Positions 1 through 64,000 of a stretch of 64,000 bases of DNA are shown here, piece after piece. Numbering within the stretch: position 1 is the stretch's first letter; the number at the start of each line of letters is the position of its first letter. The stretch spans positions 174,484 through 238,483 of the forward strand of contig CAYGFH010000002.1 of the NCBI GenBank assembly GCA_964349125.1. The letters run 5' to 3'. The translations under genes were made by a program, and so were the position numbers. This DNA comes from an uncultured Gammaproteobacteria bacterium. GTDB taxonomy: Bacteria > Patescibacteriota > Microgenomatia > UBA10105 > UBA927. Under the pieces are notes generated by a model, which saw only the letters and a program-made list of their open reading frames with translations, had not been told where the DNA came from and searched no databases.

Positions 1-3000
1 TTCTTGTGACCGACGATACATTTCCTTTTACAAATGCTGAAACCAAATTTCTACTGTTATTATCAATCACAGAGGCAGAAAGTGGAGTGTTCAGACTAGT
101 TGATTTCGCTATGTATGCGCCGTCCTCTGTGCTAAACCAAAGACGATCCAACTGCTCTTTCGGAAGATCAGAGAATGCACTGAGAATGACATCGATTTTG
201 CCGCTATTTGCTGTACGAGTTGCGCTTGAACGCGCAGTATTAAATACTACAATTACTCCTTGTGCAAGCAAATCACGCAACTGTTGTATAACTCTGCGAT
301 CAGTAGTACCGTCATAGTCAATACTTATAGCCTTGTATGGTCTGGCAAAAGCATTCTCTCTAAGAGTTTTTTCACTTGATATTGTTTGTGCAACTGATAG
401 TTTTTCCCAACCTAATCGACCAGCAACCTGGCTAGCTATCATTTGTTTCCAGACATCCTGCATAGTTTTTCCTACCTGACTTGTAATGCTCAGCCTGGAA
501 GGTTTTTCTATTTGCAGATATCCTTCTCCTTTCATATCCGGCGTTATATAAGAACTATCATCCGGGATTGATTTTTCTTCAGACAGCCATGGGTCCAAGA
601 CGGTTACATCCATATGGTGGGATCCGGGAATTACATCAACGAGTTTGGTACGTGCATCCCATTTGATATTTTTCATTTTTCCTTCAACACGGATTTTCAC
701 ATTTCCCAATGCTTTCTGCCTCCTCTGCAGGGAACCATACAGGGAAACAATTGAGCGTGGAGCGACTCTTGTCGATTCATCGACAAACAATATTTTCCCC
801 TGAAACATAGAGGCTAATTTCATGAACGATAGCACTACATTAAACCCTGCTGCATCCATTTCGGAGCTGGCATTGGTGGATGGGATTTTTAGACGATATA
901 TAGGAACTATTTCACCTTCTGATTGCAGATGTAATTTATCTATTATGTCCTTTGGAATCTGGTGTTGAACCGTTTCTCCGTTTATGAATTTACTATAAAG
1001 TCTATCGATATCAGCAGAATGTTCAATAATCCATGGGAATACGTCATCATAGGGCACTTGTTGTACAATCCCATTTCTCTGGGCGACTTCAGGCGAAAAA
1101 GCTTCCGCTGCCACATCTGCAGGAGCGGTTCGTTCGTTGGCAATAATAAATACCGGACTTTTTTTATCTTCATCTCGCAGAGCCAGTGCCAGCTTCCAAA
1201 TTGATAGTGACGCTTCCACATTATGAAACATTGACGCATTTGTCTGTTGTAAATCCAATTTACCCCGCCTCCCGCCAACCAAATCCACCGTCTGTCCCAT
1301 TTGAAGAATAGATATATCAGTCAGCGCATATGGATCATTTTTTTCAGCCGCATCAACGATGATATAACTGAATAAATACACAGCGAGCTCACGGTACGAT
1401 GTGACAGATTCTGAAAACCCTGCAACCAATTGAGCAGGTAATTCTACGTCTTTATTCTGTATGGTATAGCGTATATTTTTTTTGCTCCCGCAAACCAGCC
1501 GGCAAATATCTGTCAGAATATCTACTAATTCCGCTGATTGATATTCCGAATAGTCTTGCGTCACAACTCCCACTGAATTACGTAGCTCTTCGATTCTGGA
1601 ATTATATCGTTCAAGCAACAGTTCGGCTGAATCCAACTGAAGCATATCCTCATCCTTAAGGATGCGAATTTTTTGATACACAGCCATATAGTCGGTTATT
1701 GATTCGTTTTCAATTAATGATCTCAGGAATACTTCCTTTAATTTTTCACCGGATACTGAGTATGCAGATAATTCAAGCCGCAGCTGAATCGCATTATCAG
1801 GAGATATATTTTTATTTGCAGAGAGAGCGGAAATGAGTGTTGGATCCACACTCAGAAATGCTCTAACTCTTTCATTTGCTACGCTTACACCGTGATGTAC
1901 CAATATATGCAGCGCGTTTAATCCATCTGCAGCCTCTTCCGGGAATTTATCGATCCACAGCACGTAGCCGTCGTACACATCCTTAAAGTCCATTTCTAAA
2001 GCATCAAACGCGTCATGTAAAAACTTTTGACCATATATGTGTGTAAACTCATCAATTTGCGAAGGAGAAAGCTGTGCAGTGTTACTGTTTTGCAGTTTCT
2101 GTAACGTGGAAATAGTTGAAAATAGAGCGACTTCGCCTGGAAGAATTTCTCCCTGAACTCCCATAATTTCGGCAAGAGTATTTTGTATAATTCTAAATTT
2201 AAGATCATCCGGGAATGCAGCCACGGAGAGCTCTCTCACCAATGACTCATACCGGCTGTCTTTGGTTGCGGCTTCTATGCGCTCAAGCCTGTGAAAATTC
2301 AATCGCAAGAGCTCCTGCGCGTTTGATTCAGACACGTTATTCCGTTGGATCGATTGGGACAAAAGCCGTAAGTACTGATTATGTTTGAAAATATATTCCA
2401 TGTTCGTCTTATCATCCGAAGAGTCAGATAAAATGGTGGCTTCTGCAAATGCTTTCTTTGACATCTCCTGTGAAAGCACACGTTGTGATTCCCTATCCAG
2501 GAATAATCGCTTAACTGAATTAATTGCTTCAATCGGATCTTGTTGATCAAATACAAAATTAATAATTGCCAATTCAACATATAAGTCACTATCATCTGCG
2601 GCGGCGTTAATTTTGAATATCTCGTCAAAACCCAGTAGAATTTTTTGAACATTTTCTGGACTCAAATGCTGTGGGTTTGGCGTTCGTATCATGCTTTCCA
2701 GAATTGGCGCCCGATTTATATCCCTAACAGTTGCATCGTTTGTCAACTGGTCTACCCACTGTTGGATAAATGGTACGGCTAGCTCCGGTTTTGGTGCGCG
2801 CAGCATGCTAATGAATAAACCACTGCCTGATTGCGGGGAACCAAGCATATCTCTGGAGTCCATGCCGAATGTTCGCTGCAGCTCCGGAATAAGGCGTACG
2901 ATTTCCCGATTAACCACAAGCGGGAGTTGGGTAAAAATTTCAGATAAATAGTCGGATTGATCGTCGGTAAAGCCGTTATTTTTTGCATAAGCCACCAGCG

Positions 3001-6000
3001 TATTTAATTCGCGAAGCAGCTGGATTCTGTCCGGATTTTTCAGCAGTTTCTCAAATGCAGTAACCTGATTGTGATAATTCCTGACGGACTTTACAATGAC
3101 CGGAATCCCCTCAATAAGTTGCCATACTTCCCTCCCCTTTGCATACTTGGGAATAAGTTTAATCATTTCTAAAACATGCACATGTCGCCAATCTACCAAA
3201 AGAATCCGTAGAGGCCTGATAACAAAAAGCGCTGCATTGGTCAATGAATTTCCGCTTTGATTTAGTCTCTTTTCAGAGTCATCTGTAATTTCAATAGGAG
3301 AAACGTTCTCGATCGTCTGTTTTTGTGTATCTTCCTTTGTATTATTCTCTGATTTTTCAATAAAATCCCTATCAAAGGAAAGTGCCTTCTCCTGTTCAAA
3401 AAACTTCAATGTATCTACTTCGCTAGCGGGTTGAATTCTACCGGTTAAAAATACGTTGTACAAAATGGGACTGGGCAACTTCCCTTCTTTTTCATAAATC
3501 ATCTCCAGCATCTTCTGCTGGTATTGGTATAGAAACTGTCCGGCAAATATCCGTGCGAATTTTGGATCATTCCGTAGCGCCAGTAATTCTTCATAATATC
3601 CCTTCACTTCTTTTTGCCACTGGATTGATTCATCCAGAGCGTTAGTGCTCACGTACTGCTGTCTGAAAGGCAAATTCAGCATGTATGAAATGATAGATTC
3701 TGACGAGCCATTATGAGTCACGGGGCGCACCATTGGCTCAGATCGCTGATAAAACAACCTGCTAAGCTCCTTGAAATTCGGTATCAACTGCTCCATTTCC
3801 CCTATAAATTCGCTATCAGTAAGATCCAGCCTGTTCCAATACGGAAACAGTCTGTTGCGTAAATACTCTTCGGGATATGCATGAGTAATGAGGCCGCCAA
3901 GGGTAATAAAGTCTCGAATTTGAAACATCCCTTCATACAACAGCCTTATCTGCCATTTGTACCAACCTACAGTTTCAGGAATAGAATTTTCTCCCGCGGT
4001 TGCTTTGGGCTGTTGCCACTTGCGCCACTCGTTTATAATCTTCTTTTCTTCAGGAGTTTCAGGCTCTTTTATATACCCTGGCGGTAAAGCAGTCGAATTG
4101 TCGTACGGATCTTGAGGCAAAGATTCTACTTTTAGGACTGTAATTTGAAAATCAGGATCAGCCGTTTGAGTGGGATTCTGTTTCACAGATAGAGTCGATG
4201 CTGATCTGACCTGAGGATACTCTATAGGAGTAGGTTTCTCAGTACCCCGAGAATAAGCCAAAATATACTCAGTTCCTGCATACATTTGCTTATGTTCGAA
4301 TACGTAGTTGTCCTTATATGCTGGTGTGTATAACTCGAACAGATCTATATTGTCAGGTAGAATCTCATTTTTTGTACGATCATGTAGTGCAGCTGCGTGT
4401 GGCGGTAGTGATGGGGCTGCAACGGAAATAGTATTTGTTTGATCATCCCGAATTTTCACCGTGAAGTTGTAGGCAAATGCAGATTCCGTACGAGTGAAAT
4501 TAAAATTTAGGGCCGCGTTATTCAACTCAATTACAGGATAGGTACCATCGGGATACGTAACTCCTTCTAAACTCTTATAACTTATCCAAGTACCAGTTTT
4601 TGACGGATTTATATTCTCACTCACCGTGCCATCTTTCTTCAGCGTTAGTACATCCTCTATCCCTAGAGAAACCGTTTTTATATCCGATTGTGATCGCGCG
4701 TAAAGGAGAGCAGATCTATAGAGTAGCCTGCCGAGACCTCCGCCTCTGGTAGTAGGAGACACGTATACAAGACCGATATGCAGATCATCGGGTGATTTCC
4801 CTGGATTTAACCCAACAAACCCAAGCGGCACACCTTTTGCATCCGTAAGTTCCAGTACGACGGATCCAGGAATAGTGTCATCAAACGCCTCACCCGTAGA
4901 ACCAGGTGAAAATGCCTCCGGAACTTTTTTCACTACCGACACTTTCATACCATCTGGAGCATCTACTGCAAGTTCAGAAACGAGACTATCTGTGGGTTCG
5001 GACACTGCTTTTGATTGTTGCAGAAAATATTCTCTGAGTATCGCTATTTCGTTTTTATTCTCTGGATATACTTGTGAATACAATTCGAGAATGAAGTTTT
5101 TTCCGGTTGCTTCGTAGTACATCTTCAATAGTCCTTCATAATCAGCTCCAAACATCGCGATGGCCACTGCTTTATCTATCTCCGCTATCGTAAAGCGCTG
5201 AGTATTTTTTAATTCGTCAACTAACGCCATCGCTACACTGACTTCTTTACTATACGGAGTCCAAGAGCCAAATAATGAGAATATTTTGTTTGGTTTTTCT
5301 TTGCCAAATACTTCAAGTTTTCTTCTGGCGACCTCCGTTAACCCTTCATGTAACAGAGAATATGCCCCATTTATGACCTGCCTGGTTTCCTTGGTGCCTT
5401 CAGTAATCCCATCAATTCCAGCGACCTCAATTCTAGAAAGATTTTCTTCTATAACCCCTCGCTGGAGCGATGATTCGGATAAGGTAATATGCGACCTATT
5501 TGGATTATTTTGAGCCTGTATTCTGTGGATATCTTCATGCCGTTGTATTACCTTGTTTGTTATCAGCGTATATATATATGTTTTATCAATTAAAGGACTA
5601 TATGATGATGATCCCTTTGCGAGAAACAGTTGCCGTAAAAACCCTTGAAACCCACCTACGTGGATATACTGATCGGCTGAGGATCGTTCAACATTGATTT
5701 TCTCTTCAAGTCCGAGTGATGTTAAATATGCGCGTATATATTCAATTTGCTTATCTTGGATAACAAATTTTGCATACTGATGCGCTGTAATCCATTGCAG
5801 TATTCTGTTATGGATAGGATTTGCTACGGCTCCGATGAATGATCCTACTGGTCCAAAAGCACTCCCAATAACGGCTCCTATGACTACACTCGACACAGGA
5901 ACTGGTGACATTTTCTGAAGTATCTTCTCTCTAACATCTGAGACTGAAGGAGACACGTCAGATTGTTCATATGAATTCTTATCAGCAGGTTTTGTAGATA

Positions 6001-9000
6001 AATTTATCTTTATTGGGTGTAAATAGGATTCTCCATTTGTTTTTGCCGAGCGGAGGGTTGGATCAAAGACGACTGGCTCAAGGAATCTGTGTTTCTCTGC
6101 CACGTTTGCCGAAAAGAAATTGACCATATTCCCTAGAAGCTTTACGGATTGATTTTGGGTAATTATGCCAACAGCATTCGCTGATTGCATTGCGCTTTCT
6201 GCCAATAATTGAACACCATCTGCATACGATAATCCGTTCGGAATTTTATCCCGCTTCGGCAGTTGTTTATAAAATTCCAAGAAGGCATCTGCAGGAGAAA
6301 CACCCTTAGCAAGCGCACGAGTGATCAGTAATTCCCCAAACTGGCTTTGCTCCACCAGCTCAAAGTGTGCTGCATACTCTTTGGATACCATTGCAAGCAC
6401 TTCTTCCTTTGCCTGAGCGTATGACAATTCCGGATACTGCTTCATGAGAAGCGAAATCATAAATCCGGTCGCCATGCCTTCGTTCCATGCCTCGTTCATT
6501 ATCGGCCCCAGAAACCTCACCATGTCATGCCCTGCTTCATGTGCAGCCAACAGAAATTGTATGCGCTCAATATCTTTTAGATTTGCGCTCGCGCGAATGA
6601 CGTAGAGTCCCAGCCGCTCATCATAAAATGCCATCACGTTCTTTTGCTTCGGATAAAACAGTTCAAATTGTGCATCAGAATACACGACTGTGTTGTAGTG
6701 AATAGGATCTTTCTCTGCGAGTGGAAGCGGTAATTTGAGGTTGTTTAGAAGTGTTCGTATAGTTTCTACAATGCCAAGCACACGTGCACGGTTGAGTCTG
6801 TCCGGGTGAGCGTCATCAGGAGTCTGCTGCGATTCATACCATGCTTCTATCGCCTCTTTGCTTACGTCTGATAACTCTACTCCAGAGTCCTTGAGTGAGA
6901 GCGGATATCCCGCTGGATCTTTGATGTGTAAGGCTACATACCCTTTTGCCAGGCCGTTGTTTTGCCAAAACGGCTTTGTATAAAACTGTTTTAGTACTGC
7001 ATCCTGCCCGTCTTTTTGCTCCAATTGTGCTACCTTGAGCAGTGACCGTGTTACTGATTTTTTTGCTGCTGGCGTAATTGTCATGCGCATATCTGCAACA
7101 ACATCAGATGCTACTGCCGCCGGTGCTCTCATAATTTGCTTTGTGGCACGTGATGACAATAGCGCGGGCTCATCATGAATTCCCATGGATGCGAGGATCG
7201 CTTTACTCACTAAATGCGCAGGATCTATCGGGGGATTTACTTCATCCTTCAGGTATTCTGCAACTTCGTCAAATTCAGTTGCGGCTGACTTAAACGCTTC
7301 GGGTAATTCCGTACACCCAAGCACCACCTGTACATCCATTTCCTTCAATTCCTTCACCAGTGCCAACACTTCTTTATGCATTTCGTGCTTGCTGTTTATC
7401 GTATAGCCTATCTGATCGCGAATCTCATTTGGGACAAATGCATTGCCGACAGACACTTTATCCATCCATATGATTTTTTGCACACGGCTCATGACATTCT
7501 GCGGCAATGTATCTTTCTTTTTTTGCCTGTATGTCGTAAGGCCGTGTTTCTGTGACATGGTATTCATAAATACATCGGTTCCCAATATAATCACATCACT
7601 ATTATGTTTTGCGAAATTCACAATCTGATTGATGGTTAGGTAAAAGAGTGAATCACCTTCCCCCCACCGAATAGCCTTAAGTGCCACATCATGAAGCAAG
7701 CTGATAGTGTTACACGCGACAGAGAATTGACACCCGTACTGCTTGGCAAACAGGCGTAATTTTCCGTACAGTTGTGAGAGCCCGAGCCGAGCGTTAGTGT
7801 TGAGCATATCTGCTATCACAGTAGGCTTCATGCCTACCGCCGTCATAAGTTTTGCGACCCAATTTGGGATAATGCGCTGTGCTGCCCCAAAGTAAATGAG
7901 CGTCGCATTAATCCTCGGATCCAGCTCATCGGTAAAGGCAAATCCTGATCCGATATCTGGCGCCGCAATCCATGTCCGACCCGCAAGATTCGGGAACGGG
8001 AACGTTTCAATATCATTCACCAACTGCCAACTGCCATCTGCTTTTTTTGTATATACTGTGTCTCTATCCGCATTATTGTCTACTCTGATCCTGATGCGTG
8101 CACCCGGCTGTATGTGATGAAGCGGTAGCGCCTGATCCTCCAGAGGATACCGGATCCCTTTTTTCGGGAAAAAGAGAGCAAATTCTCTCGTAGTTGTTTC
8201 ATTTGGCAATACACCCTCCAACCACATAAACGCATCATGTTTCGCTCGCATCAAGCTGTCGGCAACCAAAGGCAACACTTGCATGCCAGGTCTGTAGGCT
8301 GTGAGTTTGGTGCGAACTTTAGAGAGGAACGCAGATGTATCCGCAGTACGAAGATCATATGTTGCGCCGACTGCATCCGCACCATCTCCATACAGCCTTG
8401 CCAACCGATTATATCCGCGTTTTTCGTCACCAAAATATTTCAACAGATACACATCCAAATCAGGCACGTTATTGTTGAGTTCTTTTTGCAATCCGGCGAG
8501 GTGGGCATCCGCACTGTTACTGCGTATCCTGTCCTGACTGGTGTACACCCATTTGGAGACAGTCGGAGCAAAATCATAGGCAACGCCGGGATGGAGGCGG
8601 AATGAATGCTTCTGATTATCCAATTTACTGGTATAGGTGTATGTATACGAAGAAAGGGCATCGGTAAATTTGCCTGCGAGGGCAAAGAATCCTTCCTGAG
8701 TAGTAGGTATTCTGGAGTTTTTTATCTGCGACAAGGTGACACCTATCGCTTCAGTTATGAGCTGATCCCCCAGTTCATGCCCTTCAGCATCCTGCAGAGC
8801 CTTGAGCTCTCCGGGAGAATCTATGGCTATCACATGAGCAGAGCCAGCCCTGCCGGGATAGGCAACATAGAGCTCTATCCCCCGTCTGAACGTAAGAATT
8901 TGTCCTGGTTGTATAGTGGCGAGCATCTGTTGGAATACCTCCATAGACCGGGTGGATATAATCGTCGGATCATTAGGACCATATCCAAGCTTCTTGACCT

Positions 9001-12000
9001 GTGCATCCACTACTGGATCGGTAAACGCAGCTACCATAATCCGTTTTGAAACCTGCTGATTATCCTGATTCGGATCCTTTGAAATTCTATCTGTGACAAA
9101 TTCACTGAGCATTTGTGCTATTCCCGGATATCCTTTTTTCAAAAGATCCTGAATTTGTAGGTCGGTAACCTTTGGCAACAAGTCACCGTTTGCATCGCGA
9201 ATTTCCGCATAAAATTTGGATGTAGACCAGGCAATTTTGATAGGCAATTTGGCAAGGCCTCCGGTTTTTGTGGCATACACCCACTCAAGTCCGTCCTGCA
9301 TGAATACATCTTTACCCGAAGCGGGATCAGTAGAATTAAATAGAGCCGTATGAATGCGTTTTTCCATTTCGACGCGTCTATCATCTGAGTGTTCTATCGC
9401 ATTGTTTAATTTTGTTATCTCAGATTGCAGCGTTCTGATCCGGATTTCCAATTCCAAAATTCTTTTGGTAGCTTCATTACTGTCTCCAGACGGTTGATCA
9501 GAAAGCTGTGATACTAACTCCCTCATTTGAGCTATGGTTTTTTCCAATATATCCTTCGATTGTTCACGCTGCATAACCATATCCATATCCTCAGAAAGCT
9601 CGATAATCAGATATTCATCTCCGCTTATTCCGGCGCGGACAATCACACACCGACCACAAATACCCTCTAACCGCTTCGATAACGCACCGATACCCACTCG
9701 AAGCAACATATCTCCCCCAACCATACCCAGAGGTGTTTCATTTGATTCACGAAGACTGGCAAAATCTACACGCCCAACCACTTTTCCTTTGAGTAAATCA
9801 AGAAAAATCTGTTGAGTAAAACTTGTGTACACAGATTGAGAATCTGCATATTCAGATGCTATTTTTTTAACATCCTGTAGAATAGGAATTCCGTTTGCAT
9901 ACTTTTCCCATATTGGCTCAACATCAATAAACTGTGCATGCATCGGATCGGTAATCAACTGCTTGCGCAGCATTTTCTCCTGCGTCGTCGGCAATATAAT
10001 ACCCCGTGATCTCAGTGTGCTTATAAACATGTCCGCTAGTCGCAAAGCTCCTTCTGTATTTTTTGTCTGTTCGTATGCGTTGGGTAGCTCAAAAAGCGCC
10101 GTATCCAGCTGAGAGAGCTCTGAAATCTGTTCCTCATTCACAAAAAGGGAGACCAATTTGTCCGATACCGTGTGATTTTTTGCCATGGCCCGCTTCATAG
10201 CGGTCAAAAATCCCTTCGGATACGATGTTCGCAACTTTTCATCATCTAATGCTCCCAAAAACATTTCACCGTTTTTGTAATCAAAAAAGTCATCTAAAGT
10301 ATCAAATTCGTCTATGAAATTATTTATGACAAACGGCTGATCAAGCTTTGTTTTTCTGTCTTCAAGTGAGTGGAATTTCTCGTAAAGATACGCAAGAACC
10401 GGATTGCGTTTAGGATTCGGTGAGTCCTCGGTATAGTGCGGATATGTGCCAATAACCGCGGCATTGATAGCAGCAGCAAGGCTGGTAATCGCCGTATTTC
10501 TTCCGGTAATATTTGCGGAAAACAACTCCTGTGATGAAGTGGATGCCTGATCACTGTTGAGTGTAGCTGAAAGCTCCTCCTGTGTCAGCTCTACTATAAG
10601 TTTCCACAGCGTGTCTGATATCTGAACTCCTGGAAACAGGTGCTCGCGCAGGTAGGGAGCATTATGAAGAACAGCCAGATTAAAAAGCTCAAGGGATCGA
10701 GCGGCCGCATGTTCGTATCGGGGAGTAGCAAATCTTCTCACTCCTCCATTAATGGATTCTGCATAGATACCGGTATCCCTATACAGAATTGTAAGCTTTG
10801 TGGATGCATATACGGCCTTTTTCAGATCTTCTTTTGGTAGTGTGTTACTGGCCGCATCACTGGTCAAAAACGAAACCTGCGAATAGACATCCGGATTATT
10901 CACCTGTTCAAGCAGTTCAAGCATTTTTTGTGTGCGGGTCACTATTTTCCCTTTTTGTGCAGCTATAACACCATGGAATCCCCCGCGCAGTGACTGAAAC
11001 ACATTTTGCAGTAGCTTCCCACGCTGGGATGTATCGTGCAGTAGTTGTTTAATAGTGTAGAAGTATGATCGCGTAATAAATGTTTCCGGATCTAATAACT
11101 CATCGTTATGTACAGATTCTGTAAGTGTTCCATCCTGTTCAAGAATGGGTTTGAGCGATGCAACCTTAGCTGTTTTGTTTGCATAAAACTTTGCATATCC
11201 GCTTTCCAATGCCTTTGATATCGGGTGTTCTGTCACATCCTGTGAAGTGGGTGCTTTCAATTGTCCTGATACAACCAAATCCGTCCCCTTTATCATCATA
11301 GTCGGTGTGATGTCTATATTTATCAGTGTTTTTGCGGATAACACCGGAGCAATCAGAATTGTATCTTCGGGTTTTCTGATAGTTGGCATGGTACCCCATG
11401 CATTCGGAACCAGTGGGCCCGATACATATGAGTATTTCTGATCCGGAGTATCTGCATGCCACCAGGTACCTGTGTCGGGTATATCGGCTGAGACAACCTG
11501 TTCATTCACTGTTCCGTCAGAATCTATTGTATGAATCGGATACTTGGATTTGTAGTTAATCACGCAGGTCTCCCCTGCCTCGCCCTGGGCAAAGACGGAG
11601 GGGAGGAATAGGGATGATAGTTTGCCACAATTATCTGTCAAGGCAATATCCTTCTGTACTTGTGGTTTTGGTCGAATTACCACACCCGAAATCTCCCTAA
11701 CTCCAGGCTTTCTAACACCCCCACCTATTTCCACATACGGATCTCCGAATACGGATTCCGGTATATCTACAGAGATATCTTGTTCTCGTATGTCAAACTG
11801 GTCAGAAATGCCTATATCCTCACTTTGCAGTAGTTTCATGAAATTATCTTTGCTCGTATTCGCGCTTAATAGGGCGGCATTACTGACGGACATATTCATA
11901 GGGATAGTTGGGAATTCTTTCTGTAAAGCCTGAAGCTTTTTAATAACCACTAATGTGTTCGCTGCCAAAACATCCGGTGTTTTCGTTTCGTATAACGTAT

Positions 12001-15000
12001 CAAGGACAAAAGATAATCCTCGCTTTCCTGACGCATCGGTGGTAGGAATCATCCATACGACTTGATCGGCCAAACTCCCAATATTCTGGTGACTCCCTTT
12101 TGTGTATATATACATTCGGAACGGCTCTGCAAACGTCAGATTCGTATCGTTATTTGCTCCGGGCTGTAATACAGCGAGACAGGCACGAATATTCTCTATG
12201 ATGCTGTCCATATCGTGTGTCATGACACTTGTGAGCAACTGTTTTCCGGTTTTTGCGTTTGTTAGTGCACGTATTTGATCAAGTTGTACTTGCAAATTTG
12301 GATTATCAGTTTTGATGTCACGCATTTTCTGAGCTACTGCGTATAATTGTTGTAAGATATTCTCTATCTTTACCACTTGTTTTTGGATGTTTATCAGATA
12401 CTCCGAGACAATACGTCGTTCTTCATCTGTCAAACTCGCACCTTGCTTGACCAATAATTGTTGCAGGTCGGCAATATCTTCTGAGAGAGCAAGTGCACCT
12501 GAACCGGTATGAAACTCCTGACCGATCTTTGAAAAAATTAACGAAACCCTGTCAGATGGAGCCAGTAAGTCTCTCAGAACTGTAAGTTCGTTTGAAGCCT
12601 GAAGAGCATCTGCCTGGCGGATCACAGTAACAGCTGTGGAGATTGTTTTCGCTGCTTTTTGCAATTGTAAAATTGTGGCCGGATCATCGAGCGCTTCTGG
12701 AGTATCAAGCACTCCTTCTAATGCACTACGCACGGCACGTTCACTCTCTGAGAATTCTACGTTTCTATTATTTGCGGTCTGATACATTTTCGAAAGCGTT
12801 GCGTTAAGCGGTATTCCCGGATCTTTTCGTAGAAGCGCAAATAGTTGCGATATGAGAACTGGAATGTGGGATGGTATCTTTTCATTCTTGTCTGGGATCG
12901 GGACATACAGATCAGGGTCGGCCAGTTTTTCAAAGTTCGATAAGAAATTTGCTAGCTCCTGATCCTTGGTTAATGTCGATCCTAACATAGTTGATTGCTC
13001 ATCCCGAGTTAGCATATCCATAAAATGATTTTTATCGTCGAGACTTAGCTCATATTCTTCAACTATAGACTGAAATATATCTTTTCGATTTTTTAGCAAT
13101 GAGGAAACGATTTGAGCTTTTTCTTCGGTCAAATACTCTGTGGGGTCTATAGAATCGCCATTGATAAGGCTATTCCACTTACCGTGCAATTGAACTGCAA
13201 GAAAATACCCGAGAAGAGCCTCTTTATCAGCATCACGGGCAGCAATATTTGAATAAAATATTGAAGTATTTATGATACTTTTTACCATCGCTTCTGATAA
13301 TTGGTTTGGAAGTGTTTTTATCCCAAATGTACTGCGGAAAAGCGCGGTCAAATCACGACGGTTTTTTTCGTTAAAGGCCGATATGACAGTTTCACTCTTA
13401 TCATTTTGCAGTGATCCTTTGAAAGCGGTAAGGTCCGCCAACAGCGTATCAGTTGATTCGTTTGCAGCTACCACTATTCCGAGCTCACGTTTTGTCGACA
13501 GCACAACTTTTGCTTTATACAAAGTATAGCCGCTTCGGATAAATTCCTTCACCTGGCTTTCAGTGGCACTTTCTAATGATTCTACAAGACGTATAAAAAT
13601 GCGTACATCCGTATTTATAATATCTATAGATGTCTCATAGAACAACGCGATTTCATCATCGCTCCAGTTTTCGGCTCGAAAACGGTTTTCCAATGCTTTT
13701 AATCGATTCATAAACACTTCTTTATCCGCCTTTTGCAGAGATGATGTATACAGTTGCATTATGAGCGATCTGGAAAAGCTCAGAAGTGAATTTGCTTTCG
13801 TCAGATACCCTGCTCCTCCGTACAACTTGCTCATGTACATACTTTGCACAAGCTGTTTCGGTACTATGTCAGATTTTCCGGAATTTATATATGACATCCA
13901 GTCGTTTCGCAGCTGTGTCCATATGAGATCCTTTGCTTCCCTTCCGGAGAAAATATCGTCAAGTTTTTGCTTATCTGCTTCACTAAAGCCAATTATATTC
14001 AGAGCATTTGCCCCATGTGTTTGCACAAATGCATAAAAAAGCTGCAGTACATTGTTCGTATCAATTTGTACTTCCCGATCCGACATCAATTGTGACTTTA
14101 CCGTCTGAAGCTGAGGAAGCACAGTGTCTATGGCATATGCGTTGAGCACATCCGTAAACATCGCAGTATCCTCTATATGGCCTAATCGTATACTCTCAGC
14201 TGTAATTTCTTCACTAAATCTCCGCATCTTCTCAACAACTCCGGAATTGCCATATTCAAGTTCTCTGGCGATTATCTTAAGAAGCTCAGGAGTGGCAGTT
14301 AAAATAGGTACTCTCTCGGTCTCTTCGGACGGAAATAGGAGGTTTAATTCAGCATTTGATAATCGTTGCAGGGCATTAAACACATCGCCCACTCTGTTTC
14401 CGATTGCAAACCATTGTTTCATATATCTGGCTAACAGCTTTTCTAATACCGGGTGTCTTTCCAAAAGGGACATATACGATTTCGCAATTTTTTCTGTGGT
14501 CGCACCCGATCGTCGCCATTCGGAAACGTGTTTCAGGCTTTCAAGATATATTTGGGCATGTGTGGTCGTGTTGCTTAGATAAAAAATATCTGAAATTGAC
14601 ACCCCTTCACGACTCCACTGGGGTATCCAACGCGTAAGCAGAGCTTCACGCAGGAACCGCTCCGGAATATTCGCAATAAGCTTTGCAAGGCTACCAATTT
14701 TGTAAGAGTCTTCCGCATCTGCTATACGTAAACTTGCCCGGATTATTGCAGCAAATTCATGCGGTGTATTATTGAACTTCATGTATGCGTCGGTTGGCTT
14801 TAGCTTATGATTTATATATGCTTTTGACCGCATATACGCCATAAAAATTTCCAGATCTTCATCGCTTATATTTGCCCATATTTCTGGTGTAGTTTTACTG
14901 TTTATTAGCGCTGCAACACCAAATTCTGCTCCCAAAATATTCAACTCACTCCTTCGTTTTTCAACCCGACTTGCTCGAGCAGCTTGAATCTGTTTTTGTA

Positions 15001-18000
15001 CGTCCTCAAATGATTCTGCGGATATATCGTTGGTTGTTATAACTCGTTGTACGATATCGTAGGGCTGCTGAGCCAACCACTGAATTGCAGCGCGCTGAGC
15101 TGAAGAAGGAAGTGAGGAAATTCTAGGAAGAATATCAGCCATATTCATAGCGTCCAGAAAAAATGAAACCTGATCGGAAGGATTTGGTATACCATCCACA
15201 ACTGATAATAGTTGCTTTGTTTGCTGCGGGTATTCACGCACGAAATTCAGTATGGTATAAATTCGTTCAATTTTTTCCTTAGATTCTATCCATCGGGTTA
15301 TATACGGCGTTATAGACTGAACCACTTCTGGGCTCATCGTCTCAAAGTGGCTTAACAACTCATTGAGATCCATAAACGAACGTATTGTTGTACGCCACTT
15401 GGTAATCTCAGTACCGAGTAGTTGTGCTACCGATGGGTTATGAATTAATCGGGTTAATAATTCTTCAACAATTCCTACTGTCCAACCCTTTTTTAACCAT
15501 TCAGTCACAAGTGGGGCGGTAGGATACATTTCAGGCATTCTCGCGTAGATTCGCAGTAAACGAGAGAGATCTGCGGTATTTACGCCATCAACTTCTATCC
15601 ACTGGTCTACAAATGAAGCTAACTCGGCAGCACGAGTTGGATTCAGTACGAATGCCTGGAATAACGAGTCATACAAATATCCATATTTCCTCCAAGCGCT
15701 CGACTTCGTTGTAAGAAAGTTGAGTAGCTCAGGGTTATCTTTGACATTCACCATTACCTCAGGCAACACATCAGCCGGATTTCCTGAATCACTGTATTCT
15801 TTAAGATATGGCAAAATCTGATCCTGCTGCTTTTGAGTTAACCCGATAAACTCTGGCGCTACTGCTGTTACAACAGGCACCGAGATACCACTTGAAAGCA
15901 GTTTATTTACCGTGTGTACATATTGTGTCGATTCGGCCTGATTATCTAAGAATGCCACCAGCTGAAACACATCAAAAATATTTTTTACATTGGATTTCCA
16001 GATGGTAAATACTTCGTCATAAATCATTGCTGAAACAGCGGGAGGAAGCGCATCTATTTTGCGTATGACTTTGGCACTTGCTATCGGATCGAATAGACTT
16101 GTACGATATGCCCATGCCCAAATTTCAAACCTACGAAATAACCGTACTATCCCTCTAAATGTATTTCTCGACTGTGGCGCGACAGCGATATTTGATGCTT
16201 GTGCTTGGGTTTGTCCATCATTCTCAGGATTATCTGCCACCCATTTCGCTATCGCTTGCTGTTCGTCATCGGTATTTATTGATAGTACCTGCGTATCAAT
16301 TGGATATAGTGTTCCATTCTCATCCCATGCCCAATTCCTGCTGTATGATGCTTCGTTCGGATCTAACAGCGCCGACAATTTTGTAGAAGATGTATCTTCA
16401 GGATTATACTCGGGATCAATTTTCTTAATCCACCTGGTAAAATGAGTATCTCCCGTTGATATATCCAGACTTATTCCGTTTGCATCAATGGTGCCAAGAC
16501 TCAGTGTTTCTCTTCCATCTTTTCCGTTTTTATCTAAATGCTCGCTGACTGACTCCAGTGCGCGTGTGACAGCAAAAATCTGATACGCACCGCTTTTGGT
16601 TTTATAAAATAACCACTGTGTATTTGGATAGACTATCCCCTTTTGTGTCAGATATCGCAGTACCCTCAAACTATTTACTGCCTGTTGTTGAGATTGAACT
16701 AGATGGTCAGGTTTTACATATAAATATGTGGTGCTCAGTGTCGATTTATATGTACCACCTCTACCAGGCTGTTCCAACGTATATCCCTGTTGTTTTTTAA
16801 ATTCCTCAAATTGTTCTTCTGTGAGAGTTTCATTTCTGATAGATGAGGTTATTTTTTGTTCGATTGTAGACAATCGATCTTCCCCATCGATCTTTATAGT
16901 GTCTGGAATATCCTGCGCTCGAATAGTTTTCAGTAGCCCGCCGCCAAAAAATGTGACGGATGATGACGGGAGAAGTTCCAAGTGATTTACTGTTTGTGTA
17001 TCAATTGTGTACCACTTGAATATGTTCCATCCTAGGAAATATCTACCAGATTTTGGAATCGTTACCTTTTCCCCACTTTGTAGTGTCAATGGCAAGCCAA
17101 AATAGATTAGTTTGCATGGATCTCCCGCTGCAAACACAGATGGGAATAGGCGGAAAAATCCAGCCTGTGGACCACAGTCTGTATCAGCAGTTGCTTGGGC
17201 ATTGATGACTCGTAGATTTCCTCCATCTTTTTCTACTTCATTCAGATATTGCGTTAATGGTAACACTTGCGCAGTCGGATCATATCCGGATAACTTAGCA
17301 ATCCTTCTTAGTCTGTTTGAGATAGCAAATGCGAAGAAATGATCCCGTATAAACGCCCCGCTTTCTACAGATGCCTCCCGTGTGGCATCCCGTATATCAG
17401 CATTTTCAATTTCAACTCCACTTCGACGAGTGAACCATAATTTTGGCTCTCTCAGATATTCGTCCAATACACCATGTTTTATATACACTTCGATTATTGT
17501 TGAGCCAAATCTTCTATACAGCTCTTTTTCTGACATAGAATAGGTAGCACCCTGAAATCGCATCGAATCCAGCTCTTTTTGTGCCTCACTAAACCTGCCA
17601 TTCCATTCTGCCGCAAATGCAGTGAAAATGTTCTCATAATACTGGATTCTTTCGGTCCGCACGTTCTCTTTCAATGATGATAACGACTGCTCTTTTTGCA
17701 GTTCCGTTATGATATCTATCGGCTTTTTATCAGCACCATTTATCGAAATACTTACGTTCTCCGGGAATGATTCAAATAACGAGATTATACGCGTTGCGGT
17801 TACGTTTACTATTGGTTTCCCATCTACCCAAAAATAATCCGGGAGGATATCACCTGTCGTTCGTATGTACTCAAAGTACGTATGTATACTCTCCGGAGAG
17901 GCAAAATCCATATCCCCCGATTGCAGTGAATACGTAATATTTTTTTTAGTATCATAAATCTGATTCGTTTTTCCAACTATATCAGTATCGCCATTTAGTG

Positions 18001-21000
18001 AGAGCGTGATTCCATCAGGGGATAAATACCGCGCTGCATGCCTCCGGAGTGAGAAATACCAATAATTTAACTTACTGTTACCCAACCGATACAACGTTCG
18101 AATTGCATTCGGACTATCTATTGCAACACGCACAAACGACATGCCGTCTTGTTTTAGAGCTGATAATGCGGCGATCCACCCTTCGGTTGCAGGCACGTTT
18201 TCTGAGGGGATAAAATAGACACCCACCATTCCCCGTTCTTCATTCCAATTTCGGATGGTTCCTATGATATGCCCCAGGATGACACCGTTTTTCCGTTTAA
18301 CCTCAAACACTGTTTTTCCATTTGATTGTTCTTTCTTCAAAAACTGTTCTACTTCAGATTCAAACCCACCATCGGTATCACTTGCGTATCGGCGAAGAGT
18401 CGCATCTTGTATAAGTTGTATTCGATTTGTCCCCATTGGTTGGAATTGCCCGTGAATTCTGTCATATAAATCTCCCAACACCCCAGAGAGCGCATCATTC
18501 ACGCGTGCAAGATCTTTTGAATCATAAGGAATAGCACGTTCCCGCAATGTTTCTATATAATAGGAAATAAAATCCTCTCTTGAAATTTCGGCATACAGTA
18601 CCGCTGGGGCATCTTCCTGAATTTGAGACAGTATATCTTTCAAGATGGTTAATGATTCTTTCCAGTATATTGAATCAACAACGTTGAGTACTCCCCTCAA
18701 ATGATCTTTGTTCGTAACAAATACAGATACCGCTTCAAAAATATCCTGAATATCAAACGTACTTAACGCTTCCTCAATTTGCGTGCCGTTACCCTCTAGT
18801 TCTTTAATCACCGCCTGTATTCGTTCAGATTGTTTTATCCACTCCAGAATGATCGGATGCTCGTCACTGTCACGTAACAGTTTATTTACATCCACAGTCA
18901 CACCATTTTTTGCCAGCATTGTACGAATCTGAGGCAGGGCTATGACCATCATTTGCTTTTTTAAATCCAGAGGGAATCGTTCGTTCATAAATAAACGTAC
19001 TATGCGAGTCAGCACTTCAGAACTTAATAATCTTCCTACGGTTGCTTCATTTGAATATTCAAGTGATTTTGCCGACATATATATATCCACTATCGATTCC
19101 CACGATACCGACTGTTTTCCTTGTGCGAAATCATTCATTTGTTCAAATCCGGACAATAATATTTTGTCCGACAACGAAGGGCTTCCTTTAGAAAATTCTT
19201 GTACAAAACGGGTGTATTGATCCATAATATTGACTTTGTCCTGATCAGACATATGTTGACCTGGTCCAAATGCAGATGCAGCAATCGCAAACTGTTCTCG
19301 CAATCGTTGAATACGATTATTCGGTCGTGTAGAAAATGTTGCTACCGCCGGATTAACTGATCGAGTCTCTTTATCAATGGCAATCGCGTATGAATTCGGT
19401 AAATCAAGTGTTTGTGCTATAACATGGTGCGACTGTTCGTGCGCGCTGATCTCGGATGTGTTTGCATCTGCCGTATACCCGTACATGTCAGGGTTGTCAT
19501 TCATATCCTCGAACACTGCAATTGCAGCCGCATCGGCCTCAAAAACAAATAGCTGATCAGATGAACGAAAAGAGATATATTTTGAGGCAATACTTCCCTC
19601 CGGCAACAACGCCATGATCCGTTCAGCATCCAGGGAATTCTTTTTATTTCGTACAAATTTTAGCAGTGTATGTATTTCCGATATGAACGCTTTTTTATCT
19701 TGTTCGAACTGTGCATACTGCTGTGTCGCATGATCACGATGCAACCAGGAAAAAGAATCAAATGCTATACCATATGCCTTCATGAGCCATGTGTTTAACG
19801 CAATCTGTTTATCCAATGTAACTTCTTTGAGCGCGTCTTTTAGTTCCACAGCAGCGAGCAATATCTGTTTTTTCTCATCAACCGAAGCTGTCTTATAATC
19901 CACAGATGCCTGGATGAACCGATGGAGCGATCGAGTCCACTGGACATCTTGGGGCTCACCAAACCATTGAGATGGATCTATGAGCATGGAGGGAGTAATA
20001 TTGGGCTCATAAGGTTGATCTGAGATCAGTGACCTGCTTATCTCACCTGCCAACACATGCCCTTCCAGAGCCAGAGAAACGTTTGTTTTCATAAATGCAG
20101 AGAGCTCCAACGCATATGCAGATCCCTGAACAGCATATCCGGACAAGAAATCACTTGCAGTCAAAATTTGTCCTAGCGATAAATATCGCTGAACCCTATT
20201 GTCCATCGGAATATTCTCTGCAAGTATCATCGATGCGATTTGCATTCTTCGGGATGCAAATGATGAAATGGCATTGACTCGACTATTCAACATATGCACG
20301 ACACTCCCATCTCTCATTTCCAATATTTCAAATATATCTAACGCATCGAGCTCATCTTTGCCTACTATATCTTGCAAAATCTGATACAGTGTTTTATTTT
20401 CCCTTTTACCCTGATATACAGACAGAATCGTGTCAACATCAGCAAGGACTGATAGAAATTGTTGCCCTGAATGCGGTGATTGCTTCAGCTGCTCAAGGAC
20501 ACGCATGGTGTACACAACGGGGGCGCTTTCCCGATAATTACTCACATGTTTTAACGCCAGCAAGAGGAGATCTATTCGTTTACTCGAGTCTATAGAACTC
20601 GATACCGCAGGCTCTGGCAGAGAATATTGAGAGGAGTCTGCTTCAATACTAAGTAGTAATCCTGAGTTCATCAGCACAGATTCCAATTCAAATAGAGCCT
20701 GTACGCTTTTGGATAACGCATCAAATCGATCCGAACGGTATTGGTCCTCATTTTGAATCTCAATGCTTCTCAGACGCTCTAATGCACCAAGCAATTGATC
20801 AGAAACCGCATTTTTCTGCTTTGTATATACCACTTTCCATTGACCCGGAGCGATTTTGGATATCGCAGGGACAGCAAATCCTTTTTTCGAAGCCTCCTTA
20901 TATGCGCTTTGAACCCGATTCATGTATTCATCTGCTTGCAACATACCGTCTTTCGTTGCTTTCACGAGCCAAACACTATCATCATCTTCCTTAAATCGCT

Positions 21001-24000
21001 CTGAAGTTATAAACGATACTGACGGTGGTGTTATCGTTTCCGTTACAATTGCCTGACTCGCAGTAACAGCAGGAAGCTGGGTGATTCGCTGTACCTGTTT
21101 TTCATAAATAGTTGGAACATCTACAATAAATGGTTGAATTTGACGTCCCTTTGCGTCTTTCGCTCCTTTTGGAGGAAACACTTTGACGTATTGCGTGGAC
21201 GGAATATTCTTGATTTGTTTCCCTACAGAACGGGTTCCTTCTTTGACACTTTTGAGTGATTCGAATGTCCCTATCATAAATGTGGATCCAGGCATTATTT
21301 GTGATGGCGTCGACGGAACTGGCTTTCCCTCAGGACCAGCCTTAACCGTCTCCACAGGATCCGCACCAACGTTCAGTACTATACATGGCGCTCCCGCCGC
21401 AAACACCTGAGGTAGGAAACGGAATGAGTCTTGTGGACCACAGTCTGTTTCTACAGCTGTTTTTCCATCATTGGCCTGTACGGATTCCTCGCGCGCAAGC
21501 AAGGCTTTTTGTGCCTGCACGTGTGCCACATCGTAGGACAAATCCTTCAGAATATCTGCTTGCCCAGATGCGCGGATGGCATCAATCGCAGCTGTGTTCA
21601 ATTTTGCAATACTGTAGGGAAACGCCCGATCATCTGTTCGACGTCCGCGACGCACTTTCGCTCCATCAGCTCGTTGCTTCATTTCACCACTCGCAAATAG
21701 TTTTTGCTGGTAATAACGATCCCCTGCTGTGATAAATGGATCTGCAAGAACTATATTTTCGACGACCAATACCTTTTTACCATCCACCGTCACGTTTGGA
21801 ATAGGATCACCTTCCAAAATGATATTGGGTTTATAGATATCATTGTGCGGAAGTCCACGCTTTTGCAGTGCTAAGACCCTCTTATATGCCTGTTCTTCAA
21901 CATCAGGAGGGATGAGGTAGTAGTAATCGCTGTCAGCAAAATATTCACCTAACGCTCCACCAACTATTGCTTTTTGCAGTATTCCTACCGGCTTCCCTTT
22001 CCAGTAGACGTATCCAACCACTTCGTAATAGAGCAATTTCCCATCAAGTGTTTCTCTGGCTTTTGATATAAACGCGGCTGTATCCTGCGGCAGATTTGGG
22101 TTCTTGCTGAGTATATCCGGATCGAAAAACTTTACTGCCAATGCAGTTGGTGATGGCCCATTCTCCCAAGCAAAGACGGCACCCGTTGCTCCCGAACCGA
22201 ATACTCGTAAACTGGATAGCGGCGGCACCGTGAAATTCGCAACTCCCATGCCACCTGTTTGAAATGCTTGTTCTTTCTCCATTTCTTGCAACCGTGATAT
22301 GACTTTTGTTTTTTTCGCATCTGAAAACGCTTTCCCAAGAGGCTCTTCTGTCTCCGGTTCATCCGGGTACTCAGTTATTGGATCTTCGGTCGGCGCGTTT
22401 TCTGTTGAAACAGCTTGTGGTGTCGGAGCGAGAGATTGCGGGTTTAGTTTCTTGTCAGTTTTTTTCAGATACTGTTCTATCACAGTAAGCATTTTTTCGT
22501 AGCCTTTGCCGGTGAGTAGCGTAACGTAATTGTCAAACCCTTTGGTTCTAAAATTTACTCCCGGATCATACAGTGGATACTTCTTTTTAAATTCATTAAG
22601 GGAAATGAGCTTTCCATTTCGTCCCGAGTGGGCTATGTCATAAAAAGTCTGGAATGCCTCACGAATATTTCCGTGGTTATGTAGTATCCAATTCTCTACT
22701 CCAATCCCTCCAAGCCCTCCATCTCCAAAATCATCAAATTTCTTATATGCATGACCCTCTTTTAGCAGTTTCTTCGCAAGCAATATATTTGCAATCACCT
22801 CTGCACGTTTAGATTCCTCAAGTGAATCTAACCTGCTTATCACAGCGTTATTGGACGCGAACAAGGCCTGATCTTCACGTGTTGTTATACCAATATCCAG
22901 ATCTATCGTGCGATCTCCAACTTTAACACTCTTCAGGCGTACTTGGAGCTGTTCGTCTCCCCCACCGGCTGCCACTTCCGATTCATGAGGAAACGCAGCT
23001 TTGAGGGCGGTGGCTATCTGACTTGCACGTTCAAAATCTTTTGCATTTACGCTTAGAGAGAAGTCAAAATCATAATCACCTATGACATTGGTATGCCGTC
23101 CTGAAGAGCCTATATTTGCAAGCTGTGCGAGGTGCACTTGTGTATCTTTTTGCTCTACCGCCATACCAATGCCCATGTCATTCAATGTCTTTTGGATAAC
23201 AGTTCGCACATCGGCATCAAGCTTCGACACAATGTCACTATCCGCATTTATGTTTGGGATGATTTCCTGGATATCCGCTGCGATAGGGTCAGACGGGGGT
23301 ATGAGCATTGCCTGAAACTTCCCGCCTGCAAATTCCTGAACACCTTCAAATGCTTCGCGTCGTACATCATACATCTCGGGTGTATATAATACGGTTCCAT
23401 CTTCATCTACAACCGGCACGTAATACCCATTTTTTGCGATAGACATGTAGAGGGTTTCCATAAATGGCTCATTTGCTCGTATAGTTTTTTTCGCTATGAT
23501 GGCATCAACTTCGCTCATCGGAAGCGCTGACCGTACACCCACATGATGCTCATTTATAGGCCCATTTATCAGGCCGTATTTTCGTATACTCTCAGTTTCA
23601 TTTGCTGCTCCATTCTCAAGATAAAACTGATCTCTATTTCTGACTAGCAGAATAAGTTCTCCATACTCGTTTGCTATTGAATTTTTCAGTTTGCCTCTGA
23701 ATGATTTTGATGATTCCGATGGTAAAATCTGGGAAAAGTCTGTATCCAGAGGGGTTGAATCAGTACCACTATCCCCCCCCATGAGCTCTCGAGCCCTAAG
23801 ACCACCCTGCAGAAGGTTTTCTATTGAAAATATAGTAATGGCGTTTTCTTTACTAATCGGGAACACTCCTTTGAGCAAATCTCCCGCAGACATAGAGATT
23901 TTTCCGAACCCGGCGCGTACTGCAATTCTATTTCGCTCATCTGCTGTTTTTCGAACCGATGACAGCTCGGTTTGCAACTCGTCCAGAGAACCATACCCAG

Positions 24001-27000
24001 TTTGCAGTAAAAACATCTGTGAAATTCTTCCGACTAATGTCTGGCCCTCGGATACCCGATAATCTGCGTAGAGACGGCGTATCTGTTCACGGACATACGA
24101 GTCCTCGGAGAGTCTTTTTACTTCCATCTGCTTCTTGGTACCTCTTCCAAGCAGAGAGGTACGATAGAGTACATCACCGCGTACTAAAAATAATTCCAGA
24201 TTTGACCGCTGCTGGGGGTTTAGTATTTCACCCTTCATAAACCTATCCGCCAAATCTGAGCCAGTACGCAAATGAGTAATATATTGATCCAATTCAAAGT
24301 TTCCGGAACGTACGGTAGACCGAAGTAAATCACGATAGATTATCTGTCGTTTGGCCAGTGGCGAGTTTGCGTTCTTTAACACTGGACTTATATTCTCGGA
24401 CTCTTTGAACATTTTCGAGAGGACGTCATCGGTATACAATATTTCAAAAACTCGGAATAATTTTGCAAAATACGGGATATTATTTTCTTCAAATATACTT
24501 CGAATCTTCTCAAAATCCGCTCTCGGGTCTTTCGCGTCTTTAAGGAGGTCCAATATCTGCAGCTGAAGCCTACGGAGCTCTTTGGAAGGACTATTCCCGA
24601 TTTGATCAAACAGATCCATATATACCCTATACTCACCTATCAGGGTTTTTGAAATCTTTTCTCCTTTGGCAATCCGGTCAAAGAAAATGCGTTGAATCTT
24701 TGCGGATTTGACTTTGGTTTGGTTAAACAGTTCCCAAAATTCCCGTTCATCAGCGCTCAGCTGTATTGACGTATCACTCGCAAGCAGTTTGCCATATGTA
24801 GCGATTATATTTCGATCCTCACGGAACATATTTTCGCGCTCATCGAAATTCATATCAGCCGCTTTTTTTCGCAGATATTTATGCACATAGCCAATCGTGT
24901 CAGGATTAGCGTGTCTGAATGTCATCATATACTGGTTAAATTCAATGCCTTTTAAAAGATCTCCAAATGATTGAGTCATCGCAGCAATCGCCTCTATTGT
25001 AGGAATGTCATACAGATCTACTGGCAGCGTTACTAGTTCCAAACTAGATTTATCTATCTTCCCTTTATATGTCTGAATAACCTTATAGAGGGACTGGAGA
25101 GCCGCTGGATCCCATCTGGCCAACTTGTTCAGAAGATCTAATGCCCACGTACCATTACTTCTAAGGAGTTTTAAAAGAAATGAACTTCGAATTGGGGAAT
25201 TAACTACAAACCTATCGATAAGGCTTGCTGAGATTTTCGTCCTTACGTTTGATTCACTCAGCAAGAGAACAGCGTTTGGACTGTACGTTATACTGCCACC
25301 GATTAGATTTAGTATGCGCAGTAAATTTCCAACCTCAGTAAATGTTGGATTAAGTATATTTTCTATAGCAGAAATTCGGGAAATTTTGTTACCGTCGCCT
25401 GCCTTATACATAAAATTAACGGCTTGAATTTTTTGAGGTGAAGCTGTTTCCAGCTGTGTAAGTATTCCCGATACGTCGACACTTTGGTAATCTTTTGTTA
25501 TTTGATCCTTAAGCTTTATACGGAGCGACTCGATTCGCAGTTTTTCTTTTTCCGGGGCAGGCAGAGACAGCTGACGCACCCATGATTGAAGTTTCCCGAC
25601 TACGGTTTTATTTGGCATTTCACCCGTCATACCTGTTTTTTGCAGCATCCACCCAATTACGCTACACACTTTTCCTTGTTTGTCTGCCGCGTAGACGGTT
25701 ACCAATGGTATTCTTGCCTGTTCTTCACAGCCTTCTGTCTGCCCATCTATCCATTCCTGCGCAGACTCTTCTATAGGTGTGCCCAGTAGAGATCCGGTAT
25801 GAGCAACCACTACGCCATTAAACTGAAATTCTCCCTTAATCCTGCCATAATTTCCGGGAACAAATTCGATATAGTGGTCACCTAAAGCCGAATCTCGAAT
25901 CGTGACGCTAATCTCAGACATATCAGAGACCGTAACATCATTATCGTTGGCAGCTTTCAATGAAGTCTCTAGAGATTCTTTGCTCGTTTTTGCCGTTGTC
26001 AGCGTAGACTCAGGAACAATGATCGATAATTTTATTCCTGGAATGCTTTTTTTTATCTCCGTGACTTTTTTGATCAGTACCTGAACATGGTTTTCCAATA
26101 CATCACTTGTTACTGAACCATACGGCCTATCCAATATAAATGCGATACCTTTTGTGCCATCCGGATATGTGACCGGCTCGAGATACACCAATTGGTCTGT
26201 GATGCTTCCACGGAGCTGTTTCCTCACCTTGCTGTATATAAAGAACATATTCCCGTCCCCCATCGTCAGATCCGTATCATTGTTGATACCCGATCCGCAG
26301 GAACTGTTCATAGCGAGACACTCTCGCATGTTTTCGGCAATATCATTTATATTGTTGGTAAATGTGCTCGTAAAAATTCTGGATGTAGATCCGCTCTCAA
26401 ATATATCGTCCATATAGGAAAGTATGCGAATGATATTTCCAAAACGTGCTTGTATTGCCTGTTGCTCGTCTTCTTTTTCTGATGGTTTTAATATGGATAG
26501 CGAGAGATATTTATCGTGAAGCTTGTTGTAAATATCCAAAAGTTTGACCGTCTGGGCTCTGGCCTCAGAGAGGTATGCATTTGCTGCGGCAAGATCATCT
26601 TCACCAATCTTACCCGAATTTTTGTCCAATATATCTTGCAGGCGCTCCAGATCTTCTGTGAGTGCATATGCTCCTGAGTCACTCTTAAATTCTTCCCCCA
26701 ATTTCGAAAAGATGCTGACCACCTGCTGAGAGGGTATAAGCAATCCCCGAAGCCGCCCTATTTCATCCGAAACATTGAGCTCATCCACATACTGGCTCAT
26801 GCTTGCGATAGTAATGAGTGGCTTCATATTTACCTGGAATACTTTGGTAAGATTCTGGACTGTATTCTCCAAACCCGATTCCTGCAAAATCCGCTCAATC
26901 TCCCTCAGAATTGCTTCACGCTGCTGTAGTTCGCCATCTGCAAACACCATTGCTGATGTTCCCTTAAGCTTCATTTGGATTGCGTGGGTAATCACCTTTG

Positions 27001-30000
27001 TCACTAGAGCGGTGGGATATCGATTTAACAGGCTTATAAGCAACTTATCCTGCTTACTTGCATAGGCCTCAGGATCCTGCAAATTCACAAGGGATCCGAT
27101 GATGTCTGTGAGCTTATAATCCACTGTCAGAACATTCCCTAACCGTTGTTCTGAAGCATCTTGTTGAAGAATTTCCATTACAGTTGCAAATTCTTTCGCA
27201 GACAATCCCGCATCTTCAGGAGTCACTGCAGGCATTTTTTGCCTGTTTTGCAGCGCTTCATCAACGTTCTTTGCCTTTTCTGCCACTAAATACTCTTTGG
27301 GATCGATATATTGCCCTTTACGAAACTCTAGCCATTTCCCGTTAATCATGAGGGCGAGATAATATCCTATGAGCTCCTGGTTCTGATCCTCCGACAACAC
27401 TGTCTTTGACTCTGAGTGTAGAAATGCCAAATACAATGACATATTCACGATTGACCGTGTCTGCTCCTCATTAAATACTTCGGGAGCCTTGATAATACCG
27501 AACTTATCTTTAAACAATGATTGAATGTCCGATAATATCTTCTTCCTATGAGTTGAGAACAAATCAGGTGTTGATTTATAGTTTGATTGAAACTCGCGTA
27601 TATCTTTTCTTATATTTAACAGTGCCGTCGTATTTGGAGTTTGTTCACCGGATCTGTTATATGTTTCGCTCAGCGCCAATTTTGCTTTATATAATGGGTA
27701 AATTTCTTTTGCAAAACGTTTAAAATCCTTTGGTGACATCGTCTGAATGAGAGAGAGAAAATCTCCAAATAGACTCGGTGCCGCCCGTAACACATCCTTA
27801 GAAATCGTATAAAATTCTGCCCGTTCATCTCCGCTCCATTTTTCCTTGGTCATTCTCTCTTCCACTGAGGCCACCCCCTGAAACAGCGCATTTATAGTGA
27901 CAGGAAGCGTTGTGGGAGAATGAACGGCATCATTAAATGCTCCTATAAACTGGCTTAGCGCCTCTATTTGACTAAAAAATGCTACGCCACCGGCCGCATC
28001 TATGAGATGAGGCAAAAATACCAGCTCAAATGGTGTTCCTGAGGTTTCGATTCCAGCGTGAAGATACTCGCTCCACGTTGTCAGTAATTTCTCAATAACA
28101 AAATCACGAAGGTCTTTTTGATTAGACAGGGCATCAACGAACTTAAAATCTTCTTCAGTGAACTCATACCCCTCTGCTTCTTCCACATCGTGCATTGCAG
28201 CCACAGCGGTAAAGAGTGCCAACCAGTTGTCATCTGTTACGGTTTGAAATTGTGGTTTCGCGAGCTGCTCTTTCAGATGCAGCAATTGCATTTTTGCTAT
28301 CATATCTACCTTATTCTGAAATGCTATTTCATCATTTGAGAAATTTTCGTTTAAGTATGTGGCTAATCGCTCACCCATCACCCTACTCGTCACTGGATCG
28401 GGCGATTGAAAATTAAACAAATAAGATCGCCAAAATTGAAAGTCGTCATCTGCCTGAAACAGCTTTGTTCCCATCAACTGCACGAACTCCCGAAGGTCAG
28501 GATTATTCCGATAACTCTTCCACAAAAACTGCATACGGGGAGTTGCATCTGCAAGCATTTCATCGGTAAAGTTAAATGTTTCAAGGATAGAGGGAGCAAG
28601 CTTAATAAATTCTGATTCTTTACTCTCTATAACAATTGTGGCGAAAATCGCATGATCGATATTCTCCGTTTTTTTGAGCTGTTCAGTGGCCGTAGTGATA
28701 TGAGTATAAATAAATTCTTGAATCCATGACCCTCTAAAAGACTCTGCTTGCAGCGCTGCTTTCATGGTCTCTTTATCGTCTTGTGTCATCTGTGGAAAAA
28801 CTCCCAAATAATTCGAGAGCATTTTCCATGTATCCGGAGGAATTGGCGGATAATTCCCTTGATCATCAGTCATGTCCAAGATAAAAAACTTGACCCTCTC
28901 AGATGCGCCTACTATATCAAAACGATCATTAAGCGCGCGCATGATGTTAGTAAGATCTCCGTCATGAAATTTAATCCCACTGTTCAGAAGTGATTTTTCG
29001 AGTGCTACAAGGGGAATAAGCTTTGCGATGTTCTCGTTTAATAACGTATCGTCTTTTATAACAGCGATGATTTTCGCCAAAGCGCTCATGGCACCTTTTC
29101 GCTGTAAAAGCCTAAGGGTATTTTCTTCTCCCAATGATCTGAATAATCCGCCGTAATATACTTTTGCCCCTACAATAGATCTGACAAATTCAGGAAATTC
29201 TTCAAGTATTGCATTGGAAAGTAATGCTGTATTGGGGCCGATAGTAGTTTTATCAAATCCCGCTTCTTTCACGAAGGCGAGCATCTGTTGCAGCTCATAT
29301 ATTTCTTTCCCGCCACTTTGGACAAAGGCCTCAACAATGTTCAGTATTTTGTCCGAATTCGGGATGACAAAAATTTCTTTCCAGTGTATAGGGTTATCAT
29401 TAATCTGATTCAACAACGCGACGGTTTTTTTTGTATCTCCCTCATCCCATACAAACGGCATATATCCATATTCAAATCCCACTCGGTATGAGATGAGTAA
29501 GTCAGCTATTTTTTTGTTTGTCATACCAGGGATGCTCTGAAGGATTCGGATAGCATCTTTCAAATTTTTGATAGCATTGGGTTTTTCTGATAGATCAGCT
29601 ATATATTTCCGAAATAAGCTCGAACCCACTATAAAGTTCAAATTATCCATACTTTTTGTCGCATCTATAAATCCAATGACGGTTTGGATAACTTTTGCAT
29701 CCGTTTCGTCTGATCCGAACGACATGATCATATGCTCCAAAGTACTCACATCAACAGTGTCATATGCGGCATATGCTGTAAGAATTTTTTCCAGATTAGA
29801 TTGACCCTGGCTGGATTTGCTGTAAATAAAGAGTAGATTTTGGATATATGATGTGTCTGTTTTCCCATTGAGTGATTCACCAGACAATTGAAGCGTATTC
29901 ATGAGCCCAAGTAATGTTGACATTCTGGTAAATGATTCTCTTACTGAAGTGGTATCCAACGGTACGCTATTTGATAATTTACTGATAATAATTTGAATGA

Positions 30001-31946: not shown

Positions 31947-34900
31947 TTACACCGCGCAGTAATTTGGAGTATCTTTAAACGCCCGATATATACCCATCAA
32001 GCCGTTGGCAACCAAAGCCTTCACACCGTTTCTGAGGATTGTTATAAACGCATTTGCACTCTTTACAATCCCACCCCAGAAATCTTGCATAGCGGTCATT
32101 ACAGTGCCTGATTGTGCCCCTTCTGATACGGGTTGGATCTCTTCTATAATCGGCATGATGTCTGATCCCTTGATATCCTGCCTACCTCGCAGACTCCATA
32201 CGGTTATCGTCGCAGTATTGCCGAATATTATCTTGTCAGAACCGTTGAAAAAATGAGGCAGTATACTTCCCTTTTCAAAAAATATACCTGAGGATGGCAT
32301 TTCTCCAAGCTTGTTTCCATCCGGAGAATAATATGGTTTTCCTGAGTATAGATAAATACAACCTGTATTTGATTGAGCAAACACAGTAGAGAGCAATCGG
32401 AACGAAACCCTTGGTGTCGTGCACGAATCCACAGTTGCTGATGATTTTAGTGTAGTGGTTGATAAGTGTTTAAACGTGATTTTTATTGTAGGCAAGATAT
32501 TTTTTCTTACTACGGGGTCTTTTTCCTGTTCCAGTGATATGAGGACAGGATACTCATTTGAACCTGCTACATCCAGTCCAATATGTATTGTCGGCTTTTT
32601 GCCGATAGTATCGTTTATCTTTACTATTGCGTCACGAAGCAGTTGTTTTATCGATGCATCAGTATTGTCTGTGGCAAACACATACTCCCCCACTTCATTC
32701 ATGGAGTACCAATACTTCACAGCCTGTGCCCCTGTCCGCTTCTCAAAAGATCGTATATGCAATAATGCTCGGTTCACAAAGTTATCAATACGGCGTTCAC
32801 GTTCCGCCGGGTTTGCAGGTGTTGAATCAAGTGTCTCGTTTACAAATGTCATATTTGTAGCTCCACCAGGCACTATCGAATTAGTTCCGGAAGGCCGCAG
32901 CATCGCCAAAGCTATGTCTTGAGCTTGAGAAGGCGCGTACAGCAGTGCTCGGGTTACTGCTTCCTGCGGATCCTCAACTCCCGCAACTGTTGCAAATATT
33001 TTTTTCAACTCATCAGCCAAACGAGATGATAATGATGGGGACGCAATGGCAAACCATGCATTAGACATTTGAACCTTTCTCACACGCACGGCTTCAGCAG
33101 GCTCCCCTTTTTCACTCACAGGCGGTTGTACGCGTTGTACACCCTGACGATCAACACGCAGCAAACCTGTTTCACCCGGCTGATACCCGATTTCTATGGT
33201 TATGACTGTCGGTGATGATGCCAATGGATCAGGATATGTTGCTATAATTTTTATATCATCCAGCATTCCTCGTATATCTGGATCCGCAGCAGTATCAATA
33301 CGGTATTGTAATTCTATTATGCGCTGTGCGATAAGAGGTGTTCCACCGGCATCTGATTTACGGGATTCTGTAAGTAAATGAAAATAGTAATTTTCGACCA
33401 CATATTCCAGGATAGATTCAGGAATAATGCCATTTTCTCTAATTTTGTCCGCATTCGGTATCGTCATTACCAGAGAAATACTGTTTTCGGGGTCAGAGAG
33501 TAATAACGTCTCGTCCGTAATAGAAATTGTTACACCGGGAATTTTATCCAATGAAACGACCTGCGTCTTTTCGGATTTTGGCAACAGAGCACCAGATACC
33601 GGATATGTGCTGGGATCCGACGAGATTGCCTCATTTTCAGCTTCAGCCTGCATTGATGATGCGTCTAGGTTTGCACTCTGCAGCGCGGATGACCCTTCGA
33701 ATATAAGTTCTATTTTGTTACCGTACCGGGTCATTCTGCCTATCGGTACACCCTGATACGAGACGATGAACGGTGCTTCACCGCTTACTATATCAAAGTC
33801 TTTTCCTGCCGCAAGCGCCACCAATGGTATCGCTGTGGAATCCCGCGGTACCTCCCGTTGGATCATCAGAAGCTGGTATGGTATTTCCGGATGATACCGA
33901 GAAATGACACGTTTCAAGTTCGTCTGGGTGGTATTGGAGACGCTCAGATAGGCTGTTCGTGTAGGCTGATTGAGATAATCCCCATCACTGGGAATTCCGC
34001 TGACAATGCCTCTTGGACGGATTTGCGCCCCTGTTTTCGTGTGTTCAAATACGATACCAGAGCTGCTATCCACTCTCACTCTATACTGATCGGAATCGCC
34101 AAAGGAAATTGTATCTCCGGGAAATAGCGTGACAGCGCTGTTCACGATCTGTCCATTTATCGCCACCGGCTGTGTCTCAGTGCCGGTTTTCTGGATAACA
34201 ATATTTATTTTCCCTGATGCGTCCATTCGGTTTACAACATACAATGGCAGAGCTTTTAGATCGCTTATTGTTTCGGTTTCAGCGATCGGATCAACAGTGA
34301 TCAATGTATGTGCTGTCTTTGGTATGGCAAATAGCGCAGGCCAGGGCCTGTCATGAACATATGGACCGGTATATACACTTGCGAGACGTTCGAGCTGCCA
34401 TAAGATCCATTCACCAGCTCGTTGGTACCACGGAATCGGTGTCGGCCACTCAAACGATTCTCCATTTTTCACCAGATTATAGTACTTGGCAAAAGCTTCC
34501 CGGGTACGTGCCGCGATTTCCGGATTTCCGAAACCATTGGATGTAATAAATGCTGTTCCATTCGTTGTATCGGTCATTATTGCCATGTTAAAGGCATAAT
34601 CACCGGTCTGATTGATAGTGGTTAACCCGTGCGGAACTCCATCGTACTTGTCACTAATATTTGTCAGGAGCGGTCCTCTCAAAATTCCTTGGGTGCCGTT
34701 AATAAACGGCGAAGCCATCACAATATTGGTAAAGAACCACTCCATCCACGATGGTATCTTCCCTCGATATGCTGTATATATCCTCTGTAAGAGGCTTTTT
34801 CCGGCTCTCCCTTCAGTGATCAAATTCTGAAGTTCCTGTCTGGAAACTTGTCGAAGGGCAGAAATAGCGACCGGAACCACCTGACCGTTTTTCGTCAGCG

Positions 34901-37900
34901 TCAATTTATTGTCTTTATCCAGACCCGGTACTCCCACCATGGTAGACACGGCGGTTCTCCCGCCGATCCTGGACGCTGCGGCCATCGCAATTGTTGCCGC
35001 ATAAAAGTCAATTGCTCCTCCGGGAACCTCGTCTATGAAAATGGTATTTTTATACCGTGTATCATCCTGGATATATGGTCTATTTCGAAGCGTAGAGATA
35101 TCCCCCACAACGCCGAGCGCAGATTTGAGATCTCGCATCATTCTGTTTGCATAATACCCATGAGCGATGATATGGTCATTGGCCACCATTGGCCAACCCT
35201 TCGCATCTTTTCCTACCACTATCGGCGCACCAGTCCTCGCGACCCAATCGCGCTGGGCTTCCCCCTGGGTTGAAGGATCGTCCCAATACGCAAATGATAT
35301 ATGCTTTGGTGCTTTTGTGGATGCTACTGCAGAGGATAATTCAGCCCGTATATAGGCATCTAATTGTGATTGGATGCTCACGAGTGATTCAGGTGTGGCG
35401 GCATCAAATGATTCGAATAACTTCGTTAACATCGAATATGGTATATTCACCGTTTTCCAGGATTTGGTGGATTTTGCATATACTCCAACAACGACATTTT
35501 GTTCTGTTTTCTTTGATACCGGCGGATGACCTTTTTGCGTAAAGTCCATGTTCAATATCCATTGCTGGGGGAATTCATGCAGATACATATCTTGTGAGAA
35601 TCCGAGTGTCACCAGGGCAGAAAGTGCCCTTGACGGCTCTATATTCACATCATCCTGTGCCACAAATTCTGTAATTACTCTGTCTGCTGTGCGACCAATC
35701 AAAGGTGGGGTAGCTGCGTTCATTTCGGCTTCGAACCCATTCATCTCAGTGTCATCTATCCGGTTAGCATTTAGCTTATATTTACTTTTTCCAAATAACC
35801 GCTCAAGAACGGGCATTAAAAATCGCTCCAATTTTGTAACACTCCCTTTATGATGATTATCTATCTGATACGCTATTGACCAGTTGTCATTTTCCTTATC
35901 CCCAAGGACCATATCAAGCGCTTTATCCTCACTAGATTCAGATGTCAAAATCGCGCGCATGAATACGTCCGTATACTCCTGAGGAGATTCAGTATTCGGA
36001 TTGAATTGCTTTACAAGTGAAGGTGTATCCCGAAGTAATTCTCTAAACCAACTCCACTTCCATGGCTCCACCTCCTGAAAATTATTTGTGAGCGCTTTTC
36101 GAATCTGCTGCCTGGTGCGAAGACCTATTTCATCGTCCAGTGTGGCTTTTACATCTAAAAATGTCTCCAACAACGGACGGCCATCCTCAGTCGGAATCGG
36201 CTGCATAGCTACAACAGGAATACGCAGGTAAGATCGTTCTGAACCGGATGGAGTGTATGCCTTGGCAGAATTGCCGAACACCGATTGCAGATGCGTGGAA
36301 ACCTCATTTTTATTAAATGGAAACGTTGACTGTGCAAACAGGTAGAATTCACTCGTTCCGGGAGGATGATAGATTATAATATTTTTGAATAACAGTTTTC
36401 TGGTGGCAACATCGTTTATTTTGCGCAGCATATCTTTCAACATTTCATCCGCCACTTTTTTGGATTCGTGCGTATACGCTAACCCTAGAGACGGATCATC
36501 TATACGAATTACAGACACCTTCTCAAATGTGCGAACCGCATCTTCAAGGGCATCAGACGCGTCAGGATACACGGTATAGGAGTATGATGGATCATCCGCA
36601 AATTTCTGATTTTCTTTTTCTATCTCAAGAGAGGTTTCCACAACCGCATCTTCAACAACCAAGTGAACCAATAGCGAACGAATTCTGTCAATAAACTCAG
36701 GACCTGCTGCCGGTAGTGCATCCTCTTCTATTACACCCCGAAGCAGAGTATCCAAAGAACCATAGTGTGTCACCAGATTTTTATACAACGGATTATTTGC
36801 TGGGATTTGTACGGCTCCATCCTTTGTAAGCAACCCGCGCTCGTACTGTTCGGGGGCAAAGAGCGCCGTCAAAAATTCATCCGGCTCCGTGATAATTGGC
36901 TGAACAGGTGATATCGCTATACCTGATTTACCCGGGAGTACAGCATCCAGATTTTTATATTCTGTTTTATTAAATAATTTTTCCAACTCCGGATAGGTGA
37001 ACGATTCATCAAACGAAACAATTGCATATCTATTTGCAGAAACTCTCACGACCTCAAAATTTGTGAGGGCACCTTTATTTTCCTTCAATACCTTTTGCAT
37101 TACGTATGCCCGGGCACGGAGAACCAACTGAGATTCCGGGCTATTTCCGCTTACAGCCAATCCGTCTAACTCGCGCAGATATACTGTTCCTATAAGCTTT
37201 CCTCCTAACCCGGAAAGCATTGAGATGGCATCCTGTCCCCAAATGCGCTGCTGTGAACGTACCGTATACTCCTGTTCAAGTTTTTTTATAATACTCACGT
37301 CTGTATTCTGACTGAGTTCAATATTCGGCAATTCAACCATTTCATCATGGTCCAATAGACTGCGCTTAAAGAATATAAAGATCTCTTGCAGAGATTTTGA
37401 TTCGACTAACGTTCTGGCTGCAGCATCATATAGTCGTTTGTTACTTGATTCGCTCAGACCCAGGACACGCAGGAATATCTTTGAAATTTCATAATCCCGG
37501 GCTCGTTCGTACGATGAAACCAGTCGTTTTGAAGAAATACGGGTAGTTTGGCCGGATGATGCGGATTCATCTTTTACGACTGTCGGAGCGCTCATAGGAG
37601 ATATATGCGAAGACGTTCTGTTCGTCGTATACATGCCGGGCTCTATATTTGCAGTATATAGGTCTGCCGGAGACGTACTAATTGTCCCCACCTGTTGATC
37701 CCCGACTATGATTTCCAACGATTGTGTGGTATCAAATGCTGCAAGTATTGCTTTGAAATCCGTGTGCGAAGTATAGAGTGAAAGCCGCCGTTCTATGGCA
37801 TCACCACCCGCTTTTGGCATTCCTTTTAGCATCACGCTGTCCCCCTCTGCAGCCAGCGCCAGTTTACCCCGCATGCGGTAGTAGTTTTCGGCTTCCACGT

Positions 37901-40900
37901 TCAGAGCTTCTGTCCATTCCCCGGATGTAGGCACCTGTTTTTTTGGGTATTCGACAGGTTGGACCCTACCAACAGGTTCAAACCCTATCTCACTGGAAGC
38001 ATCGTGTGATACCGTCACGATATATTGATGTGCAGCTGCATCATGCGGCGCTCGTTCGAAGGTGAGTACATCACCAGGTCGGATTTGATAGGCAACTTCG
38101 TTTCTCAAGAGTTCTGACCCAATGTAGACACTTTGTGTAAATTCTTTTGGCAGACGGAGCCACATGGCGTCACCTGAAACCCCCATGTATACATATCCCC
38201 CATTGATCACTGATGGATCTGGAAGGCCATCCGAAGGAGTAGCGATCTGGTTTGCTACAGAGGTAAATCTCACGACTTCGTCGGGCGCATCTTGCGTAAA
38301 CCTGAATCCGTTAAAACTTTTTGTGAATGTGTCTGTGACAACATCATGATCCAAAGCCACTTCTACTGCTTTTCCATCAACAGTATAGGTAGCCTTCGTT
38401 ATGCTCATTTTTTCCAAAATTTCAGTAAATTTGGTTCGCAGCTGCAAGCCCACAGATATATCCGTTTTATTTGTTTCCACTGCTTGAGGATTGATGTCTT
38501 TTGTCAGATTGAAAAATTCCATAATCTGAGCAATTCGATTATTTGTGGATGTATCCAGCTTAAATAATGTCCCAATCACACTGTCCTCAAACGCGATAAA
38601 GTGAGATTTATATTCAGGAGACACGAAGTCATTGAGTACCTGTTCTCTAGCCTGCTTCCAGTATGTGCCATCTGTATCAGGAGTTTTACCAGCTTCCTGC
38701 AGCTCATACGCGCGACGAGCTATCATGAAAGTAATGGAGAGCGCTTCATTTGCCTCGCGGGTAAGCCAAGGCTCATACCTCGTTGTCATACTGTGACCAA
38801 ATTCATGCGCCACAAGATCGTCAAGAAACGCCTGTATTTTTTCGTCAGATTTTGCGAGCACAGCTGCACTCGCACGAAGAACAACCATATCAAAATCATG
38901 GTCATAAAATCCGGGGATTGTTTGGGTATACTCCGTAATCTGAGAATCTGTAGGATTTACCACACCATCAAGCCGCAGTTTTCTTCTGGCAAATGCACGA
39001 AGTTCCCGGTCAAACGATACATCATCAAGCACAGCAACTGTCCGCTGCAATACAGTGCTGTCCGATGGGACACGTGCAGCTTTGGCAAACGCAACGACTT
39101 TATCGACAGATTGCTGCACTATGCTACGCTCCAACACTTCCTGCTGAGTCAGCCACCGCAGCAGTGCCTCCTCGGTCTTTGATGATAAGACATTTCCGTT
39201 TCTTTCAATAGGATAATTATCAGGATCATAGATGTGTTGCCTGTAATACCCCTTGATTGAATGGTCAATTACCGCAGTATCAGGATCCGAAAGCGCGACG
39301 CTCTGCAGCGCAAACTTAGCCTGTATGAATGCGGGCGATTTACCGATATTCCGGATTGTCCTGTATGTTGGATAGAGAAACATCAAGAATTGATCCATGA
39401 GGTTTGCTTTTTCCCGCAATTGACCCGTCTTTTTGTCATATATTCGTCGATCGTTTATGACGGTTGACACATCTGAGACAATCTGCCCAACTGTGGCGCT
39501 CATTTTCATGAGTTTTACGGCTATGGAATCGTTGGCTTGCAATGGTGAAACTGCTTGCGATTGACTTCGTGCTACTCCCACTTCACTGTTCAATGTGGGT
39601 TGAACACCTACCTTGTTCATTGCGTCGATTATCACATTCCAATCTTCCGGCGGCGGATAATGACCGCTTGTCCTTCTGGTCATAAACGATGATCTATTCG
39701 GCAGCGGTGGCTCGATATTCTTCATATCCCATGCAAGCACAAACGTAAAAAAGCTGTTCAAAATATGATCAATACTTTTTGCTGTTTTTTCTTCCGAATC
39801 CGGCACTACCAGTTGTAATCTACCCTGATTTACCAGTTCACGCATCTGGGTTTTATACTTGAAAAGATCCTCAAGTGATGCAAGCATAACCAGATCCTTC
39901 CCGGCCATTTCCGGGTTCTTGCGTTCGGTAGCTGTGTGTACTGAGCGGGAGGTCACGATATGAAACCCGTCTGAATACACATCCAGATTGTCATATATGC
40001 GTCCGAGTAGACTGGTCCATTTCCCTTCATACCTCAGTACAGGCAGGCTTCCGATAGACATAAAGAATCGCCTCCAAGATGCCGGAAATACGGGATTATT
40101 AAATACTCTGGTTGCCCATTTGAGAAATTTATCCGCTCGTAAAGCGTTACCTTTGAGTTTTGTATCCGGATACAATAATGACAAATGATTGGGATTATTA
40201 TTTACAACAGACGCATCGCCTACGAAGCGCACATTTTTATACCGTTCATCTTTATATGTTTCAATACCAAACATTTCTACCGTGTAGGCACCGTAAGAAT
40301 GGCCTAGCATCAGTTCGATCTGTTCAGAATCTATGCCCAAGGCGGCGTTACCGATCTTTATCTGCCTGATCACATCCTGCACCACATATCGTCGACTCCC
40401 GCGAAGAATTGGAGGTTTCGCTTTATTTAACGCCCAATATGCTAATTTGCCAACATCTGTTACGTTATACCACCATGCCTGCAATCCGGTGATCCGTTTG
40501 TAATTCCCATCACTATCAAGCACGGGTTTTCCATCCTGCGTCGTCTCCACCACCCAGCTTTTCTTGCGCGCGGTTTGTTCTGCCCCACGAAGCGATTTGG
40601 CATCAGCAAATACAGGATTTTCTAGCGTAGATTCAGGAATGGCAAATTTCGAGAACAAGCGGAACACTTCCTTTGACGCATGGAATCCGTGGATAAAAAT
40701 GCGGACTTTCTTATTTTTATTTGCCAACATTACAGTTATTCTGTTTAGAAATTCCGGATGATCATTTTGTTGCAGACGTTGTAGCTCTAGGAGCGTTTCA
40801 GTCGGTAGTCGGATGGTAAGTAAATCAGCCGAATACTCTGCGCTGGGATCTTCAACATCAGATGAAATGGTTTCAAACTGAAAAATTCCGGCCCGAGGAT

Positions 40901-43900
40901 CAATAAACGCTGACTCTTGAACATAATATGCTCCTGGAGCAATTTGCATACTTACTGTCATCGTTTTTTTGGCTGCTTCTATGCGTTTTGCCGCGCCTTC
41001 TATTTGTGCATCGGCTTTGAGCTGTTCTTCACCGAGTCTCCTTTTTCGATAATCCAATAGCGCCCTTCCCACTAATCCCTTTTTTACACCAAAAAAATCT
41101 TTTTTCGTGAATTTCGATTCCACATCTGCATTCCAATACTCAGCGAGATTTGTCATATTTCTCTCTGTTAAGCCCAGTCGTTCCAGTACTATGCGCCCTC
41201 TTTGTGATGATGGATTCAGCAGTTCGTACACGGCCTTACTTTCATCGGACGTTGGTTCATGCCCTTGAGGGTCATTGGCAAAGTCTACAAATCGTCTGAT
41301 AATGTCCATAACCTGCGCATCCAGAGCGGGCTCATCCAAAGAATCAAACGCCCGTTGATAACCCACTTCCATATCTTCATGAGATGTCGCGCCTGGCTGT
41401 TGTTCGGATTGATCCAAAACAATAGGCTCAGCTGTAACCGTAACAGTTGCCAGACCTGTTCTCCCTATATATTTTTCACGCATATGTTCCGGGAGTTTTG
41501 ACAGAGAGAGCGCAATATTGCTATATGTGCTGTCGGGCACCAGGAGATACCATGCACTTGCCTCTGCGTCATACACCGCCGTTACATCAATATCTGGCAC
41601 AAGTGTGCGTAGATACTCAATGATTGTCTTAAACGCAGCACGCTGAGATTCATCTGACTTGCCATTTTGTGAGGTATCCTCCACACCAATGCGAACTGCT
41701 GTTACAAAATTATTATTTGCTTTGCGCCTGACGTACGAAATAGCATCTGCCCCGGTATGAAATACCCGAACTTTCGGCAGTCCCTGCTCCATAGATGAGT
41801 TAACAGTCAGTTGTGAAATCCGATCTACAATTTTCTTACGAACAGCATCAACATCGACCTTGGGGTTCGTTCCGGAAGCCATTTCGATTAATGGCAGGAT
41901 TGCTGCCTGTATATCCGGCGGAAACGTCGTATAAAAATCACTTACTCTTCCTATGAGAGATGTATTGGATCTCACAAGAGGGCTTGTCTGCGATGTCTCA
42001 AACTCTCTTTTATTTTTTATCGCAAATTGCAACTCCCTATTTACCCGTCTTCCATCTATGATAGCCGGAACTTGTAATCCATTTCTAAAGAATGTTCCTC
42101 CGAGGTATTTTCTTAATGCTGCGCTCACATCAGTCGGAATTTGCGTATCGCTGGCATTGTCAGATAATATAACGAACTCCACACTCGCAGGGCTCTGCCT
42201 CACTACGATTTGATAGGTGCTAGATGAACGGGTTGTACGTGCCAGTTCGGACTCTATGCGATGGGCTATCATACGTAACACCGTATCTCGAAGCATGGAA
42301 TTTTTTGGCATTGCAGCGACGATCTGATCAATGTTTTTTATAAGCAGACTGCCTACAACAGTCTGTCCCCCATCCCGAATCAAACCATCAAGAGCTACTT
42401 CATTAAACAATAAAGATTGTAATGCTTCTCGTGAATTTTTTGCTTCACGCATGAATGTGAACAACCGACCAGACTGATACCATGGGAAATGCGCACTGAC
42501 ATCTGATTCCTCTAGTACCTGCTCTGATGGATCGTTTAACGTATGATGTATTCTCGACGCCAAGCTGTTCAGGATAGATTGCACGGTCGAATCTCCAGTA
42601 GTACTTGGAAAAAGTGTTCTGAGGCTGGAAACTAATTCCGTCCCCAACCATTTTTCAGCCAGATCGCGTTGTTGGGAGGTGCTGACAAGCGGTGCTGACG
42701 GCGCTATGGGAGCATTCTGTGATGGCGCACTGACTGATTGCGTTGGCAGCCGTATTGCATCTCCCTGTCTTAAATTTTCATTTTTTTTTTGACGTATTGT
42801 CTCCGCCCGAGTTTCTATCGATGACAGTGTCTTTTCCATTGGAGCCAACACAGCATCTATGGTGTTTAATACTGCCTGTAGCGCTGCCCCCTGTGTGTCA
42901 CCGTTTCCTTCATATCCTAAGACCAGGAAATTCACAAACGATGCGCGATCATATGATCCTGACTTCACCGCAGTACCGATGGCGGTAAACAACGCATCGG
43001 GATTTATCCCAGACTCCAACAGCACATCATATCCGATAGCCGAAAAAATCATTTGCTGTTTCTCGCCTACTCCAATATTTGTTGCTGTGACGATATCTCG
43101 TGCATCTTGCAACCGACGCTTCAAAGTAAAAAACGATTCTCTAATGAGTGCAATTTTATCCGGTATCTGCTCTACAGGGATTTTCTCGAGGTCTGGAATA
43201 AATGTCGCCGGGAAAATCCATGGAGTACCGCCCTGAAATCCTTCTTTTAAGGCTGCTTCTATATCGCTTTTTGCGAGCGTGGATTGGTTTTGATTCAAGA
43301 GCAGGGCGCTATCGGGAGTAATTGCCTGCGCCACTTTTTGTCCAAACCCTTCCATATTACCCTCGTACTCGGGTGTGAATTCAATAACAGGTACGTTTCC
43401 CGCATTCGCTTTAATTCGGGCAATCTGTGCTTCAGGCAGACTATTAGCAACCACTATGGCATCAAGTGTTTGCAAATACGCCAAATCCCTATCCGCAATT
43501 GCCAGTGTCGTACTTGCATTCGCGCCGTCAAACTGGAGGCTTTGGACAATTCCTGAACCATGAACTGAAGCCGGATCTACAACCAGAATTTTTTTGTTTG
43601 CCAACAGCCCACTAGACACGGGTATTGCTTCAGCCTGGTTACCAGGAATCGTCGAGTCCTCCAAATCCGCCTCATCACCGGCATTTTTATATGCATTCGT
43701 TGTATAGTACGAGGCATCTGAAAAATTACTGCTAAACTTTGATCCGAACTTTCCATCGCCGAATGTTGCATTATACGCACGTTCAAATGGCGTGATATCT
43801 CCGGACAGTGCTGCGTCAAAAAATAGCGACCACACCTCTTGTTCGCCCAGTTTCGAACTGGCTGCCAAGCGAATAACTTGCTGGATCAATTGAATTGTTC

Positions 43901-46900
43901 CGCGTTGGTATACGCTCGCTATATCAATAACAGCATCGTTCAGATATCGTTCTACATCCGATATTTTTGGACGCTGTGTTCCGGTTTGAAATATGGTCAA
44001 TTTTTTCCCTTTTTGTTGTGCTATCGCGATATACACCATCGCCTCATCCAGAATCTCTTTATATGTTGGATTATTTCCGGGATAACGCTGCGACGATGTT
44101 CCTTTTTGCGGTATATGGAGCCTCTCATGTAAAAATACGTGAATTAAGGCAGCTATCTGCTTTTCCTGTGACATTTTCGCTATTTCTGTATAGTTTATAA
44201 ACAATTCGGATACATCATCATCAGCATGTCTATGCAATCCGGTAAAGCCATCCGAGTACAGCTTTTTTGCCAATTCATTACTTACTGGATTTATGACCAC
44301 ACCCTTAAGATACTTTTCTCGTTCTTTGAGCGTGACCGCTGTGGAGGGTGGTTTTTCAAATAAGGATGAACGACTCTTACCGGTAAGACTTTCCACTGCA
44401 TCACCGAGTGAGTCAACTAACGCATCTGTATTGTTTAGCAACGATTTCTTGCCTGCAAATTCGGTTAAAGTGTCAATTGCAGCCAGTGTATGTCCGAGAA
44501 GCAAGTATATTTCTCCTTCACTGAGCTGATCAATTTTCTTTATCCCTTTCCCTTTATAATCTGATGTTCTTGTTATCAAACTATCTATTCTTGTTCTCAT
44601 CCCAATATCAAATACGGGGAGGACATGTTCTCCCATATCCAAACGGCCTATGACATATCGATAGGTTCGGTCAAGCCGCGTGAGCTTGTCTTTTTTGACC
44701 ACTCCAGAAAGCATTTTTTTTGCGTCATCTATAGAAATACTTCCAGCCTGATTATTATTTTCCTCTCGCACTTTTCTGACTTCCTCCGACAATATTTTAC
44801 GCAAACCGGACTGGGTATCCGCGCGCTGAAGTGTAAGTTCTTGCCTGTTTCTACTCAATTGCGCAACTATGCTCACACCGTTTGTGAGCGTAATTATTGA
44901 CTTATTATAAAGTGTGGTTACCTTTGCTTTTGTCTTTATCTTTTTCCCATCCACCAAAATTCCATTAGTAGATACGTCACGTACATACCACACACCGTCA
45001 TTGACAAATATTTCTAGGTGCCGTGCATCTATCGTTTGATCGTTGCCGTCCAATATTATATTGCTCACGTTTGCAGAAGAACCCAATGAGGCTATAGTCG
45101 ACCGGACATCGTTTTTATTTAACTTCGTTGTTGCGCCGTCTGTTAATATTTTTGTAGCTGTATCTTGTGAATATGAACGGATACTACCTGCTGACCCAAA
45201 AAATGCAACCTCTTTTCCACTCTTCTCATCTATCAACTGCATCCCACTGGATCCCTTGCTCACAATAAACGATGTGCCCCCAATGGTAAGTACATCCCGA
45301 TCGTTTAATAGCGTTTCTGAATTATACGCTTTTACAACAAGATTTATGTCGATCTGTGATTCTGTACTGACGTTTTTCACATACCAGTTTCCGTCTGCTT
45401 TTCGTACTATATTTACGCTCACAGCAGCTATATCAGTGTCCCCGCTGACTATGATGTCCGCTTGATTTCCTTTGCCGAGTGTAAATACGCTACGGATAGA
45501 GGGGTCTGCATACGTTTGCAACACGGATTCCCCGGTTTTATTCACGAACGCGTCTCTCCCATACCGCCCGATGAACGCAGGCGTCAACCGGATACCCGCT
45601 TCCTGCATAAATAGCGCAACGTCCGTGCGATAATCAAATGTAGTCTGATTCTTCGCACGACCGCTTATGATCCCTATATCTACAGCGTGGTCCTTTAATT
45701 TTTCTGCCTGTAAATCCTGTATGCCATACGACCACTGTTCTATATGCATAAGCGCTACGTTTCGCAACTGATCCATGGTCAATTTGGATATATCAGTGTT
45801 TCCAAGCATGAGTGTGCCTTTCAGATGCTGCGATGAATTTTCGAATCGTAACCCATTTTCGGGATCAAGCGTGTTTTTTCCTTCATCAACAAGCATACCT
45901 ACCCCTTCGGCAATTTCTTCTGCGTTCGATTTAGATAACTGAGAAATGACTTCCTCATATTTACCTGATTTCATCATTTCGATTGCCTGTTTTACATGAT
46001 TAATATATTTTTTCTCTCGTGCGTTCCATTTTGCAGACGAAAGCAGTGCTGGAAACGGATCTTTGAGCACCTTTGCCGAAGGCATAAGGGAGTCAATTTG
46101 AGCGTTCACGTCCGCAATCACAGCCCGTACCTGACTGACACCTCGTGCCAATCTGGCAATAGGCAGAACTGCCCCTTCCAGCGCATACCTGATATGCTCT
46201 AGTGCGCTCAGATTCCCCTGTGCTTTTTTGATCGCCTTCTCATAAAACTTCAACGACTGTTGTATGAATTTTGTTTGCGCCGTTCGTTTCGCGTCCCCTG
46301 TGAGGATCTGTCCCAATGTCTCTTCATTATATTTTGGAATATCCATCCCCAGATAATCCGTCAATTGCCCCATAGGCAGGAGATAGGTACTCATAGCTAA
46401 GATCTGTTCAGCGGAGGCACGAAGCGCTGCTTCTTTATTTTTGGGGAGCGATCCACCCATATACTCACCGTACGCAGCTTTTCCTGCTGCCATAAGCTCA
46501 TCTACTTGTACGCTTTGAATACCATTCAACACATCTGCCGGACCCGATTGCGCGCTAAACGATTGCTTCAGTGACTCCAGTAATTTTGCGTACATGGTCG
46601 CACCCATGATACTGTCGATTCCGTCGGCTGATATTTTTGTTTTGTTATCCAGCGCATCTACAGCCGCAGTTAACTTATCTACATCTGCTCCTGCGGATAC
46701 CACAGATGAGACCAATCTCACATTGAGCGATTCGATAAATTTGATGATTTGAGCAGGATCACTAGGTACATCAAACCCCAGATCAGAAAGTGCTATACCG
46801 ATCGCTTTGACATCTGCTGCATATGCGTCTGGGGCGATAATTCCGTTTGCGACTAAAGCCTGTATTTTTGAAAATATTCCTTTTTGATTCCCATCTGTTA

Positions 46901-49900
46901 ATCGTTTGTACTGAACTAATATGCTAGCCTCTACCCCAGATTTATTGAGAAATCCGTTTTCATCAACATCATCAGCTATTATCCCTGCTTGCAATCGTTT
47001 AATTTTCCCGTTAATGCTGTTTGTCAGCTTCACTATATCCTCTGCCCTACCAATCATGTCAGTCAATGGAGAAAGCCCGGTCATGACTACCTTGCGTATC
47101 TGTTCAGCTCGATCAACCGTTTGAGAGCGTCCAATGGCTCTAAAAAACGCCGGAAGAATTAATGAACTGGTATAGTCTTGAATTCCCCGTACGTTTCCAC
47201 CTATCTGCGTAATGATCGGCCAAATAACATTACTCCCGATTTTTGTAAGTTCCATTAATGAAGCTAAATCCACGGTGGCCACTGAATATCTTTGTAGTGC
47301 AATCGAGGCATCGATTGCTTCATTCATATCGGTGGCTGATATAGAGGTGAGTTCTGGTCTGAATTCCTGAAGCTGACTCTTGAAGACGTCACGTACCTTT
47401 TTTTTATCAATTTTATTTAGTGCGTCCAATTTTTCCTGAATTGTTACAGGTTTTGGCCGTGTTCTGTTCATCTGACTCACTATTTCTTCTTTGATAGTGG
47501 TAAATACCGTCAGGTGGTAACCGTCTTTTGCTTTTTCATCTGTCCATTGCAGGAAATTTTTGACGGCTTTGGCAAATGGCTTGGTTGCAGAATCTGCCGT
47601 CATGGCGGATGAGAATTGTGCTTTATCCAGCTTTCGTATATACGAAGCAAGTCCGGTATAGGTCGTTGCACTTGTCTTCGCCAGACCTAATGATTCCAGT
47701 TCGTCCGCCAGTTTTCTCAGATCAGCCGTTGCCCATTCTTTATTAAGTAATTTTTGAGAATCTGATAACCCTTCAAGCGCTGTGAGATTATTTCTGACGG
47801 CAAGAAAATCTTCATAGACTTCATTCACTTTATCGGTTTTCGACGCCTTTGGAGGGGATGCCTTTGGCTTAGCCACTTTCGTGTCATACTGGTCGCGCGC
47901 CTTGGTTTCCATACTTATTGCTACCTTATCTACCCAAGCTTCATATACATCATCTGACACAGATCCCTTCGCGACAGCATTCCGTATCTGTGTAGTTAGA
48001 CTTCCAAAAATGAGCTTCCTTCCACTTTCCAATAGAGATACACCATACGCAATAATTTTATTTTGTTCTGCACTGGTCCATGCGCTTGAAAGCGCTCCAA
48101 CATCCTGCACAATACTGTTTAGTTCCGCAGTCAGGAATGTATCTACCTTTGCGGTAGGATCTACTGCCAAAAGAGCAGCGAATTCATCTGTAGCCTCGTA
48201 CTCTGCTCTCCGATCCCGTACAATCGTTGGAACAGAGCGTTTTGTAGACAAAACATCCTCAATAAAATCCCCTCTATATTCAGCTACATATTCGGCAAAC
48301 GCGGTGCGCGCGGCATCCTTTGCAGTGTTTGCAGCAGCAGGTCCAGGTATCTCTGTGACCGGAATTTGCACGAAATCACCATATTGTATATTTCGCAGTT
48401 GTAGCGGTGTAGCACCATTCATTTTTTGATATCTGGCGGGAGCAAGCAATTTATTCGCCGGATCGATAATAAATGCGATCAGATTGATATTTATCGTATC
48501 TTCCGCTGATGATAGTGTGCCATTTTTCACATAATTCATTTCGGTCTCAAATATATTTGCCGCTATGTCTTTCAATTGTTGTTTGTTTACTTCCGTGCTA
48601 CTAAGATCTCCGAACCCTCTTTGAATTTTTATACGAATATCGTCATTCAATACGCTCGTAAATCTCGTTGAGGTTGAAGGTAGACTCGCGGCATCAGCAG
48701 CGGCGATAGCCATATCTGAAGCTAACAGCCCCTGATATAGAGTGAATGCATCCTGCGCGGTCAGATCACCCGGGAGCTTGTTTTGATTCACTATCACCTG
48801 TGCCTTATCCATAAGCAACTTTCGTCCTGTCGGTGTCGCGTAATTACCACCTACTATAGCTGCGGGTGTGACCGCTTTTGCCGGTAATTTAGACAGTTCC
48901 GCCGCTTTTCTGTCCAGCCAAACGAGGAAAAGTTGGCGCGTAACATCTGTGGCTTTCGGTTGATCTGCGATAGCACTCAATAATGCAGCTTTCGTATCTG
49001 CTATGGATTGCCCCTGATTCACAGTTCCAGCTGCCACCGCTCTATCGGACGCCTCATTTAACACCGAAAGCTGTGCAATAATTCCTTCTGTAAATTGCAG
49101 TGCGTAGATCATTTTTTGGTCTTTATCAAAAACTGTATTGGTCCGATCCGGGTTTGTTGATCCGGGTACTGTCATCAGAAGGTTGACGATATCCAAGGTT
49201 GCTTTATCCGGTGTTTTTTTCAGGATTCCTTCTTCGATCATAGAAAGTAGCTTACCAACATTTTTTGCATCCGCGATATATTTTATCCACGCTGTTTTGA
49301 GATCGAACATCACCTGTGCTCTCTTTTTTGTCGGAGCATCTGTCAGAGCGTCCAATTCCTTTTTGTCTATCGCTTTATTGGCAAAATTTATCGCTTCTAA
49401 GGTGGTTGGCTTCGCAACCAATGCATCAAGTTCTGCCGTGGCCGCCAGATTTGACAGCGTTCCTTTTTGATTATATGGATCGGACGACCAGTACTCGAAA
49501 TATCCTCCGGGGGTAACCGATGAACGAAATAGATCAAATAGTATAAGTCCCAGACTTACTTTCGGTACCATGATAAGCGGCAATCCTCTACTTCCCAAGA
49601 ACCAGCCGGTTTTATTTCTCGGCGTTGAGAAGAGTAATTTACTAAACCATGAGTCAGTAACTTTCCATAAATTCTGCTTCCATTGTGGTAAATCATCAAA
49701 TGATGCAGGTGCAGGAGCAAATCCCGGAATGATTTTACCCACCGCTTCGCGCCAGGGAACATTTGCCCCAGTTGTATATACGGCAGGTGCTGCGGCGCCG
49801 GTATTCATATATCGGTCTACCCAGCGCATCACATCCATGATAGGAAGCCACCACTGTTGTGCGCCAAAGGCCACAAAGAATCGGGTAACTCCCCACACCG

Positions 49901-52900
49901 GCCATTTGAGCACATTGATAACAGGGTGCACTGTCGGATCATTCCACTGCGTCGGGAATAGCAGTTCGTTTGTATCGAGCAAGAATCTCCATGGAGAATC
50001 TTTAGGAATTTTCTCCAGGAAATGTCTACTTTCTTGGAGGAGCCAGAATGGCAACCCAGCGTGCAAGCTCACGGCACCCTTTGTGAACGTAAATGCTGTC
50101 CACCAGTACGATCCTCGGATGCCTGCCGGTACCAGCTGGGCTAACCATTCTATCCCGTTTGCACGAGGCCAGGATACGCCGTATGAACCAAGGAGTGAGG
50201 TAACTTTAGACCAGAAAGTATCTTTTACTTCATATGTACTATCTGAAAGCGTAGTAGTGACCCCAGCTCCACCGGTTGTTCCCGGGGTGGTATGTTGTAC
50301 TGCAGCAGGTGTCCGATTTCTGAAACGGTTGTTTATGACCATATTCAATACGTCCGTACCTATGAGTATGGGATTAAATCCTGATAGGCTCCAGCGGGTT
50401 ACAAGAGACACCGTTTTTATGACACCCCATGTCGGTGTTTCATTGTTCCCTAGCGGATTAGGCGACAAGATATATGCATGGATACCGTATAGATTTTTAT
50501 TGCGATCAGGAGCACTATCTGCAGGCTTTGGTATTACATTAATCATCGAAATGATGTTAGAGAAAATAAACAGTGACGTAAGCAAAGTAAATCCCCTAGC
50601 CCAAACAGTTGTCGAAACTGCTGTACCTGTGCTTACCGCTGTGGAAATGACAGGTGCAACTGCAAAGGCAATTGAGATGGCGTTTAATGTCAGGGACAGA
50701 CCGGCAATTGTGGCAAAAGCCCCAATTGTCCATCCACCCCATATCGTTATCTTTGCAAGTGTTTTTTGAAATCCGGTAAAACTATCTGACCAATCCATTG
50801 TTTGAGCGAACAGAGCTTGAATCGATTCTGCTGTTCCAGCAAATACATCCGCCACGAATCGTGCCCCGTCGTGAATAAGAGTCGGGATTATCAACTGTGG
50901 CACAAAGAGGCCTCCGACAAATCTGGTGCCTACCCATGAAACGGTTTTCCAGAATCGTGCCGGCGGCGTCAGGCCCTTTGCCCAGAAATTTGGGAAAAGG
51001 ATATTATCCCCTATCCAGGCGTGTGTAGTCTTAAATGTTGGATTATCGGAAAGATGAACTGATGTATTGTATACATCGTATGCAAGCCAGGGAACACCCA
51101 GTCCAAATGTCTTTGTAATGATAAAGACTGCTGTTCGCCCGGCTGAAATAGCAATTTGTCCCCATTGGAATTTCTTTGTAGTACCGTCATACAACTGAGG
51201 ACGCACCACTGCGTTTATGATACTCCCAAGCCATGAACCAGCCTTTGCGACTGCACCTGTGACGGTTGATTTTGTTGAAGCAGGAGCCACGGGAGAGGAC
51301 GAAAATATACCAAACACATAATTTGTCGGCACTTTTGTATCCACAGATTGAAGAACATTTGCATCGTACGCGTAGGTATAGGTCGTGACGTCAACTGGTT
51401 TTGAATCTATGGTCGTTCTTCCGGCAATTCGTGTCGTCCCAATGAACCGACTGTTGGCATCTCTATACGCTGCGCTCAGTCCGACATCCAGACCTACTAC
51501 GGTTCCGTTATGATACACCGGATCTTTGAGAATGTTATGACCATGATACAGGACGGGTGCGGTAAATATGCCACGATATGCATCAGAAATCGCACGACTG
51601 GAACTGAATTGACCATGATGCGTCAAACTGCGAAACAGCGTACGCAGTTGAGGCACGCTTGCTAGCCGTATTTGTGCCCGAATACCGGCATTTATCCGTC
51701 TAACCACGTCTTCCGGAGTCAGTTTTTCTGCTTTAACTCGCGCTGCAATTCTGTTTATATCGTTTATATCCAATTCATCATAATCCTGCACGGCGGCTAT
51801 GTCATCACTAAATATAAACTTTGCATAAATAGCGGTATCGGTATGTTGCATGACTGATTTATCTGAGCGAAGCGATATCCAAGATAGGTTTTCCAACCAT
51901 CCGCGGATTAATCCAAGGTGCTTCTTTGCGATCGCTACTTCTCTCCTTGAAACACCGTTTCTTTGGAATAAATCCCATCTTGGCGAATTATCCGGCTCAA
52001 ACATCGCCCAGAGGAATTCCACTTCATGGTTGCCGCCAAGCATGGTAAATTCTGATCCTGCAGCTTCAGCCTGAGACTTGAGTGCCGTTAGACGATTGAG
52101 TATTTCAAGGCCGGGATAATACTTATCTTTTTTGCGGGCCGGATCGTTTTCCAAGAAAGCCTGTATGTTGCCATCTTTATCTACACCACGGTCCATATAA
52201 TCGCCGAGGAATATCACCTTCGCGCTATTGCCCCCTACCCACTCCCAACTGCCGTCAGATTTCACGGTAATCAGATTATCGGCCTCGAGCATCTGTTGAA
52301 GCTTGGTTACATCTGAATGATAATCCGCATACATATACCTGAGCGTTTCCGCCTGTGTTTCGGTAACTTTGACTGTTTTTTGTGTTACTGTCTTTGTGCT
52401 CGTCAAACCGGCCATAATTGCCGTCGTGATTGTGGCAAAGTTCGGATCGACAACCTTTGTGACAAACTCATCGTACGCTGCTTTCGCTTCGGCCTGCGTC
52501 AATCCTGCGGCGGTCAGCTTCGCCAGTATAGTTGTAGTATATGCAGTATTACTAAATCCACTCTTAAATATCCCGGACCTGACAATGACCTCCACCTGCT
52601 CTGCTGCCTCATCAGGACGAAGCGGTGTATCTTTGAGCTTGGCAACTTCTGCAAGGATAGCTGCCCGCTGTGAGGCAATCAGTTCAGCATAGGCCGTTCG
52701 TAGAATCGCGAGCGCGTCCGTATTCTTTTTAGCTTTCTCGGCCGCAATTGCAGGATCCACCACAGGGGCAACGACTGGTGGCGCAGAGATTGGTGGTGCT
52801 GAAACTGGCGGTGTAGTGACTTTTACAGAATTTAACACCGGCTGTGTCAATGAGTCTAACCATGCAGTATAGTCGATAACTGTTGCATCACTCTGCAATT

Positions 52901-55900
52901 TCGGCAGAGATGCCAACAACGTTTCTTTTCCTGCGAATTTTGCCTCCATATAGGCTCGGATATTTGCGTCTTCGTCAATTGGCACATCATCCCGCGCTTT
53001 AGCCATCACACGTGCTTGAAATATAGCGACCAATTCATCATCATCGGTCAACAAAGACCCAGTTAATCCAAGTCTCGTAAACTCGGTCTGTAATGATTCT
53101 TTAATCACTTCAATGTATGCAGTGTAGAGCGTCGTCAAATTTATAGTTGTTTGGAGAGTACTGTTTGAGGCGACCAGCTTTTGGTATGCATCATTGGCTT
53201 CGATAACCGATGGAGCATAGACAGATCTTCGAATGTGTGCACCGGAATCTGCATCGCTAACACGCGCAAGCAACTTCCCACCCAGTATTCCTAGTGGTTT
53301 TTTACGGCCACTTTTCTCTGCATAAAATACGATCGTGTCATCAAAATTTAGCACTCCCCCGTTTGTTGGTATTCTCCGTCTTGTTGTATCAGTTCCGATT
53401 GTGTACCACACATCTCTATCAAGCGTCAGGGCGATCACATTCCCTTTTCCGCTGACCACATCTACAACAGGTATCACATCACCTTGGCGCAAGCTTCGTT
53501 TCGCCGCTTTTTGGAGGGAGACATTCCCGGCATTTGCTGATTGCGCATCTACAACGGCTTCCCATGCAGTGGCAAGCGCATCTTGTTCTGGCAATGCTTC
53601 AATTTGGGCGGCTATAAGCCCTGTCAAAATATCGGAGCGCTGTTGTGGGGTCTTCGTGCCTGTGATTCCAGCCGCGGCAATACCCTGCGCAATTGCGGCA
53701 GCACGAACAGCAGCGTCTGATAATGTCGTATCAATAGGTACACCTGCAACAGGTGGGATAACTGTCGCTGGGGCACCAAGTGGTGGCACAATTGTCGTAC
53801 CGCCGATGCCTTGCAACTCTCTGCGAACTCGAGCAGCATCTGCAAGCATGCCGCCAATCCTGGAATATCCTGTGTTATGTTGCCTTGCATCTATAAGGTA
53901 ATGCACAACATCGACGATAAATCCGACGCCACCGGTGGCAAATTGCCTGACTATGAGCGCCCTCCACTGTCTCGTGCGCTCTGCGGCTGACCATTTTGGA
54001 TTCCATGGTGATGGCAATAGTACGTAGTTCATGAGCATGTCTCGAACAGATGTGGTAGGAACAGAAATGCCGACGATGCCACTTATGTCAGCCATAGGCA
54101 CTGAGGAGACTCTCGCAGCCGCTATTTGTGCGACGCTGACCGCAGACCCTAGCGCATCACCTAGCAGCTGCGCTCGAAGGCCATCTTCACCCATAGCTCT
54201 CACAGTGGATAATCGTGTTGCAGTAAATAGTGCATGTACTTCTTTATCAAATGAGGCTTTTGCAGATGGATTCACTAATGTTTCCAGTACCTCCGGAGTG
54301 ATATTCGGATTGCTGTTTCGTTGCGCAGCTTGCTGTATAGCATCAATATAGGCGACAGTTGCGTTTTCCAATGCCGTAGTTGACTGAGAGCTACCGGTAA
54401 ACACCTGTCTGACACGCCCTCTGATATCCTGATCAAATATCTGATCAAAAGCTATAACTTGGGCCTCTGCTCTATCTACTGTTTCCTGCGCGATGGCTAT
54501 ATCACCAAATGCAGTCGCAGCAGAAGAGACATTTGATCGTTGTATGGTCGATGATGGCTTAATTTCTACCGTATTTGCGCTTCTTTGGAGCGCGCGAATC
54601 TTTGCTGCGCGACTACCCTTTAGAGTTGGTTTTCTGGTACCCGGCTTTATGTAAAATGTTGCGTAGGTGTCGAAATCACCTAATGTCATAGCACTGACTG
54701 AGATTTCGGTTACGCCGCCTCGTGGTCCGACGAGTATCATGCGGCCGTCATCTGCCACCGGTATATTACTTATTCTATCACCTGTCTCAAAAATCTTCCC
54801 GACCATATCTATGCCTTTTACCGTGGCGACCTGGGTACCCGCAGTTTGCGCAAGTGCATCGCGGTTTCTTTCTGCGGATATTTGAAGTGAAAGCGCTGCA
54901 GCACGACCGGCCATAAATGTATTTCGCTCTTCATCTGTGATTTGCTGGCCGGTTCTGATTTTCTCCGCCACTGCCATCGCTGCGGTAATATATCCTGCCT
55001 GAACTTGCGCGGACTCGAATGCTGAGATGCTTCCTCGAGAGAGTGACGAGCTTATTTCCATATCAGAGTCAATTCGTTGAAGCGCAGGCAGCACGACCGG
55101 CCTCGGCCGCCAAATAAGATTTGCTACAAATGGAGCTCTGGCTTCCATAAATGTTCTAAATCCTGATTTGGCTACTGGTGTGGCTTGCTTCTGTACGACC
55201 GGCTTTATGTCCGGTTTACCTGATCCGGCTAATTGCTGCGCTTCTGAAGATGCCTTGACCGTGGCATTGTGTGCTCGTTGATACTCTCCCAGGTCACGAG
55301 CCAATAATGGTGGATCTTTACTGTCTATTTGCACACCTTCCGCAAGATAACTCAGTGGATTTGTTCCTGTATTTCCATTCATCACATCCCGATTGATTGT
55401 CAAACGCTTAAACAAATCCGGGCTGGAACGCTCAATTATGTCTAGATACGGTTTGTTTGCAGGATCGTCAAACAGTGCTTGGAATGATTTGGTCATTTGT
55501 GCGAATTGCTCGTTTCTGGCCTCGAGTGTACTTCTGGCGCTTGAAGTTGTACGGACGTCTCTACCGCTCGCACCTGAGGATAGATCTAAGAGCTTCACAG
55601 ATGCCCACTCGGCGATCCGCTGTGCTGCAGGATCTGAGGAGGATCTGTATCGCAAGATAATGTCTTCGAGCGGCTTCTTTGCGGCTGACTCAAGTCCTAG
55701 AGAATTAGCCTGTGCTGTGTTGAATTTTTCCAGCGTTGTTTGTGCATCGGCAATCGATTGTTTAAATGCAGCAAACTGCGTATCATTCATCTGGGCACGT
55801 GAAAGTGTAGAGAATTGTCCTGCCGTGTCATCAACAACGATGAGATATTGCGTGGCAATCCATTCTTTCCGATCAAGCCTACTGGCACCCTGAACGACAA

Positions 55901-58900
55901 CTCCTTGAGCCGTGTCTTTTGTCGTGATGGTAATACCCGGGATATTCTCTGGCGTTGGAATGTTATCTCCTGTTGCGCCTCCCCGACTGATGACGACGTT
56001 GAGATTTGCTTCACCACTGGCGAATCGTTGTGCCAGCTTTCCTGATCCTCCTGTCGCATCCGGAATTCGTTGTGACAGATTTCCCGTCGCATCTGTATAC
56101 CCAGCCTGAATGGATCCATCCGCGTTAAACTTCACGTCATAATACTCAGATCCTCCAACTTGAACAACCCACGGCGTATCTTTGGGATATTTTCCGCTCA
56201 TTTGCTGTCTTCTGGCGTACTCGATCGTGCTCATGTTGAGGTCGCCTGCAAGGACATGTTTTGCACTTCCATTGGAAGCCAGGCCATTCGGGCCACTTGA
56301 ATCAAGCTTCTTTCCTGATCTGATTGCAGCAGCTATATCGATAAACCCATCGCCTGAGGCACGATATGACCTATCCGCAGTTAGTCTTGGAGGATTACCA
56401 TCAGCACCGTTAAATATCTTGTCAAACGTTGCGCTGCTCTTGGTAACACCAAGTTGGTATGAGTTCTGCAATACGCCTGCTTGTTCTGCAATGCTTCCTG
56501 TCACGGCTCGGACCGCTCCGTTGGCGTACCCGGAGATGTCTGATATTACGTCGTGGAATCCTGACTTATATGCACGATCTGGAGCCACTTCCAATCCTTC
56601 AAAGTTTGGAGGCGTTTTCCCAAATGCAGTTGCACCGATAGCCTCCATAACAGCCTGCATTCGTGAATTATACGTTTGCCCTTCACTCATGGATCCGGAA
56701 TTCCCAGGGATTGTCACTAATCTTCCTTTTGCATCAAATCCTCTAAAGAATTCGGTGTCATACGACATGGTAAGCCCTGATGCATAGCGATTGGTCGCAT
56801 CCACTAGATCAAGCACTTTTGCGATATCTCCTTGGGGAATACCTAATTTCTGCGCTTCAACTGCTAATTGGGCCGGGTTAGCGCTTGCGGTATTAAGCAC
56901 CTCGGCATTATCGACAATCTTCATAAAGACATCGGTCGGGATTCCTTTTTTCTGTGCGAGCTTTGTGTATATGAGTGTTTGTGCTTCCTTGCTAAATCGG
57001 GCGTCTTTAACGACAACGCCGTTTGCATCGATCACTTTCACGATAGCTGGCTTCCCTCCAATCGTTTTTTTCACGCCTTGATCGGGTACGCCTTGCTTCA
57101 TAATGGCTACGTCGTCAGCGATCAATACGTCATACACATCTTTGGCGGCTCCGACTACCTCAGGCGGCACAACAGCTCTCGCCGATGAGGCTGGGTTTAT
57201 CATCTGAATAGACGGATCAAATGCAAGCTGGAGTTCATCCACGCCGAGTGCGACATTTGCAGTTGCGAGTCTATATATGTCGCCTATAAGTGAGCCTTTT
57301 TTTGCATCCAGCCCGTATGTCTCCAATGCCATGTTTCTGATAAAGGCAAGGTCTTCCGGTTCTGTCAGTAGGATTTTTCCGGATGAAAGTTGATCGTGAA
57401 TTCGTTGCAGATCAGCAATATCTCCTCGCAAATCATCTGATTTTAGCCTCACTACTGACTCCTCACCATTTGGCATAAGTGTGCGCAGTTGCTGTAAAAA
57501 TGCGTCTGCCTGCCCTTTTCTGGCCACGTAAATACCACGTTCACGACCGAATACTTCCACATCTACTCGCAACATAGCCGTAAGAACCACTGTTTTTCCT
57601 CCCGATGTGACAAGTTCCACGGCTCTCGCATTATCCCCCAACAGGGACATCATGGTGTCTATTTGATTGTTTTTCCATGAACGATATTCACCGTCGAGCA
57701 ACCCTAATCGAAGTTCGGTATCACCCATGATTGTTTCAAACGCAAGCCCTGCAGATTCATCTAACCCCTTGGGGAACACAACCTCCTGGGCACTCATTTG
57801 ATCAGCAAGGCGCTTTGTTAGACTGGCTATGAGCTTGCTGTCACGAGATTTTCCTTTTATCGCCAACGCGGCATCCAACTGGGATTTCGTAACCTGTATA
57901 TCCCCCAACAGGCCTAGTTTTTTGATAGCTGATTGTACATCTCTCAACTGGGAAAGCGCCTGTACACGCTCCCCTGCGGGCGCATTGGACGCAAGTTCCT
58001 GCGCCCTGGTGAGCGTTGTGCCAAGCGTATCCATTTCTGTCTTGATCTGAGCGTTGAAATCCTTTTGAATCTGATCCCTTTGTGCTCCATCTGTGGTTTT
58101 GCGTAACTGAGTATCCCGCTCGATTTGCAGGTCTGTAATTTTCTGTCTACTCGCAGCTGCCTGCTCAACAATCGAAGCTGCATCCCGAGCATTCGGTCCA
58201 CCCGCATCTACAATCTGTTTGGATGCGTCTATTCTCAATGCGACGTGCGCCTCCTTGATTTTGGCGATTGTAGTCATTTTCGCCACATCTGACGGATCAA
58301 TCAGAGAACGAACGCTCCCTTGTGTTTCACGAATAAGTGTGGCCTGCTCTTTCAATAACGCTCGTTTCTTTGTTTGAGACGGCGAACCGGCCAATTCCCT
58401 GTCTATACCGGTAAGCCTATCCAGCTTATTGGATATTGTTATGAAATTTGATTCCATGTATGCAAATTGCACCATGTTTTTGGTATTGTTCACTTGCGTT
58501 TCGGCAGCCCGGGCAATACTGTCAGCTGCTTTATTGATGTATTTACTGTCGGTGTACCCTGCGCTTTCAAGTGACTTCTTGGCACGCTCGAACGCGAGTG
58601 TGTATAATTCGCTTTCACCCGTTACGCCTCGTTTTTGAGACATCTCAGTATAGACATCACTGATTGCCTTTTGGACCGCATCTACATCTCCTGTATTTGT
58701 GCCTATTTTTGCTTTTATGCGGGCGCTTACCTCTCCGGCTGCAAGATCAGTCGCCACTATTTGCTCTGTGCGCTTTTGCACAAACGCATCATTGACTTGA
58801 GTCAGTTCATTTTGTGTTGTTCTCCCAATACGTATTGCGCCCGTACCATCCGGTCGTCCGATAAATCTCTCTCGGACAGCAGCTATGATGCGCTGAACAC

Positions 58901-61900
58901 CGCGTGCGGTATTGCGAGCCACAGTCAATTCTTGAACTTTGGAATTCAACAATGACACATCTGCGCTTAAGACAGATAGTTGCTCTTTCTTAAGCTGTAA
59001 TTTCAATTTAGCGTCAGGATCATTTGATCGTATACCATCAGCTAATAATTTGATCTCGGTTGCACGCAATACTTCAGACTGAAGAGTTGCGATACGAGTA
59101 TCCAGTACTGCCCGTCTCTGTGACAAGGCAAGTTGTTGCTGTGCTACTACATCCGGAAGAACGGCATCTCCAGTTACTACGCCCTGCGCATCCACAGTCT
59201 TCCATACATACTGACCACCTTCTTGAACTGCCTTAAATCCGTTCAAAACGGTAGCGTCTATCTCAACTGTTCCTACATTCCAAACGCCTTTGGCGGCATC
59301 CCAAACTGGTGCTCTTGAGGAATCCCCAAGCGTGTTGCGCGCCGAGACGGCAGCCTGTAATTCGTTTTGGGCATCTATGACGGCTTGTTGCGCTTTCGCC
59401 CCGCTTTCATCCTGAATTCTTAGAACTTCGTTCAGCAACTGTGCCCGATCTCTGGATAATGCAGCTATCTGATCCTGACGGGTTATAATATCTTCCTGAA
59501 TTACCAACTGCCTGGAAGTTAACCCGATGGATTCAACTTTCTGTCTCGCTCGAGATAATTGTTGCAGTGCAGCATCATATTCCGCGGTACCTACCGAGTA
59601 GTCTTTGGCGACGCCCATGAATTTTTCCTGGGCGGCAACATATTCTTGCTGTATAGTTCTCGAACCTTCACTTAACCCATCAAGAAGTCGTTGTGCGGCA
59701 TTTCTGGGATTTTGCATGAGTGCGCGTTCAGCCTCGACAGACGATCGATATATGAGTAAATCATTGGTAGCTGATTGGTAATCACGAAGTGCCTGTGCAT
59801 ACGCAGCAGCATCTGGAGAGAGTGCTTTTAGGGCTTCTTGCGAGAGTAAATATTTGGATTGCGCTTCTTTAAATTTCAGTGCAGAGGGCACATCATCGGC
59901 AATATTGGTTAGCGCTTGTTTTGCAAGCGCGAGCTCATAGCCCTGTGCTCTGATAGCAGTCCGTAGCTGCGTCATAGCAGCAAGCTCTTGTTCAGCCATG
60001 ACAGTGGGTAAACGATTTCCGTTTGCATCGTACATTGACTGTAGCGAGCGACTAGCTGCATCTAGCTGTACAGCTGCGCCGTCTTCGCTGGCCTGTACCC
60101 TTGGACCTCCAGATGTTGGAGTTTTCAGCCCAACACCAAAACCTACTGTTGCCAACGTCGCTTGTGATATAGATTGAGCACATGCACTCGCATCTAACCG
60201 TGCCGCACCAGAAAAACATGCGATACCAGCTTGTAGCGCGCCGCCGCCAGCGTCACCCGCATCAGCAATCTGATTTGTCACAAGCGCGGTTCGAGCTATG
60301 GAGGCTGGATTATTGGCACTAGAGATTAGTGATGCCCCGGATGAAACGATGCGGAATATAGATCCTGCAACCGCCACAGAGTTTGCAGCACAACTCATCG
60401 CATCTTTTTGTCGCCCACCGTTCCCATCATCATAGCCGATAAAACATGCGTTAATGGCTTCGCGGCCCGAGATTATTCCACCCGCGGCACTGAGAGCTAT
60501 GTTGCTATATTGAATCCCACGCCCTGCGCTCATTGTTAATTCTGCCGTTGTTGCAAGAGCGGCACCATTTGCCAGATTTTTGGCATTGTTCACCAGCTCT
60601 ACTCCTTGCGCGGCATTAATTGCAGCATCTGATACTTGAACAGTTTTTTGTATCGCCTGCTGTCCTAAGCTATATGTGCCGGCTATTGCACTAAACGGTA
60701 TCGATGCTGCCTGCACGGCAGTATTGAGACTTGCCCACCGACAGTCAGTCGATGCCACTTGACCTGGCACACACGCAGTTGCGGTACGCTCTAAACTGGC
60801 GGTTGTTCCAATAACGCTTGCACCGACACCGGCTACCGTCAGATATGTCATTGTGGTACCGGCTCCGGCAGCAATCAGCGGCGCAGCTGCCCACGGAGCA
60901 AGCGCTACTGCAGCAACTGCTACTGGAACTGCGGCAACAGGAGCACCTTTTATGAGTGACCCCTGACGGAATTCCGCCATTATCTGCTTTTCTTCTGCGT
61001 TTCCAGCGACTGAATTATAAATTGCGCGTGGTATGTTAAATGCATTTGCTGTCATAACAAGGTTTGTCATCCCTTGACTATCTGCATACCATGCATCTTT
61101 ATGCAGCTCCTGATATTGAGTAACTGCATTCATCTGAATATCATTTCCGCGCTTTACCGCCCCGCTGGTGAAATTATTTAATACGTTCCAAAATTTCATC
61201 CCGACACTAAAATCGTCAATAACTTTTTCTACATCGGTTGCGATCAATTCCCCTCTTTGGAATTGTTCGTATGCCTGCTGATATCCTTCTTCTCCTTTAA
61301 TATTTTGATACGTTGGCGCGACGTCTTCCCATGCGCGAATCTGTTCATTTTGGAAATCTTCGAATGTACCTGTGGGATTGTCTTTCTTATATGCATCAAA
61401 TGCCTTAAGGTAATTTGCATGATACCCATTTGCAGGATCAGAGAGATATGTCCTGACAGCTTCATCTCTTGCTTTTTCAAACTCTCTACGCTCTGCTTCT
61501 GTCTTGAACGTTGACGGATCTATTATTGCTTCGAAGTGTGCGTCTTTTCCTTTTCCTACCAATACAGGGACATAGTTAACCTGCATACCAGAATATGGAT
61601 CAATTCCGCTGCATGTTTTTTCATCAACAGTACAAAATCGTCTGGCACCTGTGTTTGCATCGTAGATAATCGCCCCATCGATACAGGCGCCGCCTCCGCA
61701 GGCTCCATTGCATTGTTTTGTGCTGACAACAGCACCGTCACCACGCTGTCCAGCTGTTGGATTGAATGTTTCTACAGAGTTTCCATCTTCTGAGCATCGG
61801 TTGTATGCGGTAGATTGCCACATTCCAAAAATACCACCTACTTTTACTTCCACTTGCCCGCTTCCTGCCCCAATTACAGGACATCCGTCTGCTCCTTCCA

Positions 61901-64000
61901 CGAGTGCATACGGACTTGTGATGTCGACTTTTTGCTCAGATACTTTTCCGTTTGTCCCTGTGGTTGCCACATATCTGTCAGATCCTTTACAGTACGGTTT
62001 TCCTGCGAGCACGGTAATTGTTTGGGCACTCCCGCCGGTTGCCGATGGTATGGTAACACGTAAGGTTGGGATATCCGCTTTTAAGTCGGCGGGAAGATTG
62101 TTTAATAGTGTCTGTTTTGCCTGCTCAACGTTACCACACTCAGCCACGCGGGAAGTTTTAGAGCCTCCCTCGACTAATCTGCAGCGCTCTAATATTTCCA
62201 TATCTGTACCCGCAAGCGCTTCCATGGTGATCAACGCAGTACTTCGACTAGAAAACGCCAGACGATCAGATGCGCTCAATGTTGGTGAAATAATTAATTT
62301 AGCAAACGTCATGTCACCGCACCTAGCCTGATCAGCAGCGCTCTCGACAAGAATCTGACACGCGCTAACCACATCTGCAAACGAACCTTTGACTGCTGCA
62401 TTGCTTATATATGAATTGAAGCTGTCTCGAAATGCCTGTTTTTCCTCTGTTGTACCGTTGAACTGTAAGAGAAGCTGCTCACGAATTTTATTTGGGTCGC
62501 AAACTTTCGGATCTTTTCCTGCACAGAGTTCTGCGTTCGTTGCAAAATACTTATCTTCAAGTACCGTAAATCGTTCATATTTTTGTGTGATCTGTGTTAC
62601 GCAACTGTTGGTGCTTTGTATAACCGTGCCTCGTTCTCCTCCGCTACTCACTTCGCTGCACAAACCATCCAATTGTTTTAAGTTAGCGAGTAATTGATTT
62701 GGATTAGTTACATTTGCACATTGCGTGGCTCCAGGTTGCTGACATCGTTCCCACTCTGCTACAGCATGCGAGTATTCAACGTAATATGTATCTTGCAGAT
62801 ACTTTGCGAAATTTGCATCCAATCCTGACGTATCCATACCGTATGCTCCACCGGTTTGGATAAACGCCTGTTTCATGGCTACTTCATATCCTCCGCACCG
62901 CGCGGCAGCATTTGATTCACCATACTGGGCTTTGCAGCGCTCATAGAGTTCCTTCTGCTTATAGTAATCACCTACTGCGTCGATTGATGTACGTGATTCG
63001 ACAAATTGTGATCTGAGTATCAAAGAGGCTTCAGATCCACCGTACGCCTTAACCGCCTTCTGTGCACATACTGCCGCACTCGTATCCGTAAGCAGACATG
63101 CATCATAGTCAGATTGAATTGTACCGACTTTTTTTTGCTTTGCAGCATACGCAGCGGCAAGGATAGGATCTGTAATGACATAGAATGTATTTCCGGATTT
63201 TATGCATGTTCCTGCAGCCAATTCATTTTCAGTACAAGAACCAACAGACTTTCTCGCATAGTCCGGAATATTAGTAATATCGGGTACGCACATTACGTCT
63301 TTTTCAGGATTACACGTTACCCAGACAGGATTCCCGGCAGCATTGGCACTACAGACGTATCCACCCATGACGACAGTGCCCACTCCGAAACTGGTACCAT
63401 CTGAGCCGCTACAGGAACCCTTTGGAATACTTATCTCCTCACCGGCTTCCTTAGTATTAAGTCTTGCAGCTTCAAATTGTGCAACTTGCACTGAATTTTG
63501 CGTCTGGGAACCCACATACCAACTTGGTATATATTTATCGGTCAAATCGGCTTCTGTAATACCCACGTTTGCATTCGTCAAGTCTATATACGTACCGGTT
63601 CGCCCATCACATCCGTATAAATGATGTCCTTCTCCGATAACAACAGCGCCGGCTTCTATACCTCCACAACTCTGATTCCCTTTTTTCAGGTCTGTCAAAA
63701 TCGCAGGAGGGGCGGATGGTGCTACAGAGGTCGCACTCGCAGGTGGAGGTGTGGTTCCCGGTACTATCGCGGCTGTTGGATTCGCAGAAGGAACAGTACC
63801 ACTCACGCCAAACCTTCTGTTGCATTCATCAATGTTTCCGGGCACTCCCCTCGCACCATACATACACATGTTATATGCCAGTTGCTGCGCTGCCGTTAAT
63901 GTAGGTGCTACTGTTGGAACCGCAGTTGTTGGCTTCGGATTCTGGGCAATACATTTAGTAATCTCTGCCTGTACTCCGCCGGCTTTTTGTATACATTCTC
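31947..64000 (-). CDS. Giant multidomain protein, gene A. It is 5'-partial: the frame is open to the window edge, the first in-window Met is at 63869 and the stop is at 31947-31949. More than 10,680 codons are visible. Predicted to be a secreted or surface-anchored mosaic protein with embedded metallophosphatase-like, lipase/esterase-like and HExxH metalloprotease-like segments and an internal polytopic membrane domain.
   Basis: The six-frame track gives a single 10,640 aa minus-strand ORF, 31947..63869. I checked by hand that the same frame stays open from 63870 to 64000 (...PTTAVPTVAPTLTAAQQLAYN-MCMYGARG...), so the true start is upstream of the window. The C-terminal codons and the TAA at 31947-49 were verified codon by codon. 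The protein has a non-random composition with Cys-rich, coiled-coil, TM and motif-bearing segments. All long plus-strand ORFs in this span are antisense shadows. Confidence 0.9.
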   Translation of the reverse strand, partial: ECIQKAGGVQAEITKCIAQNPKPTTAVPTVAPTLTAAQQLAYNMCMYGARGVPGNIDECNRRFGVSGTVPSANPTAAIVPGTTPPPASATSVAPSAPPAILTDLKKGNQSCGGIEAGAVVIGEGHHLYGCDGRTGTYIDLTNANVGITEADLTDKYIPSWYVGSQTQNSVQVAQFEAARLNTKEAGEEISIPKGSCSGSDGTSFGVGTVVMGGYVCSANAAGNPVWVTCNPEKDVMCVPDITNIPDYARKSVGSCTENELAAGTCIKSGNTFYVITDPILAAAYAAKQKKVGTIQSDYDACLLTDTSAAVCAQKAVKAYGGSEASLILRSQFVESRTSIDAVGDYYKQKELYERCKAQYGESNAAARCGGYEVAMKQAFIQTGGAYGMDTSGLDANFAKYLQDTYYVEYSHAVAEWERCQQPGATQCANVTNPNQLLANLKQLDGLCSEVSSGGERGTVIQSTNSCVTQITQKYERFTVLEDKYFATNAELCAGKDPKVCDPNKIREQLLLQFNGTTEEKQAFRDSFNSYISNAAVKGSFADVVSACQILVESAADQARCGDMTFAKLIISPTLSASDRLAFSSRSTALITMEALAGTDMEILERCRLVEGGSKTSRVAECGNVEQAKQTLLNNLPADLKADIPTLRVTIPSATGGSAQTITVLAGKPYCKGSDRYVATTGTNGKVSEQKVDITSPYALVEGADGCPVIGAGSGQVEVKVGGIFGMWQSTAYNRCSEDGNSVETFNPTAGQRGDGAVVSTKQCNGACGGGACIDGAIIYDANTGARRFCTVDEKTCSGIDPYSGMQVNYVPVLVGKGKDAHFEAIIDPSTFKTEAERREFEKARDEAVRTYLSDPANGYHANYLKAFDAYKKDNPTGTFEDFQNEQIRAWEDVAPTYQNIKGEEGYQQAYEQFQRGELIATDVEKVIDDFSVGMKFWNVLNNFTSGAVKRGNDIQMNAVTQYQELHKDAWYADSQGMTNLVMTANAFNIPRAIYNSVAGNAEEKQIMAEFRQGSLIKGAPVAAVPVAVAAVALAPWAAAPLIAAGAGTTMTYLTVAGVGASVIGTTASLERTATACVPGQVASTDCRWASLNTAVQAASIPFSAIAGTYSLGQQAIQKTVQVSDAAINAAQGVELVNNAKNLANGAALATTAELTMSAGRGIQYSNIALSAAGGIISGREAINACFIGYDDGNGGRQKDAMSCAANSVAVAGSIFRIVSSGASLISSANNPASIARTALVTNQIADAGDAGGGALQAGIACFSGAARLDASACAQSISQATLATVGFGVGLKTPTSGGPRVQASEDGAAVQLDAASRSLQSMYDANGNRLPTVMAEQELAAMTQLRTAIRAQGYELALAKQALTNIADDVPSALKFKEAQSKYLLSQEALKALSPDAAAYAQALRDYQSATNDLLIYRSSVEAERALMQNPRNAAQRLLDGLSEGSRTIQQEYVAAQEKFMGVAKDYSVGTAEYDAALQQLSRARQKVESIGLTSRQLVIQEDIITRQDQIAALSRDRAQLLNEVLRIQDESGAKAQQAVIDAQNELQAAVSARNTLGDSSRAPVWDAAKGVWNVGTVEIDATVLNGFKAVQEGGQYVWKTVDAQGVVTGDAVLPDVVAQQQLALSQRRAVLDTRIATLQSEVLRATEIKLLADGIRSNDPDAKLKLQLKKEQLSVLSADVSLLNSKVQELTVARNTARGVQRIIAAVRERFIGRPDGTGAIRIGRTTQNELTQVNDAFVQKRTEQIVATDLAAGEVSARIKAKIGTNTGDVDAVQKAISDVYTEMSQKRGVTGESELYTLAFERAKKSLESAGYTDSKYINKAADSIARAAETQVNNTKNMVQFAYMESNFITISNKLDRLTGIDRELAGSPSQTKKRALLKEQATLIRETQGSVRSLIDPSDVAKMTTIAKIKEAHVALRIDASKQIVDAGGPNARDAASIVEQAAASRQKITDLQIERDTQLRKTTDGAQRDQIQKDFNAQIKTEMDTLGTTLTRAQELASNAPAGERVQALSQLRDVQSAIKKLGLLGDIQVTKSQLDAALAIKGKSRDSKLIASLTKRLADQMSAQEVVFPKGLDESAGLAFETIMGDTELRLGLLDGEYRSWKNNQIDTMMSLLGDNARAVELVTSGGKTVVLTAMLRVDVEVFGRERGIYVARKGQADAFLQQLRTLMPNGEESVVRLKSDDLRGDIADLQRIHDQLSSGKILLTEPEDLAFIRNMALETYGLDAKKGSLIGDIYRLATANVALGVDELQLAFDPSIQMINPASSARAVVPPEVVGAAKDVYDVLIADDVAIMKQGVPDQGVKKTIGGKPAIVKVIDANGVVVKDARFSKEAQTLIYTKLAQKKGIPTDVFMKIVDNAEVLNTASANPAQLAVEAQKLGIPQGDIAKVLDLVDATNRYASGLTMSYDTEFFRGFDAKGRLVTIPGNSGSMSEGQTYNSRMQAVMEAIGATAFGKTPPNFEGLEVAPDRAYKSGFHDVISDISGYANGAVRAVTGSIAEQAGVLQNSYQLGVTKSSATFDKIFNGADGNPPRLTADRSYRASGDGFIDIAAAIRSGKKLDSSGPNGLASNGSAKHVLAGDLNMSTIEYARRQQMSGKYPKDTPWVVQVGGSEYYDVKFNADGSIQAGYTDATGNLSQRIPDATGGSGKLAQRFASGEANLNVVISRGGATGDNIPTPENIPGITITTKDTAQGVVVQGASRLDRKEWIATQYLIVVDDTAGQFSTLSRAQMNDTQFAAFKQSIADAQTTLEKFNTAQANSLGLESAAKKPLEDIILRYRSSSDPAAQRIAEWASVKLLDLSSGASGRDVRTTSSARSTLEARNEQFAQMTKSFQALFDDPANKPYLDIIERSSPDLFKRLTINRDVMNGNTGTNPLSYLAEGVQIDSKDPPLLARDLGEYQRAHNATVKASSEAQQLAGSGKPDIKPVVQKQATPVAKSGFRTFMEARAPFVANLIWRPRPVVLPALQRIDSDMEISSSLSRGSISAFESAQVQAGYITAAMAVAEKIRTGQQITDEERNTFMAGRAAALSLQISAERNRDALAQTAGTQVATVKGIDMVGKIFETGDRISNIPVADDGRMILVGPRGGVTEISVSAMTLGDFDTYATFYIKPGTRKPTLKGSRAAKIRALQRSANTVEIKPSSTIQRSNVSSAATAFGDIAIAQETVDRAEAQVIAFDQIFDQDIRGRVRQVFTGSSQSTTALENATVAYIDAIQQAAQRNSNPNITPEVLETLVNPSAKASFDKEVHALFTATRLSTVRAMGEDGLRAQLLGDALGSAVSVAQIAAARVSSVPMADISGIVGISVPTTSVRDMLMNYVLLPSPWNPKWSAAERTRQWRALIVRQFATGGVGFIVDVVHYLIDARQHNTGYSRIGGMLADAARVRRELQGIGGTTIVPPLGAPATVIPPVAGVPIDTTLSDAAVRAAAIAQGIAAAGITGTKTPQQRSDILTGLIAAQIEALPEQDALATAWEAVVDAQSANAGNVSLQKAAKRSLRQGDVIPVVDVVSGKGNVIALTLDRDVWYTIGTDTTRRRIPTNGGVLNFDDTIVFYAEKSGRKKPLGILGGKLLARVSDADSGAHIRRSVYAPSVIEANDAYQKLVASNSTLQTTINLTTLYTAYIEVIKESLQTEFTRLGLTGSLLTDDDELVAIFQARVMAKARDDVPIDEDANIRAYMEAKFAGKETLLASLPKLQSDATVIDYTAWLDSLTQPVLNSVKVTTPPVSAPPISAPPVVAPVVDPAIAAEKAKKNTDALAILRTAYAELIASQRAAILAEVAKLKDTPLRPDEAAEQVEVIVRSGIFKSGFSNTAYTTTILAKLTAAGLTQAEAKAAYDEFVTKVVDPNFATITTAIMAGLTSTKTVTQKTVKVTETQAETLRYMYADYHSDVTKLQQMLEADNLITVKSDGSWEWVGGNSAKVIFLGDYMDRGVDKDGNIQAFLENDPARKKDKYYPGLEILNRLTALKSQAEAAGSEFTMLGGNHEVEFLWAMFEPDNSPRWDLFQRNGVSRREVAIAKKHLGLIRGWLENLSWISLRSDKSVMQHTDTAIYAKFIFSDDIAAVQDYDELDINDINRIAARVKAEKLTPEDVVRRINAGIRAQIRLASVPQLRTLFRSLTHHGQFSSSRAISDAYRGIFTAPVLYHGHNILKDPVYHNGTVVGLDVGLSAAYRDANSRFIGTTRIAGRTTIDSKPVDVTTYTYAYDANVLQSVDTKVPTNYVFGIFSSSPVAPASTKSTVTGAVAKAGSWLGSIINAVVRPQLYDGTTKKFQWGQIAISAGRTAVFIITKTFGLGVPWLAYDVYNTSVHLSDNPTFKTTHAWIGDNILFPNFWAKGLTPPARFWKTVSWVGTRFVGGLFVPQLIIPTLIHDGARFVADVFAGTAESIQALFAQTMDWSDSFTGFQKTLAKITIWGGWTIGAFATIAGLSLTLNAISIAFAVAPVISTAVSTGTAVSTTVWARGFTLLTSLFIFSNIISMINVIPKPADSAPDRNKNLYGIHAYILSPNPLGNNETPTWGVIKTVSLVTRWSLSGFNPILIGTDVLNMVINNRFRNRTPAAVQHTTPGTTGGAGVTTTLSDSTYEVKDTFWSKVTSLLGSYGVSWPRANGIEWLAQLVPAGIRGSYWWTAFTFTKGAVSLHAGLPFWLLQESRHFLEKIPKDSPWRFLLDTNELLFPTQWNDPTVHPVINVLKWPVWGVTRFFVAFGAQQWWLPIMDVMRWVDRYMNTGAAAPAVYTTGANVPWREAVGKIIPGFAPAPASFDDLPQWKQNLWKVTDSWFSKLLFSTPRNKTGWFLGSRGLPLIMVPKVSLGLILFDLFRSSVTPGGYFEYWSSDPYNQKGTLSNLAATAELDALVAKPTTLEAINFANKAIDKKELDALTDAPTKKRAQVMFDLKTAWIKYIADAKNVGKLLSMIEEGILKKTPDKATLDIVNLLMTVPGSTNPDRTNTVFDKDQKMIYALQFTEGIIAQLSVLNEASDRAVAAGTVNQGQSIADTKAALLSAIADQPKATDVTRQLFLVWLDRKAAELSKLPAKAVTPAAIVGGNYATPTGRKLLMDKAQVIVNQNKLPGDLTAQDAFTLYQGLLASDMAIAAADAASLPSTSTRFTSVLNDDIRIKIQRGFGDLSSTEVNKQQLKDIAANIFETEMNYVKNGTLSSAEDTININLIAFIIDPANKLLAPARYQKMNGATPLQLRNIQYGDFVQIPVTEIPGPAAANTAKDAARTAFAEYVAEYRGDFIEDVLSTKRSVPTIVRDRRAEYEATDEFAALLAVDPTAKVDTFLTAELNSIVQDVGALSSAWTSAEQNKIIAYGVSLLESGRKLIFGSLTTQIRNAVAKGSVSDDVYEAWVDKVAISMETKARDQYDTKVAKPKASPPKASKTDKVNEVYEDFLAVRNNLTALEGLSDSQKLLNKEWATADLRKLADELESLGLAKTSATTYTGLASYIRKLDKAQFSSAMTADSATKPFAKAVKNFLQWTDEKAKDGYHLTVFTTIKEEIVSQMNRTRPKPVTIQEKLDALNKIDKKKVRDVFKSQLQEFRPELTSISATDMNEAIDASIALQRYSVATVDLASLMELTKIGSNVIWPIITQIGGNVRGIQDYTSSLILPAFFRAIGRSQTVDRAEQIRKVVMTGLSPLTDMIGRAEDIVKLTNSINGKIKRLQAGIIADDVDENGFLNKSGVEASILVQYKRLTDGNQKGIFSKIQALVANGIIAPDAYAADVKAIGIALSDLGFDVPSDPAQIIKFIESLNVRLVSSVVSAGADVDKLTAAVDALDNKTKISADGIDSIMGATMYAKLLESLKQSFSAQSGPADVLNGIQSVQVDELMAAGKAAYGEYMGGSLPKNKEAALRASAEQILAMSTYLLPMGQLTDYLGMDIPKYNEETLGQILTGDAKRTAQTKFIQQSLKFYEKAIKKAQGNLSALEHIRYALEGAVLPIARLARGVSQVRAVIADVNAQIDSLMPSAKVLKDPFPALLSSAKWNAREKKYINHVKQAIEMMKSGKYEEVISQLSKSNAEEIAEGVGMLVDEGKNTLDPENGLRFENSSQHLKGTLMLGNTDISKLTMDQLRNVALMHIEQWSYGIQDLQAEKLKDHAVDIGIISGRAKNQTTFDYRTDVALFMQEAGIRLTPAFIGRYGRDAFVNKTGESVLQTYADPSIRSVFTLGKGNQADIIVSGDTDIAAVSVNIVRKADGNWYVKNVSTESQIDINLVVKAYNSETLLNDRDVLTIGGTSFIVSKGSSGMQLIDEKSGKEVAFFGSAGSIRSYSQDTATKILTDGATTKLNKNDVRSTIASLGSSANVSNIILDGNDQTIDARHLEIFVNDGVWYVRDVSTNGILVDGKKIKTKAKVTTLYNKSIITLTNGVSIVAQLSRNRQELTLQRADTQSGLRKILSEEVRKVREENNNQAGSISIDDAKKMLSGVVKKDKLTRLDRTYRYVIGRLDMGEHVLPVFDIGMRTRIDSLITRTSDYKGKGIKKIDQLSEGEIYLLLGHTLAAIDTLTEFAGKKSLLNNTDALVDSLGDAVESLTGKSRSSLFEKPPSTAVTLKEREKYLKGVVINPVSNELAKKLYSDGFTGLHRHADDDVSELFINYTEIAKMSQEKQIAALIHVFLHERLHIPQKGTSSQRYPGNNPTYKEILDEAMVYIAIAQQKGKKLTIFQTGTQRPKISDVERYLNDAVIDIASVYQRGTIQLIQQVIRLAASSKLGEQEVWSLFFDAALSGDITPFERAYNATFGDGKFGSKFSSNFSDASYYTTNAYKNAGDEADLEDSTIPGNQAEAIPVSSGLLANKKILVVDPASVHGSGIVQSLQFDGANASTTLAIADRDLAYLQTLDAIVVANSLPEAQIARIKANAGNVPVIEFTPEYEGNMEGFGQKVAQAITPDSALLLNQNQSTLAKSDIEAALKEGFQGGTPWIFPATFIPDLEKIPVEQIPDKIALIRESFFTLKRRLQDARDIVTATNIGVGEKQQMIFSAIGYDVLLESGINPDALFTAIGTAVKSGSYDRASFVNFLVLGYEGNGDTQGAALQAVLNTIDAVLAPMEKTLSSIETRAETIRQKKNENLRQGDAIRLPTQSVSAPSQNAPIAPSAPLVSTSQQRDLAEKWLGTELVSSLRTLFPSTTGDSTVQSILNSLASRIHHTLNDPSEQVLEESDVSAHFPWYQSGRLFTFMREAKNSREALQSLLFNEVALDGLIRDGGQTVVGSLLIKNIDQIVAAMPKNSMLRDTVLRMIAHRIESELARTTRSSSTYQIVVRQSPASVEFVILSDNASDTQIPTDVSAALRKYLGGTFFRNGLQVPAIIDGRRVNRELQFAIKNKREFETSQTSPLVRSNTSLIGRVSDFYTTFPPDIQAAILPLIEMASGTNPKVDVDAVRKKIVDRISQLTVNSSMEQGLPKVRVFHTGADAISYVRRKANNNFVTAVRIGVEDTSQNGKSDESQRAAFKTIIEYLRTLVPDIDVTAVYDAEASAWYLLVPDSTYSNIALSLSKLPEHMREKYIGRTGLATVTVTAEPIVLDQSEQQPGATSHEDMEVGYQRAFDSLDEPALDAQVMDIIRRFVDFANDPQGHEPTSDESKAVYELLNPSSQRGRIVLERLGLTERNMTNLAEYWNADVESKFTKKDFFGVKKGLVGRALLDYRKRRLGEEQLKADAQIEGAAKRIEAAKKTMTVSMQIAPGAYYVQESAFIDPRAGIFQFETISSDVEDPSAEYSADLLTIRLPTETLLELQRLQQNDHPEFLNRITVMLANKNKKVRIFIHGFHASKEVFRLFSKFAIPESTLENPVFADAKSLRGAEQTARKKSWVVETTQDGKPVLDSDGNYKRITGLQAWWYNVTDVGKLAYWALNKAKPPILRGSRRYVVQDVIRQIKIGNAALGIDSEQIELMLGHSYGAYTVEMFGIETYKDERYKNVRFVGDASVVNNNPNHLSLLYPDTKLKGNALRADKFLKWATRVFNNPVFPASWRRFFMSIGSLPVLRYEGKWTSLLGRIYDNLDVYSDGFHIVTSRSVHTATERKNPEMAGKDLVMLASLEDLFKYKTQMRELVNQGRLQLVVPDSEEKTAKSIDHILNSFFTFVLAWDMKNIEPPLPNRSSFMTRRTSGHYPPPEDWNVIIDAMNKVGVQPTLNSEVGVARSQSQAVSPLQANDSIAVKLMKMSATVGQIVSDVSTVINDRRIYDKKTGQLREKANLMDQFLMFLYPTYRTIRNIGKSPAFIQAKFALQSVALSDPDTAVIDHSIKGYYRQHIYDPDNYPIERNGNVLSSKTEEALLRWLTQQEVLERSIVQQSVDKVVAFAKAARVPSDSTVLQRTVAVLDDVSFDRELRAFARRKLRLDGVVNPTDSQITEYTQTIPGFYDHDFDMVVLRASAAVLAKSDEKIQAFLDDLVAHEFGHSMTTRYEPWLTREANEALSITFMIARRAYELQEAGKTPDTDGTYWKQAREQVLNDFVSPEYKSHFIAFEDSVIGTLFKLDTSTNNRIAQIMEFFNLTKDINPQAVETNKTDISVGLQLRTKFTEILEKMSITKATYTVDGKAVEVALDHDVVTDTFTKSFNGFRFTQDAPDEVVRFTSVANQIATPSDGLPDPSVINGGYVYMGVSGDAMWLRLPKEFTQSVYIGSELLRNEVAYQIRPGDVLTFERAPHDAAAHQYIVTVSHDASSEIGFEPVGRVQPVEYPKKQVPTSGEWTEALNVEAENYYRMRGKLALAAEGDSVMLKGMPKAGGDAIERRLSLYTSHTDFKAILAAFDTTQSLEIIVGDQQVGTISTSPADLYTANIEPGMYTTNRTSSHISPMSAPTVVKDESASSGQTTRISSKRLVSSYERARDYEISKIFLRVLGLSESSNKRLYDAAARTLVESKSLQEIFIFFKRSLLDHDEMVELPNIELSQNTDVSIIKKLEQEYTVRSQQRIWGQDAISMLSGLGGKLIGTVYLRELDGLAVSGNSPESQLVLRARAYVMQKVLKENKGALTNFEVVRVSANRYAIVSFDESFTYPELEKLFNKTEYKNLDAVLPGKSGIAISPVQPIITEPDEFLTALFAPEQYERGLLTKDGAVQIPANNPLYKNLVTHYGSLDTLLRGVIEEDALPAAGPEFIDRIRSLLVHLVVEDAVVETSLEIEKENQKFADDPSYSYTVYPDASDALEDAVRTFEKVSVIRIDDPSLGLAYTHESKKVADEMLKDMLRKINDVATRKLLFKNIIIYHPPGTSEFYLFAQSTFPFNKNEVSTHLQSVFGNSAKAYTPSGSERSYLRIPVVAMQPIPTEDGRPLLETFLDVKATLDDEIGLRTRQQIRKALTNNFQEVEPWKWSWFRELLRDTPSLVKQFNPNTESPQEYTDVFMRAILTSESSEDKALDMVLGDKENDNWSIAYQIDNHHKGSVTKLERFLMPVLERLFGKSKYKLNANRIDDTEMNGFEAEMNAATPPLIGRTADRVITEFVAQDDVNIEPSRALSALVTLGFSQDMYLHEFPQQWILNMDFTQKGHPPVSKKTEQNVVVGVYAKSTKSWKTVNIPYSMLTKLFESFDAATPESLVSIQSQLDAYIRAELSSAVASTKAPKHISFAYWDDPSTQGEAQRDWVARTGAPIVVGKDAKGWPMVANDHIIAHGYYANRMMRDLKSALGVVGDISTLRNRPYIQDDTRYKNTIFIDEVPGGAIDFYAATIAMAAASRIGGRTAVSTMVGVPGLDKDNKLTLTKNGQVVPVAISALRQVSRQELQNLITEGRAGKSLLQRIYTAYRGKIPSWMEWFFTNIVMASPFINGTQGILRGPLLTNISDKYDGVPHGLTTINQTGDYAFNMAIMTDTTNGTAFITSNGFGNPEIAARTREAFAKYYNLVKNGESFEWPTPIPWYQRAGEWILWQLERLASVYTGPYVHDRPWPALFAIPKTAHTLITVDPIAETETISDLKALPLYVVNRMDASGKINIVIQKTGTETQPVAINGQIVNSAVTLFPGDTISFGDSDQYRVRVDSSSGIVFEHTKTGAQIRPRGIVSGIPSDGDYLNQPTRTAYLSVSNTTQTNLKRVISRYHPEIPYQLLMIQREVPRDSTAIPLVALAAGKDFDIVSGEAPFIVSYQGVPIGRMTRYGNKIELIFEGSSALQSANLDASSMQAEAENEAISSDPSTYPVSGALLPKSEKTQVVSLDKIPGVTISITDETLLLSDPENSISLVMTIPNADKIRENGIIPESILEYVVENYYFHLLTESRKSDAGGTPLIAQRIIELQYRIDTAADPDIRGMLDDIKIIATYPDPLASSPTVITIEIGYQPGETGLLRVDRQGVQRVQPPVSEKGEPAEAVRVRKVQMSNAWFAIASPSLSSRLADELKKIFATVAGVEDPQEAVTRALLYAPSQAQDIALAMLRPSGTNSIVPGGATNMTFVNETLDSTPANPAERERRIDNFVNRALLHIRSFEKRTGAQAVKYWYSMNEVGEYVFATDNTDASIKQLLRDAIVKINDTIGKKPTIHIGLDVAGSNEYPVLISLEQEKDPVVRKNILPTIKITFKHLSTTTLKSSATVDSCTTPRVSFRLLSTVFAQSNTGCIYLYSGKPYYSPDGNKLGEMPSSGIFFEKGSILPHFFNGSDKIIFGNTATITVWSLRGRQDIKGSDIMPIIEEIQPVSEGAQSGTVMTAMQDFWGGIVKSANAFITILRNGVKALVANGLMGIYRAFKDTPNYCAV
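38794..38808 (-). other. Gene A HExxH site 2 (DDLVAHEFGHSMTTRYEPW), a zincin-like metalloprotease motif
   Basis: The plus strand gtgaccaaattcatg reverse-complements to H-E-F-G-H. It is flanked by AH...GH and a downstream EPW, typical of minimal zincins. Confidence 0.45.
40280..40720 (-). other. Gene A alpha/beta-hydrolase (lipase/esterase, PGAP1/DUF676-like) segment: IFIHGF oxyanion motif, then GHSYG nucleophile elbow
   Basis: GHSYG is encoded at about 40286-40303 (plus strand gtaggcaccgtaagaatggcc). KVRIFIHGFHAS lies about 140 aa upstream in the same ORF. The order and the G-H-S-x-G pentapeptide match serine hydrolases. Confidence 0.45.
42781..42790 (-). repeat. Homopolymer T10 (A10 on the coding strand) inside gene A, encoding QKKNEN
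   Basis: The plus strand has tttttttttt at 42781-42790. The reverse complement is cgt caa aaa aaa aat gaa, which matches the ORF-track protein ETIRQKKNENLRQ. Confidence 0.8.
44115..44129 (-). other. Gene A HExxH site 1 (IHVFLHERLHIPQ)
   Basis: The plus strand atggagcctctcatg reverse-complements to H-E-R-L-H. The context AALIHVFLHERLH was confirmed by reverse-complement. Confidence 0.3.
49527..51290 (-). other. Gene A internal polytopic, Trp-rich membrane domain (about 590 aa, at least 6 predicted TM helices)
   Basis: Several uncharged 20-45 residue hydrophobic helices were read directly. One is ITIWGGWTIGAFATIAGLSLTLNAISIAFAVAPVISTAVSTGTAV at about 50590-50760. Others include GFTLLTSLFIFSNIISMINVI, RFVGGLFVPQLIIPTLI, FFVAFGAQQWWLPIM and LPLIMVPKVSLGLILFDLF. 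Trp-dense loops lie between them (GSYWWTAFTF, VLKWPVWGVT). Boundaries are at GAVAKAGSWLG (about 51290) and LILFDLF (about 49527). The 399 aa plus-strand ORF 49570..50769 is its antisense shadow. Confidence 0.6.
52023..52205 (-). other. Gene A calcineurin-like / PPP metallophosphoesterase motifs II and III (GDYMDRG ... GNHE)
   Basis: GNHE is encoded at 52023-52034 (plus strand ttcatggttgcc). FLGDYMDRG is encoded at about 52185-52211. The two lie about 50 aa apart in the order expected for PF00149-type phosphoesterases. A canonical motif I (GDxHG) was not found upstream; SDGSWEW occupies its place. Confidence 0.5.
52740..52830 (-). other. Gene A Pro-rich interdomain linker (VTTPPVSAPPISAPPVVAPVVDP)
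   Basis: Located by reverse-complement of plus 52740-52830. It lies just C-terminal to the phosphatase-like block. Confidence 0.6.
57450..60050 (-). other. Gene A extended alpha-helical / coiled-coil stalk (about 850 aa)
   Basis: The protein between QELAAMTQLRTAIRAQ... and ...LTKRLADQMSAQE is dominated by Q/E/A/L/R/K heptad-like sequence with few Pro or Gly. An example is LQSEVLRATEIKLLADGIRSNDPDAKLKLQLKKEQLSVLSADVSLLNSKVQELTVARN. Confidence 0.5.
60800..60950 (-). other. Gene A Ala-rich hydrophobic segment (AAVPVAVAAVALAPWAAAPLIAAGAGTTMTYLTVAGVGASVIG), a putative membrane anchor
   Basis: A run of about 45 apolar residues follows the Cys-rich region immediately. It was located by reverse-complement at about 60800-60950. 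Confidence 0.45.
61000..64000 (-). other. Gene A N-terminal Cys-rich (about 5 percent Cys) presumably extracellular region with a Pro/Ala/Ser/Thr-rich linker
   Basis: The ORF-track protein has about 40 Cys in the first about 750 in-window residues (CSGSDG, VTCNPEKDVMC, TKQCNGACGGGAC, among others). A low-complexity TTPPPASATSVAPSAPP linker lies near 63700-63780. Confidence 0.5.

Follow-up and report, generated by a model that had tools for sequence, protein, structure and literature searches.

The window (the whole stretch of DNA analyzed, 64,000 nucleotides) is filled by two genuine, separate genes, A and B, of more than 10,000 codons each. As an explanation of the findings as a whole we favor, with a probability of roughly 55%, two genuine giant mosaic genes from the Candidate Phyla Radiation (CPR), the second of which accreted around a CPR-wide protein. 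The host, whose taxonomy we infer from protein relationships, is most likely a CPR (Patescibacteria) bacterium, and the nearest sampled relative of its lineage is MAG binchicken_co130_63.

The two genes were evident from stop-free frames on the minus strand. Thus, frame 2 was open from 63998 to 31950 (ORF A, 10,683 codons) and closed by a TAA at 31947–31949, and frame 0 was open from 31552 to 2 (ORF B, 10,517 codons). The probability of this absence of stops by chance, given base composition, was 1e-275 for A and 1e-298 for B; the other five frames held 262–750 stops each and the remaining stop-free stretches of the window were at most 432 codons long. An ORF listing started A at ATG 63869 (10,640 aa), with the frame open on to the window edge. 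Since the frame is open to this edge and the pattern of Cys pairs reaches residue one, the 5' end of A is most likely cut by the window. The 3' end of B is cut by the left edge within a HAD-like motif, and its start is uncertain, as none of the candidate ATGs (31528, 31465 and 31357) was accompanied by a Shine-Dalgarno-like sequence. Neither giant gene is repetitive, no tandem repeats were found by Tandem Repeats Finder, and Rfam gave no matches. A genetic code in which TGA is read as sense (Gracilibacteria/Absconditabacteria) is unlikely, since no in-frame TGA occurs in 21,200 codons. These results bear out the first-pass annotation of the window, which described two co-directional, non-repetitive giant ORFs, both truncated by its edges, and correctly gave their minimum sizes as about 10.45k and about 10.68k aa.

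An assembly or sequencing artefact, either a chimera of two organisms or ordinary genes merged through lost stops, is exceedingly improbable. Total GC is unequal (44–48% in A versus 42–43% in B), a gap that follows from amino acid composition, A being rich in Ala. In contrast, GC3 was even (0.37–0.42 in all quarters) and the RSCU values of A and B were correlated (r=0.94), which argues for one genome and against a chimera. An error that removed hundreds of stops is not credible given the numbers in the other frames. Moreover, independent assemblies contained ORFs of the same family, one with 5,944 aa and two others with no fewer than 5,054 and 5,270 aa, and in one of these assemblies (L003) an A-like ORF precedes the B-like gene.

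From the TAA of A to the candidate ATGs of B there are 419–590 bp of 32–35% GC with several stops per frame. Stops in every frame of this spacer exclude a single gene split by a frameshift and indicate that A and B are separate ORFs. The AT-rich spacer and the hairpin noted in it earlier were both present; the hairpin (z=-2.8) overlaps the first in-frame ATG of B, about 400 nt past the stop of A, and the label "terminator-like" is weak because it has no U-tract. A terminator scan found nothing, and a sigma-70 promoter scan of the spacer gave results that were not over shuffled expectation.

Table 1. Coordinates of features in the 64,000-nucleotide window.
Feature	Coordinates	Strand	Remarks
Giant ORF A, 10,683 codons + TAA	31947..63998	-	5' end most likely beyond window
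A aa 1-1273, Cys-rich region	60180..63998	-	
A aa 1015-1070, Ala/Val-rich hydrophobic stretch	60789..60956	-	1-2 candidate membrane helices
A aa 4433-4489, two uncharged hydrophobic 19-mers	50532..50702	-	In Trp-rich region
A aa 6305-6371, FHA domain	44886..45086	-	PF00498, E 3.6e-13
A aa 8249-8479, HExxH segment common with B	38562..39254	-	AHEFGH...(14 aa)...NEA
A aa 9705-9864	34407..34886	-	Weakly like ORF just upstream of L003 B-like giant gene
A-B spacer	31529..31946	-	32-35% GC, stops in all three frames
Hairpin GUUCAUCCCGC-CUC-GCGGGAUGAAU	31523..31547	-	11-bp stem, no U-tract
Giant ORF B, frame open from 31552	2..31528	-	3' end beyond window
B aa 65-83, uncharged hydrophobic segment	31304..31360	-	After K/R/H-rich residues
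B aa 148-1996	25565..31111	-	Collinear with aa 2146-3988 of L003 5,944-aa ORF
B aa 1089-1965, module copy 1	25658..28288	-	Helical + GNAT-fold
B aa 2306-3024	22481..24637	-	Separate gene in CPR contig L130
B aa 5814-6665, module copy 2	11558..14113	-	28% identity to copy 1, E 2e-88
B aa 8203-8409, HExxH segment common with A	6326..6946	-	AHEAGH...(14)...WNEG
B aa 8857-9400	3353..4984	-	Similar to tail of L016 giant gene, 35% identity, E 1e-74
B aa 8896-8964, canonical GNAT domain	4661-4867	-	PF00583, E 1.2e-7
B aa 10411-10517, HAD-IIB-like start	2..322	-	Cut by edge; motif level only

The relationship of B to the CPR was indicated by a module, present twice, in which a GNAT-fold C-terminal domain (approximately 25796–26383 in copy 1) is preceded by a 640-aa helical domain. 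Each copy could be aligned with 267 family members across about 850 columns, at E-values as low as 1e-187, and identities of the module to named CPR loci by tblastn were 30–53%. The family signatures ENMRECL[SA]C and NNDT[ND]L[TS]F were represented by ENMRECLA and NNDTDLTM in copy 1 and by ENIRACLA and NNDTNLTF in copy 2, and invariant columns R664, C666, L667, N678-T681 and L683 were kept in both. After strand 4, where GNAT proteins bind the pyrophosphate of acyl-CoA through the motif (Q/R)-x-x-G-x-(G/A), this family has the consensus DRxYGxK. Copy 1 was a partial match (DRPYGSV); the R-x-x-G motif was gone from copy 2 (DTLYETK), and this copy has probably lost its cofactor motif.

In the stand-alone CPR family (1,400–1,900 aa; KKQ35245.1 / UniRef100_A0A0G0H9N7, MDP3970300.1, MBI4066324.1, P0154), the approximately 850-aa module common with B forms the C-terminal end of a soluble protein whose Cys content is ordinary (median 0.56%), and 129 of 133 stand-alone relatives were without any hydrophobic segment. 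In B, by contrast, the module is internal, doubled and enclosed in an ORF that exceeds 10,500 codons, an extended form with internal module that B shared only with L003, L005 and L016. All named relatives of the module were from CPR/Patescibacteria and none from Omnitrophota, which makes the episymbiotic candidate-phylum origin proposed earlier likely. The class within CPR was not resolved by a neighbor-joining tree, no model for the family was found in Pfam or NCBIfam, and a metagenome scan with the module profile revealed no relative above 37% identity. Clustering of gene neighborhoods at the module gene identified no widely conserved neighbor and so offered no operon clue to function.

The closest relative of B is the 5,944-aa ORF of L003 (MAG binchicken_co130_63, contig CAYUZE010000006.1), which was 37% identical to B aa 148–1996 over 1,881 aa and 53% identical in the module. 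This ORF carries a weak FHA match, a GNAT and no Cys in its first 3,779 residues, and the ORF upstream of it, across a gene junction that contains a 10-N scaffold gap, resembles the C-terminal part of A. It differs from B in being half the size or less and in having a single copy of the module, and it ends in a hydrophobic segment and a Cys-rich C-terminal domain with HEYMH, both of which are absent from the window proteins.

Other parts of B also had counterparts elsewhere. Thus, a separate gene of L130, the second downstream from the module gene, encodes a 1,376-aa protein whose C-terminal half was homologous to aa 2306–3024 (E 1e-64), and the segment with the canonical GNAT domain was also present in another large relative, L016. 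This domain scored 32.4 bits against a Pfam gathering cut-off of 20.7 and contained RGGGLG (motif A). In the tail of B, IDYDGT and GVIVVFNTARS, which would correspond to HAD-IIB motifs I (DxDxT) and II (S/T), are 21 residues apart with the rest of the domain outside the window; the one match of this HAD-like tail was to 1xpj, with an E-value of only 0.08, and Pfam gave none.

Protein A appears to be lineage-specific. When every tile of A and B was compared by jackhmmer with the ORFs of 161 related loci, A was an orphan save for the match of aa 9705–9864 to the L003 upstream ORF (25% identity, phmmer 2e-8). Nearly all of the 40 Cys in aa 1–1273 are paired 8–20 residues apart, with Pro/Thr/Ala linkers, and this region is a candidate disulfide-bonded part, probably extracytoplasmic; no homology was detected to the C-terminal domains of L003 and L005, which are likewise rich in Cys. 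Elsewhere A has no Cys across 9,252 residues. The hydrophobic 19-mers at aa 4433–4489 are a candidate membrane helical hairpin, and the FHA domain scored 50.2 bits against a gathering cut-off of 20.7 and covered profile positions 3–66 of 67.

A and B share only one segment, of about 230 aa and 28–31% identity, and are hardly the paralogs that the first-pass annotation had suggested. The HExxH and a downstream Glu ligand, the arrangement of gluzincins, were kept in both copies, and the segment is a putative gluzincin-type zinc peptidase motif by sequence. Its predicted structure was of low confidence and a fold search was uninformative.

In 21,200 residues Pfam recognized FHA (in A) and GNAT (in B) and nothing else; when ten sub-segments were scanned leniently, with E-values up to 0.5 allowed, all matches other than GNAT were noise, and NCBIfam matched none of seven key segments. 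No matches were obtained with the last 917 aa of B in GTDB representative genomes, JGI metagenomes and IMG/VR, with A aa 8000–9500 and the last 2,500 aa of B in a word-index search of 5.8 billion proteins (none at E<=1e-3), with A and B save B aa 5001–5517 in a PDB sequence search, or with the last 3,000 aa of B in tblastn against phages and plasmids. Phage origin was rejected, as PHROGs gave only a weak acetyltransferase match for aa 1–9700 of A and of B. The FHA and GNAT domains, the two GNAT-fold modules, the HExxH segments and the HAD-like tail agree with an earlier description of helical stretches with enzyme-like segments.

The proteins are almost free of Cys, what remains being in close pairs, and the same purge was noted in L003, L005 and L016. 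Hydropathy indicated 3–4 candidate hydrophobic helices in A and 2 in B (per approximately 10,000 aa), including aa 65–83 of B, which with a start of B at 31465 or 31528 would be a candidate signal anchor. The earlier reading of A and B as a pair of giant surface proteins was only partly supported, given so few helices and their absence from nearly all stand-alone relatives of the module. Moreover, GNAT, FHA and HAD are kinds of domain that normally work in the cytoplasm, and an extracytoplasmic look is limited to the first 1,270 or so residues of A, where Cys pairs abound.

Loss of Cys bears also on a rather unlikely alternative, in which A and B would be multi-effector polyproteins exported unfolded and delivered to a host cell in the manner of MARTX or large clostridial toxins, where GNAT, HAD, FHA and kinase-type segments would act on host targets once the embedded protease has cut. 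Little Cys is present in RTX and autotransporter passengers and in Gram-positive exoproteins, and MARTX toxins, a functional analogy only, combine several unrelated enzyme modules and a processing protease in one very long Cys-poor polypeptide. Consistent with export are the almost absolute exclusion of Cys from A and B, with leftover Cys in close pairs, and an equal purge of L003, L005 and L016 relative to the stand-alone median of 0.56%. The basic stretch and uncharged hydrophobic segment at the N-terminus of B would place the bulk of the protein outside by the positive-inside rule, both proteins contain the HExxH segment, and CPR bacteria are episymbionts or predators (PMC8080830). Against export, Pfam detected neither RTX repeats (HemolysinCabind) nor a cysteine-protease processing domain (CPD), and type I or other secretion genes are absent from the window. 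The near-universal CPR core module, with no signal peptide or hydrophobic segment in 129 of 133 cases, looks like a housekeeping cytoplasmic protein, and the start codon of B, lacking Shine-Dalgarno support, is uncertain. Somewhat less doubtful, yet still tentative, is the possibility that a little-sampled Patescibacteria lineage turned the soluble, near-universal 1,600-aa CPR protein by duplication and fusion with other genes into Cys-purged mega-polyproteins that would be threaded across the membrane, or reach a host as multi-enzyme effectors, and be cut by their own HExxH segment.

Under the favored reading of CPR giant mosaic genes, each gene would be translated separately, into one mosaic protein that exceeds 10,000 residues and is not repetitive. 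B would have accreted around a CPR protein of about 1,600 aa, soluble and standing alone in nearly all lineages, whose long helical domain ends in a divergent GNAT-fold domain. B would hold this protein twice and add segments that occur elsewhere in CPR as genes of their own or within large genes of another arrangement, together with a canonical GNAT, a peptidase-like HExxH segment and the start of a HAD-like phosphatase. In A, a Cys-pair region that probably lies outside the cell would be followed by one or two hydrophobic helices and then by about 9,250 Cys-free residues that carry the FHA domain and an HExxH segment like that of B. As to topology, processing and biological role, we infer a working mode in which A and B would be paired multi-enzyme scaffolds or polyproteins, tethered to the membrane, that might be cut up by their own HExxH segment and could bring together acyl transfer with phospho-dependent binding, dephosphorylation and proteolysis. 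A role in envelope or host-interface biology of an episymbiont is plausible.

Giant mosaic genes are so far known mainly from Omnitrophota, and in the CPR/Patescibacteria literature that we found no proteins of this size are described, "giant" there meaning about 4,000 aa. The two tandem genes would represent roughly 6% or more of a typical CPR genome, if this is assumed to be about 1 Mb, and would use up a large share of such tiny genomes. Three leads emerge: an uncharacterized helical and GNAT-fold protein family across named CPR groups; growth of giant genes by duplication and fusion of segments that are separate genes elsewhere; and extreme lineage-wide removal of Cys, confined to the giant versions, which offers a testable hint of export or of constraints on the folding of very long polypeptides. 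If the mega-polyprotein possibility were true, it would also provide a first functional handle on the uncharacterized CPR-wide protein.

The claim that proteins above 10,000 aa are extremely rare needs qualification. From 18 samples, 3,650 proteins of at least 10,000 aa, mostly from Omnitrophota, were listed in one preprint (Nielsen and Lui 2026, bioRxiv 10.64898/2026.06.07.730766), but the giants reported for the CPR are 1,392–4,163 aa long. The latter are large proteins in the membrane of Vampirococcus lugosii, a CPR predator; they consist of adhesion and interaction domains (WD40, PKD, integrin, fibronectin), and a role in contact with the host has been proposed for them (PMC8080830). The window proteins are at least 2.5 times longer and are without these domains. 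Omnitrophota giants (bioRxiv 10.1101/2023.11.21.568195; 10.64898/2026.06.07.730766) resemble A and B as non-repetitive, sequence-unique multi-enzyme mosaics of more than 10,000 aa from ultra-small host-dependent bacteria, with embedded GNAT/HAD-type domains and large unannotated stretches, and it has been proposed that their embedded peptidases cleave the proteins themselves (West-Roberts et al. 2023; Nielsen and Lui 2026). That the window itself derives from Omnitrophota or other PVC bacteria, with A and B as giants of the Archaeovorin, dockerin or SecA-DEAD classes, is nevertheless very unlikely. The size class and mosaic architecture are the same, few domains are as common as GNAT and HAD in the long proteins of Omnitrophota, and 15% of the latter proteins are Pfam-dark and most are sequence-unique. 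However, SecA_DEAD, dockerin, TSP3, C39 and S8 were not found by Pfam in any of the 21,200 residues, candidate membrane helices number 2–4 per protein as opposed to numerous in full-length Omnitrophota giants, and the core of B is a protein whose named relatives are CPR without exception. If the mega-polyprotein possibility were true, A and B would represent a route to giant proteins independent of that taken by Omnitrophota.

Two giant minus-strand ORFs, A and B, were evident in the window, as claimed in the first-pass annotation, and the probability of no stop occurring at the observed base composition was approximately 1e-275 and 1e-298 for the two frames. The longest other stop-free stretch in the window was no longer than 432 codons, and the other five frames contained 262–750 stops per gene. 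The longest off-frame ORF, antisense to A and facing a Trp-rich hydrophobic part of it, is most likely a shadow ORF. An ORF listing placed an ATG of A at 63869, which would give 10,640 aa. Since the frame is still open up to the window edge and the paired-cysteine pattern of A continues to residue 2, the 5' end of A very probably lies beyond the window; B, in which the first in-frame ATGs are at 31528, 31465 and 31357, is cut by the left window edge within a HAD-like motif. The AT-rich spacer between A and B (419–590 bp, 32–35% GC), also noted at first pass, contains stops in all three frames, so A and B are two ORFs and a single frameshifted gene is ruled out. The terminator-like hairpin described there is real (z=-2.8) but lacks a U-tract, lies approximately 400 nt past the stop of A and was not called by a terminator scan. 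Tandem repeats were not found in the window, in keeping with the claim that neither product is a simple repeat protein, and no Rfam family was found there. GC3 was 0.37–0.42 in all quarters of A and B, and RSCU values of the two genes were closely correlated (r=0.94), while the higher total GC of A was ascribed to its alanine-rich composition. The even GC3 and the RSCU agreement argue against a chimera, and an artifact appears very improbable.

Features of the window and long ORFs of three related loci (residues counted from the start of each open frame)
Feature	Position	Residues	Strand	Remarks
ORF A	63998 to 31950; TAA at 31947-31949		minus	stop-free frame, 10,683 codons
ORF B	31552 to 2		minus	stop-free frame, 10,517 codons
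Antisense ORF	49570-50769		plus	399 aa
Hairpin	31523-31547			11-bp stem
Paired-cysteine region		A 1-1273		40 cysteines
Hydrophobic stretch		A 1015-1070		Ala/Val-rich
Cysteine-free region	31950-60179	A 1274-10525		9,252 residues
A/B common segment		A 8249-8479; B 8203-8409		28% identity
FHA domain		A 6305-6371		Pfam, E 3.6e-13
GNAT domain		B 8896-8964		Pfam, E 1.2e-7; RGGGLG motif
Module copy 1		B 1089-1965		
Module copy 2	11558-14113	B 5814-6665		
36-residue motif, first	~21380-21490	B ~3362-3397		
36-residue motif, second	~17100-17200	B ~4784-4820		
L003 long ORF				5,944 aa
L005 long ORF				at least 5,054 aa
L016 long ORF				at least 4,395 aa, plus 871-aa ORF

The suggestion that A and B are paralogous was not borne out, as BLASTP detected one shared segment only, and the two are not paralogues. 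Pfam searches, proposed in the same annotation and run over all tiles of both proteins, placed an FHA domain in A and a GNAT domain in B, with no other domain above threshold, and no further domain was gained from NCBIfam (seven key segments), PHROGs or PDB sequence searches. In all, folds were assigned to less than 5% of the two proteins. The last 107 residues of B (IDYDGT...GVIVVFNTARS) have the motif I/II spacing of HAD-IIB phosphatases; profile searches with this tail, a candidate HAD-IIB start cut by the window, gave no match. B contains a 36-residue motif, including a Cys pair, in two places 1,400 residues apart (47% identity), with dissimilar surroundings.

Tile-against-tile BLAST identified two copies of one helical plus GNAT-fold module of approximately 850 aa in B (28% identity, E 2e-88). 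A two-copy profile searched against 1.84 billion representative proteins returned 267 relatives (209 below 1e-30, best 1e-187), nearly all of 1,400–2,800 aa with the module as their C-terminal ~800 residues. Pfam domains were not found in these relatives, which were annotated at the source, where at all, as 'hypothetical protein' and for which the named sources were Candidatus Saccharimonadaceae, Gottesmanbacteria, Nomurabacteria and one unclassified MAG labeled only 'bacterium'. A module scan over one genome per GTDB species yielded 79 loci, and all informative titles among these were of CPR (Candidate Phyla Radiation/Patescibacteria) lineages, i.e., Levy-, Ames-, Davies-, Woese-, Shapiro-, Dojka-, Berkel-, Kerfeld-, Magasanik-, Falkow-, Nomura- and Harrisonbacteria, Saccharibacteria, and Gracili-, Peri- and Peregrinibacteria. 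Many 'binchicken' MAGs among loci L003–L081 bear the title 'uncultured Gammaproteobacteria', with Bacillota as the title of one locus. These titles look like placeholder names or mislabels, since the four so-titled loci included in a neighbor-joining tree of the module all nest among CPR lineages.

Module genes sit in ordinary chromosomal settings, e.g., beside DnaE, FtsJ and DAGK genes. Saccharibacteria-like contigs carry, after the module gene, a conserved series of genes for a 253-aa protein, DUF3152, a 238-aa protein and DAGK_cat (L001 5066–8069; L002 8521–11524), a run that is not kept across other CPR groups. The family consensus after strand 4, DRxYGxK, partially matches the acyl-CoA-binding motif R-x-x-G-x-G/A; copy 1 in B keeps DRPYGSV, and in copy 2 the motif is lost (DTLYETK). 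Copy 2 shares no more identity with copy 1 (28%) than with Levybacteria members (30%) and is an old duplicate or else one that has degenerated.

The usual family member in most genomes is of 1,400–1,900 aa, and much longer ORFs running past the module were noted at three loci, L003 (MAG binchicken_co130_63, CAYUZE010000006.1), L005 and L016. The two L016 ORFs flank a 10-N scaffold gap (13224–13233) and, because an ABC1-kinase Pfam match is continuous across it, make up a single gene (5,270 aa or more). L003 is the closest relative of the window: residues 2146–3988 of its long ORF, which also contains a weak FHA match and a GNAT, were 37% identical to B aa 148–1996 (53% in the module). The ORF immediately upstream resembles A aa 9705–9864 (phmmer 2e-8, a weak match, besides which no relatives of A were detected), so the A-then-B order is not unique to the window; a 10-N scaffold gap (713–722) lies exactly at the apparent junction of this A-like ORF and the long ORF. 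The C-terminal half of a 1,376-aa protein, encoded by a gene of its own at L130, is homologous to B aa 2306–3024 (1e-64). This gene lies two genes downstream of a 1,606-aa module gene, the order being that of B; the neighbor-gene fusion was seen against this one contig, and no conserved neighborhood of the module family was found otherwise. B aa 8857–9400, GNAT included, matched the tail of the L016 gene (35% identity, 1e-74), and a further C-terminal block common to L003 and L005 is absent from B. Given the module copies and the homologies to L130 and L016 pieces, B is thus a mosaic, formed by module duplication and the joining of pieces that are free-standing or differently arranged in other CPR genomes.

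Cysteines in the first part of A are nearly all paired 8–20 residues apart and separated by Pro/Thr/Ala linkers, and the next 9,252 residues contain none, a run with a chance of approximately 1e-34 at the 0.84% Cys of ordinary ORFs in 161 related loci. B contains 22 cysteines, almost all in close pairs, versus about 88 expected. The long ORF of L003 is Cys-free over its first 3,779 residues (641–11980), which are followed by a hydrophobic segment and a Cys-rich C-terminal domain (620 aa, 36 Cys; ~16600–18604, aa 5300–5988) that ends with HEYMH; that of L005 is Cys-free over its first 3,966 residues (2–11900) and has a homologous Cys-rich C-terminal domain (~13200–15217), with no hydrophobic segment detected. 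Hydrophobic segments of any kind were absent from 129 of 133 full-length family members. L016 contains 8 Cys in 4,423 residues, and the median for stand-alone members is 0.56% Cys. We read the Cys-rich parts as probable extracytoplasmic, disulfide-bonded domains, and that of L003 and L005, with its zinc-peptidase-like HEYMH, resembles an extracellular protease head carried by a body that lacks cysteine.

The purge of cysteine from the bulk of these proteins fits export in an unfolded state and is not what one would expect of a cytoplasmic protein, yet the GNAT, FHA, HAD and ABC1 kinase domains are of cytoplasmic type. An exported MARTX-like multi-effector polyprotein would agree with this purge and with the basic-then-hydrophobic N-terminus of B but is rather unlikely, as RTX repeats and secretion genes are absent from the window and the core module looks housekeeping. 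We favor, with a probability of about 0.55, the reading that both giant genes are real, come from an unsampled CPR bacterium and code for multi-enzyme scaffolds or polyproteins tethered to the membrane. B would have grown from the CPR-wide protein with its helical part and GNAT fold, the HExxH segment common to A and B (a putative gluzincin-type zinc peptidase motif) may serve in processing, and the products may act at the envelope or host interface.

Within the CPR, Peregrinibacteria show an enrichment of proteins >5,000 aa. Proteins of at least 10,000 aa occur in several phyla, most often in Omnitrophota (West-Roberts et al., bioRxiv 10.1101/2023.11.21.568195); SecA_DEAD, dockerin and many-TM features were looked for in A and B and not found, and giants of the Omnitrophota type are thus a very improbable match. 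The first-pass view that proteins >10,000 aa are extremely rare has to be qualified in view of the 3,650 proteins of at least 10,000 aa reported from 18 samples, a set that is 15% Pfam-dark, in which 80% of sequence clusters are singletons and in which GNAT and HAD rank with the most frequent embedded domains (Nielsen and Lui, bioRxiv 10.64898/2026.06.07.730766). In the CPR predator Vampirococcus, the proteins described as 'giant' are of 1,392–4,163 aa (PMC8080830). A and B fit the kind of giant mosaic protein known from ultra-small host-dependent bacteria, while differing from known examples in lineage, conserved core, few membrane helices and cysteine pattern.

Follow-up and report, generated by a model that had tools for sequence, protein, structure and literature searches.

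A giant non-repetitive bacterial protein combining a Pol-beta-type nucleotidyltransferase and a GNAT domain with candidate further enzymatic modules

The occurrence of several unrelated catalytic signatures in a single bacterial reading frame raises the question of whether they define a genuine multi-enzyme protein and, if so, where such a protein would act. We have addressed this question for a locus where an initial annotation, made from the sequence alone, had described a signal-anchor followed by a string of five signatures (nucleotidyltransferase (NTase), kinase-like, GGDEF-like, gluzincin and GNAT acetyltransferase) and had likened the encoded protein to a multi-effector toxin. The analysed stretch of DNA, hereafter termed the window, comprises 64,000 nucleotides, which are occupied by two giant genes alone:

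2..31357, minus strand: gene B, a giant open reading frame with its ATG at 31357, at least 10,452 aa long, the C-terminus lying past the left window edge
31947..63998, minus strand: gene A, a tandem giant open reading frame upstream of gene B, at least 10,640 aa long, with its first ATG at 63869 and a frame that is still open at the right window edge

Genes for secretion systems, immunity or processing were not found within the window. The minus-strand frame of gene B is open from 31552 to base 2 and contains 10,517 codons without a stop, and its start at the ATG at 31357 is backed by residues 6-98, which are homologous to the N-terminal end of L028, a further giant open reading frame. An alternative genetic code is ruled out, as both giant frames are open in table 11, with about 21,000 codons free of in-frame TGA, and an assembly or repeat artefact is ruled out by the absence of internal repeats in a self-BLAST. 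The protein encoded by gene B is genuine, exceeds 10,000 residues and is almost entirely unlike known proteins: about 88% of its sequence has no detectable homologue and only about 12% can be aligned to anything. Scans of the whole protein against Pfam, NCBIfam and PADLOC and of excised segments against Pfam (E<=10) returned a GNAT domain as sole match, and PDB sequence searches with single segments and with the profiles A2, A4 and A5 gave no significant match. In word-indexed homologue searches, residues 5453-10452 had no relatives, and the matches of residues 2650-3300 were confined to the NTase module described below. Metagenome scans gave no match. Nearly all of gene A is likewise devoid of detectable relatives in databases of billions of proteins; it carries an FHA domain (PF00498, E 1e-12 in Pfam).

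Bacterial giants are usually NRPS or PKS assembly lines or repetitive surface proteins (PMC11573180). Since gene B contains neither repeats nor NRPS, PKS or adhesin domains, as judged from the Pfam scan and self-BLAST, it falls outside both of these classes, and Ig-like, cadherin, dockerin and beta-helix domains are absent from it as well. The view that it does not resemble an adhesin was thus well founded, the protein being non-repetitive, with unrelated enzymatic domains in place of adhesin repeats.

All motif strings quoted in the initial annotation are present in the translation of gene B, and for two of the five signatures the evidence extends from motif to domain:

22463..24661, minus strand: conserved module, ~730 aa long (B aa 2233-2965), consisting of a helical region, an alpha/beta domain that carries invariant acidic residues, a long helix and the NTase
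22463..23164, minus strand: Pol-beta-type nucleotidyltransferase (B aa ~2732-2965), palm and helical second lobe
4658..4870, minus strand: core of the GNAT acetyltransferase (B aa 8830-8900, whole domain ~8790-8960)

The NTase displays the Pol-beta signature hG[GS]-x9-13-Dh[DE]h with a third carboxylate, which is contained in the stretches GSSGRHTNVIGDYDFDF at aa 2750 (window position 23110) and IDLDIG at aa 2818. Its active site is formed by G2750, S2751, R2754, D2763, D2765, D2821, K2862 and Y2871, and this G-S..R..D.D..D..K..Y constellation is invariant in 58 homologues. Fold matches place the palm next to a helical lobe as in PAP, TUTase, OAS and class I CCA-adding enzymes, and an AlphaFold model of the module, with pLDDT values mostly between 70 and 90 over residues 1-735, confirms the fold. 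At the level of profiles the domain remains inconspicuous: Pfam NTase models (PF01909, PF18144 and similar) do not match residues 2700-2960 even at E<=10 and found nothing in the whole-protein scan, and the only hit of an NTase profile against PDB sequences was OAS3 with E 2.3. On the strength of its conserved residues and modelled fold, we assign the domain to the two-lobed Pol-beta enzymes of the class I CCA-adding, TUTase-PAP and cGAS-OAS-CD-NTase type, with predicted metal- and triphosphate-binding residues that are all intact.

The entire module of about 730 residues defines a large family. It has full-length homology to the stand-alone proteins P0002-P0006 and at least 286 relatives in genome contigs, with identities of up to about 38% among the matches listed. 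According to the record titles of these listed matches, it is mostly carried by Patescibacteria, uncultured gut Bacilli, Micavibrio and Pseudobdellovibrionaceae, many of which are host- or prey-dependent. Carriers of 1300-1700 aa in other genomes have hydrophilic N-termini and no signal peptide, and the module may therefore act inside the producing cell. No Pfam domain was found in the long carriers L003, L045, L018, L065 and L074, nor in L035, which is itself a giant. In a neighbour-joining tree, the three NTase copies that are embedded in giants group together.

The second verified signature is the GNAT motif A. PF00583 matches gene B with E 3.6e-8 and 34.1 bits, compared with a curated gathering cut-off of 20.7, and the sequence RGGGLG at aa 8871 conforms to the R/Q-x-x-G-x-G/A pattern that characterizes the motif in these enzymes. 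The best PDB sequence matches of the region are all GNATs, though weak. The PF00583 match confirms that gene B holds a genuine GNAT acetyltransferase domain.

For the remaining three signatures, the evidence consists of motifs:

21638..22240, minus strand: kinase-like motif block (B aa ~3040-3240) with GSGATG, ALAVK(3077)F, LPHND(3173)IYKPN(3178)IIL and VLAD(3206)PF, a candidate
6326..6946, minus strand: HExxH module of gene B (B aa 8138-8344), ..FYD..V.RASA..AHEAGHDM..NEAWNEG.., a candidate zincin
38562..39254, minus strand: paralogous HExxH module of gene A (A aa 8206-8436), AHEFGHSM...REANEAL
9578..9790, minus strand: probable location of the proposed GGDEF-like palm (B aa ~7190-7260), ahead of a long coiled coil, not supported

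The kinase-like block contains, as motifs, a Gly-loop (GSGATG at 3054), a beta3 lysine (K3077 in ALAVKF), an H/YxDxxxxN catalytic loop (HNDIYKPN at 3171-3178) and a DFG-like aspartate (ADPF at 3205), with 96 residues from K to D and 28 residues from N to D, the latter being longer than usual. A generic Hanks-type composite pattern, which was composed after the site had been seen, matches gene B once and none of 3000 composition-preserving shuffles. Whereas the motif constellation thus stands, the block has no match in Pfam, NCBIfam or the PDB, and an exhaustive HMMER search against 1.84 billion representative proteins returned 0 homologues for the segment. The region is unusable in an AlphaFold model that also includes the NTase module (pLDDT <50). 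A BLAST comparison with the ABC1 domain of L028 gave an alignment that is out of register and no consistent match, and a kinase-looking stretch of L035 does not match gene B either. The block may constitute a minimal kinase-like core, an unproven candidate whose motif constellation appears non-random.

The HExxH module is the only segment that is conserved between genes A and B (28% identity, E 2e-12). Gene B carries HEAGH at aa 8273 and NEAWNEG at 8288, with E8293 as downstream glutamate, and the HEFGH...REAN-E of gene A is found at the aligned positions, so that both HExxH and the downstream N-E are retained. At the level of the motif, gene B displays the HEXXH and the following glutamate that a gluzincin would carry on its next helix, and an HExxH...NE pattern arises in 0.13% of shuffles of its sequence. 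The proposed gluzincin was in this way strengthened by the module in gene A, but it could not be connected to a peptidase family or a zincin fold, neither in Pfam at E<=10 nor with a profile of both modules against the PDB. A word-indexed search with the alignment of the two modules found no relatives, a comparison with the M48 region of L028 by hhalign gave E 0.076 and a probability of 0.7%, and a single-sequence AlphaFold model of residues 7160-8359 (mean pLDDT 36) is unusable. We consider the shared module, and likewise two further HExxH sites in gene B, as unproven zincin-like candidates.

The GGDEF-like palm, by contrast, is not supported. Neither GGDEF nor GGEEF occurs anywhere in gene B, and the sole candidate, VDFASLRESNE..GMVGGDMLL..RAGISGDEYLII at aa 7197-7252, offers SGDEY at 7244 and a loose upstream resemblance that has no statistical support. 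It has no match in Pfam, including PF00990, or the PDB even at E<=10, residues 7120-7360 could not be aligned to a PleD GGDEF sequence, and the region is part of the unusable model (mean pLDDT 36). These searches thus give no support to a GGDEF diguanylate cyclase or class III cyclase palm. What AlphaFold predicts with confidence is a long coiled coil at residues 7260-7325.

At its N-terminus, gene B shows a hydrophobic segment that had been described as signal-anchor:

31064..31357, minus strand: conserved N-terminal region of gene B (B aa 1-98), with the hydrophobic segment MGSAGGIVSGFLISFAIA followed by TRL at aa 1-21 and an A-x-A site

The region is 34% identical (E 4e-9) to the N-terminus of L028, where MVPGSLGLLAGFLFSFAFA is followed by LQQ. 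The segment MGSAGGIVSGFLISFAIATRL is hydrophobic, with a Kyte-Doolittle value of about 1.8-2.0 over 15 residues, and is conserved in L028. However, it is atypical as a leader since a positively charged n-region is absent. We thus regard residues 1-21 as a putative export signal or signal-anchor.

L028, a giant that is distantly related to gene B, resembles it in both N-terminus and NTase module and carries, with Pfam significance, M48 peptidase, ABC1 atypical kinase and methyltransferase domains, and members of the family therefore carry different sets of enzymes. Gene B, L028 and L035 have only the embedded module of about 730 residues in common, and gene B and L028, for which the N-termini were covered, also the hydrophobic leader. 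Together the three constitute a small, fast-diverging family of giants.

A comparison with known systems underlines the separate position of gene B. Class I (archaeal) CCA-adding enzymes and the non-canonical poly(A)/poly(U) polymerases Cid1, TUT4/7, GLD-2 and CutA are among the known systems closest to its NTase, which has no sequence-level match to any of them. Class I CCA-adding enzymes have body and tail domains that hold the tRNA; these are missing in gene B, where the module ends about 150 residues past the palm and can be aligned to only 221 of the 436 residues of 4x4n, and with the head/neck/body/tail set being incomplete we exclude membership in this class. Unlike CCA-adding, poly(A) and poly(U) enzymes, the NTase also forms part of a protein exceeding 10,000 residues, in which about 500 residues of helical and alpha/beta domains specific to its family precede it. 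With respect to cGAS, OAS and the CD-NTases of CBASS, the domain sits in the interior of a giant frame, matches no CD-NTase model of PADLOC and has neither an adjacent Cap effector nor another operon partner, which excludes a CBASS CD-NTase.

The proposed analogy to MARTX-type and polymorphic toxins failed for each defining feature that was tested (repeats, RTX, CPD, Rhs, PAAR and LXG). The likeness to MARTX is one of concept, that of one large exported polypeptide with several effector domains. MARTX toxins have A/B/C glycine-rich repeats, RTX nonapeptides and a CPD (Peptidase_C80), none of which is found in residues 1-10452, and we thus reject a MARTX identity. They also carry a C-terminal T1SS signal, whereas gene B has an N-terminal hydrophobic leader. 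Nor was an autoprocessing domain detected in gene B. Since residues 1-10452 contain neither repeats nor Rhs, filamentous-haemagglutinin, PAAR, LXG or TPS trafficking and stalk parts, the portion of the protein inside the window offers no basis for classing it among the polymorphic toxins, whose C-terminal toxin and immunity gene would lie past the left window edge.

A closer resemblance in general architecture exists to giant multi-toxin proteins such as Streptomyces SACTE_5178 (13,652 aa) and the Wolbachia and Rickettsiella giants (Zhang et al., 2012, PMC3482391), which like gene B exceed 10,000 residues and combine several unrelated enzymatic domains in a single chain. Their ART, caspase, lethal-factor peptidase, deaminase and latrotoxin-CTD domains were not detected in gene B, which holds the NTase, the GNAT and mostly sequence that cannot be annotated. 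The polyvalent proteins of phages and conjugative elements are reported to contain 2-15 domains per polypeptide and to be used by viruses and plasmids (Iyer et al., 2017, PMC5512222). They are similar in uniting many unrelated enzymatic domains in one polypeptide, there used in inter-genomic conflict, and differ in that viral contigs yielded no match to the NTase module and plasmids none to a 6-kb piece of gene B. Finally, Omnitrophota giants are very long, largely unannotated frames, some with GNAT domains, that were proposed to act on prey (West-Roberts et al., 2023, 10.1101/2023.11.21.568195); they have dockerin or beta-helix architectures that are missing in gene B, and no homology was detected.

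Where would such a protein act? We tentatively favour, without strong conviction, a description of gene B as an exported 'polyvalent' giant that carries several unrelated modifying activities to a host or prey cell. It would be exported via its N-terminal signal and subsequently either anchored at or released from the cell surface, and it would bring nucleotidylation, acetylation and possibly phosphorylation and proteolysis to the host or prey, with its long helical stretches serving as spacers or scaffold and the HExxH modules perhaps cleaving the protein into pieces. The underlying idea of a multi-enzyme giant effector is plausible but partly shown, since two of the five claimed signatures, NTase and GNAT, stand; the profile-HMM and structure searches proposed in the initial annotation returned the PF00583 match and the NTase fold, and nothing for PF01909 or for the kinase-like, GGDEF-like and HExxH segments.

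Gene B might instead be an intracellular giant scaffold or multi-enzyme and not a toxin. It would then stay within the producing cell or on its inner surface, where the NTase would work as in the 1300-1700 aa proteins of Patescibacteria and Bacilli (e.g. in RNA 3' tailing or nucleotide signalling) and the GNAT and other modules would regulate the cell's own components. The lack of signal peptides and of toxin-type context in module carriers elsewhere is consistent with such a role, as are the FHA domain of gene A, which binds phosphothreonine and is typical of intracellular signalling, and the absence of secretion and immunity genes within the window. We nevertheless consider it unlikely in light of the hydrophobic leader conserved between gene B and L028 and of the extreme divergence of the protein, only about 12% of which is alignable. 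Divergence of this kind is found more often in conflict or surface proteins. A cysteine content of 0.2%, which is very low, also argues against the cytoplasm, albeit being weakly informative.

A giant surface or structural protein, serving in attachment or as an envelope fibre and with enzymatic domains as accessories, would agree with the signal-like N-terminal segment, the mostly helical character with its long coiled coil and the GNAT domains reported on Omnitrophota giant proteins (10.1101/2023.11.21.568195). The lack of repeats and of Ig-like, cadherin, dockerin and beta-helix domains makes it quite improbable, and the NTP requirement of an NTase would presumably argue against extracellular action. 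That the NTase and GNAT alone are real and the kinase-like, GGDEF-like and HExxH signatures the result of chance or non-catalytic, leaving no string of five, would account for their lack of Pfam, NCBIfam, PADLOC and PDB support, the absence of homologues of the kinase-like and HExxH segments, pLDDT values below 50 at the kinase-like and GGDEF-like/HExxH regions and the recurrence of short motifs in 10,452 residues, where HExxH is found three times, but it appears very unlikely given a kinase composite pattern in 0 of 3000 shuffles and an HExxH..NE that lies within the sole segment conserved between both genes, with both motifs retained at 28% identity.

A non-repetitive giant stringing together different enzymes would represent a third type of bacterial giant, with few recorded precedents such as the multi-toxin giants of Streptomyces and Wolbachia. 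It is conceivable, and we propose this with more reserve, that gene B, L028 and L035 belong to an undescribed family of non-repetitive 'polyvalent' giants from bacteria that are uncultured, L035 measuring at least about 4,500 aa and gene B over 10,000 aa, with the NTase module as defining core and lineage-specific sets of enzymes (NTase, GNAT and kinase-like and zincin candidates in gene B; M48, ABC1 kinase, NTase and methyltransferase in L028), whose members would each deliver, as one polypeptide, activities that modify a host or prey. Genes A and B are good test cases for structure-based annotation. Our analysis has brought to light a large family of NTase modules that is matched by no Pfam model, with a clear fold and active site, and if this module were an effector, it could provide a handle on host manipulation by ultra-small episymbionts.

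The entire gene content of the 64-kb window consists of two giant open reading frames, A and B, arranged in tandem on the minus strand.

Features of the window (window positions; aa of B are counted from the ATG at 31357, and motifs were located in the translation of B)
63869 to 31947, minus strand: gene A, first ATG at 63869, stop at 31947, 10,640 aa from that ATG
44886-45086, minus strand: FHA domain in A, aa 6262-6328 (PF00498, E 1e-12)
31357 to base 2, minus strand: gene B, ATG at 31357, at least 10,452 aa
B aa 2750 and 2818, minus strand: nucleotidyltransferase motifs GSSGRHTNVIGDYDFDF and IDLDIG
B aa 3054, K3077, 3171 and 3205, minus strand: kinase-like motifs GSGATG, ALAVKF, HNDIYKPN and ADPF
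12300-12440, minus strand: B aa ~6319-6364, sub-threshold match to PF18363 (phosphoinositide phosphatase insertion domain; E 0.015, 15.9 bits against a cut-off of 28.5), probably noise
B aa 8273 and 8288, minus strand: HEAGH and NEAWNEG
5813-5902, minus strand: VPVSSVVIGAVIGSAFGPVGSFIGAVANPI, B aa 8486-8515, the sole strongly hydrophobic internal segment of B
B aa 8830-8900, minus strand: GNAT domain (PF00583, E 3.6e-8, 34.1 bits against a cut-off of 20.7)

The extent of 1-31357 that an initial annotation had assigned to B is correct, and every motif string quoted there is present in the protein at the implied place. Since its frame is open to base 2, the C-terminus of B lies beyond the window, and A, whose frame continues upstream of the first ATG (63870-63998) to the right window edge, may likewise begin outside and then exceed its 10,640 aa. 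Chance cannot account for a frame that stays open for 10,517 codons at 42% GC, and no recoding has to be invoked, since neither frame is interrupted under the standard code. Comparison of B with itself revealed no internal repeats, and a single segment is common to both proteins (B 8138-8344 and A 8206-8436, 28% identity, E 2e-12). The AT-rich spacer between the genes (31358-31946, 589 nt) contains no terminator-like hairpin and no Shine-Dalgarno-like sequence upstream of the ATG of B (cacagacgtactatcATG). The phosphothreonine-binding FHA region of A, which in addition matches the model of the T3SS YscD cytoplasmic domain below threshold, is of note beside a neighbouring gene with a kinase-like block.

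The nucleotidyltransferase that had been read from the DNA is borne out by conservation and predicted structure, though it matched no Pfam model even at E<=10 and nothing in PADLOC. A word-indexed search with B 2650-3300 returned six proteins, one of them from Candidatus Collierbacteria, which align along their whole length with B 2233-2965 and thus indicate that this module of about 730 aa also occurs on its own. A scan that took one genome for each species found at least 286 relatives; among the matches listed, the best identity is about 37-38%, and most belong by record title to Patescibacteria and uncultured gut Bacilli, with a few from Micavibrio, Pseudobdellovibrionaceae and MAGs labelled Gammaproteobacteria. 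In most of these listed relatives the module forms the C-terminal end of a protein of 1300-1700 aa, whose N-terminus is hydrophilic and devoid of a signal peptide. Invariant in an alignment of 58 sequences are G518, S519, R522, D531, D533, D589, K630 and Y639 (G2750, S2751, R2754, D2763, D2765, D2821, K2862 and Y2871 in B) and a GxGxENWI segment. The K-x8-Y pair of the module we take to be equivalent to the triphosphate-binding Lys152 and Tyr161 of the A. fulgidus CCA-adding enzyme. In the PDB a profile of the module matched only OAS3 (E 2.3), with the G-S...D-x-D motif as the aligned part. With seven sequences as input, AlphaFold modelled B 2233-3330 at a pLDDT of mostly 70-90 over residues 1-735 of the model, and the PDB matches found by Foldseek include the class I CCA-adding enzyme 1r89 (E 2.7e-5, probability 1.0), with CutA, Cid1, TUT4, poly(A) polymerase, GLD-2, NF90 and CdnD also at probability 1.0. 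The predicted fold confirms a two-lobed Pol-beta nucleotidyltransferase with a complete set of active-site residues. As it has neither the body and tail of CCA-adding enzymes nor a fit to any CBASS model, it is assigned at the level of the superfamily. No Pfam model matched the module in the six long carriers or giants scanned, and it looks like an undescribed family.

At few loci the module resides inside a very long open reading frame. These include L028 (CAYHHA010000003.1, 284-22213, GC 41%, labelled uncultured Gammaproteobacteria), with a giant frame that is cut at both locus ends and exceeds 7,404 aa (more than 7,300 aa for 284-22213), and L035, with a giant of at least 4,486 aa. When 58 copies of the module were placed in a neighbour-joining tree, that of B grouped with exactly these two. 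B and L028 have a common N-terminus, followed in both by the module. The hydrophobic start of B, MGSAGGIVSGFLISFAIATRL, has its counterpart MVPGSLGLLAGFLFSFAFALQQ in L028 within a 98-aa stretch of 34% identity (E 4e-9), and both leaders end in an A-x-A motif. Of the proposed signal-anchor, the hydrophobic character and its conservation stand, whereas a charged n-region is absent from both leaders; B may plausibly be exported by this route. Payload domains are not homologous between members of the giant family. L028 matches the Pfam models Peptidase_M48 (4.3e-9), ABC1 atypical kinase (3.3e-10) and Methyltransf_25 (2e-7), and no Pfam domain was found in the L035 giant. At least one member, L028, thus demonstrably joins unrelated enzymes in one chain, which independently supports the general idea of a multi-enzyme protein. 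The giant gene of L035 is followed immediately downstream (13641-15007) by two small open reading frames of 196 and 259 aa, the latter reading, by eye only, like an AbiEii-type nucleotidyltransferase toxin (KGGTAIRLL...FSEDLDF); if so, the two would be a toxin-antitoxin pair.

Within the payload of B, the acetyltransferase holds, with PF00583 above its cut-off (E 5e-7 when a 5000-aa chunk of B was scanned), motif A as RGGGLG at aa 8871, and best matches in PDB sequences that are weak and all GNATs. The kinase-like block displays canonical spacing, with 23 aa from Gly-loop to Lys and 96 aa from there to the catalytic-type Asp; LQKRGLPHNDIYKPNIIL resembles an alphaE helix followed by the catalytic loop, and VLADPF lies 28 aa past the Asn, a longer gap than usual. 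A Hanks-type composite regular expression matches B once and 0 of 3000 composition-preserving shuffles (0.2% of shuffles when the DFG term is omitted), a significance that is overstated since the pattern was composed after the site had been seen. The motifs are present and non-random, but on the terms of the initial annotation, for which a lack of significant similarity in profile and structure searches would refute the claim, the signature fails: there was no match in Pfam, NCBIfam or the PDB, no homologue at E<=1e-3 when 1.84 billion cluster representatives were searched exhaustively with HMMER, nothing that aligned in register to the Pfam-positive ABC1 kinase domain of L028 or to a kinase-looking stretch of L035, and a pLDDT below 50 in the model of B 2233-3330. 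We cannot tell whether this putative kinase is genuine, and lean towards an unproven but real feature rather than noise.

The proposed gluzincin fares similarly. HEAGH...NEAWNEG falls within the sole segment conserved between A and B, where A reads AHEFGHSM...REANEAL at the aligned columns and an FYD...V.RASA strand precedes the site in both; the pattern HE..H.{12,25}NE[GAS] is matched by 0.13% of shuffles. Against this, the module matched no peptidase family, a word-indexed search and a metagenome scan returned no homologues, a joint A and B profile found no peptidase in the PDB, and hhalign placed HExxH on HExxH of the L028 M48 region but at E 0.076. A single-sequence AlphaFold model of B 7160-8359 was unusable (mean pLDDT 36). 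The site is an unproven candidate peptidase, defined by a non-random motif. Two more HExxH sites, HEQSH and HEDIH, are located at 19441 and 5539 on the minus strand (B aa 3973 and 8607), and HEDIHRIQAQNNP of B resembles HETVHAIDYRNNP of the L035 giant at 7/13 positions, a match that is not significant. The hydrophobic VPVSSVVIGAVIGSAFGPVGSFIGAVANPI, situated between the HEAGH module and another HExxH site and patterned like a glycine zipper (GxxxGxxxGxxGxxxG), may be a membrane-inserting element. The GGDEF-like palm is unsupported. Neither GGDEF nor GGEEF occurs in all of B, and the only candidate between the kinase block and HEAGH, VDFASLRESNETPLGMVGGDMLL...RAGISGDEYLIIEL (aa 7197-7252), has the signature SGDEY, with an upstream D..LR..NE..GM..GD..L that is like the consensus by eye only. 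It matched nothing in Pfam or the PDB at E<=10, did not align to an approximate PleD GGDEF sequence, and the B 7160-8359 model is unusable here as well.

B is thus a real giant open reading frame with a nucleotidyltransferase whose active-site residues are intact, a GNAT, an L028-type leader and an A-type HExxH module. The observation of five catalytic signatures is partly confirmed, two being verified, two recognised as non-random motifs and one unsupported, and its interpretation as a multi-effector protein is partly supported. A place among MARTX toxins is rejected on the absence of repeats, RTX and CPD. Nor can B be placed among polymorphic toxins on what the window shows, its aa 1-10452 having no trafficking or stalk domains and its C-terminus and any immunity gene lying outside. 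B also belongs to neither of the usual two classes of bacterial giants, NRPS/PKS and repetitive surface proteins (PMC11573180). By analogy, the closest concepts are giant multi-toxin proteins such as SACTE_5178 (13,652 aa) and those of Wolbachia and Rickettsiella (Zhang et al., PMC3482391), polyvalent proteins of mobile elements (as outlined in PMC5512222) and the giants of Omnitrophota, some with GNATs (10.1101/2023.11.21.568195).

We propose that B would be exported through its N-terminal leader and would direct several modifying activities, delivered or displayed, at a host or prey cell, with HExxH modules that may process it. This direction is suggested by the carriers of the module among the matches listed, which are for the most part Patescibacteria, uncultured gut Bacilli and predatory bacteria; many of these depend on a host or prey. 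A role of B inside the producer cell stays a serious rival because the shorter carriers of the module are without signal peptide. Whether exported, as we favour, or retained, what is new in B is a construction around a family of nucleotidyltransferase modules without a match among Pfam models; in kind, it belongs with the known giant multi-enzyme proteins.

Follow-up and report, generated by a model that had tools for sequence, protein, structure and literature searches.

Diguanylate cyclases carry GGDEF domains (PF00990), and the formation of c-di-GMP requires two of them, as stated in one article (PMC7825114). The signature motif tolerates some variation: according to a second article (PMC3974145), motifs that begin with S or A can be active, as in the SGDEF and AGDEF enzymes of Pectobacterium atrosepticum (ECA3270) and Vibrio cholerae (VCA0965). 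Giant bacterial proteins with GGDEF domains have also been reported (West-Roberts et al., bioRxiv 10.1101/2023.11.21.568195); in the Omnitrophota 'Archaeovorins' and in giants from Actinobacteria, a domain of the diguanylate cyclase type is part of a protein that exceeds 10,000 aa and stems from a lineage of ultra-small or host-dependent bacteria. The protein described here resembles them in these respects. The GGDEF domains of the earlier giants are seen by standard annotation, however, whereas those of the present protein are invisible to Pfam.

The window (the whole stretch of 64,000 nucleotides that was analysed) contains gene B, a giant open reading frame on the minus strand whose frame exceeds 10,517 codons without a stop. 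Within the window it remains open for 10,517 codons (2..31528) and exits at the left end, and candidate ATG starts are located at 31528, 31465 and 31357. All further features lie on the same minus strand, and their coordinates are window positions. Genes A and B together comprise 21,157 aa, in which the only Pfam matches are one GNAT and one FHA domain, and adhesin-type repeats were found in neither. The label of giant surface protein, which the original prediction had given to gene B, is thus unsupported. Similarly, the view that a cyclase-like segment would be unexpected in such a protein is weakened by the precedents cited above.

Both of the strings quoted in the original prediction for positions 9560-9800 are present in gene B. 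In the minus-strand translation of the long-ORF frame, the sequence ...GRVDFASLRESNETPLGMVGGDMLLRVGIGALSKRLEGICGRCVIVRAGISGDEYLIIELSE... occupies positions 9590-9769 and corresponds to gene B residues ~7261-7320 (the count starts at window base 31552). The domain that holds it, termed D1 (9185..9841; gene B aa ~7238-7456), is classified below as a divergent member of the GGDEF family. A five-element ordered regular expression for the motif, which was loose and written post hoc, matched a single time across the 21,157 aa of A and B and in none of 2,000 shuffles. Chance is an unlikely source of the motif, because of this result and because the profile score of D1 lies far above those of its column shuffles.

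An exhaustive HMMER search yielded four true relatives of the domain (P0001 to P0004). A fifth candidate, P0005, was rejected as spurious, since its matches consisted of seven identical repeats of ~12 bits each. The family alignment comprises four sequences from three lineages, and their identity is only 26-46%; nevertheless, the D, N, GD..LR, CxxC, I.R and GDEY.I positions are invariant among them. Neither the window segment nor the family alignment retrieved relatives in a word-index homologue search, a result that is treated as a limit of sensitivity rather than as absence, because P0001 to P0004 are themselves representatives in that collection. Likewise, no relatives were recovered from the GTDB genome_contigs by an exact 51-mer scan or by D1 motif patterns, and a metagenome scan produced nothing beyond P0003, which was already known. 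The relatives point to Patescibacteria (Microgenomates group) and not to Omnitrophota.

Homology of D1 to bona fide diguanylate cyclase domains is supported by comparison of sequence profiles with hhalign. The template was a diverse GGDEF profile of 10 bona fide domains, five of them PleD-like and the others from E. coli DgcJ, DgcP, DgcF, DgcZ and DosC. Against this template, the D1 profile reached a probability of 92.3% (E 5.5e-7) over 90 co-linear columns, with a score of 46.5, while 150 column shuffles gave a mean of 12.8 (sd 2.6, maximum 19.5) and the reversed D1 profile scored 15.3. The result hinges on the make-up of the template, since a narrow profile built from PleD alone gave a probability of just 4.8%. 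Among all PDB sequences, the top match of the D1 profile was the diguanylate cyclase 5m3c_A (E 0.048), aligned on GD..L...R.GGDEF. A home-built GGDEF HMM was run over ~36,000 aa (A, B and P0001-3), and six of its seven reported matches fell either in D1 or in D2, a second domain described below.

The curated profiles told a different story. PF00990, which had been proposed as a check of the prediction, left the flagged segment without a match in every family member; at E<=10 nothing was obtained for D1 of the window protein, P0001 or P0002 (gathering score 23.8 bits). When the segment was scanned with the Pfam, NCBIfam and PADLOC models at the same threshold (E<=10), only coiled-coil noise came back. 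A phmmer search of 401 aa against PDB yielded nothing but beta-lactamase noise (E~0.1), with no GGDEF match, and BLASTP against a PleD GGDEF sequence left the motif region unaligned. The lack of a significant profile match, together with a predicted fold other than a palm or RRM-like cyclase fold, had been named beforehand as grounds for abandoning the prediction, and the outcome came close to this because the curated profiles miss D1; only the profile-profile comparison rescues it. Judged by the latter, the segment originally called GGDEF-like represents the beta1, alpha1, alpha2 and beta2/beta3 hairpin half of a very divergent GGDEF-family domain.

In the order and spacing of its motifs, D1 agrees with the GGDEF domains of PleD, the T. 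maritima diguanylate cyclase 4urg, E. coli DosC (4zve) and DgcZ. The beta1 Asp (RVD; 9764..9766) aligns with the metal-binding Asp of GGDEF domains, i.e., the D of DxDxFK, and is invariant in the family in the forms RVD, RYD and RLD; we take it to be the counterpart of D327 in PleD. The Asn of ESN (9740..9742), also invariant, aligns with the guanine-contacting Asn of FKxxND, and the Gly-Asp of GGDMLLR (9710..9715) with GHxxGDxxL, GD..LR being invariant. The hairpin R-A-G-I-S-G-D-E-Y (9611..9637) is the counterpart of R-x-G-G-(D/E)-E-F, with invariant R, G, D, E and Y. Its signature is (S/N)GDEY, with Ser in the window protein and P0001 and Asn in P0002 and P0003. As originally suggested, the loop carries a short insertion: the stretch from the Arg to GDEY exceeds that of R-x-GG(D/E)EF by two residues. 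The conservation expected of the metal- and base-binding residues was borne out for the beta1 Asp, the Asn, the GD and the acidic residues of GDEY, but not for the second Asp. The proposed DxD block is reduced to the single Asp of RVD, and the second position is occupied by A, T or S across the family.

D1 departs from PF00990 in several further respects. A CxxC motif (CGRC; 9647..9658), invariant as C62/C65 in alignment A3, would be situated roughly at the position of the canonical RxxD inhibitory site, and no RxxD was found five residues before the signature in either D1 or D2. The C-terminal half is divergent, and the Lys/Arg helix with which GGDEF domains bind phosphate at their C-terminal end was not identified in D1. 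In addition, the D1 hairpin is followed by an inserted coiled-coil hairpin of 84 aa (9338..9589; alignment A1 columns ~160-236), which is present in the window protein only and lacking in P0001-P0003.

An AF2 model based on the four-sequence alignment placed the elements of D1 in the order b-a-a-b-b-a-b-b, as expected for a palm, with a pLDDT of 50-70 that dropped below 50 in the GDEY loop. The coiled coil was modelled as two helices (99-128 and 134-180; pLDDT 75-86), and single-sequence AF2 was useless (pLDDT 45). In a Foldseek comparison of the whole 480-aa model with PDB, there was no GGDEF or palm structure among the 50 matches listed, which were mostly seryl-tRNA-synthetase coiled coils. 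The structural evidence for a palm fold is weak.

The second domain, D2, is absent from the original prediction. Its core (8471..8839; VIAIDSPGELKALQDAEGHELGDQLI ... RLHPGVAY) is located ~115 residues downstream of D1 and, by its profile matches, is a clearer GGDEF homologue than D1. In the search of PDB, 25 of the 33 matches of the D2 profile were GGDEF proteins (best, 4urg_A, E 9.8e-5), and all 10 matches of the whole-cassette profile were likewise GGDEF proteins. With the 10-domain GGDEF profile, D2 gave an hhalign probability of 96.8% (E 2.7e-10), and its real score was also far above 150 column shuffles. PF00990 matches were observed in two of four members (best E 9.6e-5); the D2 of P0002 scored 21.5 bits (E 2.2e-4), slightly under the cut-off of 23.8 bits, and D2 of the window protein and of P0001 had no match. 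NCBIfam and PADLOC likewise left the D2 of the window protein unmatched. The beta1 Asp of D2, aligned to the D of DxDxFK, is invariant (IDSPG, VDTPG or LDVPG). An FK-type Lys and GH/GY..GD are retained, the GD being invariant, and the Asn position carries Asn in P0002 and P0003 and Gln in the window protein and P0001.

D2 shares beta1-alpha1-alpha2, alpha3 and the SxGxA strand with GGDEF domains but lacks the catalytic beta2-beta3 hairpin between alpha2 and alpha3. Its alignments show a gap of ~14 residues where the GGEEF hairpin belongs, and in the AF2 model alpha2 is joined directly to alpha3 (pLDDT 80-90). Directly upstream of beta1, a beta-hairpin, QILTFRRGIELYVAY (8858..8902), contains an invariant RRG-x-E (R33, R34, G35 and E37 in alignment A4) and was modelled as strands 327-333 and 336-342 (pLDDT ~80). 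This hairpin may be a transposed stand-in for the missing one. When it was grafted into the D2 gap, the hhalign score increased from 53.1 to 55.9-59.5, the fourth rank among 66 control blocks, and the gain is indistinguishable from noise. The D1 hairpin, grafted into the same gap, gave 69.4, the best of 66 candidate blocks.

These results bear on the reading that D1 is no palm at all and that its motif arose by chance or convergence beside D2, a true GGDEF remnant that has been crippled. The failure of the curated profiles on D1 and the PleD-only comparison fit this view, as do the low AF2 confidence, the Foldseek matches listed and the D1-D2 comparison, in which hhalign detected no mutual similarity between the two profiles. 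Yet the D1 score exceeds the column-shuffle null by ~13 sd in a co-linear alignment, the shuffles never reproduced the regular expression, the same motifs align with a diguanylate cyclase in the top PDB match, and the predicted order of secondary structure is appropriate. Moreover, no other block of the region comes close to the D1 hairpin in its likeness to a GGDEF hairpin. We therefore regard this reading as very improbable.

Descent from another palm-cyclase lineage was also considered, of the Cas10/mCpol type raised in the original prediction or of the class III adenylyl/guanylyl cyclase type. Paired palms, one of them degenerate, are characteristic of Cas10 (Palm1/Palm2) and of class III adenylyl cyclases (C1/C2). 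The tandem of D1 and D2 recalls both as a functional analogy, two palm-like units in one chain, but no sequence similarity was detected. The D1, D2 and cassette profiles all retrieved GGDEF proteins from PDB, with no Cas10 or class III cyclase at E<=10, and the PADLOC defence models gave the coiled-coil noise already mentioned. The motifs FK..(N/Q)D..G(H/Y)..GD and R..G(D/E)E(F/Y) are, furthermore, specific to GGDEF domains. Such a lineage is consequently the most remote of the explanations considered.

Unlike PF00990 domains, D1 and D2 occur in a single chain as a fixed tandem, and both remain below the Pfam threshold. They belong to a conserved cassette of ~1,350 aa (7154..11251; gene B aa ~6768-8133), which opens with a helical N-terminal region, continues through D1, a linker, D2 and a middle region, and closes with a racemase-like domain. 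Its counterparts are residues 231-1534 of P0001 and the C-termini of P0002 and P0003, and BLASTP gave 31% identity across 1,438 aa (E 7e-175). P0001 carries three N-terminal hydrophobic helices. The cassette was seen in only about six proteins, from Patescibacteria-type genomes where context exists, and has probably been shuffled among the giant proteins of CPR/Patescibacteria-type bacteria. No compositional anomaly was detected (GC 0.448 versus 0.442 for the window), and the N-terminal 450 aa had no match in PDB. The C-terminal domain (7193..7969), with APDxGSG, ACNT and GCTELP motifs, probably belongs to the Asp/Glu/hydantoin-racemase superfamily: PF01177 was the top family in three of five members, always below threshold (best E 0.0013; cut-off 31 bits), a PDB search gave aspartate racemase 2zsk_A (E 1.3), and the two motifs that hold the catalytic Cys of such racemases (xCNT and GCTE) are both invariant.

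On balance, D1 is probably a catalytic nucleotide-cyclase palm with D2 as its intramolecular partner. The beta1 Asp and the Asp-Glu of the hairpin would bind metal, and the Asn and the Asp of GD would bind guanine. An intramolecular pair, with the nucleotidyl-cyclase site in D1, is suggested since two GGDEF domains, each loaded with one GTP, must come together to make c-di-GMP. D2 would hold substrate or regulate, like the degenerate half of a heterodimeric cyclase.

The two domains could instead be derived from GGDEF and catalytically dead, serving as a nucleotide sensor, interaction scaffold or structural module (cf. PelD, FimX, and CdgI-type and YybT-type proteins), with the conserved residues kept for ligand binding and not for catalysis. 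Consistent with this are the missing hairpin of D2, the failure to identify a Lys/Arg helix, and the non-canonical signature and longer loop of a D1 that stays under all curated thresholds; according to PMC3974145, about a quarter of known proteins of the diguanylate cyclase type have degenerate active sites. On the other hand, all five core catalytic or base-binding positions of D1 are invariant despite the low identity of the family, as an active site predicts. Degenerate GGDEF domains, moreover, usually receive c-di-GMP at an RxxD I-site, which is absent here and whose place a CxxC appears to take. The active SGDEF and AGDEF enzymes of the same source also argue against loss of function: the window protein and P0001 similarly exchange the first Gly for Ser and keep the G-D-E core, although D1 differs from those enzymes in its final Tyr for Phe, its longer loop and, in P0002 and P0003, an initial Asn. 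We consider a dead pair unlikely, but with enough in its favour to be taken seriously.

An extension of the catalytic reading, which we regard as improbable, is that D1 and D2 constitute a single-chain, always-paired cyclase for c-di-GMP or another dinucleotide, in which D2 is circularly permuted and the cassette acts as an episymbiont effector on hosts or at their surface. The RRG-x-E hairpin, N-terminal of beta1, would then restore the same 2-3-1-4 strand order and bring its Glu beside the beta1 Asp. The cassette would make a nucleotide second messenger for CPR-type episymbionts, akin to nucleotide-cyclase toxins.

If the domains are dead, the pair would be a documented GGDEF remnant kept as a scaffold. 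If they are active, they would represent a GGDEF lineage unseen by current domain databases, with the unusual signature (S/N)GDEY, a built-in partner and a CxxC at the site of feedback inhibition. This would bear on the number of c-di-GMP enzymes missed in candidate-phyla genomes and on a single-chain bypass of the dimerisation control of ordinary diguanylate cyclases. It would also provide the first enzymatic handle on the nearly unannotated giant proteins of these ultra-small bacteria.

The GGDEF-like motif strings quoted in the original prediction are present in the frame of gene B, one of the two giant minus-strand ORFs of the window, which encodes VDFASLRESNETPLGMVGGDMLLRVGIGALSKRLEGICGRCVIVRAGISGDEYLIIELSE at window positions 9590-9769; the DxD element read into the motif was wrong, as only one Asp occurs there. 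An ordered-motif regular expression, loose and composed post hoc, gave one match in genes A and B together and none in 2,000 shuffles. At E<=10, the single segment drew only coiled-coil noise from Pfam, NCBIfam and PADLOC; phmmer returned no relevant match from the PDB, and BLASTP against a PleD domain left the motif unaligned. The HMMER comparison with PF00990, proposed earlier as the check, was negative, and by it alone the idea would fall.

The domain around this motif, termed D1, was further compared as a four-sequence alignment (26-46% identity), in which the invariant positions are K, R-x-D, L, N, L, GD..LR, C..C, I.R and GDEY.I. Against all PDB sequences, the best match of the D1 profile was the diguanylate cyclase 5m3c_A, with an E-value of only 0.048 and an alignment covering GD..L through R-GGDEF, and the same co-linear alignment was recovered by hhalign with a profile of PleD orthologues only (E 0.008, probability 4.8%). 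With a diverse GGDEF template, comprising five PleD-like domains and DgcJ, DgcP, DosC, DgcF and DgcZ of E. coli K-12, the hhalign score was 46.5 (probability 92.3%, E 5.5e-7, 90 aligned columns), versus a mean of 12.8 (sd 2.6, maximum 19.5) for 150 column-shuffled D1 alignments and 15.3 for the reversed alignment. The original prediction was thus sustained in part: the diverse-profile comparison supports homology to GGDEF domains, but the curated PF00990 threshold was missed.

PleD equivalences were assigned from the hhalign alignment with the diverse template. The Asp of the RVD element aligns with the beta1 metal Asp (D327), and the D1 Asn and the Asp of GD align with N335 and D344 (PleD numbering). 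The D1 Arg aligns with the Arg preceding the GGDEF signature, and (S/N)-G-D-E-Y aligns with G-G-E-E-F, in a loop two residues longer. On these alignments, D1 is classed as a GGDEF-family domain in which the predicted residues for metal and guanine binding are retained. The invariant CxxC of D1 (window 9647-9658, minus strand) lies at about the position of the RxxD I-site, the feedback-inhibition site of canonical GGDEF domains, and could serve as a redox or metal switch. The AF2 model built from the four-sequence alignment shows the expected order of elements in D1 (b1, a, a, b, b, a long helical hairpin and two long strands), but at low confidence (pLDDT 50-70, dropping under 50 in the GDEY loop); the helical hairpin is an 84-aa insertion unique to the window protein. 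Foldseek matches of the whole model were driven by coiled coils, with no GGDEF structure among the 50 matches listed, a real weakness of the structural case.

A second GGDEF-like domain, D2, absent from the original prediction, lies ~115 residues past the end of D1 (SAHVIAIDSPGELKALQDAEGHELGDQLI ... SFRLHPGVAY; its equivalent in the relative P0002 is LFLDVPGVFKQINDTYGYQEGDKF). D1 and D2 belong to a conserved region of ~1,350 aa, designated the cassette, and all 10 of the PDB matches of the whole-cassette profile (E<=10) were GGDEF proteins aligned on the D2 block. The D2 profile alone matched GGDEF proteins in 25 of 33 cases (best E 9.8e-5), hhalign against GGDEF gave probabilities of 94-97% with E as low as 2.7e-10, and PF00990 scored 21.5 bits on D2 of P0002, just below the 23.8-bit threshold. 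A home-built GGDEF HMM, run with filters off over genes A and B and P0001 to P0003 (~36,000 aa), placed six of its seven matches in D1 or D2. The closest family is the GGDEF domain PF00990, to which homology of D1 and D2 is supported, short of strict membership at the curated threshold. The alternative of a Cas10- or mCpol-like palm found no support: neither PADLOC nor PDB searches with the D1, D2 and whole-cassette profiles detected any resemblance to Cas10, mCpol or class III cyclases.

All of the D2 alignments leave a gap of ~14 residues opposite xxR-x-GG(D/E)EFxxxx of the target, and in the AF2 model alpha2 runs straight into alpha3 (pLDDT 80-90). Together with the profile matches, these features identify D2 as homologous to GGDEF domains but lacking the catalytic hairpin in the canonical position. 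Directly upstream of D2 beta1, AF2 places a beta-hairpin, QILTFRRGIELYVAY, bearing an invariant RRG-x-E; by topology, a hairpin connected to beta1 through a short loop would recreate the 2-3-1-4 strand order of the palm, with its turn at the same end as the beta1 Asp. When it was grafted at the sequence level, the hhalign score rose only slightly (rank 4 of 66 among control blocks), and the best graft by far was the D1 hairpin. A permuted D2, with its catalytic hairpin moved upstream of beta1, is a possible but unproven arrangement.

Elsewhere in the cassette, the N-terminal ~450 aa had no PDB match. The last domain (C-terminal ~260 aa; window 7193-7969, minus strand) carries invariant APDxGSG, ACNT and GCTELP motifs, the latter two containing invariant Cys. 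PF01177 (Asp/Glu/hydantoin racemase) was its top Pfam family in three of five members, below threshold, and the domain looks like an Asp/Glu racemase.

Gene B residues 6701-7900, compared exhaustively by HMMER with 1.84 billion cluster representatives, yielded five proteins, four of them genuine: P0001 (a stand-alone protein of 1,717 aa that has three hydrophobic helices near its N-terminus), P0002 (7,335 aa, with a Fic domain elsewhere), P0003 (6,004 aa, whose 90% cluster includes P0006) and the fragment P0004. The fifth, P0005, was rejected as an artefact of seven identical repeats scoring ~12 bits apiece. A word-indexed protein search found no relatives of the segment, and missed P0001 to P0004 even as members of the query alignment, though all are representatives in that collection; its negative result therefore does not signify absence for such proteins. 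The cassette spans residues ~6768-8133 of gene B and aligns with P0001 across 1,438 aa at 31% identity (E 7e-175). Its position is internal in gene B but C-terminal in both P0002 and P0003, and P0001 consists of little else. With clusters of one or two members each among ~15 billion proteins, the family is extremely rare, and no D1-bearing relative was found in 185,579 GTDB species genomes.

The genomic context, where available, indicates CPR bacteria. The contig that carries P0006 (965 kb) also encodes a ribosomal protein L11 with 97% identity to its counterpart in a Microgenomates-group MAG, and a Patescibacteria MAG (JAYEJP010000019.1; locus L004, 2026-3795) has the last cassette domain in fusion with a transketolase C-terminal subunit. 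The neighbourhoods of P0006 and P0002 are alike (L002, 9304-9841 and 28138-28717; L003, 55-1440 and 23670-23948), with genes for a MerR-type HTH protein and for Dus on the upstream side, and genes for CopG antitoxin, AAA_14/DUF4143 and stand-alone Fic proteins on the downstream side. P0006 is flanked on both sides by BrnT/CopG toxin-antitoxin pairs; in L003, just one CopG antitoxin gene follows P0002.

Genes A and B lie in tandem and fill the window, with 394 bp of AT-rich sequence (GC 0.32) between them. The product of gene A (31947-63869, minus strand) has 10,640 aa; gene B, also on the minus strand, contains no stop in the 10,517 codons between 31552 and base 2 and continues past the left window end. 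Plus-strand ORFs running antisense to them (e.g., 49570-50769, 399 aa) were assumed to be spurious. Across more than 21,000 aa, Pfam recognised two domains only, GNAT in gene B (~4661-4867, minus strand, E 5e-7) and FHA in gene A (~44886-45086, minus strand, E 6e-13). The two proteins share a single stretch of ~230 aa at 28% identity (gene B, 6326-6946; gene A, 38562-39254; both minus strand), which has no Pfam match and conserves an HExxH that may be a zinc-metallopeptidase motif (AHEAGH, 6527-6541, in B; AHEFGH, 38793-38807, in A). Transmembrane-like segments were very scarce in a crude hydropathy scan; the sole strongly hydrophobic 19-mer of gene B (Kyte-Doolittle) is the Gly-rich VVIGAVIGSAFGPVGSFIG (5831-5887, minus strand), ~420 aa past the cassette. 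Given this scarcity, the nearly blank Pfam record and the lack of detectable adhesin-type repeats in A and B, the label of giant surface protein is unsupported. Nor is the setting unprecedented, which weakens the earlier view of it as unexpected, since GGDEF domains are already reported in giant proteins of Omnitrophota and Actinobacteria (bioRxiv 10.1101/2023.11.21.568195). The new features are the extent to which the domains have diverged, the (S/N)GDEY signature and its lengthened loop, the CxxC, a partner domain lacking the hairpin, and the retention of the pair in a rare cassette.

Preservation of the putative metal- and guanine-binding residues makes it likelier that D1 is an active nucleotidyl cyclase than that it is a decayed remnant. 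Activity can tolerate a substitution at the first signature Gly, as in ECA3270 (SGDEF) and VCA0965 (AGDEF) (PMC3974145). Synthesis of c-di-GMP requires two GTP-loaded GGDEF domains (PMC7825114), and the D1-D2 tandem is fixed; together these suggest that D1 and D2 may form an intramolecular pair, in which D2 would act as the substrate-holding or regulatory half.

Follow-up and report, generated by a model that had tools for sequence, protein, structure and literature searches.

We found that a region of the giant gene B (residues B3110-3275, about 21730-22225 of the window, which is the whole 64,000-nucleotide stretch of DNA that was analysed) resembles the N-terminal lobe and catalytic loop of protein kinases. 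We put the probability at roughly 0.6 that this region is a very divergent, atypical module of the PKL fold, an orphan in sequence, with a signature nearest to that of the Hanks-type kinases. It is most likely a discrete module within a giant multi-enzyme protein that exceeds 10,500 amino acids and probably belongs to a tiny, symbiotic bacterium resembling Patescibacteria (CPR). The claim that the region is kinase-like is modest and unproven.

Gene B occupies a stop-free stretch on the minus strand that runs uninterrupted from 31552 to 2 and contains 10,517 codons or more. Translation probably begins with the Met at residue 66 of this stretch (MGSAGGIVSGFLISFAIATRL), which gives a hydrophobic N-terminus. 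The neighbouring gene A also encodes a giant protein, and across both proteins (~21,000 residues) there are only three Pfam domains. The sole Pfam domain in gene B is a GNAT domain. The genes and domains that set the context are:

2..31357, minus strand: gene B, a giant open reading frame that leaves the window at its low end (at least 10,452 aa inside the window)
4661..4867, minus strand: GNAT acetyltransferase domain of gene B (Pfam PF00583, E 5.1e-07)
44886..45086, minus strand: FHA domain of gene A (Pfam PF00498, E 7.2e-14, 52.4 bits)

Order and spacing of the kinase-like motifs

The kinase-like region contains the following features, given in the order in which they occur in the protein:

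21809..22213, minus strand: kinase-like core (B3114-3248), collinear in hhalign with positions 3-133 of the ePK profile, from beta1 to the catalytic loop
22172-22204, minus strand: VFGSGATGAVF (B3117-3127)
22175..22198, minus strand: Gly-rich loop GSGATGAV (B3119-3126), which fits GxGxxGxV and is aligned to the ePK G-loop
22124-22141, minus strand: LAVKFF (B3138-3143)
22130..22138, minus strand: AVK (B3139-3141), aligned to VAiK, with K3141 as the candidate ATP-binding Lys of beta3
21938..21967, minus strand: IVGGALGEYF (B3196-3205), a 'GGxL' segment like the hinge and alphaD
21824..21847, minus strand: HNDIYKPN (B3236-3243), like a catalytic loop and aligned to HRDlKp~N
21734..21745, minus strand: ADPF (B3270-3273), a possible DFG equivalent (D3271) found by inspection of the sequence

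The three kinase motifs that had been reported in the preliminary description are all present in the minus-strand reading frame of gene B. HNDIYKPN was exactly where it had been placed. The limits that had been given for VFGSGATGAVF (22173-22202) and LAVKFF (22122-22140) are corrected in the list above. The spacing is canonical, as had been claimed: K3141 follows the last glycine of the loop (G3124) by 17 residues, and D3238 follows K3141 by 97. It had also been stated that no DFG equivalent is obvious, with ADPF put forward as a query. The only candidate is ADPF, in which D3271 is 28 residues after N3243 (about 12-20 for the DFG Asp of eukaryotic-like kinases); it comes after a long predicted beta-hairpin, and hhalign aligned it without confidence. 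The sequence GDRYY after ADPF recalls the 'GxADRYQD' motif carried by APH(3'). We considered an APH-like reading on this basis and rejected it, as the APH profile gave no support.

HNDIYKPN is a variant of the catalytic loop, with Asn in place of Arg, Tyr at D+2 and Lys at D+3. Within it, the candidates for catalytic base and Mg ligand are D3238 and N3243, respectively. The same segment was the best local BLASTP match to a genuine kinase encoded at a related locus (L029, below). IVGGALGEYF was aligned by hhalign to the pattern E~~~~g~L~~~l of the ePK profile, which corresponds to EYVAGGEMFSHL in PKA. The helix predicted at B3157-3169 (DTAAFISKARETL) holds E3167, and hhalign puts the alphaC Glu of the profile on F3161. 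The hinge-like segment IVGGALGEYF was absent from the preliminary description.

By a post hoc estimate, the combination of motifs exceeds chance expectation. Both giant proteins together, 21,200 residues, contain a single HxDxxxxN and three instances of GxGxxG. When these residues were shuffled 2,000 times, the ordered pattern G.G..G-(8-30)-A.K-(60-140)-H.D....N had a mean count of 0.001 per shuffle and a looser version one of 0.0095, both figures being post hoc in that many other signatures could have been sought.

The upstream nucleotidyltransferase module

The kinase motifs had been described as lying directly C-terminal to a segment resembling a nucleotidyltransferase (NTase). Alignment of homologues, together with AlphaFold and Foldseek, bore this out. 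The features of this part of gene B are:

22457..24700, minus strand: conserved module of ~750 aa (B2285-3032), the C-terminal half of which is a Pol-beta-type nucleotidyltransferase
23063..23110, minus strand: NTase catalytic motif GSSGRHTNVIGDYDFD (B2815-2830), from an alignment of six homologues
22889-22903, minus strand: third carboxylate of the NTase, in DLDIG
22340..22447, minus strand: linker rich in Pro, Glu and Thr (B3036-3071), which separates the NTase module from the kinase-like region

The upstream module was confirmed to be a Pol-beta-type NTase of the class I CCA-adding/OAS/CD-NTase/TUTase type. Its AlphaFold model had a pLDDT of 80-90, and the best Foldseek matches were the archaeal class I CCA-adding enzyme 1r89 (E 5.7e-07), OAS1 (E 1.8e-06), CdnC (E 1.3e-05) and CdnD, and TUTases. 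The catalytic motif fits the pattern hG[GS]x9-13Dh[DE]h; its G, S, D and D did not vary across the six aligned homologues, and DLDIG was likewise invariant in the homologues. A Pfam scan of the module gave no match.

The boundary between this module and the kinase-like region is clear. Homologues of the module (P0001-P0005 and at least 75 loci in Patescibacteria MAGs) span exactly B2285-3032, and most of these proteins terminate at the module's end. Similarity to this standalone family ends at B3032. It is followed by the low-complexity linker, which had no regular structure in the second AlphaFold model, and then by the kinase-like region.

In other genomes the NTase module either stands alone or continues into enzymatic tails that vary. 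At one locus (L048) its C-terminal tail is an ADP-ribosyltransferase exotoxin domain (E 1.4e-15). At another (L032), a giant open reading frame contains the module together with an ABC1 kinase-like domain (E 1.2e-11), with a weak match to HipA_C immediately after the module. The preliminary description had likened the pairing of NTase and kinase-like segments to effector modules, and the tails at these two loci support that comparison indirectly. In addition, a genuine ePK is encoded directly downstream of the module at L029, and an APH gene is present at L056. Kinase-fold genes or domains near the module numbered about four in 1.35 Mb, with no clear enrichment, and the C-terminal tails at L032, L038, L039 and L048 were unlike both the kinase-like region and the ePK profile (scores of 10-17).

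Profile comparisons and competing explanations

A HMMER match to a kinase family had been named as a check on the kinase reading, and none was obtained. Searches with the region (271/276 aa) and with a 1,001-aa context against Pfam and NCBIfam (E<=10) and against PHROGs and PADLOC (E<=1) gave nothing kinase-like; APH, RIO, Bud32, Kdo and CotH had no Pfam match at E<=10. A custom ePK HMM run with filters off (--max) scored -2.3 bits, in a match confined to the G-loop/AVK segment. Fragments of 276 and 143 aa compared to the PDB with phmmer matched no kinase; the matches were at chance level, to a CBS protein, a PRPP synthetase, a designed propeller and ubiquitin.

Nor did the region have detectable relatives. 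A phmmer search of 1.84 billion representatives gave none that was credible; its lone match, a Gly/Thr-rich repeat protein, was judged spurious. A word-indexed search of 5.8 billion proteins (E<=10) and tblastn-confirmed scans of genome contigs and metagenome contigs found no relative. Against 83 related loci the best tblastn E value was 0.63.

Comparison of profiles gave a different result. Our broad ePK profile comprised hand-entered sequences of 17 diverse kinase domains. When a three-sequence subset (PknB, PKA and CDK2) was used as a kinase profile, 7,999 of 8,000 candidates had E<=0.001 (best E 2e-168). Aligned to the broad profile with hhalign, the kinase-like region scored 37.9 (probability 71.7%) over 128 collinear columns, B3114-3248 to profile positions 3-133. 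The G-loop, AVK, the GG of the hinge, alphaE and HxD..N were all in register. The two top windows among 174 from both giant proteins were those of the kinase-like region (36.9 and 25.1; the next scored 22), and 300 shuffles reached a maximum of 25.8. When the profile was jackknifed or rebuilt with one sequence left out, the same alignment, of about 125 columns, came back every time, with scores of 26-40. Among 2,108 native windows from the 83 related loci, the only ones to score higher were a genuine ePK (160.6) and the ABC1 kinase-like domain (50.7).

Other kinase profiles gave less. The APH profile (four hand-entered sequences) aligned to the catalytic loop only, with a score of 20 and a probability of 1%, and a single Bud32 sequence scored 14.6, which is background. 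A narrow, PKA-only profile scored 18.7 and was uninformative; among the matches listed from its source (the best 120 of 7,999), almost all were PKA orthologues. The best subfamily match of the region was to Hanks-type ePKs. Known remote pairs within the PKL fold score well above 37.9 (57 for APH and 80 for Bud32, each versus ePK).

The similarity stops after the catalytic loop. B3245-3460 alone scored 13.2 against the ePK profile, which is background, and no APE, alphaF Asp or helical C-lobe was detected in it. Correspondences of SGE and TDDRAF to the kinase C-lobe appeared only in a greedy, low-confidence alignment. The profile-level likeness, as judged from sequence, supports a kinase-like N-lobe and catalytic loop. 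The kinase-fold reading of the preliminary description is supported in part: the N-lobe and catalytic loop scored above every non-kinase control in hhalign, and the library profiles gave no match. Its wording, an atypical kinase or pseudokinase, was pitched at the right level for a region in which no C-lobe is evident; of the families it had offered, APH aligned at the catalytic loop only.

Structure prediction without homologues failed for the kinase-like region. Its AlphaFold pLDDT was 37.5 when the sequence was modelled by itself, and about 35 when it formed part of a 591-aa construct supplied with the NTase alignment. A Foldseek search with the poor model found nothing at E<=0.001; its matches, to GNATs, Pol lambda and a few kinases, had E>0.1 throughout and were noise. 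The two runs, both of low confidence, shared an order of elements, beta-beta-(beta)-alpha-beta-beta ... alpha-[HND]-beta-beta-[DPF]. In these models the order is compatible with that of the PKL fold.

It is possible that the three short motifs occur together by chance, in an ordinary, fast-evolving stretch that has no enzymatic function and belongs to a giant structural or surface protein, with no kinase fold. We think this unlikely, though it deserves serious weight. The searches of curated profiles and PDB sequences were all negative, the complete lack of homologues is as expected for unconstrained filler sequence, and the C-terminal half has no kinase similarity. Scanning 64 kb for many signatures also carries a multiple-testing burden greater than the shuffle test assumes. 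Masking the Gly-loop lowered the hhalign score from 37.9 to 21.5, and masking all three motifs lowered it to 13.6, which is background; the signal therefore depends on the motifs that had been chosen in the preliminary description. Non-kinase proteins score 31-34 in the same test. The best window from a proven non-kinase, an amidohydrolase, scored 34.3 with no catalytic residues in register, and the margin of 37.9 over this value is modest.

Against coincidence, the triple motif is expected only 0.001-0.01 times per 21,200 residues, and sequence outside the motifs contributes to the score. With the three minimal motifs fixed and the rest shuffled, none of 400 sequences reached the native score (mean 16.0). 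With 38 residues in wide motif blocks fixed, 3 of 400 reached it (mean 27.0); therefore the sequence between the motifs adds signal (p about 0.01). Moreover, true kinases aside, the region ranked at the top of both the 174 and the 2,108 native control windows, and it begins right past a domain boundary and linker, which is where a real module would be expected to begin.

A second alternative is that the region has a different nucleotide-binding fold, of the Rossmann type (NAD, FAD or SAM binding) or similar, and that HNDIYKPN is coincidental. By inspection, VFGSGATGAVFA followed 20 residues on by D3144 fits a beta-alpha-beta fingerprint, with a hydrophobic beta1 (LRVF), glycines at G3119, G3121 and G3124, and ALAVKFF leading to D3144. 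The weak PDB matches to the middle of the region were also to non-kinases (the nucleotide-binding loop of PRPP synthetase, E about 0.1, and the CBS protein, E 0.012). However, no Rossmann-type family in Pfam or NCBIfam matched at E<=10, the would-be helix is interrupted by PSP (B3133-3135), and both AlphaFold runs, at low confidence, gave a kinase-like beta-hairpin at the Gly loop and not a beta-loop-helix. The 128-column kinase alignment accounts jointly for the Gly loop, the Lys, the hinge and HxD..N, and we consider a Rossmann-type fold improbable.

Possible activity and comparison with known systems

How the motifs of protein kinases map to function is established, and the mechanism that we propose follows from that map. 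The motifs with their spacing and statistical significance, the profile-level similarity of the N-lobe and catalytic loop, the domain boundary and the NTase neighbour are observations; the fold of the module, its activity and a role as an effector 'warhead' are inferred. The Gly-rich loop (G3119-G3124) would clamp the phosphates of ATP, and K3141 would bind the alpha and beta phosphates. D3238 would act as catalytic base, and Mg2+ would be held by N3243 and, from ADPF, D3271. Because all of the key residues are present, the module would be expected to be an active phosphotransferase and not a dead pseudokinase. The acceptor could be a protein Ser/Thr or a small molecule. Past the catalytic loop no kinase resemblance can be recognised, and the substrate-binding lobe would therefore be atypical. 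In the giant protein, which may be effector-like, the kinase-like module might be one of several enzymatic warheads.

A kinase fold with other chemistry or none (a pseudokinase or scaffold, such as an (oligo)nucleotide sensor coupled to the NTase, or an AMPylating or glutamylating enzyme, as are the kinase-fold enzymes SelO and SidJ) would suit the non-standard DPF, the absence of Lys at D+2, the unaligned alphaC Glu, the unrecognisable C-lobe and the direct fusion to an OAS/CD-NTase-like enzyme, but the Gly loop, beta3 Lys, catalytic Asp and Asn are all intact, as is more typical of active phosphotransferases, and we regard it as very improbable.

If the region is a divergent PKL-fold module, its closest counterparts are the Hanks-type kinases (PF00069; PknB, PrkC and PKA). 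It shares with them GxGxxGxV, AVK 17 residues on, the GGxL hinge, and an alphaE-like helix leading into H-x-D-x-x-x-x-N, followed by hydrophobic strands and a possible counterpart of DFG (D-x-F). In contrast to these kinases, it has HND and not HRD, Tyr at D+2 and Lys at D+3, it has no Pfam match, and it shows no detectable similarity to APE, alphaF or the C-lobe. In addition, DPF comes 28 residues past the Asn, compared to about 13 for DFG in PKA. With the atypical families APH and choline kinase (PF01636), ABC1/UbiB (PF03109), HipA (PF07804) and RIO/Bud32/Kdo it shares the Brenner-type HxDxxxxN, compactness and a poorly conserved C-terminal part. The Gly loop and AVK are ePK-like, unlike those of APH.

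Kinase-like domains are already well known in bacterial effectors and toxins. Polymorphic toxin systems include kinase and Pol-beta-fold NTase toxin domains and giant proteins with multiple toxins (Zhang et al. 2012, PMC3482391). Like these polymorphic or 'polyvalent' toxins (PMC3482391), gene B joins unrelated enzymatic domains (a Pol-beta-fold NTase, the kinase-like module and GNAT), and relatives of its NTase module have variable C-terminal enzymatic tails. It differs from polymorphic toxins in having no identified trafficking, secretion, processing or immunity element. The kinase-like module is also internal, at about residue 3,200 of more than 10,500, unlike a C-terminal toxin tip.

Genes A and B also resemble the giant genes of ultra-small or predatory bacteria, namely the Omnitrophota 'Archaeovorins' (West-Roberts et al. 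2023, bioRxiv 10.1101/2023.11.21.568195), in being tandem, in each encoding more than 10,000 aa, and in being mostly unannotatable with scattered enzymatic domains, for example GNAT. The text of that paper does not mention nucleotidyltransferase or protein-kinase domains. Unlike the Omnitrophota case, relatives of the only conserved module of gene B are in Patescibacteria MAGs.

In ultra-small bacteria, genes that exceed 10,000 codons are almost wholly without annotation. If correct, the reading of the region as a divergent kinase-fold enzyme beside a CCA/OAS-type NTase supports the view that giant proteins are strings of enzymatic effector modules and not purely structural or adhesive fibres, and it adds a kinase family that is invisible to current profile libraries. 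For orphan regions such as this one, HMMER libraries and AlphaFold give no answer, and a graded answer came here only from reasoning on motifs and from comparing profiles, with matched controls alongside.

A bolder notion is that the region represents a new orphan kinase-fold family that is coupled to the adjacent OAS/CCA-type NTase and serves as a warhead against the host of an episymbiotic, Patescibacteria-like cell, with the FHA domain of gene A reading the phosphorylation. We consider this a long shot. By analogy with RNase L, the pseudokinase domain of which senses 2-5A, the kinase-fold domain might sense, or be regulated by, a nucleotide or oligonucleotide product of the NTase.

One minor observation, on which we put no weight, concerns the FHA domain of gene A as a partner of the kinase-like module. 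The domain is a solid Pfam match, yet the canonical phosphothreonine-binding Arg and Ser, as judged by eye, may be replaced.

Kinase-like motifs in gene B

We found that gene B, one of two giant reading frames that lie in tandem on the minus strand and take up nearly all of the window, contains a kinase-like region (~21730-22225) approximately 3,100 codons into the gene. Judging from its sequence, we put at roughly 0.6 the probability that this region is real; that is, that it represents a very divergent kinase-like N-lobe and catalytic loop with an atypical remainder. Residues of gene B (Bn) are numbered from the beginning of the stop-free stretch, and the first base of Bn is at 31552-3(n-1). 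The gene likely starts at Met B66, immediately before a hydrophobic segment.

Gene B, its motifs and neighboring features
31950-63998, minus strand: gene A, stop-free for 10,683 codons; open at one window edge, hence at least 10,683
2-31552, minus strand: gene B, stop-free for 10,517 codons; open at one window edge, hence at least 10,517
22457-24700, minus strand: NTase module (B2285-3032), conserved, ~750 aa
22172-22204, minus strand: Gly-loop motif VFGSGATGAVF (B3117-3127), in the gene B frame
22124-22141, minus strand: Lys motif LAVKFF (B3138-3143), in the gene B frame
21824-21847, minus strand: catalytic-loop motif HNDIYKPN (B3236-3243), in the gene B frame
B3270-3273, minus strand: ADPF, candidate DFG equivalent in the sequence

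The preliminary description had reported three motifs in the gene frame, with about 17 aa between the Gly loop and the Lys and about 100 aa to the catalytic loop. All three were found, no more than 3 bases from where they had been placed. The spacing also agreed: K3141 lies 17 residues after G3124, and D3238 lies 97 after K3141. HxDxxxxN occurs once among the 21,200 residues of the gene A and gene B proteins. In a post hoc test with 2,000 shuffles of 21,200 residues, the ordered triple motif arose a mean of 0.001 times per shuffle, and a looser version of the pattern 0.0095 times. The triple motif thus seems unlikely to be pure chance.

The region departs from canonical Hanks-type (eukaryotic-like) protein kinases (ePKs) in several respects. 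The catalytic loop has HND instead of HRD, with Tyr at D+2 and Lys at D+3, and DPF is found in place of DFG. DPF is 28 residues from the Asn of the catalytic loop, compared to ~13 between Asn and DFG in canonical ePKs, and a long beta-hairpin is predicted in between. No counterpart of the alphaC Glu aligned, and the APE and alphaF of canonical ePKs are absent. The signature reads as ePK-like and not APH-like. An APH profile aligned with only the catalytic loop (hhalign score, 20), and Bud32 was at background level.

Library searches and profile comparison

Even with the cutoff relaxed to E<=10, no Pfam or NCBIfam family matched the 271-aa region or its 1,001-aa context. With the region and its context, PHROGs gave nothing, and PADLOC gave no kinase match and a weak cyclase match on the NTase part only. 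With the region, phmmer against all PDB chains found no kinases. The kinase interpretation in the preliminary description stood in part. The lack of any kinase-family profile match, which had been named in advance as counting against it together with a predicted structure that lacks a bilobal fold, was what we found with HMMER; the profile similarity of the N-lobe and catalytic loop described below supports it.

Relatives of the region were also sought. Among 1.84 billion representative proteins there was one match, a Gly/Thr-rich repeat protein that we took to be spurious. There were zero matches at E<=10 in a 5.8-billion-protein index, and no relatives in GTDB genome contigs or JGI metagenome contigs. 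AlphaFold without homologues gave a mean pLDDT of 37.5 for the region alone and ~35 in a larger construct, and Foldseek with the low-pLDDT model gave noise. The two low-confidence models agree on a secondary-structure order, beta-beta-(beta)-alpha-beta-beta ... alpha-[HND]-beta-beta-[DPF]-helices, that is compatible with a protein-kinase-like (PKL) fold, although as evidence for it this is weak.

We compared B3100-3339 to a broad ePK profile using hhalign. The profile was made from 17 kinase domains (PKA, CDK2, PknB, PrkC, ERK2, p38, Src, Abl, EGFR, IRK, GSK3, CK1, CK2, Aurora A, Akt1, CaMKII and Chk1); any sequence errors in these would only make the profile weaker. A subset of three (PknB, PKA, CDK2) recovered kinases (7,999 of 8,000 candidates; best E 2e-168). 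The score was 37.9 (probability 71.7%), with 128 collinear columns that placed profile positions 3-133 against B3114-3248. In register were GxGxxGxV, AVK, the hinge IVGGALGEYF (its counterpart in PKA is EYVAGGEMFSHL), an alphaE-like helix and HxD....N. The hinge is an addition to the preliminary description. Past the catalytic loop, we found no similarity to a kinase C-lobe.

When 174 windows of 240 aa tiling genes A and B were scored, the top two (36.9 and 25.1) overlapped the kinase-like region and the next-best scored 22.1. Shuffled queries (n=300) scored 13.9 +/- 2.5 and reached 25.8 at most. Masking the three motifs reduced the score to 13.6, indicating that the motifs are necessary for the signal. 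Alone, they were insufficient for the native score. Fixing the minimal motifs and shuffling the remainder within segments gave 16.0 +/- 3.5 (0/400 matched the native score), and fixing wider motif blocks, 38 residues in all, gave 27.0 +/- 2.7 (3/400). Based on the latter average, the inter-motif sequence is worth ~11 score units (p ~0.01). The ~125-column alignment was unchanged in a profile jackknife (9 of the 17 sequences, 30 times) and on leaving out one sequence at a time, with scores of 26-40.

We also scored 2,108 native windows (~380,000 residues) from 83 related loci. Two exceeded the kinase-like region, and both are true kinase-fold domains: an ePK in locus L029 (160.6) and, in L032, an ABC1 domain that Pfam confirms (50.7). 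The windows with scores of 31-36 were mixed. They included kinase-like proteins (a Pfam-confirmed APH in L056, and one in L058) and false positives (an amidohydrolase, 34.3; a low-complexity N-terminus, 32.8; a ClpP-like S49 peptidase, 31), none of which had catalytic residues in register. Known remote PKL pairs scored higher in the identical set-up (APH vs ePK, 57; Bud32 vs ePK, 80). A narrow PKA-only profile from database sequences scored 18.7 against the region, and our own ePK HMM gave -2.3 bits with filters off.

It is unlikely, if well short of negligible, that the motifs co-occur by chance in unconstrained sequence, a reading supported by the lack of library matches, by the region being an orphan, by the need for the motifs in the hhalign signal and by a score only modestly above those of the false positives. 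A nucleotide-binding fold of the Rossmann or another type is improbable: GxGxxG and D3144 fit the classical fingerprint, but no profile backs this reading, and the prediction at the Gly loop is a beta-hairpin.

The NTase module and its relatives

The NTase-like segment that had been noted upstream of the kinase-like region is real, as indicated by its conservation (B2285-3032) and by Foldseek matches. The module has zero Pfam matches. It is present in at least 75 loci, with identity up to 48%, chiefly in Patescibacteria/CPR MAGs (including Collierbacteria, Paceibacterota, Saccharibacteria, Magasanikbacteria and Roizmanbacteria), a distribution that makes it likely that the window has a CPR-like origin. 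As a standalone protein of ~580-760 aa, the module is conserved in many Patescibacteria MAGs and in some that carry the label Bacilli, Clostridia or Gammaproteobacteria. Using AlphaFold and a small homologue alignment, the C-terminal half was modelled with pLDDT 80-90. Foldseek matched the model to 1r89, an archaeal class I CCA-adding enzyme (E 5.7e-07), and also to OAS1, CdnC/CdnD CD-NTases and TUTases. The three NTase carboxylates are supplied by GSSGRHTNVIGDYDFD and DLDIG. The N-terminal half has conserved GSVAKE.LG...SD.TPLDTD and HVG.R.

In ~65 of the 75 loci, the end of the module and the end of the protein are no more than 20 residues apart. In gene B, homology to the family stops at B3032 and a Pro/Glu/Thr-rich linker (B3036-3071) follows, placing the kinase-like region where a separate lineage-specific module is expected. 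Few other proteins extend past the module, and their tails differ. The L048 tail (5828-9064; 1,079 aa) contains a domain of the ADP-ribosyltransferase exotoxin type (PF03496, E 1.4e-15), which suggests that the family is a carrier for toxin-like enzymatic tails; those in L038 and L039 are unannotated. L032 (1-22214; contig CAYHHA010000003.1) is filled by a giant ORF (at least 7,404 aa) that has in common with gene B both the NTase module and the N-terminal region (B59-163). Its ABC1 atypical-kinase domain (PF03109, E 1.2e-11) is at aa ~1800-2000, and directly past its NTase module is a weak, sub-threshold match to HipA_C (E 0.017). In L029, from a Roizmanbacteria MAG, a 1,367-aa ORF (12271-16371) immediately downstream of the NTase-module gene has a genuine HRD/DFG/APE kinase C-lobe (aa ~744-954), with no obvious canonical N-lobe nearby. 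The tails and neighbors in these five loci had no homology to the kinase-like region, and there was no clear enrichment of kinase genes near the module (~four kinase-fold genes in 1.35 Mb). A Pfam-silent 302-aa ORF in L058 (18259-19164), ~6 kb from an NTase-module gene, has the clear kinase-like motifs LNDIHSSNFMV, IDLDS and DLYCYSMLIL (hhalign 35 vs the ePK profile) and is another Pfam-invisible kinase-like protein.

Possible activity and the rest of the giant genes

The motifs, their spacing, the profile similarity, the module boundary and the NTase neighbor are observed; a mechanism can be inferred from what such motifs are established to do in kinases. ATP would be clamped by the Gly loop and its alpha and beta phosphates bound by K3141, while D3238 would serve as catalytic base and N3243 and D3271 would hold Mg2+. 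Because all of these are present, an active phosphotransferase appears likelier than a dead pseudokinase. It is improbable that the region has a kinase fold with different chemistry, or one with a sensing or scaffold role.

Kinase-like effector domains are well known. If real, this one would add to a familiar fold a new variant that is an orphan in sequence, in a host protein that is itself unusual, and a Pfam-invisible kinase beside a CCA/OAS-type NTase in a giant CPR-type protein is suggestive. The overall picture is of a giant string of unrelated enzymes (NTase, kinase-like, GNAT). In this, and in having NTase-module relatives with toxin-type tails, gene B is similar to the multi-domain toxins and effectors in the catalogue of Zhang et al. 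(PMC3482391). There is a resemblance, too, to the giant genes found in ultra-small bacteria (bioRxiv 10.1101/2023.11.21.568195). We identified no secretion or immunity element, so we offer an effector role as a hypothesis.

Other features of genes A and B
4661-4867, minus strand: GNAT acetyltransferase domain, gene B (B ~8896-8964; PF00583, E 5.1e-07)
44886-45086, minus strand: FHA domain, gene A (PF00498, E 7.2e-14)
~6325-6945 (B8203-8409) and ~38560-39250 (A8249-8479), minus strand: region shared by A and B, 28% identity

These GNAT and FHA domains are among only three Pfam domains across the ~21,000 residues of genes A and B, and GNAT is far downstream of the kinase-like region. By eye, the FHA domain has GS in place of GR and DARH in place of SxxH; it may be non-canonical, with the phosphothreonine-binding Arg and Ser substituted. 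The shared region (~230 aa, E 6e-13) is the only one that the two genes have in common. The window is 44% G+C and has no tRNA genes. Many plus-strand ORFs (60-400 aa) are antisense to the two genes and are probably spurious. The gap between the genes is AT-rich, and is ~400 nt from the end of gene A to the upstream limit of the gene B stop-free stretch, or ~590 nt to the likely gene B start.

Follow-up and report, generated by a model that had tools for sequence, protein, structure and literature searches.

The window, the whole stretch of 64,000 nucleotides that was analysed, holds two giant genes in tandem on the minus strand, and the coding features below all lie on this strand. Gene A (31947..63998) is a single frame of 10,683 codons, open from its stop at 31947-31949 through 63998 at the right edge, and its 5' end is missing. 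The first ATG in the window (63869) gives 10,640 aa; there is no stop upstream of it within the window, and the 43 codons ahead of it prolong the Cys/Pro-Thr-rich sequence and add another Cys pair. Because gene A runs off the right edge, its 10,640 aa are a minimum, and the Cys-rich "head" is not the N-terminus. Hence, the true N-terminus lies outside the window, since the frame is open upstream and since the homologue P0007 has a signal peptide and ~450 extra residues before the portion that aligns to gene A aa 18. Beyond an AT-rich spacer (31553..31946), in which we found no terminator-like site, lies gene B (2..31552), an open frame of 10,517 codons with a signal-anchor-like N-terminus and its 3' end outside the window.

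The reading frame of gene A is real and under constraint; its dN/dS is 0.12 relative to a metagenome fragment (L003) that is 76% identical over aa 7950-8264. We found seven relatives among 1.84 billion representative proteins, with homologues drawn from four independent sources. The relatives behind the placement in the Patescibacteria have 21-45% identity, and one of them, from Candidatus Gottesmanbacteria (Patescibacteria, Microgenomates group), is the only taxonomically named relative. The family is colinear with P0007 and with the Gottesmanbacteria locus L002. When genome, metagenome and viral contigs were searched for related loci, neither a 1,000-aa query nor either of two alignments gave a match. 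No internal repeats were found in gene A, and about 95% of the protein is without a family match in Pfam, NCBIfam and PHROG searches; NCBIfam gave nothing beyond FHA-type matches, PHROGs gave nothing beyond a weak NinI-like match, and PDB sequence searches with the whole protein gave no match at E ≤ 1. Gene A belongs to a family of very rare, giant, non-repetitive proteins that annotation hardly detects and of which public data contain extremely few members.

The head (aa -43 to 753; 61611..63998) is rich in Cys pairs joined by Pro/Thr-rich linkers. Including the 43 upstream codons, it has 40 Cys, and short gaps (median 13) alternate with long gaps (median 44; Mann-Whitney p = 3.7e-5). The initial annotation had described a Cys-rich region whose motifs suggest multiple disulfides, and this region is real. 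The head shares 45% identity with P0007 aa 447-843, a stretch located behind the P0007 signal peptide, and it had no match in Pfam, NCBIfam or the PDB. Both the disulfide-type pairing and the signal peptide of the homologue are consistent with the extracytoplasmic location that had been proposed, and the gene A head is probably exported and disulfide-bonded. In comparison, the body of the protein has zero Cys across 9,252 aa, for which the chance is < 1e-8 even at the 0.2% Cys frequency of gene B. Long Cys-free stretches are typical of exported or translocated polypeptides. P0007 is partitioned in the same way, with a Cys-pair head and a Cys-free body, and this split is a striking feature of the family. 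Cys return in the C-terminal ~170 aa (10483/10504 and 10638; 31950..32462), which end in an amphipathic hydrophobic tail.

Behind the head lies an Ala-rich segment (aa 972-1027; 60789..60956) that had been called a hydrophobic anchor. It is hydrophobic on the Kyte-Doolittle scale (peak 2.0) but is not predicted by a Hessa-type insertion scale, and disulfide-type Cys pairs flank it on both sides; its role as a membrane anchor is doubtful. The following Gly/Ala/Ser-rich, low-charge region (aa 1028-1250; 60120..60788) contains the pairs 1033/1043, 1142/1160 and 1218/1230, the last three before the Cys-free body, and P0007 has three Cys pairs at the equivalent place, after its own hydrophobic segment. 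Next comes a helix-former-rich, aromatic-poor "stalk" (aa 1251-2030; 57780..60119) with weak 3.5-residue periodicity, a candidate coiled coil that is partly conserved in L002 (gene A aa 621-1650) and in P0007 (from aa 1906). Of the coiled coil of ~850 aa proposed for this part, the composition holds (aa ~1200-2000), but the heptad periodicity is modest.

All motifs quoted in the initial annotation are present in gene A (TSGGKT at 2088, GDYMDRG at 3889, GNHE at 3946, HERLH at 6581, IFIHGF at 7724, GHSYG at 7856 and HEFGH at 8355), and they fared differently. TSGGKT, proposed as a weak P-loop-like motif, belongs to a conserved module (55710..57752) that has GGKT (aa 2088-2093) and VDEL (aa 2210-2213) and is a candidate NTPase. 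The module is 30-33% identical to P0007 over ~930 aa with both motifs invariant, and in both proteins the usual Gly at position -3 of the P-loop-like motif is replaced by Ser or Asn. The motif is thus conserved, but Pfam, PDB profiles and AlphaFold2 assign no fold: the module had no Pfam or PDB match in gene A, P0007 likewise had no Pfam match, SecA was not among the PDB profile matches, and a model of the P-loop region from two sequences reached a pLDDT of 36.6. Searches for homologous proteins with aa 2031-2750 or the gene A/P0007 alignment gave no match, with a word index capped at 8,000 candidates that missed P0007, which is present in the collection. Between aa 2068 and 2667, the motifs resemble those of SecA in their order and spacing, which is a lead only; this eye-level likeness was not borne out by profile searches or by hhalign against E. 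coli SecA (P = 0.28).

The phosphatase segment withstood the analysis. A PPP-type metallophosphatase-like domain (aa ~3845-4150; 51420..52337) has its motifs in order (D3849-x-H3851, GDYMDRG, GNHE, HGH at 4109 and LDVG at 4127), the last two being candidate C-terminal motifs. Support near threshold came from two HMM libraries: Pfam Metallophos (PF00149) gave 20.1 bits for isolated aa 3830-4190 (E = 9.4e-4; cut-off 21.5) and 16.6 bits on a tile, and the PHROG 246 NinI-like Ser/Thr phosphatase gave a weak match (E = 0.0068). In BLAST against lambda phosphatase, the motifs alone matched, and no match was found to PDB sequences. The domain is absent from P0007, and a protein search with aa 3801-4200 gave no match, again with the word index known to miss P0007. 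As in PPP phosphatases (lambda NinI/PP, PrpA/B, ApaH-like), DxH, GDxxDRG and GNHE are followed by GH and an LDxG-like motif, and the Pfam and PHROG likeness to them is weak, with the Pfam match below its gathering score; unlike these enzymes, the gene A domain has 50 extra residues inserted between motifs II and III, another long insertion ahead of GH, and a place within a giant polypeptide. The Pro-rich linker reported here exists (TTPPVSAPPISAPPVVAPVV, aa 3685-3704; 52758..52817), but it lies before the phosphatase rather than after it.

A Trp-rich, membrane-associated block follows (aa ~4230-4790; 49500..51182). In the polytopic membrane block of the initial annotation, hydrophobicity scales give only two firm segments (aa 4382-4402 and 4428-4446; 50532..50726), which form a probable transmembrane hairpin. 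P0007 has an equivalent pair (3838-3856 and 3874-3892), and its residues 3913-4297 are 25% identical to gene A aa 4553-4892.

We also found two tandem FHA domains that had been overlooked (aa 6125-6204 and 6236-6345; 44835..45497). Pfam FHA (PF00498) matches aa 6262-6328 with 50.1 bits (cut-off 20.7, E = 3.7e-13), an iterative search brought up the first copy, NCBIfam TagH/FhaB models match the region, and it is conserved in P0005, P0006, L002 and L004. Tandem FHA, membrane association and a P-loop-like motif are shared with type VII EssC/YukB and the T3SS/T6SS proteins YscD/TagH, and the FHA domains match TagH and YscD models weakly. Unlike in those proteins, they lie 6,000 aa from the N-terminus; there are no FtsK/SpoIIIE ATPase domains as in EssC/YukB, and the architecture is otherwise unrelated.

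Two proteases had been claimed, and one of them survives. HEFGH lies in a gluzincin-fold, metallopeptidase-like domain (aa 8205-8490; 38400..39257), and the helix that follows carries Glu 8375, within "NEA". In an alignment of seven sequences (A2), H195, E196, H199 and E215 are invariant, i.e. HExxH and the third-ligand Glu, and in the structure model the gluzincin helices are placed as expected for a thermolysin-like catalytic-domain fold. No Pfam peptidase family matched the domain members at E ≤ 0.1 (Reprolysin_3 gave E = 0.22 for one member), and there was no match from PDB profiles or from NCBIfam or PHROG models. The HEFGH segment is a conserved gluzincin-fold domain with conserved ligands and a putative peptidase. 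As in M1 aminopeptidases and M4 thermolysin/LasB, HExxH is on the active-site helix and Glu on the following helix, and as in MA(E) gluzincins, strands precede the active-site helix. The M1 motif is WLNEGFA, and gene B, P0004 and P0007 have the comparable WNEGMA. HExxH and Glu are 15 residues apart in gene A compared to 18-19 in M1 and M4, and the domain differs from MA(E) in having conserved N-terminal motifs peculiar to it (KGY, DP..YPL, FYD...G...R), in having no peptidase sequence match in Pfam or the PDB and in being embedded in giant proteins. In comparison, HERLH (aa 6581-6585; 44115..44129) stands as a motif alone. It is absent from the relatives P0005-P0007, its region had no Pfam match, and hhalign and hmmsearch comparisons with the gluzincin profile were non-significant, which rules out a degenerate second gluzincin copy. 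The second protease did not hold up.

The lipase or serine hydrolase did not hold up either. An alpha/beta-hydrolase-like motif set (aa ~7715-8085; 39615..40727) includes a GxSxG nucleophile elbow (GHSYG) with an upstream HG oxyanion motif (IFIHGF), followed by VVPDSEE at 8021 and SGHYPPPEDW at 8069. No Pfam alpha/beta-hydrolase family (PF05057, PF07819 and relatives) matched aa 7691-8100 at E ≤ 10, and the PDB gave no match. AlphaFold2, with effectively single-sequence input, had a pLDDT < 50 for aa 7681-8200; the sole homologue of the region is the fragment L003/P0001 (75% identical). Hence, in such giants, reading motifs by themselves finds too many enzymes.

In gene B, Cys pairs occur from end to end, and the frame contains a GNAT domain (4661-4867) as well as a gluzincin paralogue (6326-6946). 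It had been called transferase-rich, yet this GNAT domain is the one such match in Pfam. The functional pairing proposed for the two genes finds real support in their tandem, same-strand arrangement and in the paralogous gluzincin domain, the sole similarity between them; the "attack or adhesion" part stays conjectural.

The relatives of gene A differ in their cassettes. P0007 has two ART-PolyVal-like modules, whose ART match is below the Pfam cut-off, PT-HINT adjoins the L002 homologue, and P0002 has a Hint-like segment. Our preferred reading, to which we give a probability of roughly 40%, is that gene A encodes an envelope-anchored giant mosaic for host contact or attack. Its scaffold would be composed of an exported head of small disulfide loops, the hydrophobic Gly/Ala-rich segment, the helical stalk, the GGKT/VDEL module, the transmembrane hairpin with its Trp-rich block, two FHA domains and the M1/thermolysin-like gluzincin. 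As part of the same tentative reading, this scaffold would be conserved and its cassettes swappable: a phosphatase in gene A, ART-like modules in P0007 and Hint/PT-HINT in others; gene A perhaps also carries an alpha/beta hydrolase cassette. The protein would be held in the envelope of the producer, with its head contacting a partner (host or prey) cell, and the Cys-free body, acting within the partner or where the two cells meet, would cleave proteins with the help of Zn, dephosphorylate phospho-Ser/Thr and bind phospho-Thr. Gene B would be the paralogous tandem partner that shares the gluzincin domain.

This envelope and host-contact reading draws on the signal peptide of the homologue, the disulfide-like Cys pairs, the 9,252 Cys-free residues and the same partition in P0007, and on the N-terminal signal anchor, the Cys pairs throughout and the shared gluzincin domain of gene B. 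In both Patescibacteria and Omnitrophota, giant envelope proteins have been tied to host attachment or predation (PMC8080830; bioRxiv 10.1101/2023.11.21.568195). Against this reading, domains of the FHA, PPP phosphatase and P-loop kinds normally work in a cytoplasm, so a large part of the gene A body may remain in the producing cell. The window also shows no apparatus for secretion or delivery, no immunity gene and no processing site. Patescibacteria genomes are typically small, and two genes that take up 64 kb or more of one imply a role at the core of the lifestyle. The gluzincin, phosphatase and FHA domains, together with the topology hypothesis, offer handles on how ultra-small episymbionts attach to or manipulate their hosts.

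West-Roberts et al. (2023) described giant proteins from the Omnitrophota and from further bacteria that are ultra-small or predatory, reported Ser/Thr phosphatase and peptidase domains among them, and proposed host or prey interaction (bioRxiv 10.1101/2023.11.21.568195). Like these, gene A is a very long, mostly unannotatable, membrane-associated mosaic whose divergent domains need structure prediction. Within the window it reaches at least 10,683 aa compared to > 30,000 aa in the Omnitrophota giants, Pfam finds in it none of the SecA_DEAD, dockerin or carbohydrate-active domains of the Archaeovorin/Dockerin type, and it has two firm transmembrane segments rather than many helices. Its relatives point to the Patescibacteria (Gottesmanbacteria), not the Omnitrophota, and a Cys-pair head with a Cys-free body is not described for the giants of West-Roberts et al. 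A conserved scaffold with variable cassettes, including a zincin protease, is shared with polymorphic, polyvalent and MARTX toxins (Iyer et al. 2017, PMC5512222). Unlike these, gene A has no RTX, Rhs or filamentous-haemagglutinin repeats and no DNA-processing domains, and there is no identifiable C-terminal toxin and immunity pair and no cysteine protease processing domain; any delivery is putative. PT-HINT/Hint occurs only in relatives, and there is no small downstream gene in the window, beyond which gene B has its 3' end. Phage polyvalent proteins were rejected for the lack of DNA-processing domains, and repeat adhesins of the Chlorochromatium, RTX and Ebh types were rejected since there are no repeats and no Pfam matches.

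A less likely but serious alternative is a mostly cytoplasmic, membrane-tethered mega-scaffold with only the Cys-rich head outside, which would serve as a signalling or secretion platform. The chain would pass the membrane near aa 972-1250, a divergent SecA-like/SF2 NTPase, the PPP phosphatase and FHA domains reading phospho-Thr would follow, and the hairpin (aa 4382-4446) would re-tether it. FHA, PPP phosphatase and the conserved GGKT/VDEL are functions of the cytoplasmic type, divergent SecA_DEAD domains as well as Ser/Thr phosphatases are reported from giant proteins (bioRxiv 10.1101/2023.11.21.568195), and the SecA-like motif order noted above is a lead in the same direction. However, SecA/SF2 homology was undetected by Pfam, PDB profile and hhalign, and AlphaFold2 was uninformative. 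Moreover, the absence of Cys over the whole body is not expected of a cytoplasmic protein, three disulfide-type pairs come after the supposed anchor, and in gene B, which has an N-terminal signal anchor, the shared gluzincin lies between Cys pairs.

We consider it unlikely that gene A is a purely extracellular giant adhesin or surface enzyme, i.e. a hairpin-anchored fibre with a distal protease whose FHA- and phosphatase-like parts are structural or binding and have no signalling role. The signal peptide of the homologue and the Cys-free body fit such a fibre, as do the two firm segments, which as a hairpin leave both flanks on the same side, and giant envelope proteins of Vampirococcus have been interpreted as surface fibres (PMC8080830). 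Against it, gene A is unlike known fibre adhesins in having no internal repeats and no Pfam adhesin-type domain, its phosphatase retains the metal-ligand motifs, and the ART-like cassettes of P0007 would need NAD+.

A long shot is that genes A and B are undescribed contact-dependent mega-effectors of Patescibacteria, whose head and Gly/Ala segment would breach or engage the host envelope so that the body enters the host with its gluzincin, PPP phosphatase and FHA domains, where phosphatase and FHA would blunt threat-sensing through phospho-threonine; a recent report describes how Actinomycetales sense Saccharibacteria through a pathway based on FHA (PMC13622651).

Least credible of all is that the catalytic motifs are chance in a genuine structural protein that has no enzyme activity or that the long frame is an assembly artefact, which would suit the large unmatched share of the protein and the short motifs that make up the lipase region and HERLH, but 10,683 open codons are impossible by chance, and the dN/dS against an independent fragment and the four sources of homologues speak against an artefact. 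From composition, HExxH is expected 0.047 times and is observed twice, and the expected counts are 0.010 for GDxxDRG, 0.015 for GNHE and 0.034 for GHSxG. With GDxxDRG and GNHE co-occurring in the correct order and HExxH+E invariant in seven sequences within a gluzincin fold, little is left of the chance-match reading where the HEFGH and phosphatase segments are concerned.

The window is almost completely filled by two minus-strand reading frames. From its stop at 31947-31949, gene A reads without interruption as far as position 63998 at the window edge (10,683 codons). The open frame of gene B spans 31552 down to 2 (10,517 codons), with its 3' end outside the window. The AT-rich spacer between them (31553-31946) held no terminator-like site, and we found no tRNA gene in the window.

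Judged by sequence comparison, gene A is a real gene. A 951-bp metagenome contig (L003) matches its aa 7950-8264 with 76.7% DNA identity, and dN/dS between the two is ~0.12. At positions 701-709 this contig reads TAG in frame twice, against CAG (Gln) and AAG (Lys) in gene A; sequencing error is one explanation, decay of the copy is another, and there may be others. Searched exhaustively by HMMER with aa 7401-8600 as the query, 1.84 billion representative proteins yielded seven matches only, namely a single close fragment plus six proteins between 746 and 7,292 aa long, from JGI/IMG, ENA, NCBI and Logan (P0006 is listed under MetaClust too). Among them is KKU88134.1 from a Candidatus Gottesmanbacteria genome (Patescibacteria, Microgenomates group). 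Species-representative genomes, JGI metagenomes and viral contigs scanned for relatives gave no match. P0007, the longest relative (7,292 aa), is colinear with gene A over its head (45% identity), over aa 1906-2832 (30%), 3407-3695 and 4553-4892, and over its HExxH domain. In the Gottesmanbacteria locus (L002), colinearity covers aa 621-1650 as well as the FHA region and HExxH domain. On a 229-kb ENA contig (L001, 1-18952), 14 abutting same-strand ORFs of 68-1,813 aa carry FHA and gluzincin pieces; this run looks like a giant gene fragmented by frameshifts or assembly errors.

The ORF-list start of gene A is the ATG at 63869 (10,640 aa), from which residues are numbered here. No in-frame stop lies upstream of it within the window, and the 43 preceding codons (63870-63998, minus strand) continue the same Cys- and Pro/Thr-rich character as a Pro/Thr linker, adding one Cys pair (C-x14-C). 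P0007 has a signal-peptide-like N-terminus and ~450 more residues ahead of the part that aligns to gene A aa 18. Hence, the annotated start is probably internal, and what the initial annotation called a head is an inner piece of a longer N-terminal region.

This region is as Cys-rich as had been claimed, with 38 Cys in aa 2-1230 (40 with the upstream codons), and its Cys gaps alternate between short (median 13) and long (median 44; Mann-Whitney p = 3.7e-5). The remainder of gene A has zero Cys over 9,252 residues and then three in the last 160. P0007 is likewise split: its 56 paired Cys end at aa 1795, and the 5,497 residues beyond have 0. The probability of so long a Cys-free run is ~9e-9, even at the low Cys frequency of gene B (0.2%). 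In gene B and its relative P0004, by contrast, C-x(~20)-C pairs occur from one end of the protein to the other; for gene B there are 9 Cys gaps of <=25 residues vs 0.9 expected, a count reached in 0/5,000 simulations. The N-terminus of gene B has a signal-anchor-like segment, after which 20 Cys, nearly all in local pairs (often C-x19-24-C), are spread over 10,000 aa. This pattern, found in P0004 too, suggests a small disulfide-loop element that recurs. We infer from the pairing that the Cys pairs form disulfide loops and are a sign of export. At gene A aa ~258-600 (window 61000-63100), Cys pairs recur every ~55-60 aa in like contexts (YERC..., WERC..., LERC...), which hints at a degenerate, BLAST-invisible tandem helix-loop-helix disulfide module.

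An Ala-rich hydrophobic anchor had been proposed behind the head. Its aa 972-1027 are hydrophobic by Kyte-Doolittle, but a Hessa-type insertion scale did not pass them as a membrane segment, and Cys pairs flank them on either side. The proposed coiled-coil region has many helix formers and few aromatics, and is a candidate coiled coil. The only firm membrane candidates in gene A are aa 4382-4402 and 4428-4446, in the proposed polytopic block, with an equivalent pair in P0007; a Trp-rich block (aa ~4230-4790) encloses them along with weaker segments. An antisense ATG-initiated ORF of 399 aa inside this block (window 49570-50769, plus strand) is probably spurious.

Two FHA domains had been overlooked, one at aa 6262-6328 (Pfam FHA, E = 3.7e-13) and a second copy at aa 6125-6204 recovered by iterative search. 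Gene A aa 8206-8436 aligns to gene B aa 8203-8409 (28% identity, E = 4e-12), and HExxH is commoner than expected in both genes (gene A, 2 vs 0.047; gene B, 3 vs 0.13). Across an alignment of seven sequences, HExxH keeps both His and its Glu without exception, and a Glu 15 residues past the second His, inside NEA or WNEGMA, is equally invariant. The AlphaFold2 model of this HEFGH domain (pLDDT 70-90) runs from strands to the HExxH helix and the Glu helix, and Pfam and PDB hold no sequence match to it. Hence, the protease-like call for HEFGH stands, and the domain looks like an undescribed gluzincin family. The second proposed protease, HERLH, finds no support, being absent from the relatives and unrelated to the gluzincin profile.

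The metallophosphatase motifs are complete and in PPP order (D3849-x-H3851, GDYMDRG, GNHE, HGH, LDVG). Run on this segment by itself, Pfam Metallophos (PF00149) scored 20.1 bits (E = 9.4e-4), just missing the 21.5-bit cut-off, and PHROG 246, a NinI-like Ser/Thr phosphatase family, matched motifs I-II (E = 0.0068). The region is absent from P0007 and is thus a lineage-specific insertion. The lipase-like region (aa 7691-8100) is left with four suggestive motifs (IHGF, GHSYG, VVPDSEE, SGHYPPPEDW); it has no Pfam match even at E <= 10, no PDB match and an uninformative AlphaFold2 model. The module around TSGGKT is conserved with P0007, the two proteins sharing GGKT, VDEL and several further motifs unchanged. 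Pfam, PDB profile search and hhalign returned nothing for it, and AlphaFold2 with two-sequence input reached pLDDT 36.6. Motif order and spacing resemble SecA by eye only; divergent SecA_DEAD domains have been reported in giant proteins (West-Roberts et al., bioRxiv 10.1101/2023.11.21.568195). The module is a candidate NTPase, nothing more.

Gene B had been called transferase-rich, yet across its 10,517 codons the sole Pfam match above cut-off is one GNAT acetyltransferase domain (window 4661-4867, minus strand, aa ~8896-8964, E = 1e-7), ~500 aa downstream of its gluzincin paralogue. P0007 carries two H-G-S ... G-x-G-L-Y-A-T copies (aa 5793-5830 and 6446-6485) with a weak ART-PolyVal match (E = 0.0047), ADP-ribosyltransferase-like cassettes that gene A lacks. 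P0002 ends in a Hint/intein-like segment (aa ~719-800, CVTGDTKL...), the Gottesmanbacteria homologue has a PT-HINT protein directly ahead of it (L002, 1-1264), and the C-terminus of P0003 has a GGDEF-like 'RTGGDEITF'. The family seems to exchange cassettes.

The family shares a scaffold of head, hydrophobic segment, helical region, GGKT module, hairpin block, FHA pair and gluzincin, and the enzymatic inserts differ between members (the gene A phosphatase, the ART-like modules of P0007, the Hint-like end of P0002 and the PT-HINT protein next to the Gottesmanbacteria homologue). Such a design, in which cassettes vary on a conserved scaffold and an exported head goes with a Cys-free body, fits a protein anchored in the envelope and used in host contact or attack; we give this reading a probability of about 0.4. 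The main rival, somewhat less probable, has the body remain in the cytoplasm of the producer as a scaffold for signalling or secretion, on the ground that FHA domains, PPP phosphatases and P-loop modules have functions of a cytoplasmic type. Less likely again is a fibre that is wholly extracellular, and for the supported parts, chance or artefact can largely be set aside. Hosts of Saccharibacteria were recently reported to sense threats through phospho-Thr (PMC13622651); speculatively, the phosphatase and FHA modules might counter this. The A/B locus adds a further variant to the giant envelope proteins known from ultra-small bacteria that live as symbionts or predators. The initial annotation was largely correct in what it observed, and its interpretation is borne out in part.

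In gene A, Cys reappear only at the extreme C-terminus (aa 10483/10504 and 10638; region aa 10470-10640, window 31950-32462), the last of them three residues from the end ('...NYCAV'). Ahead of them come a stretch rich in beta structure and a hydrophobic, amphipathic helix, so this end may be a separate module or tail anchor.
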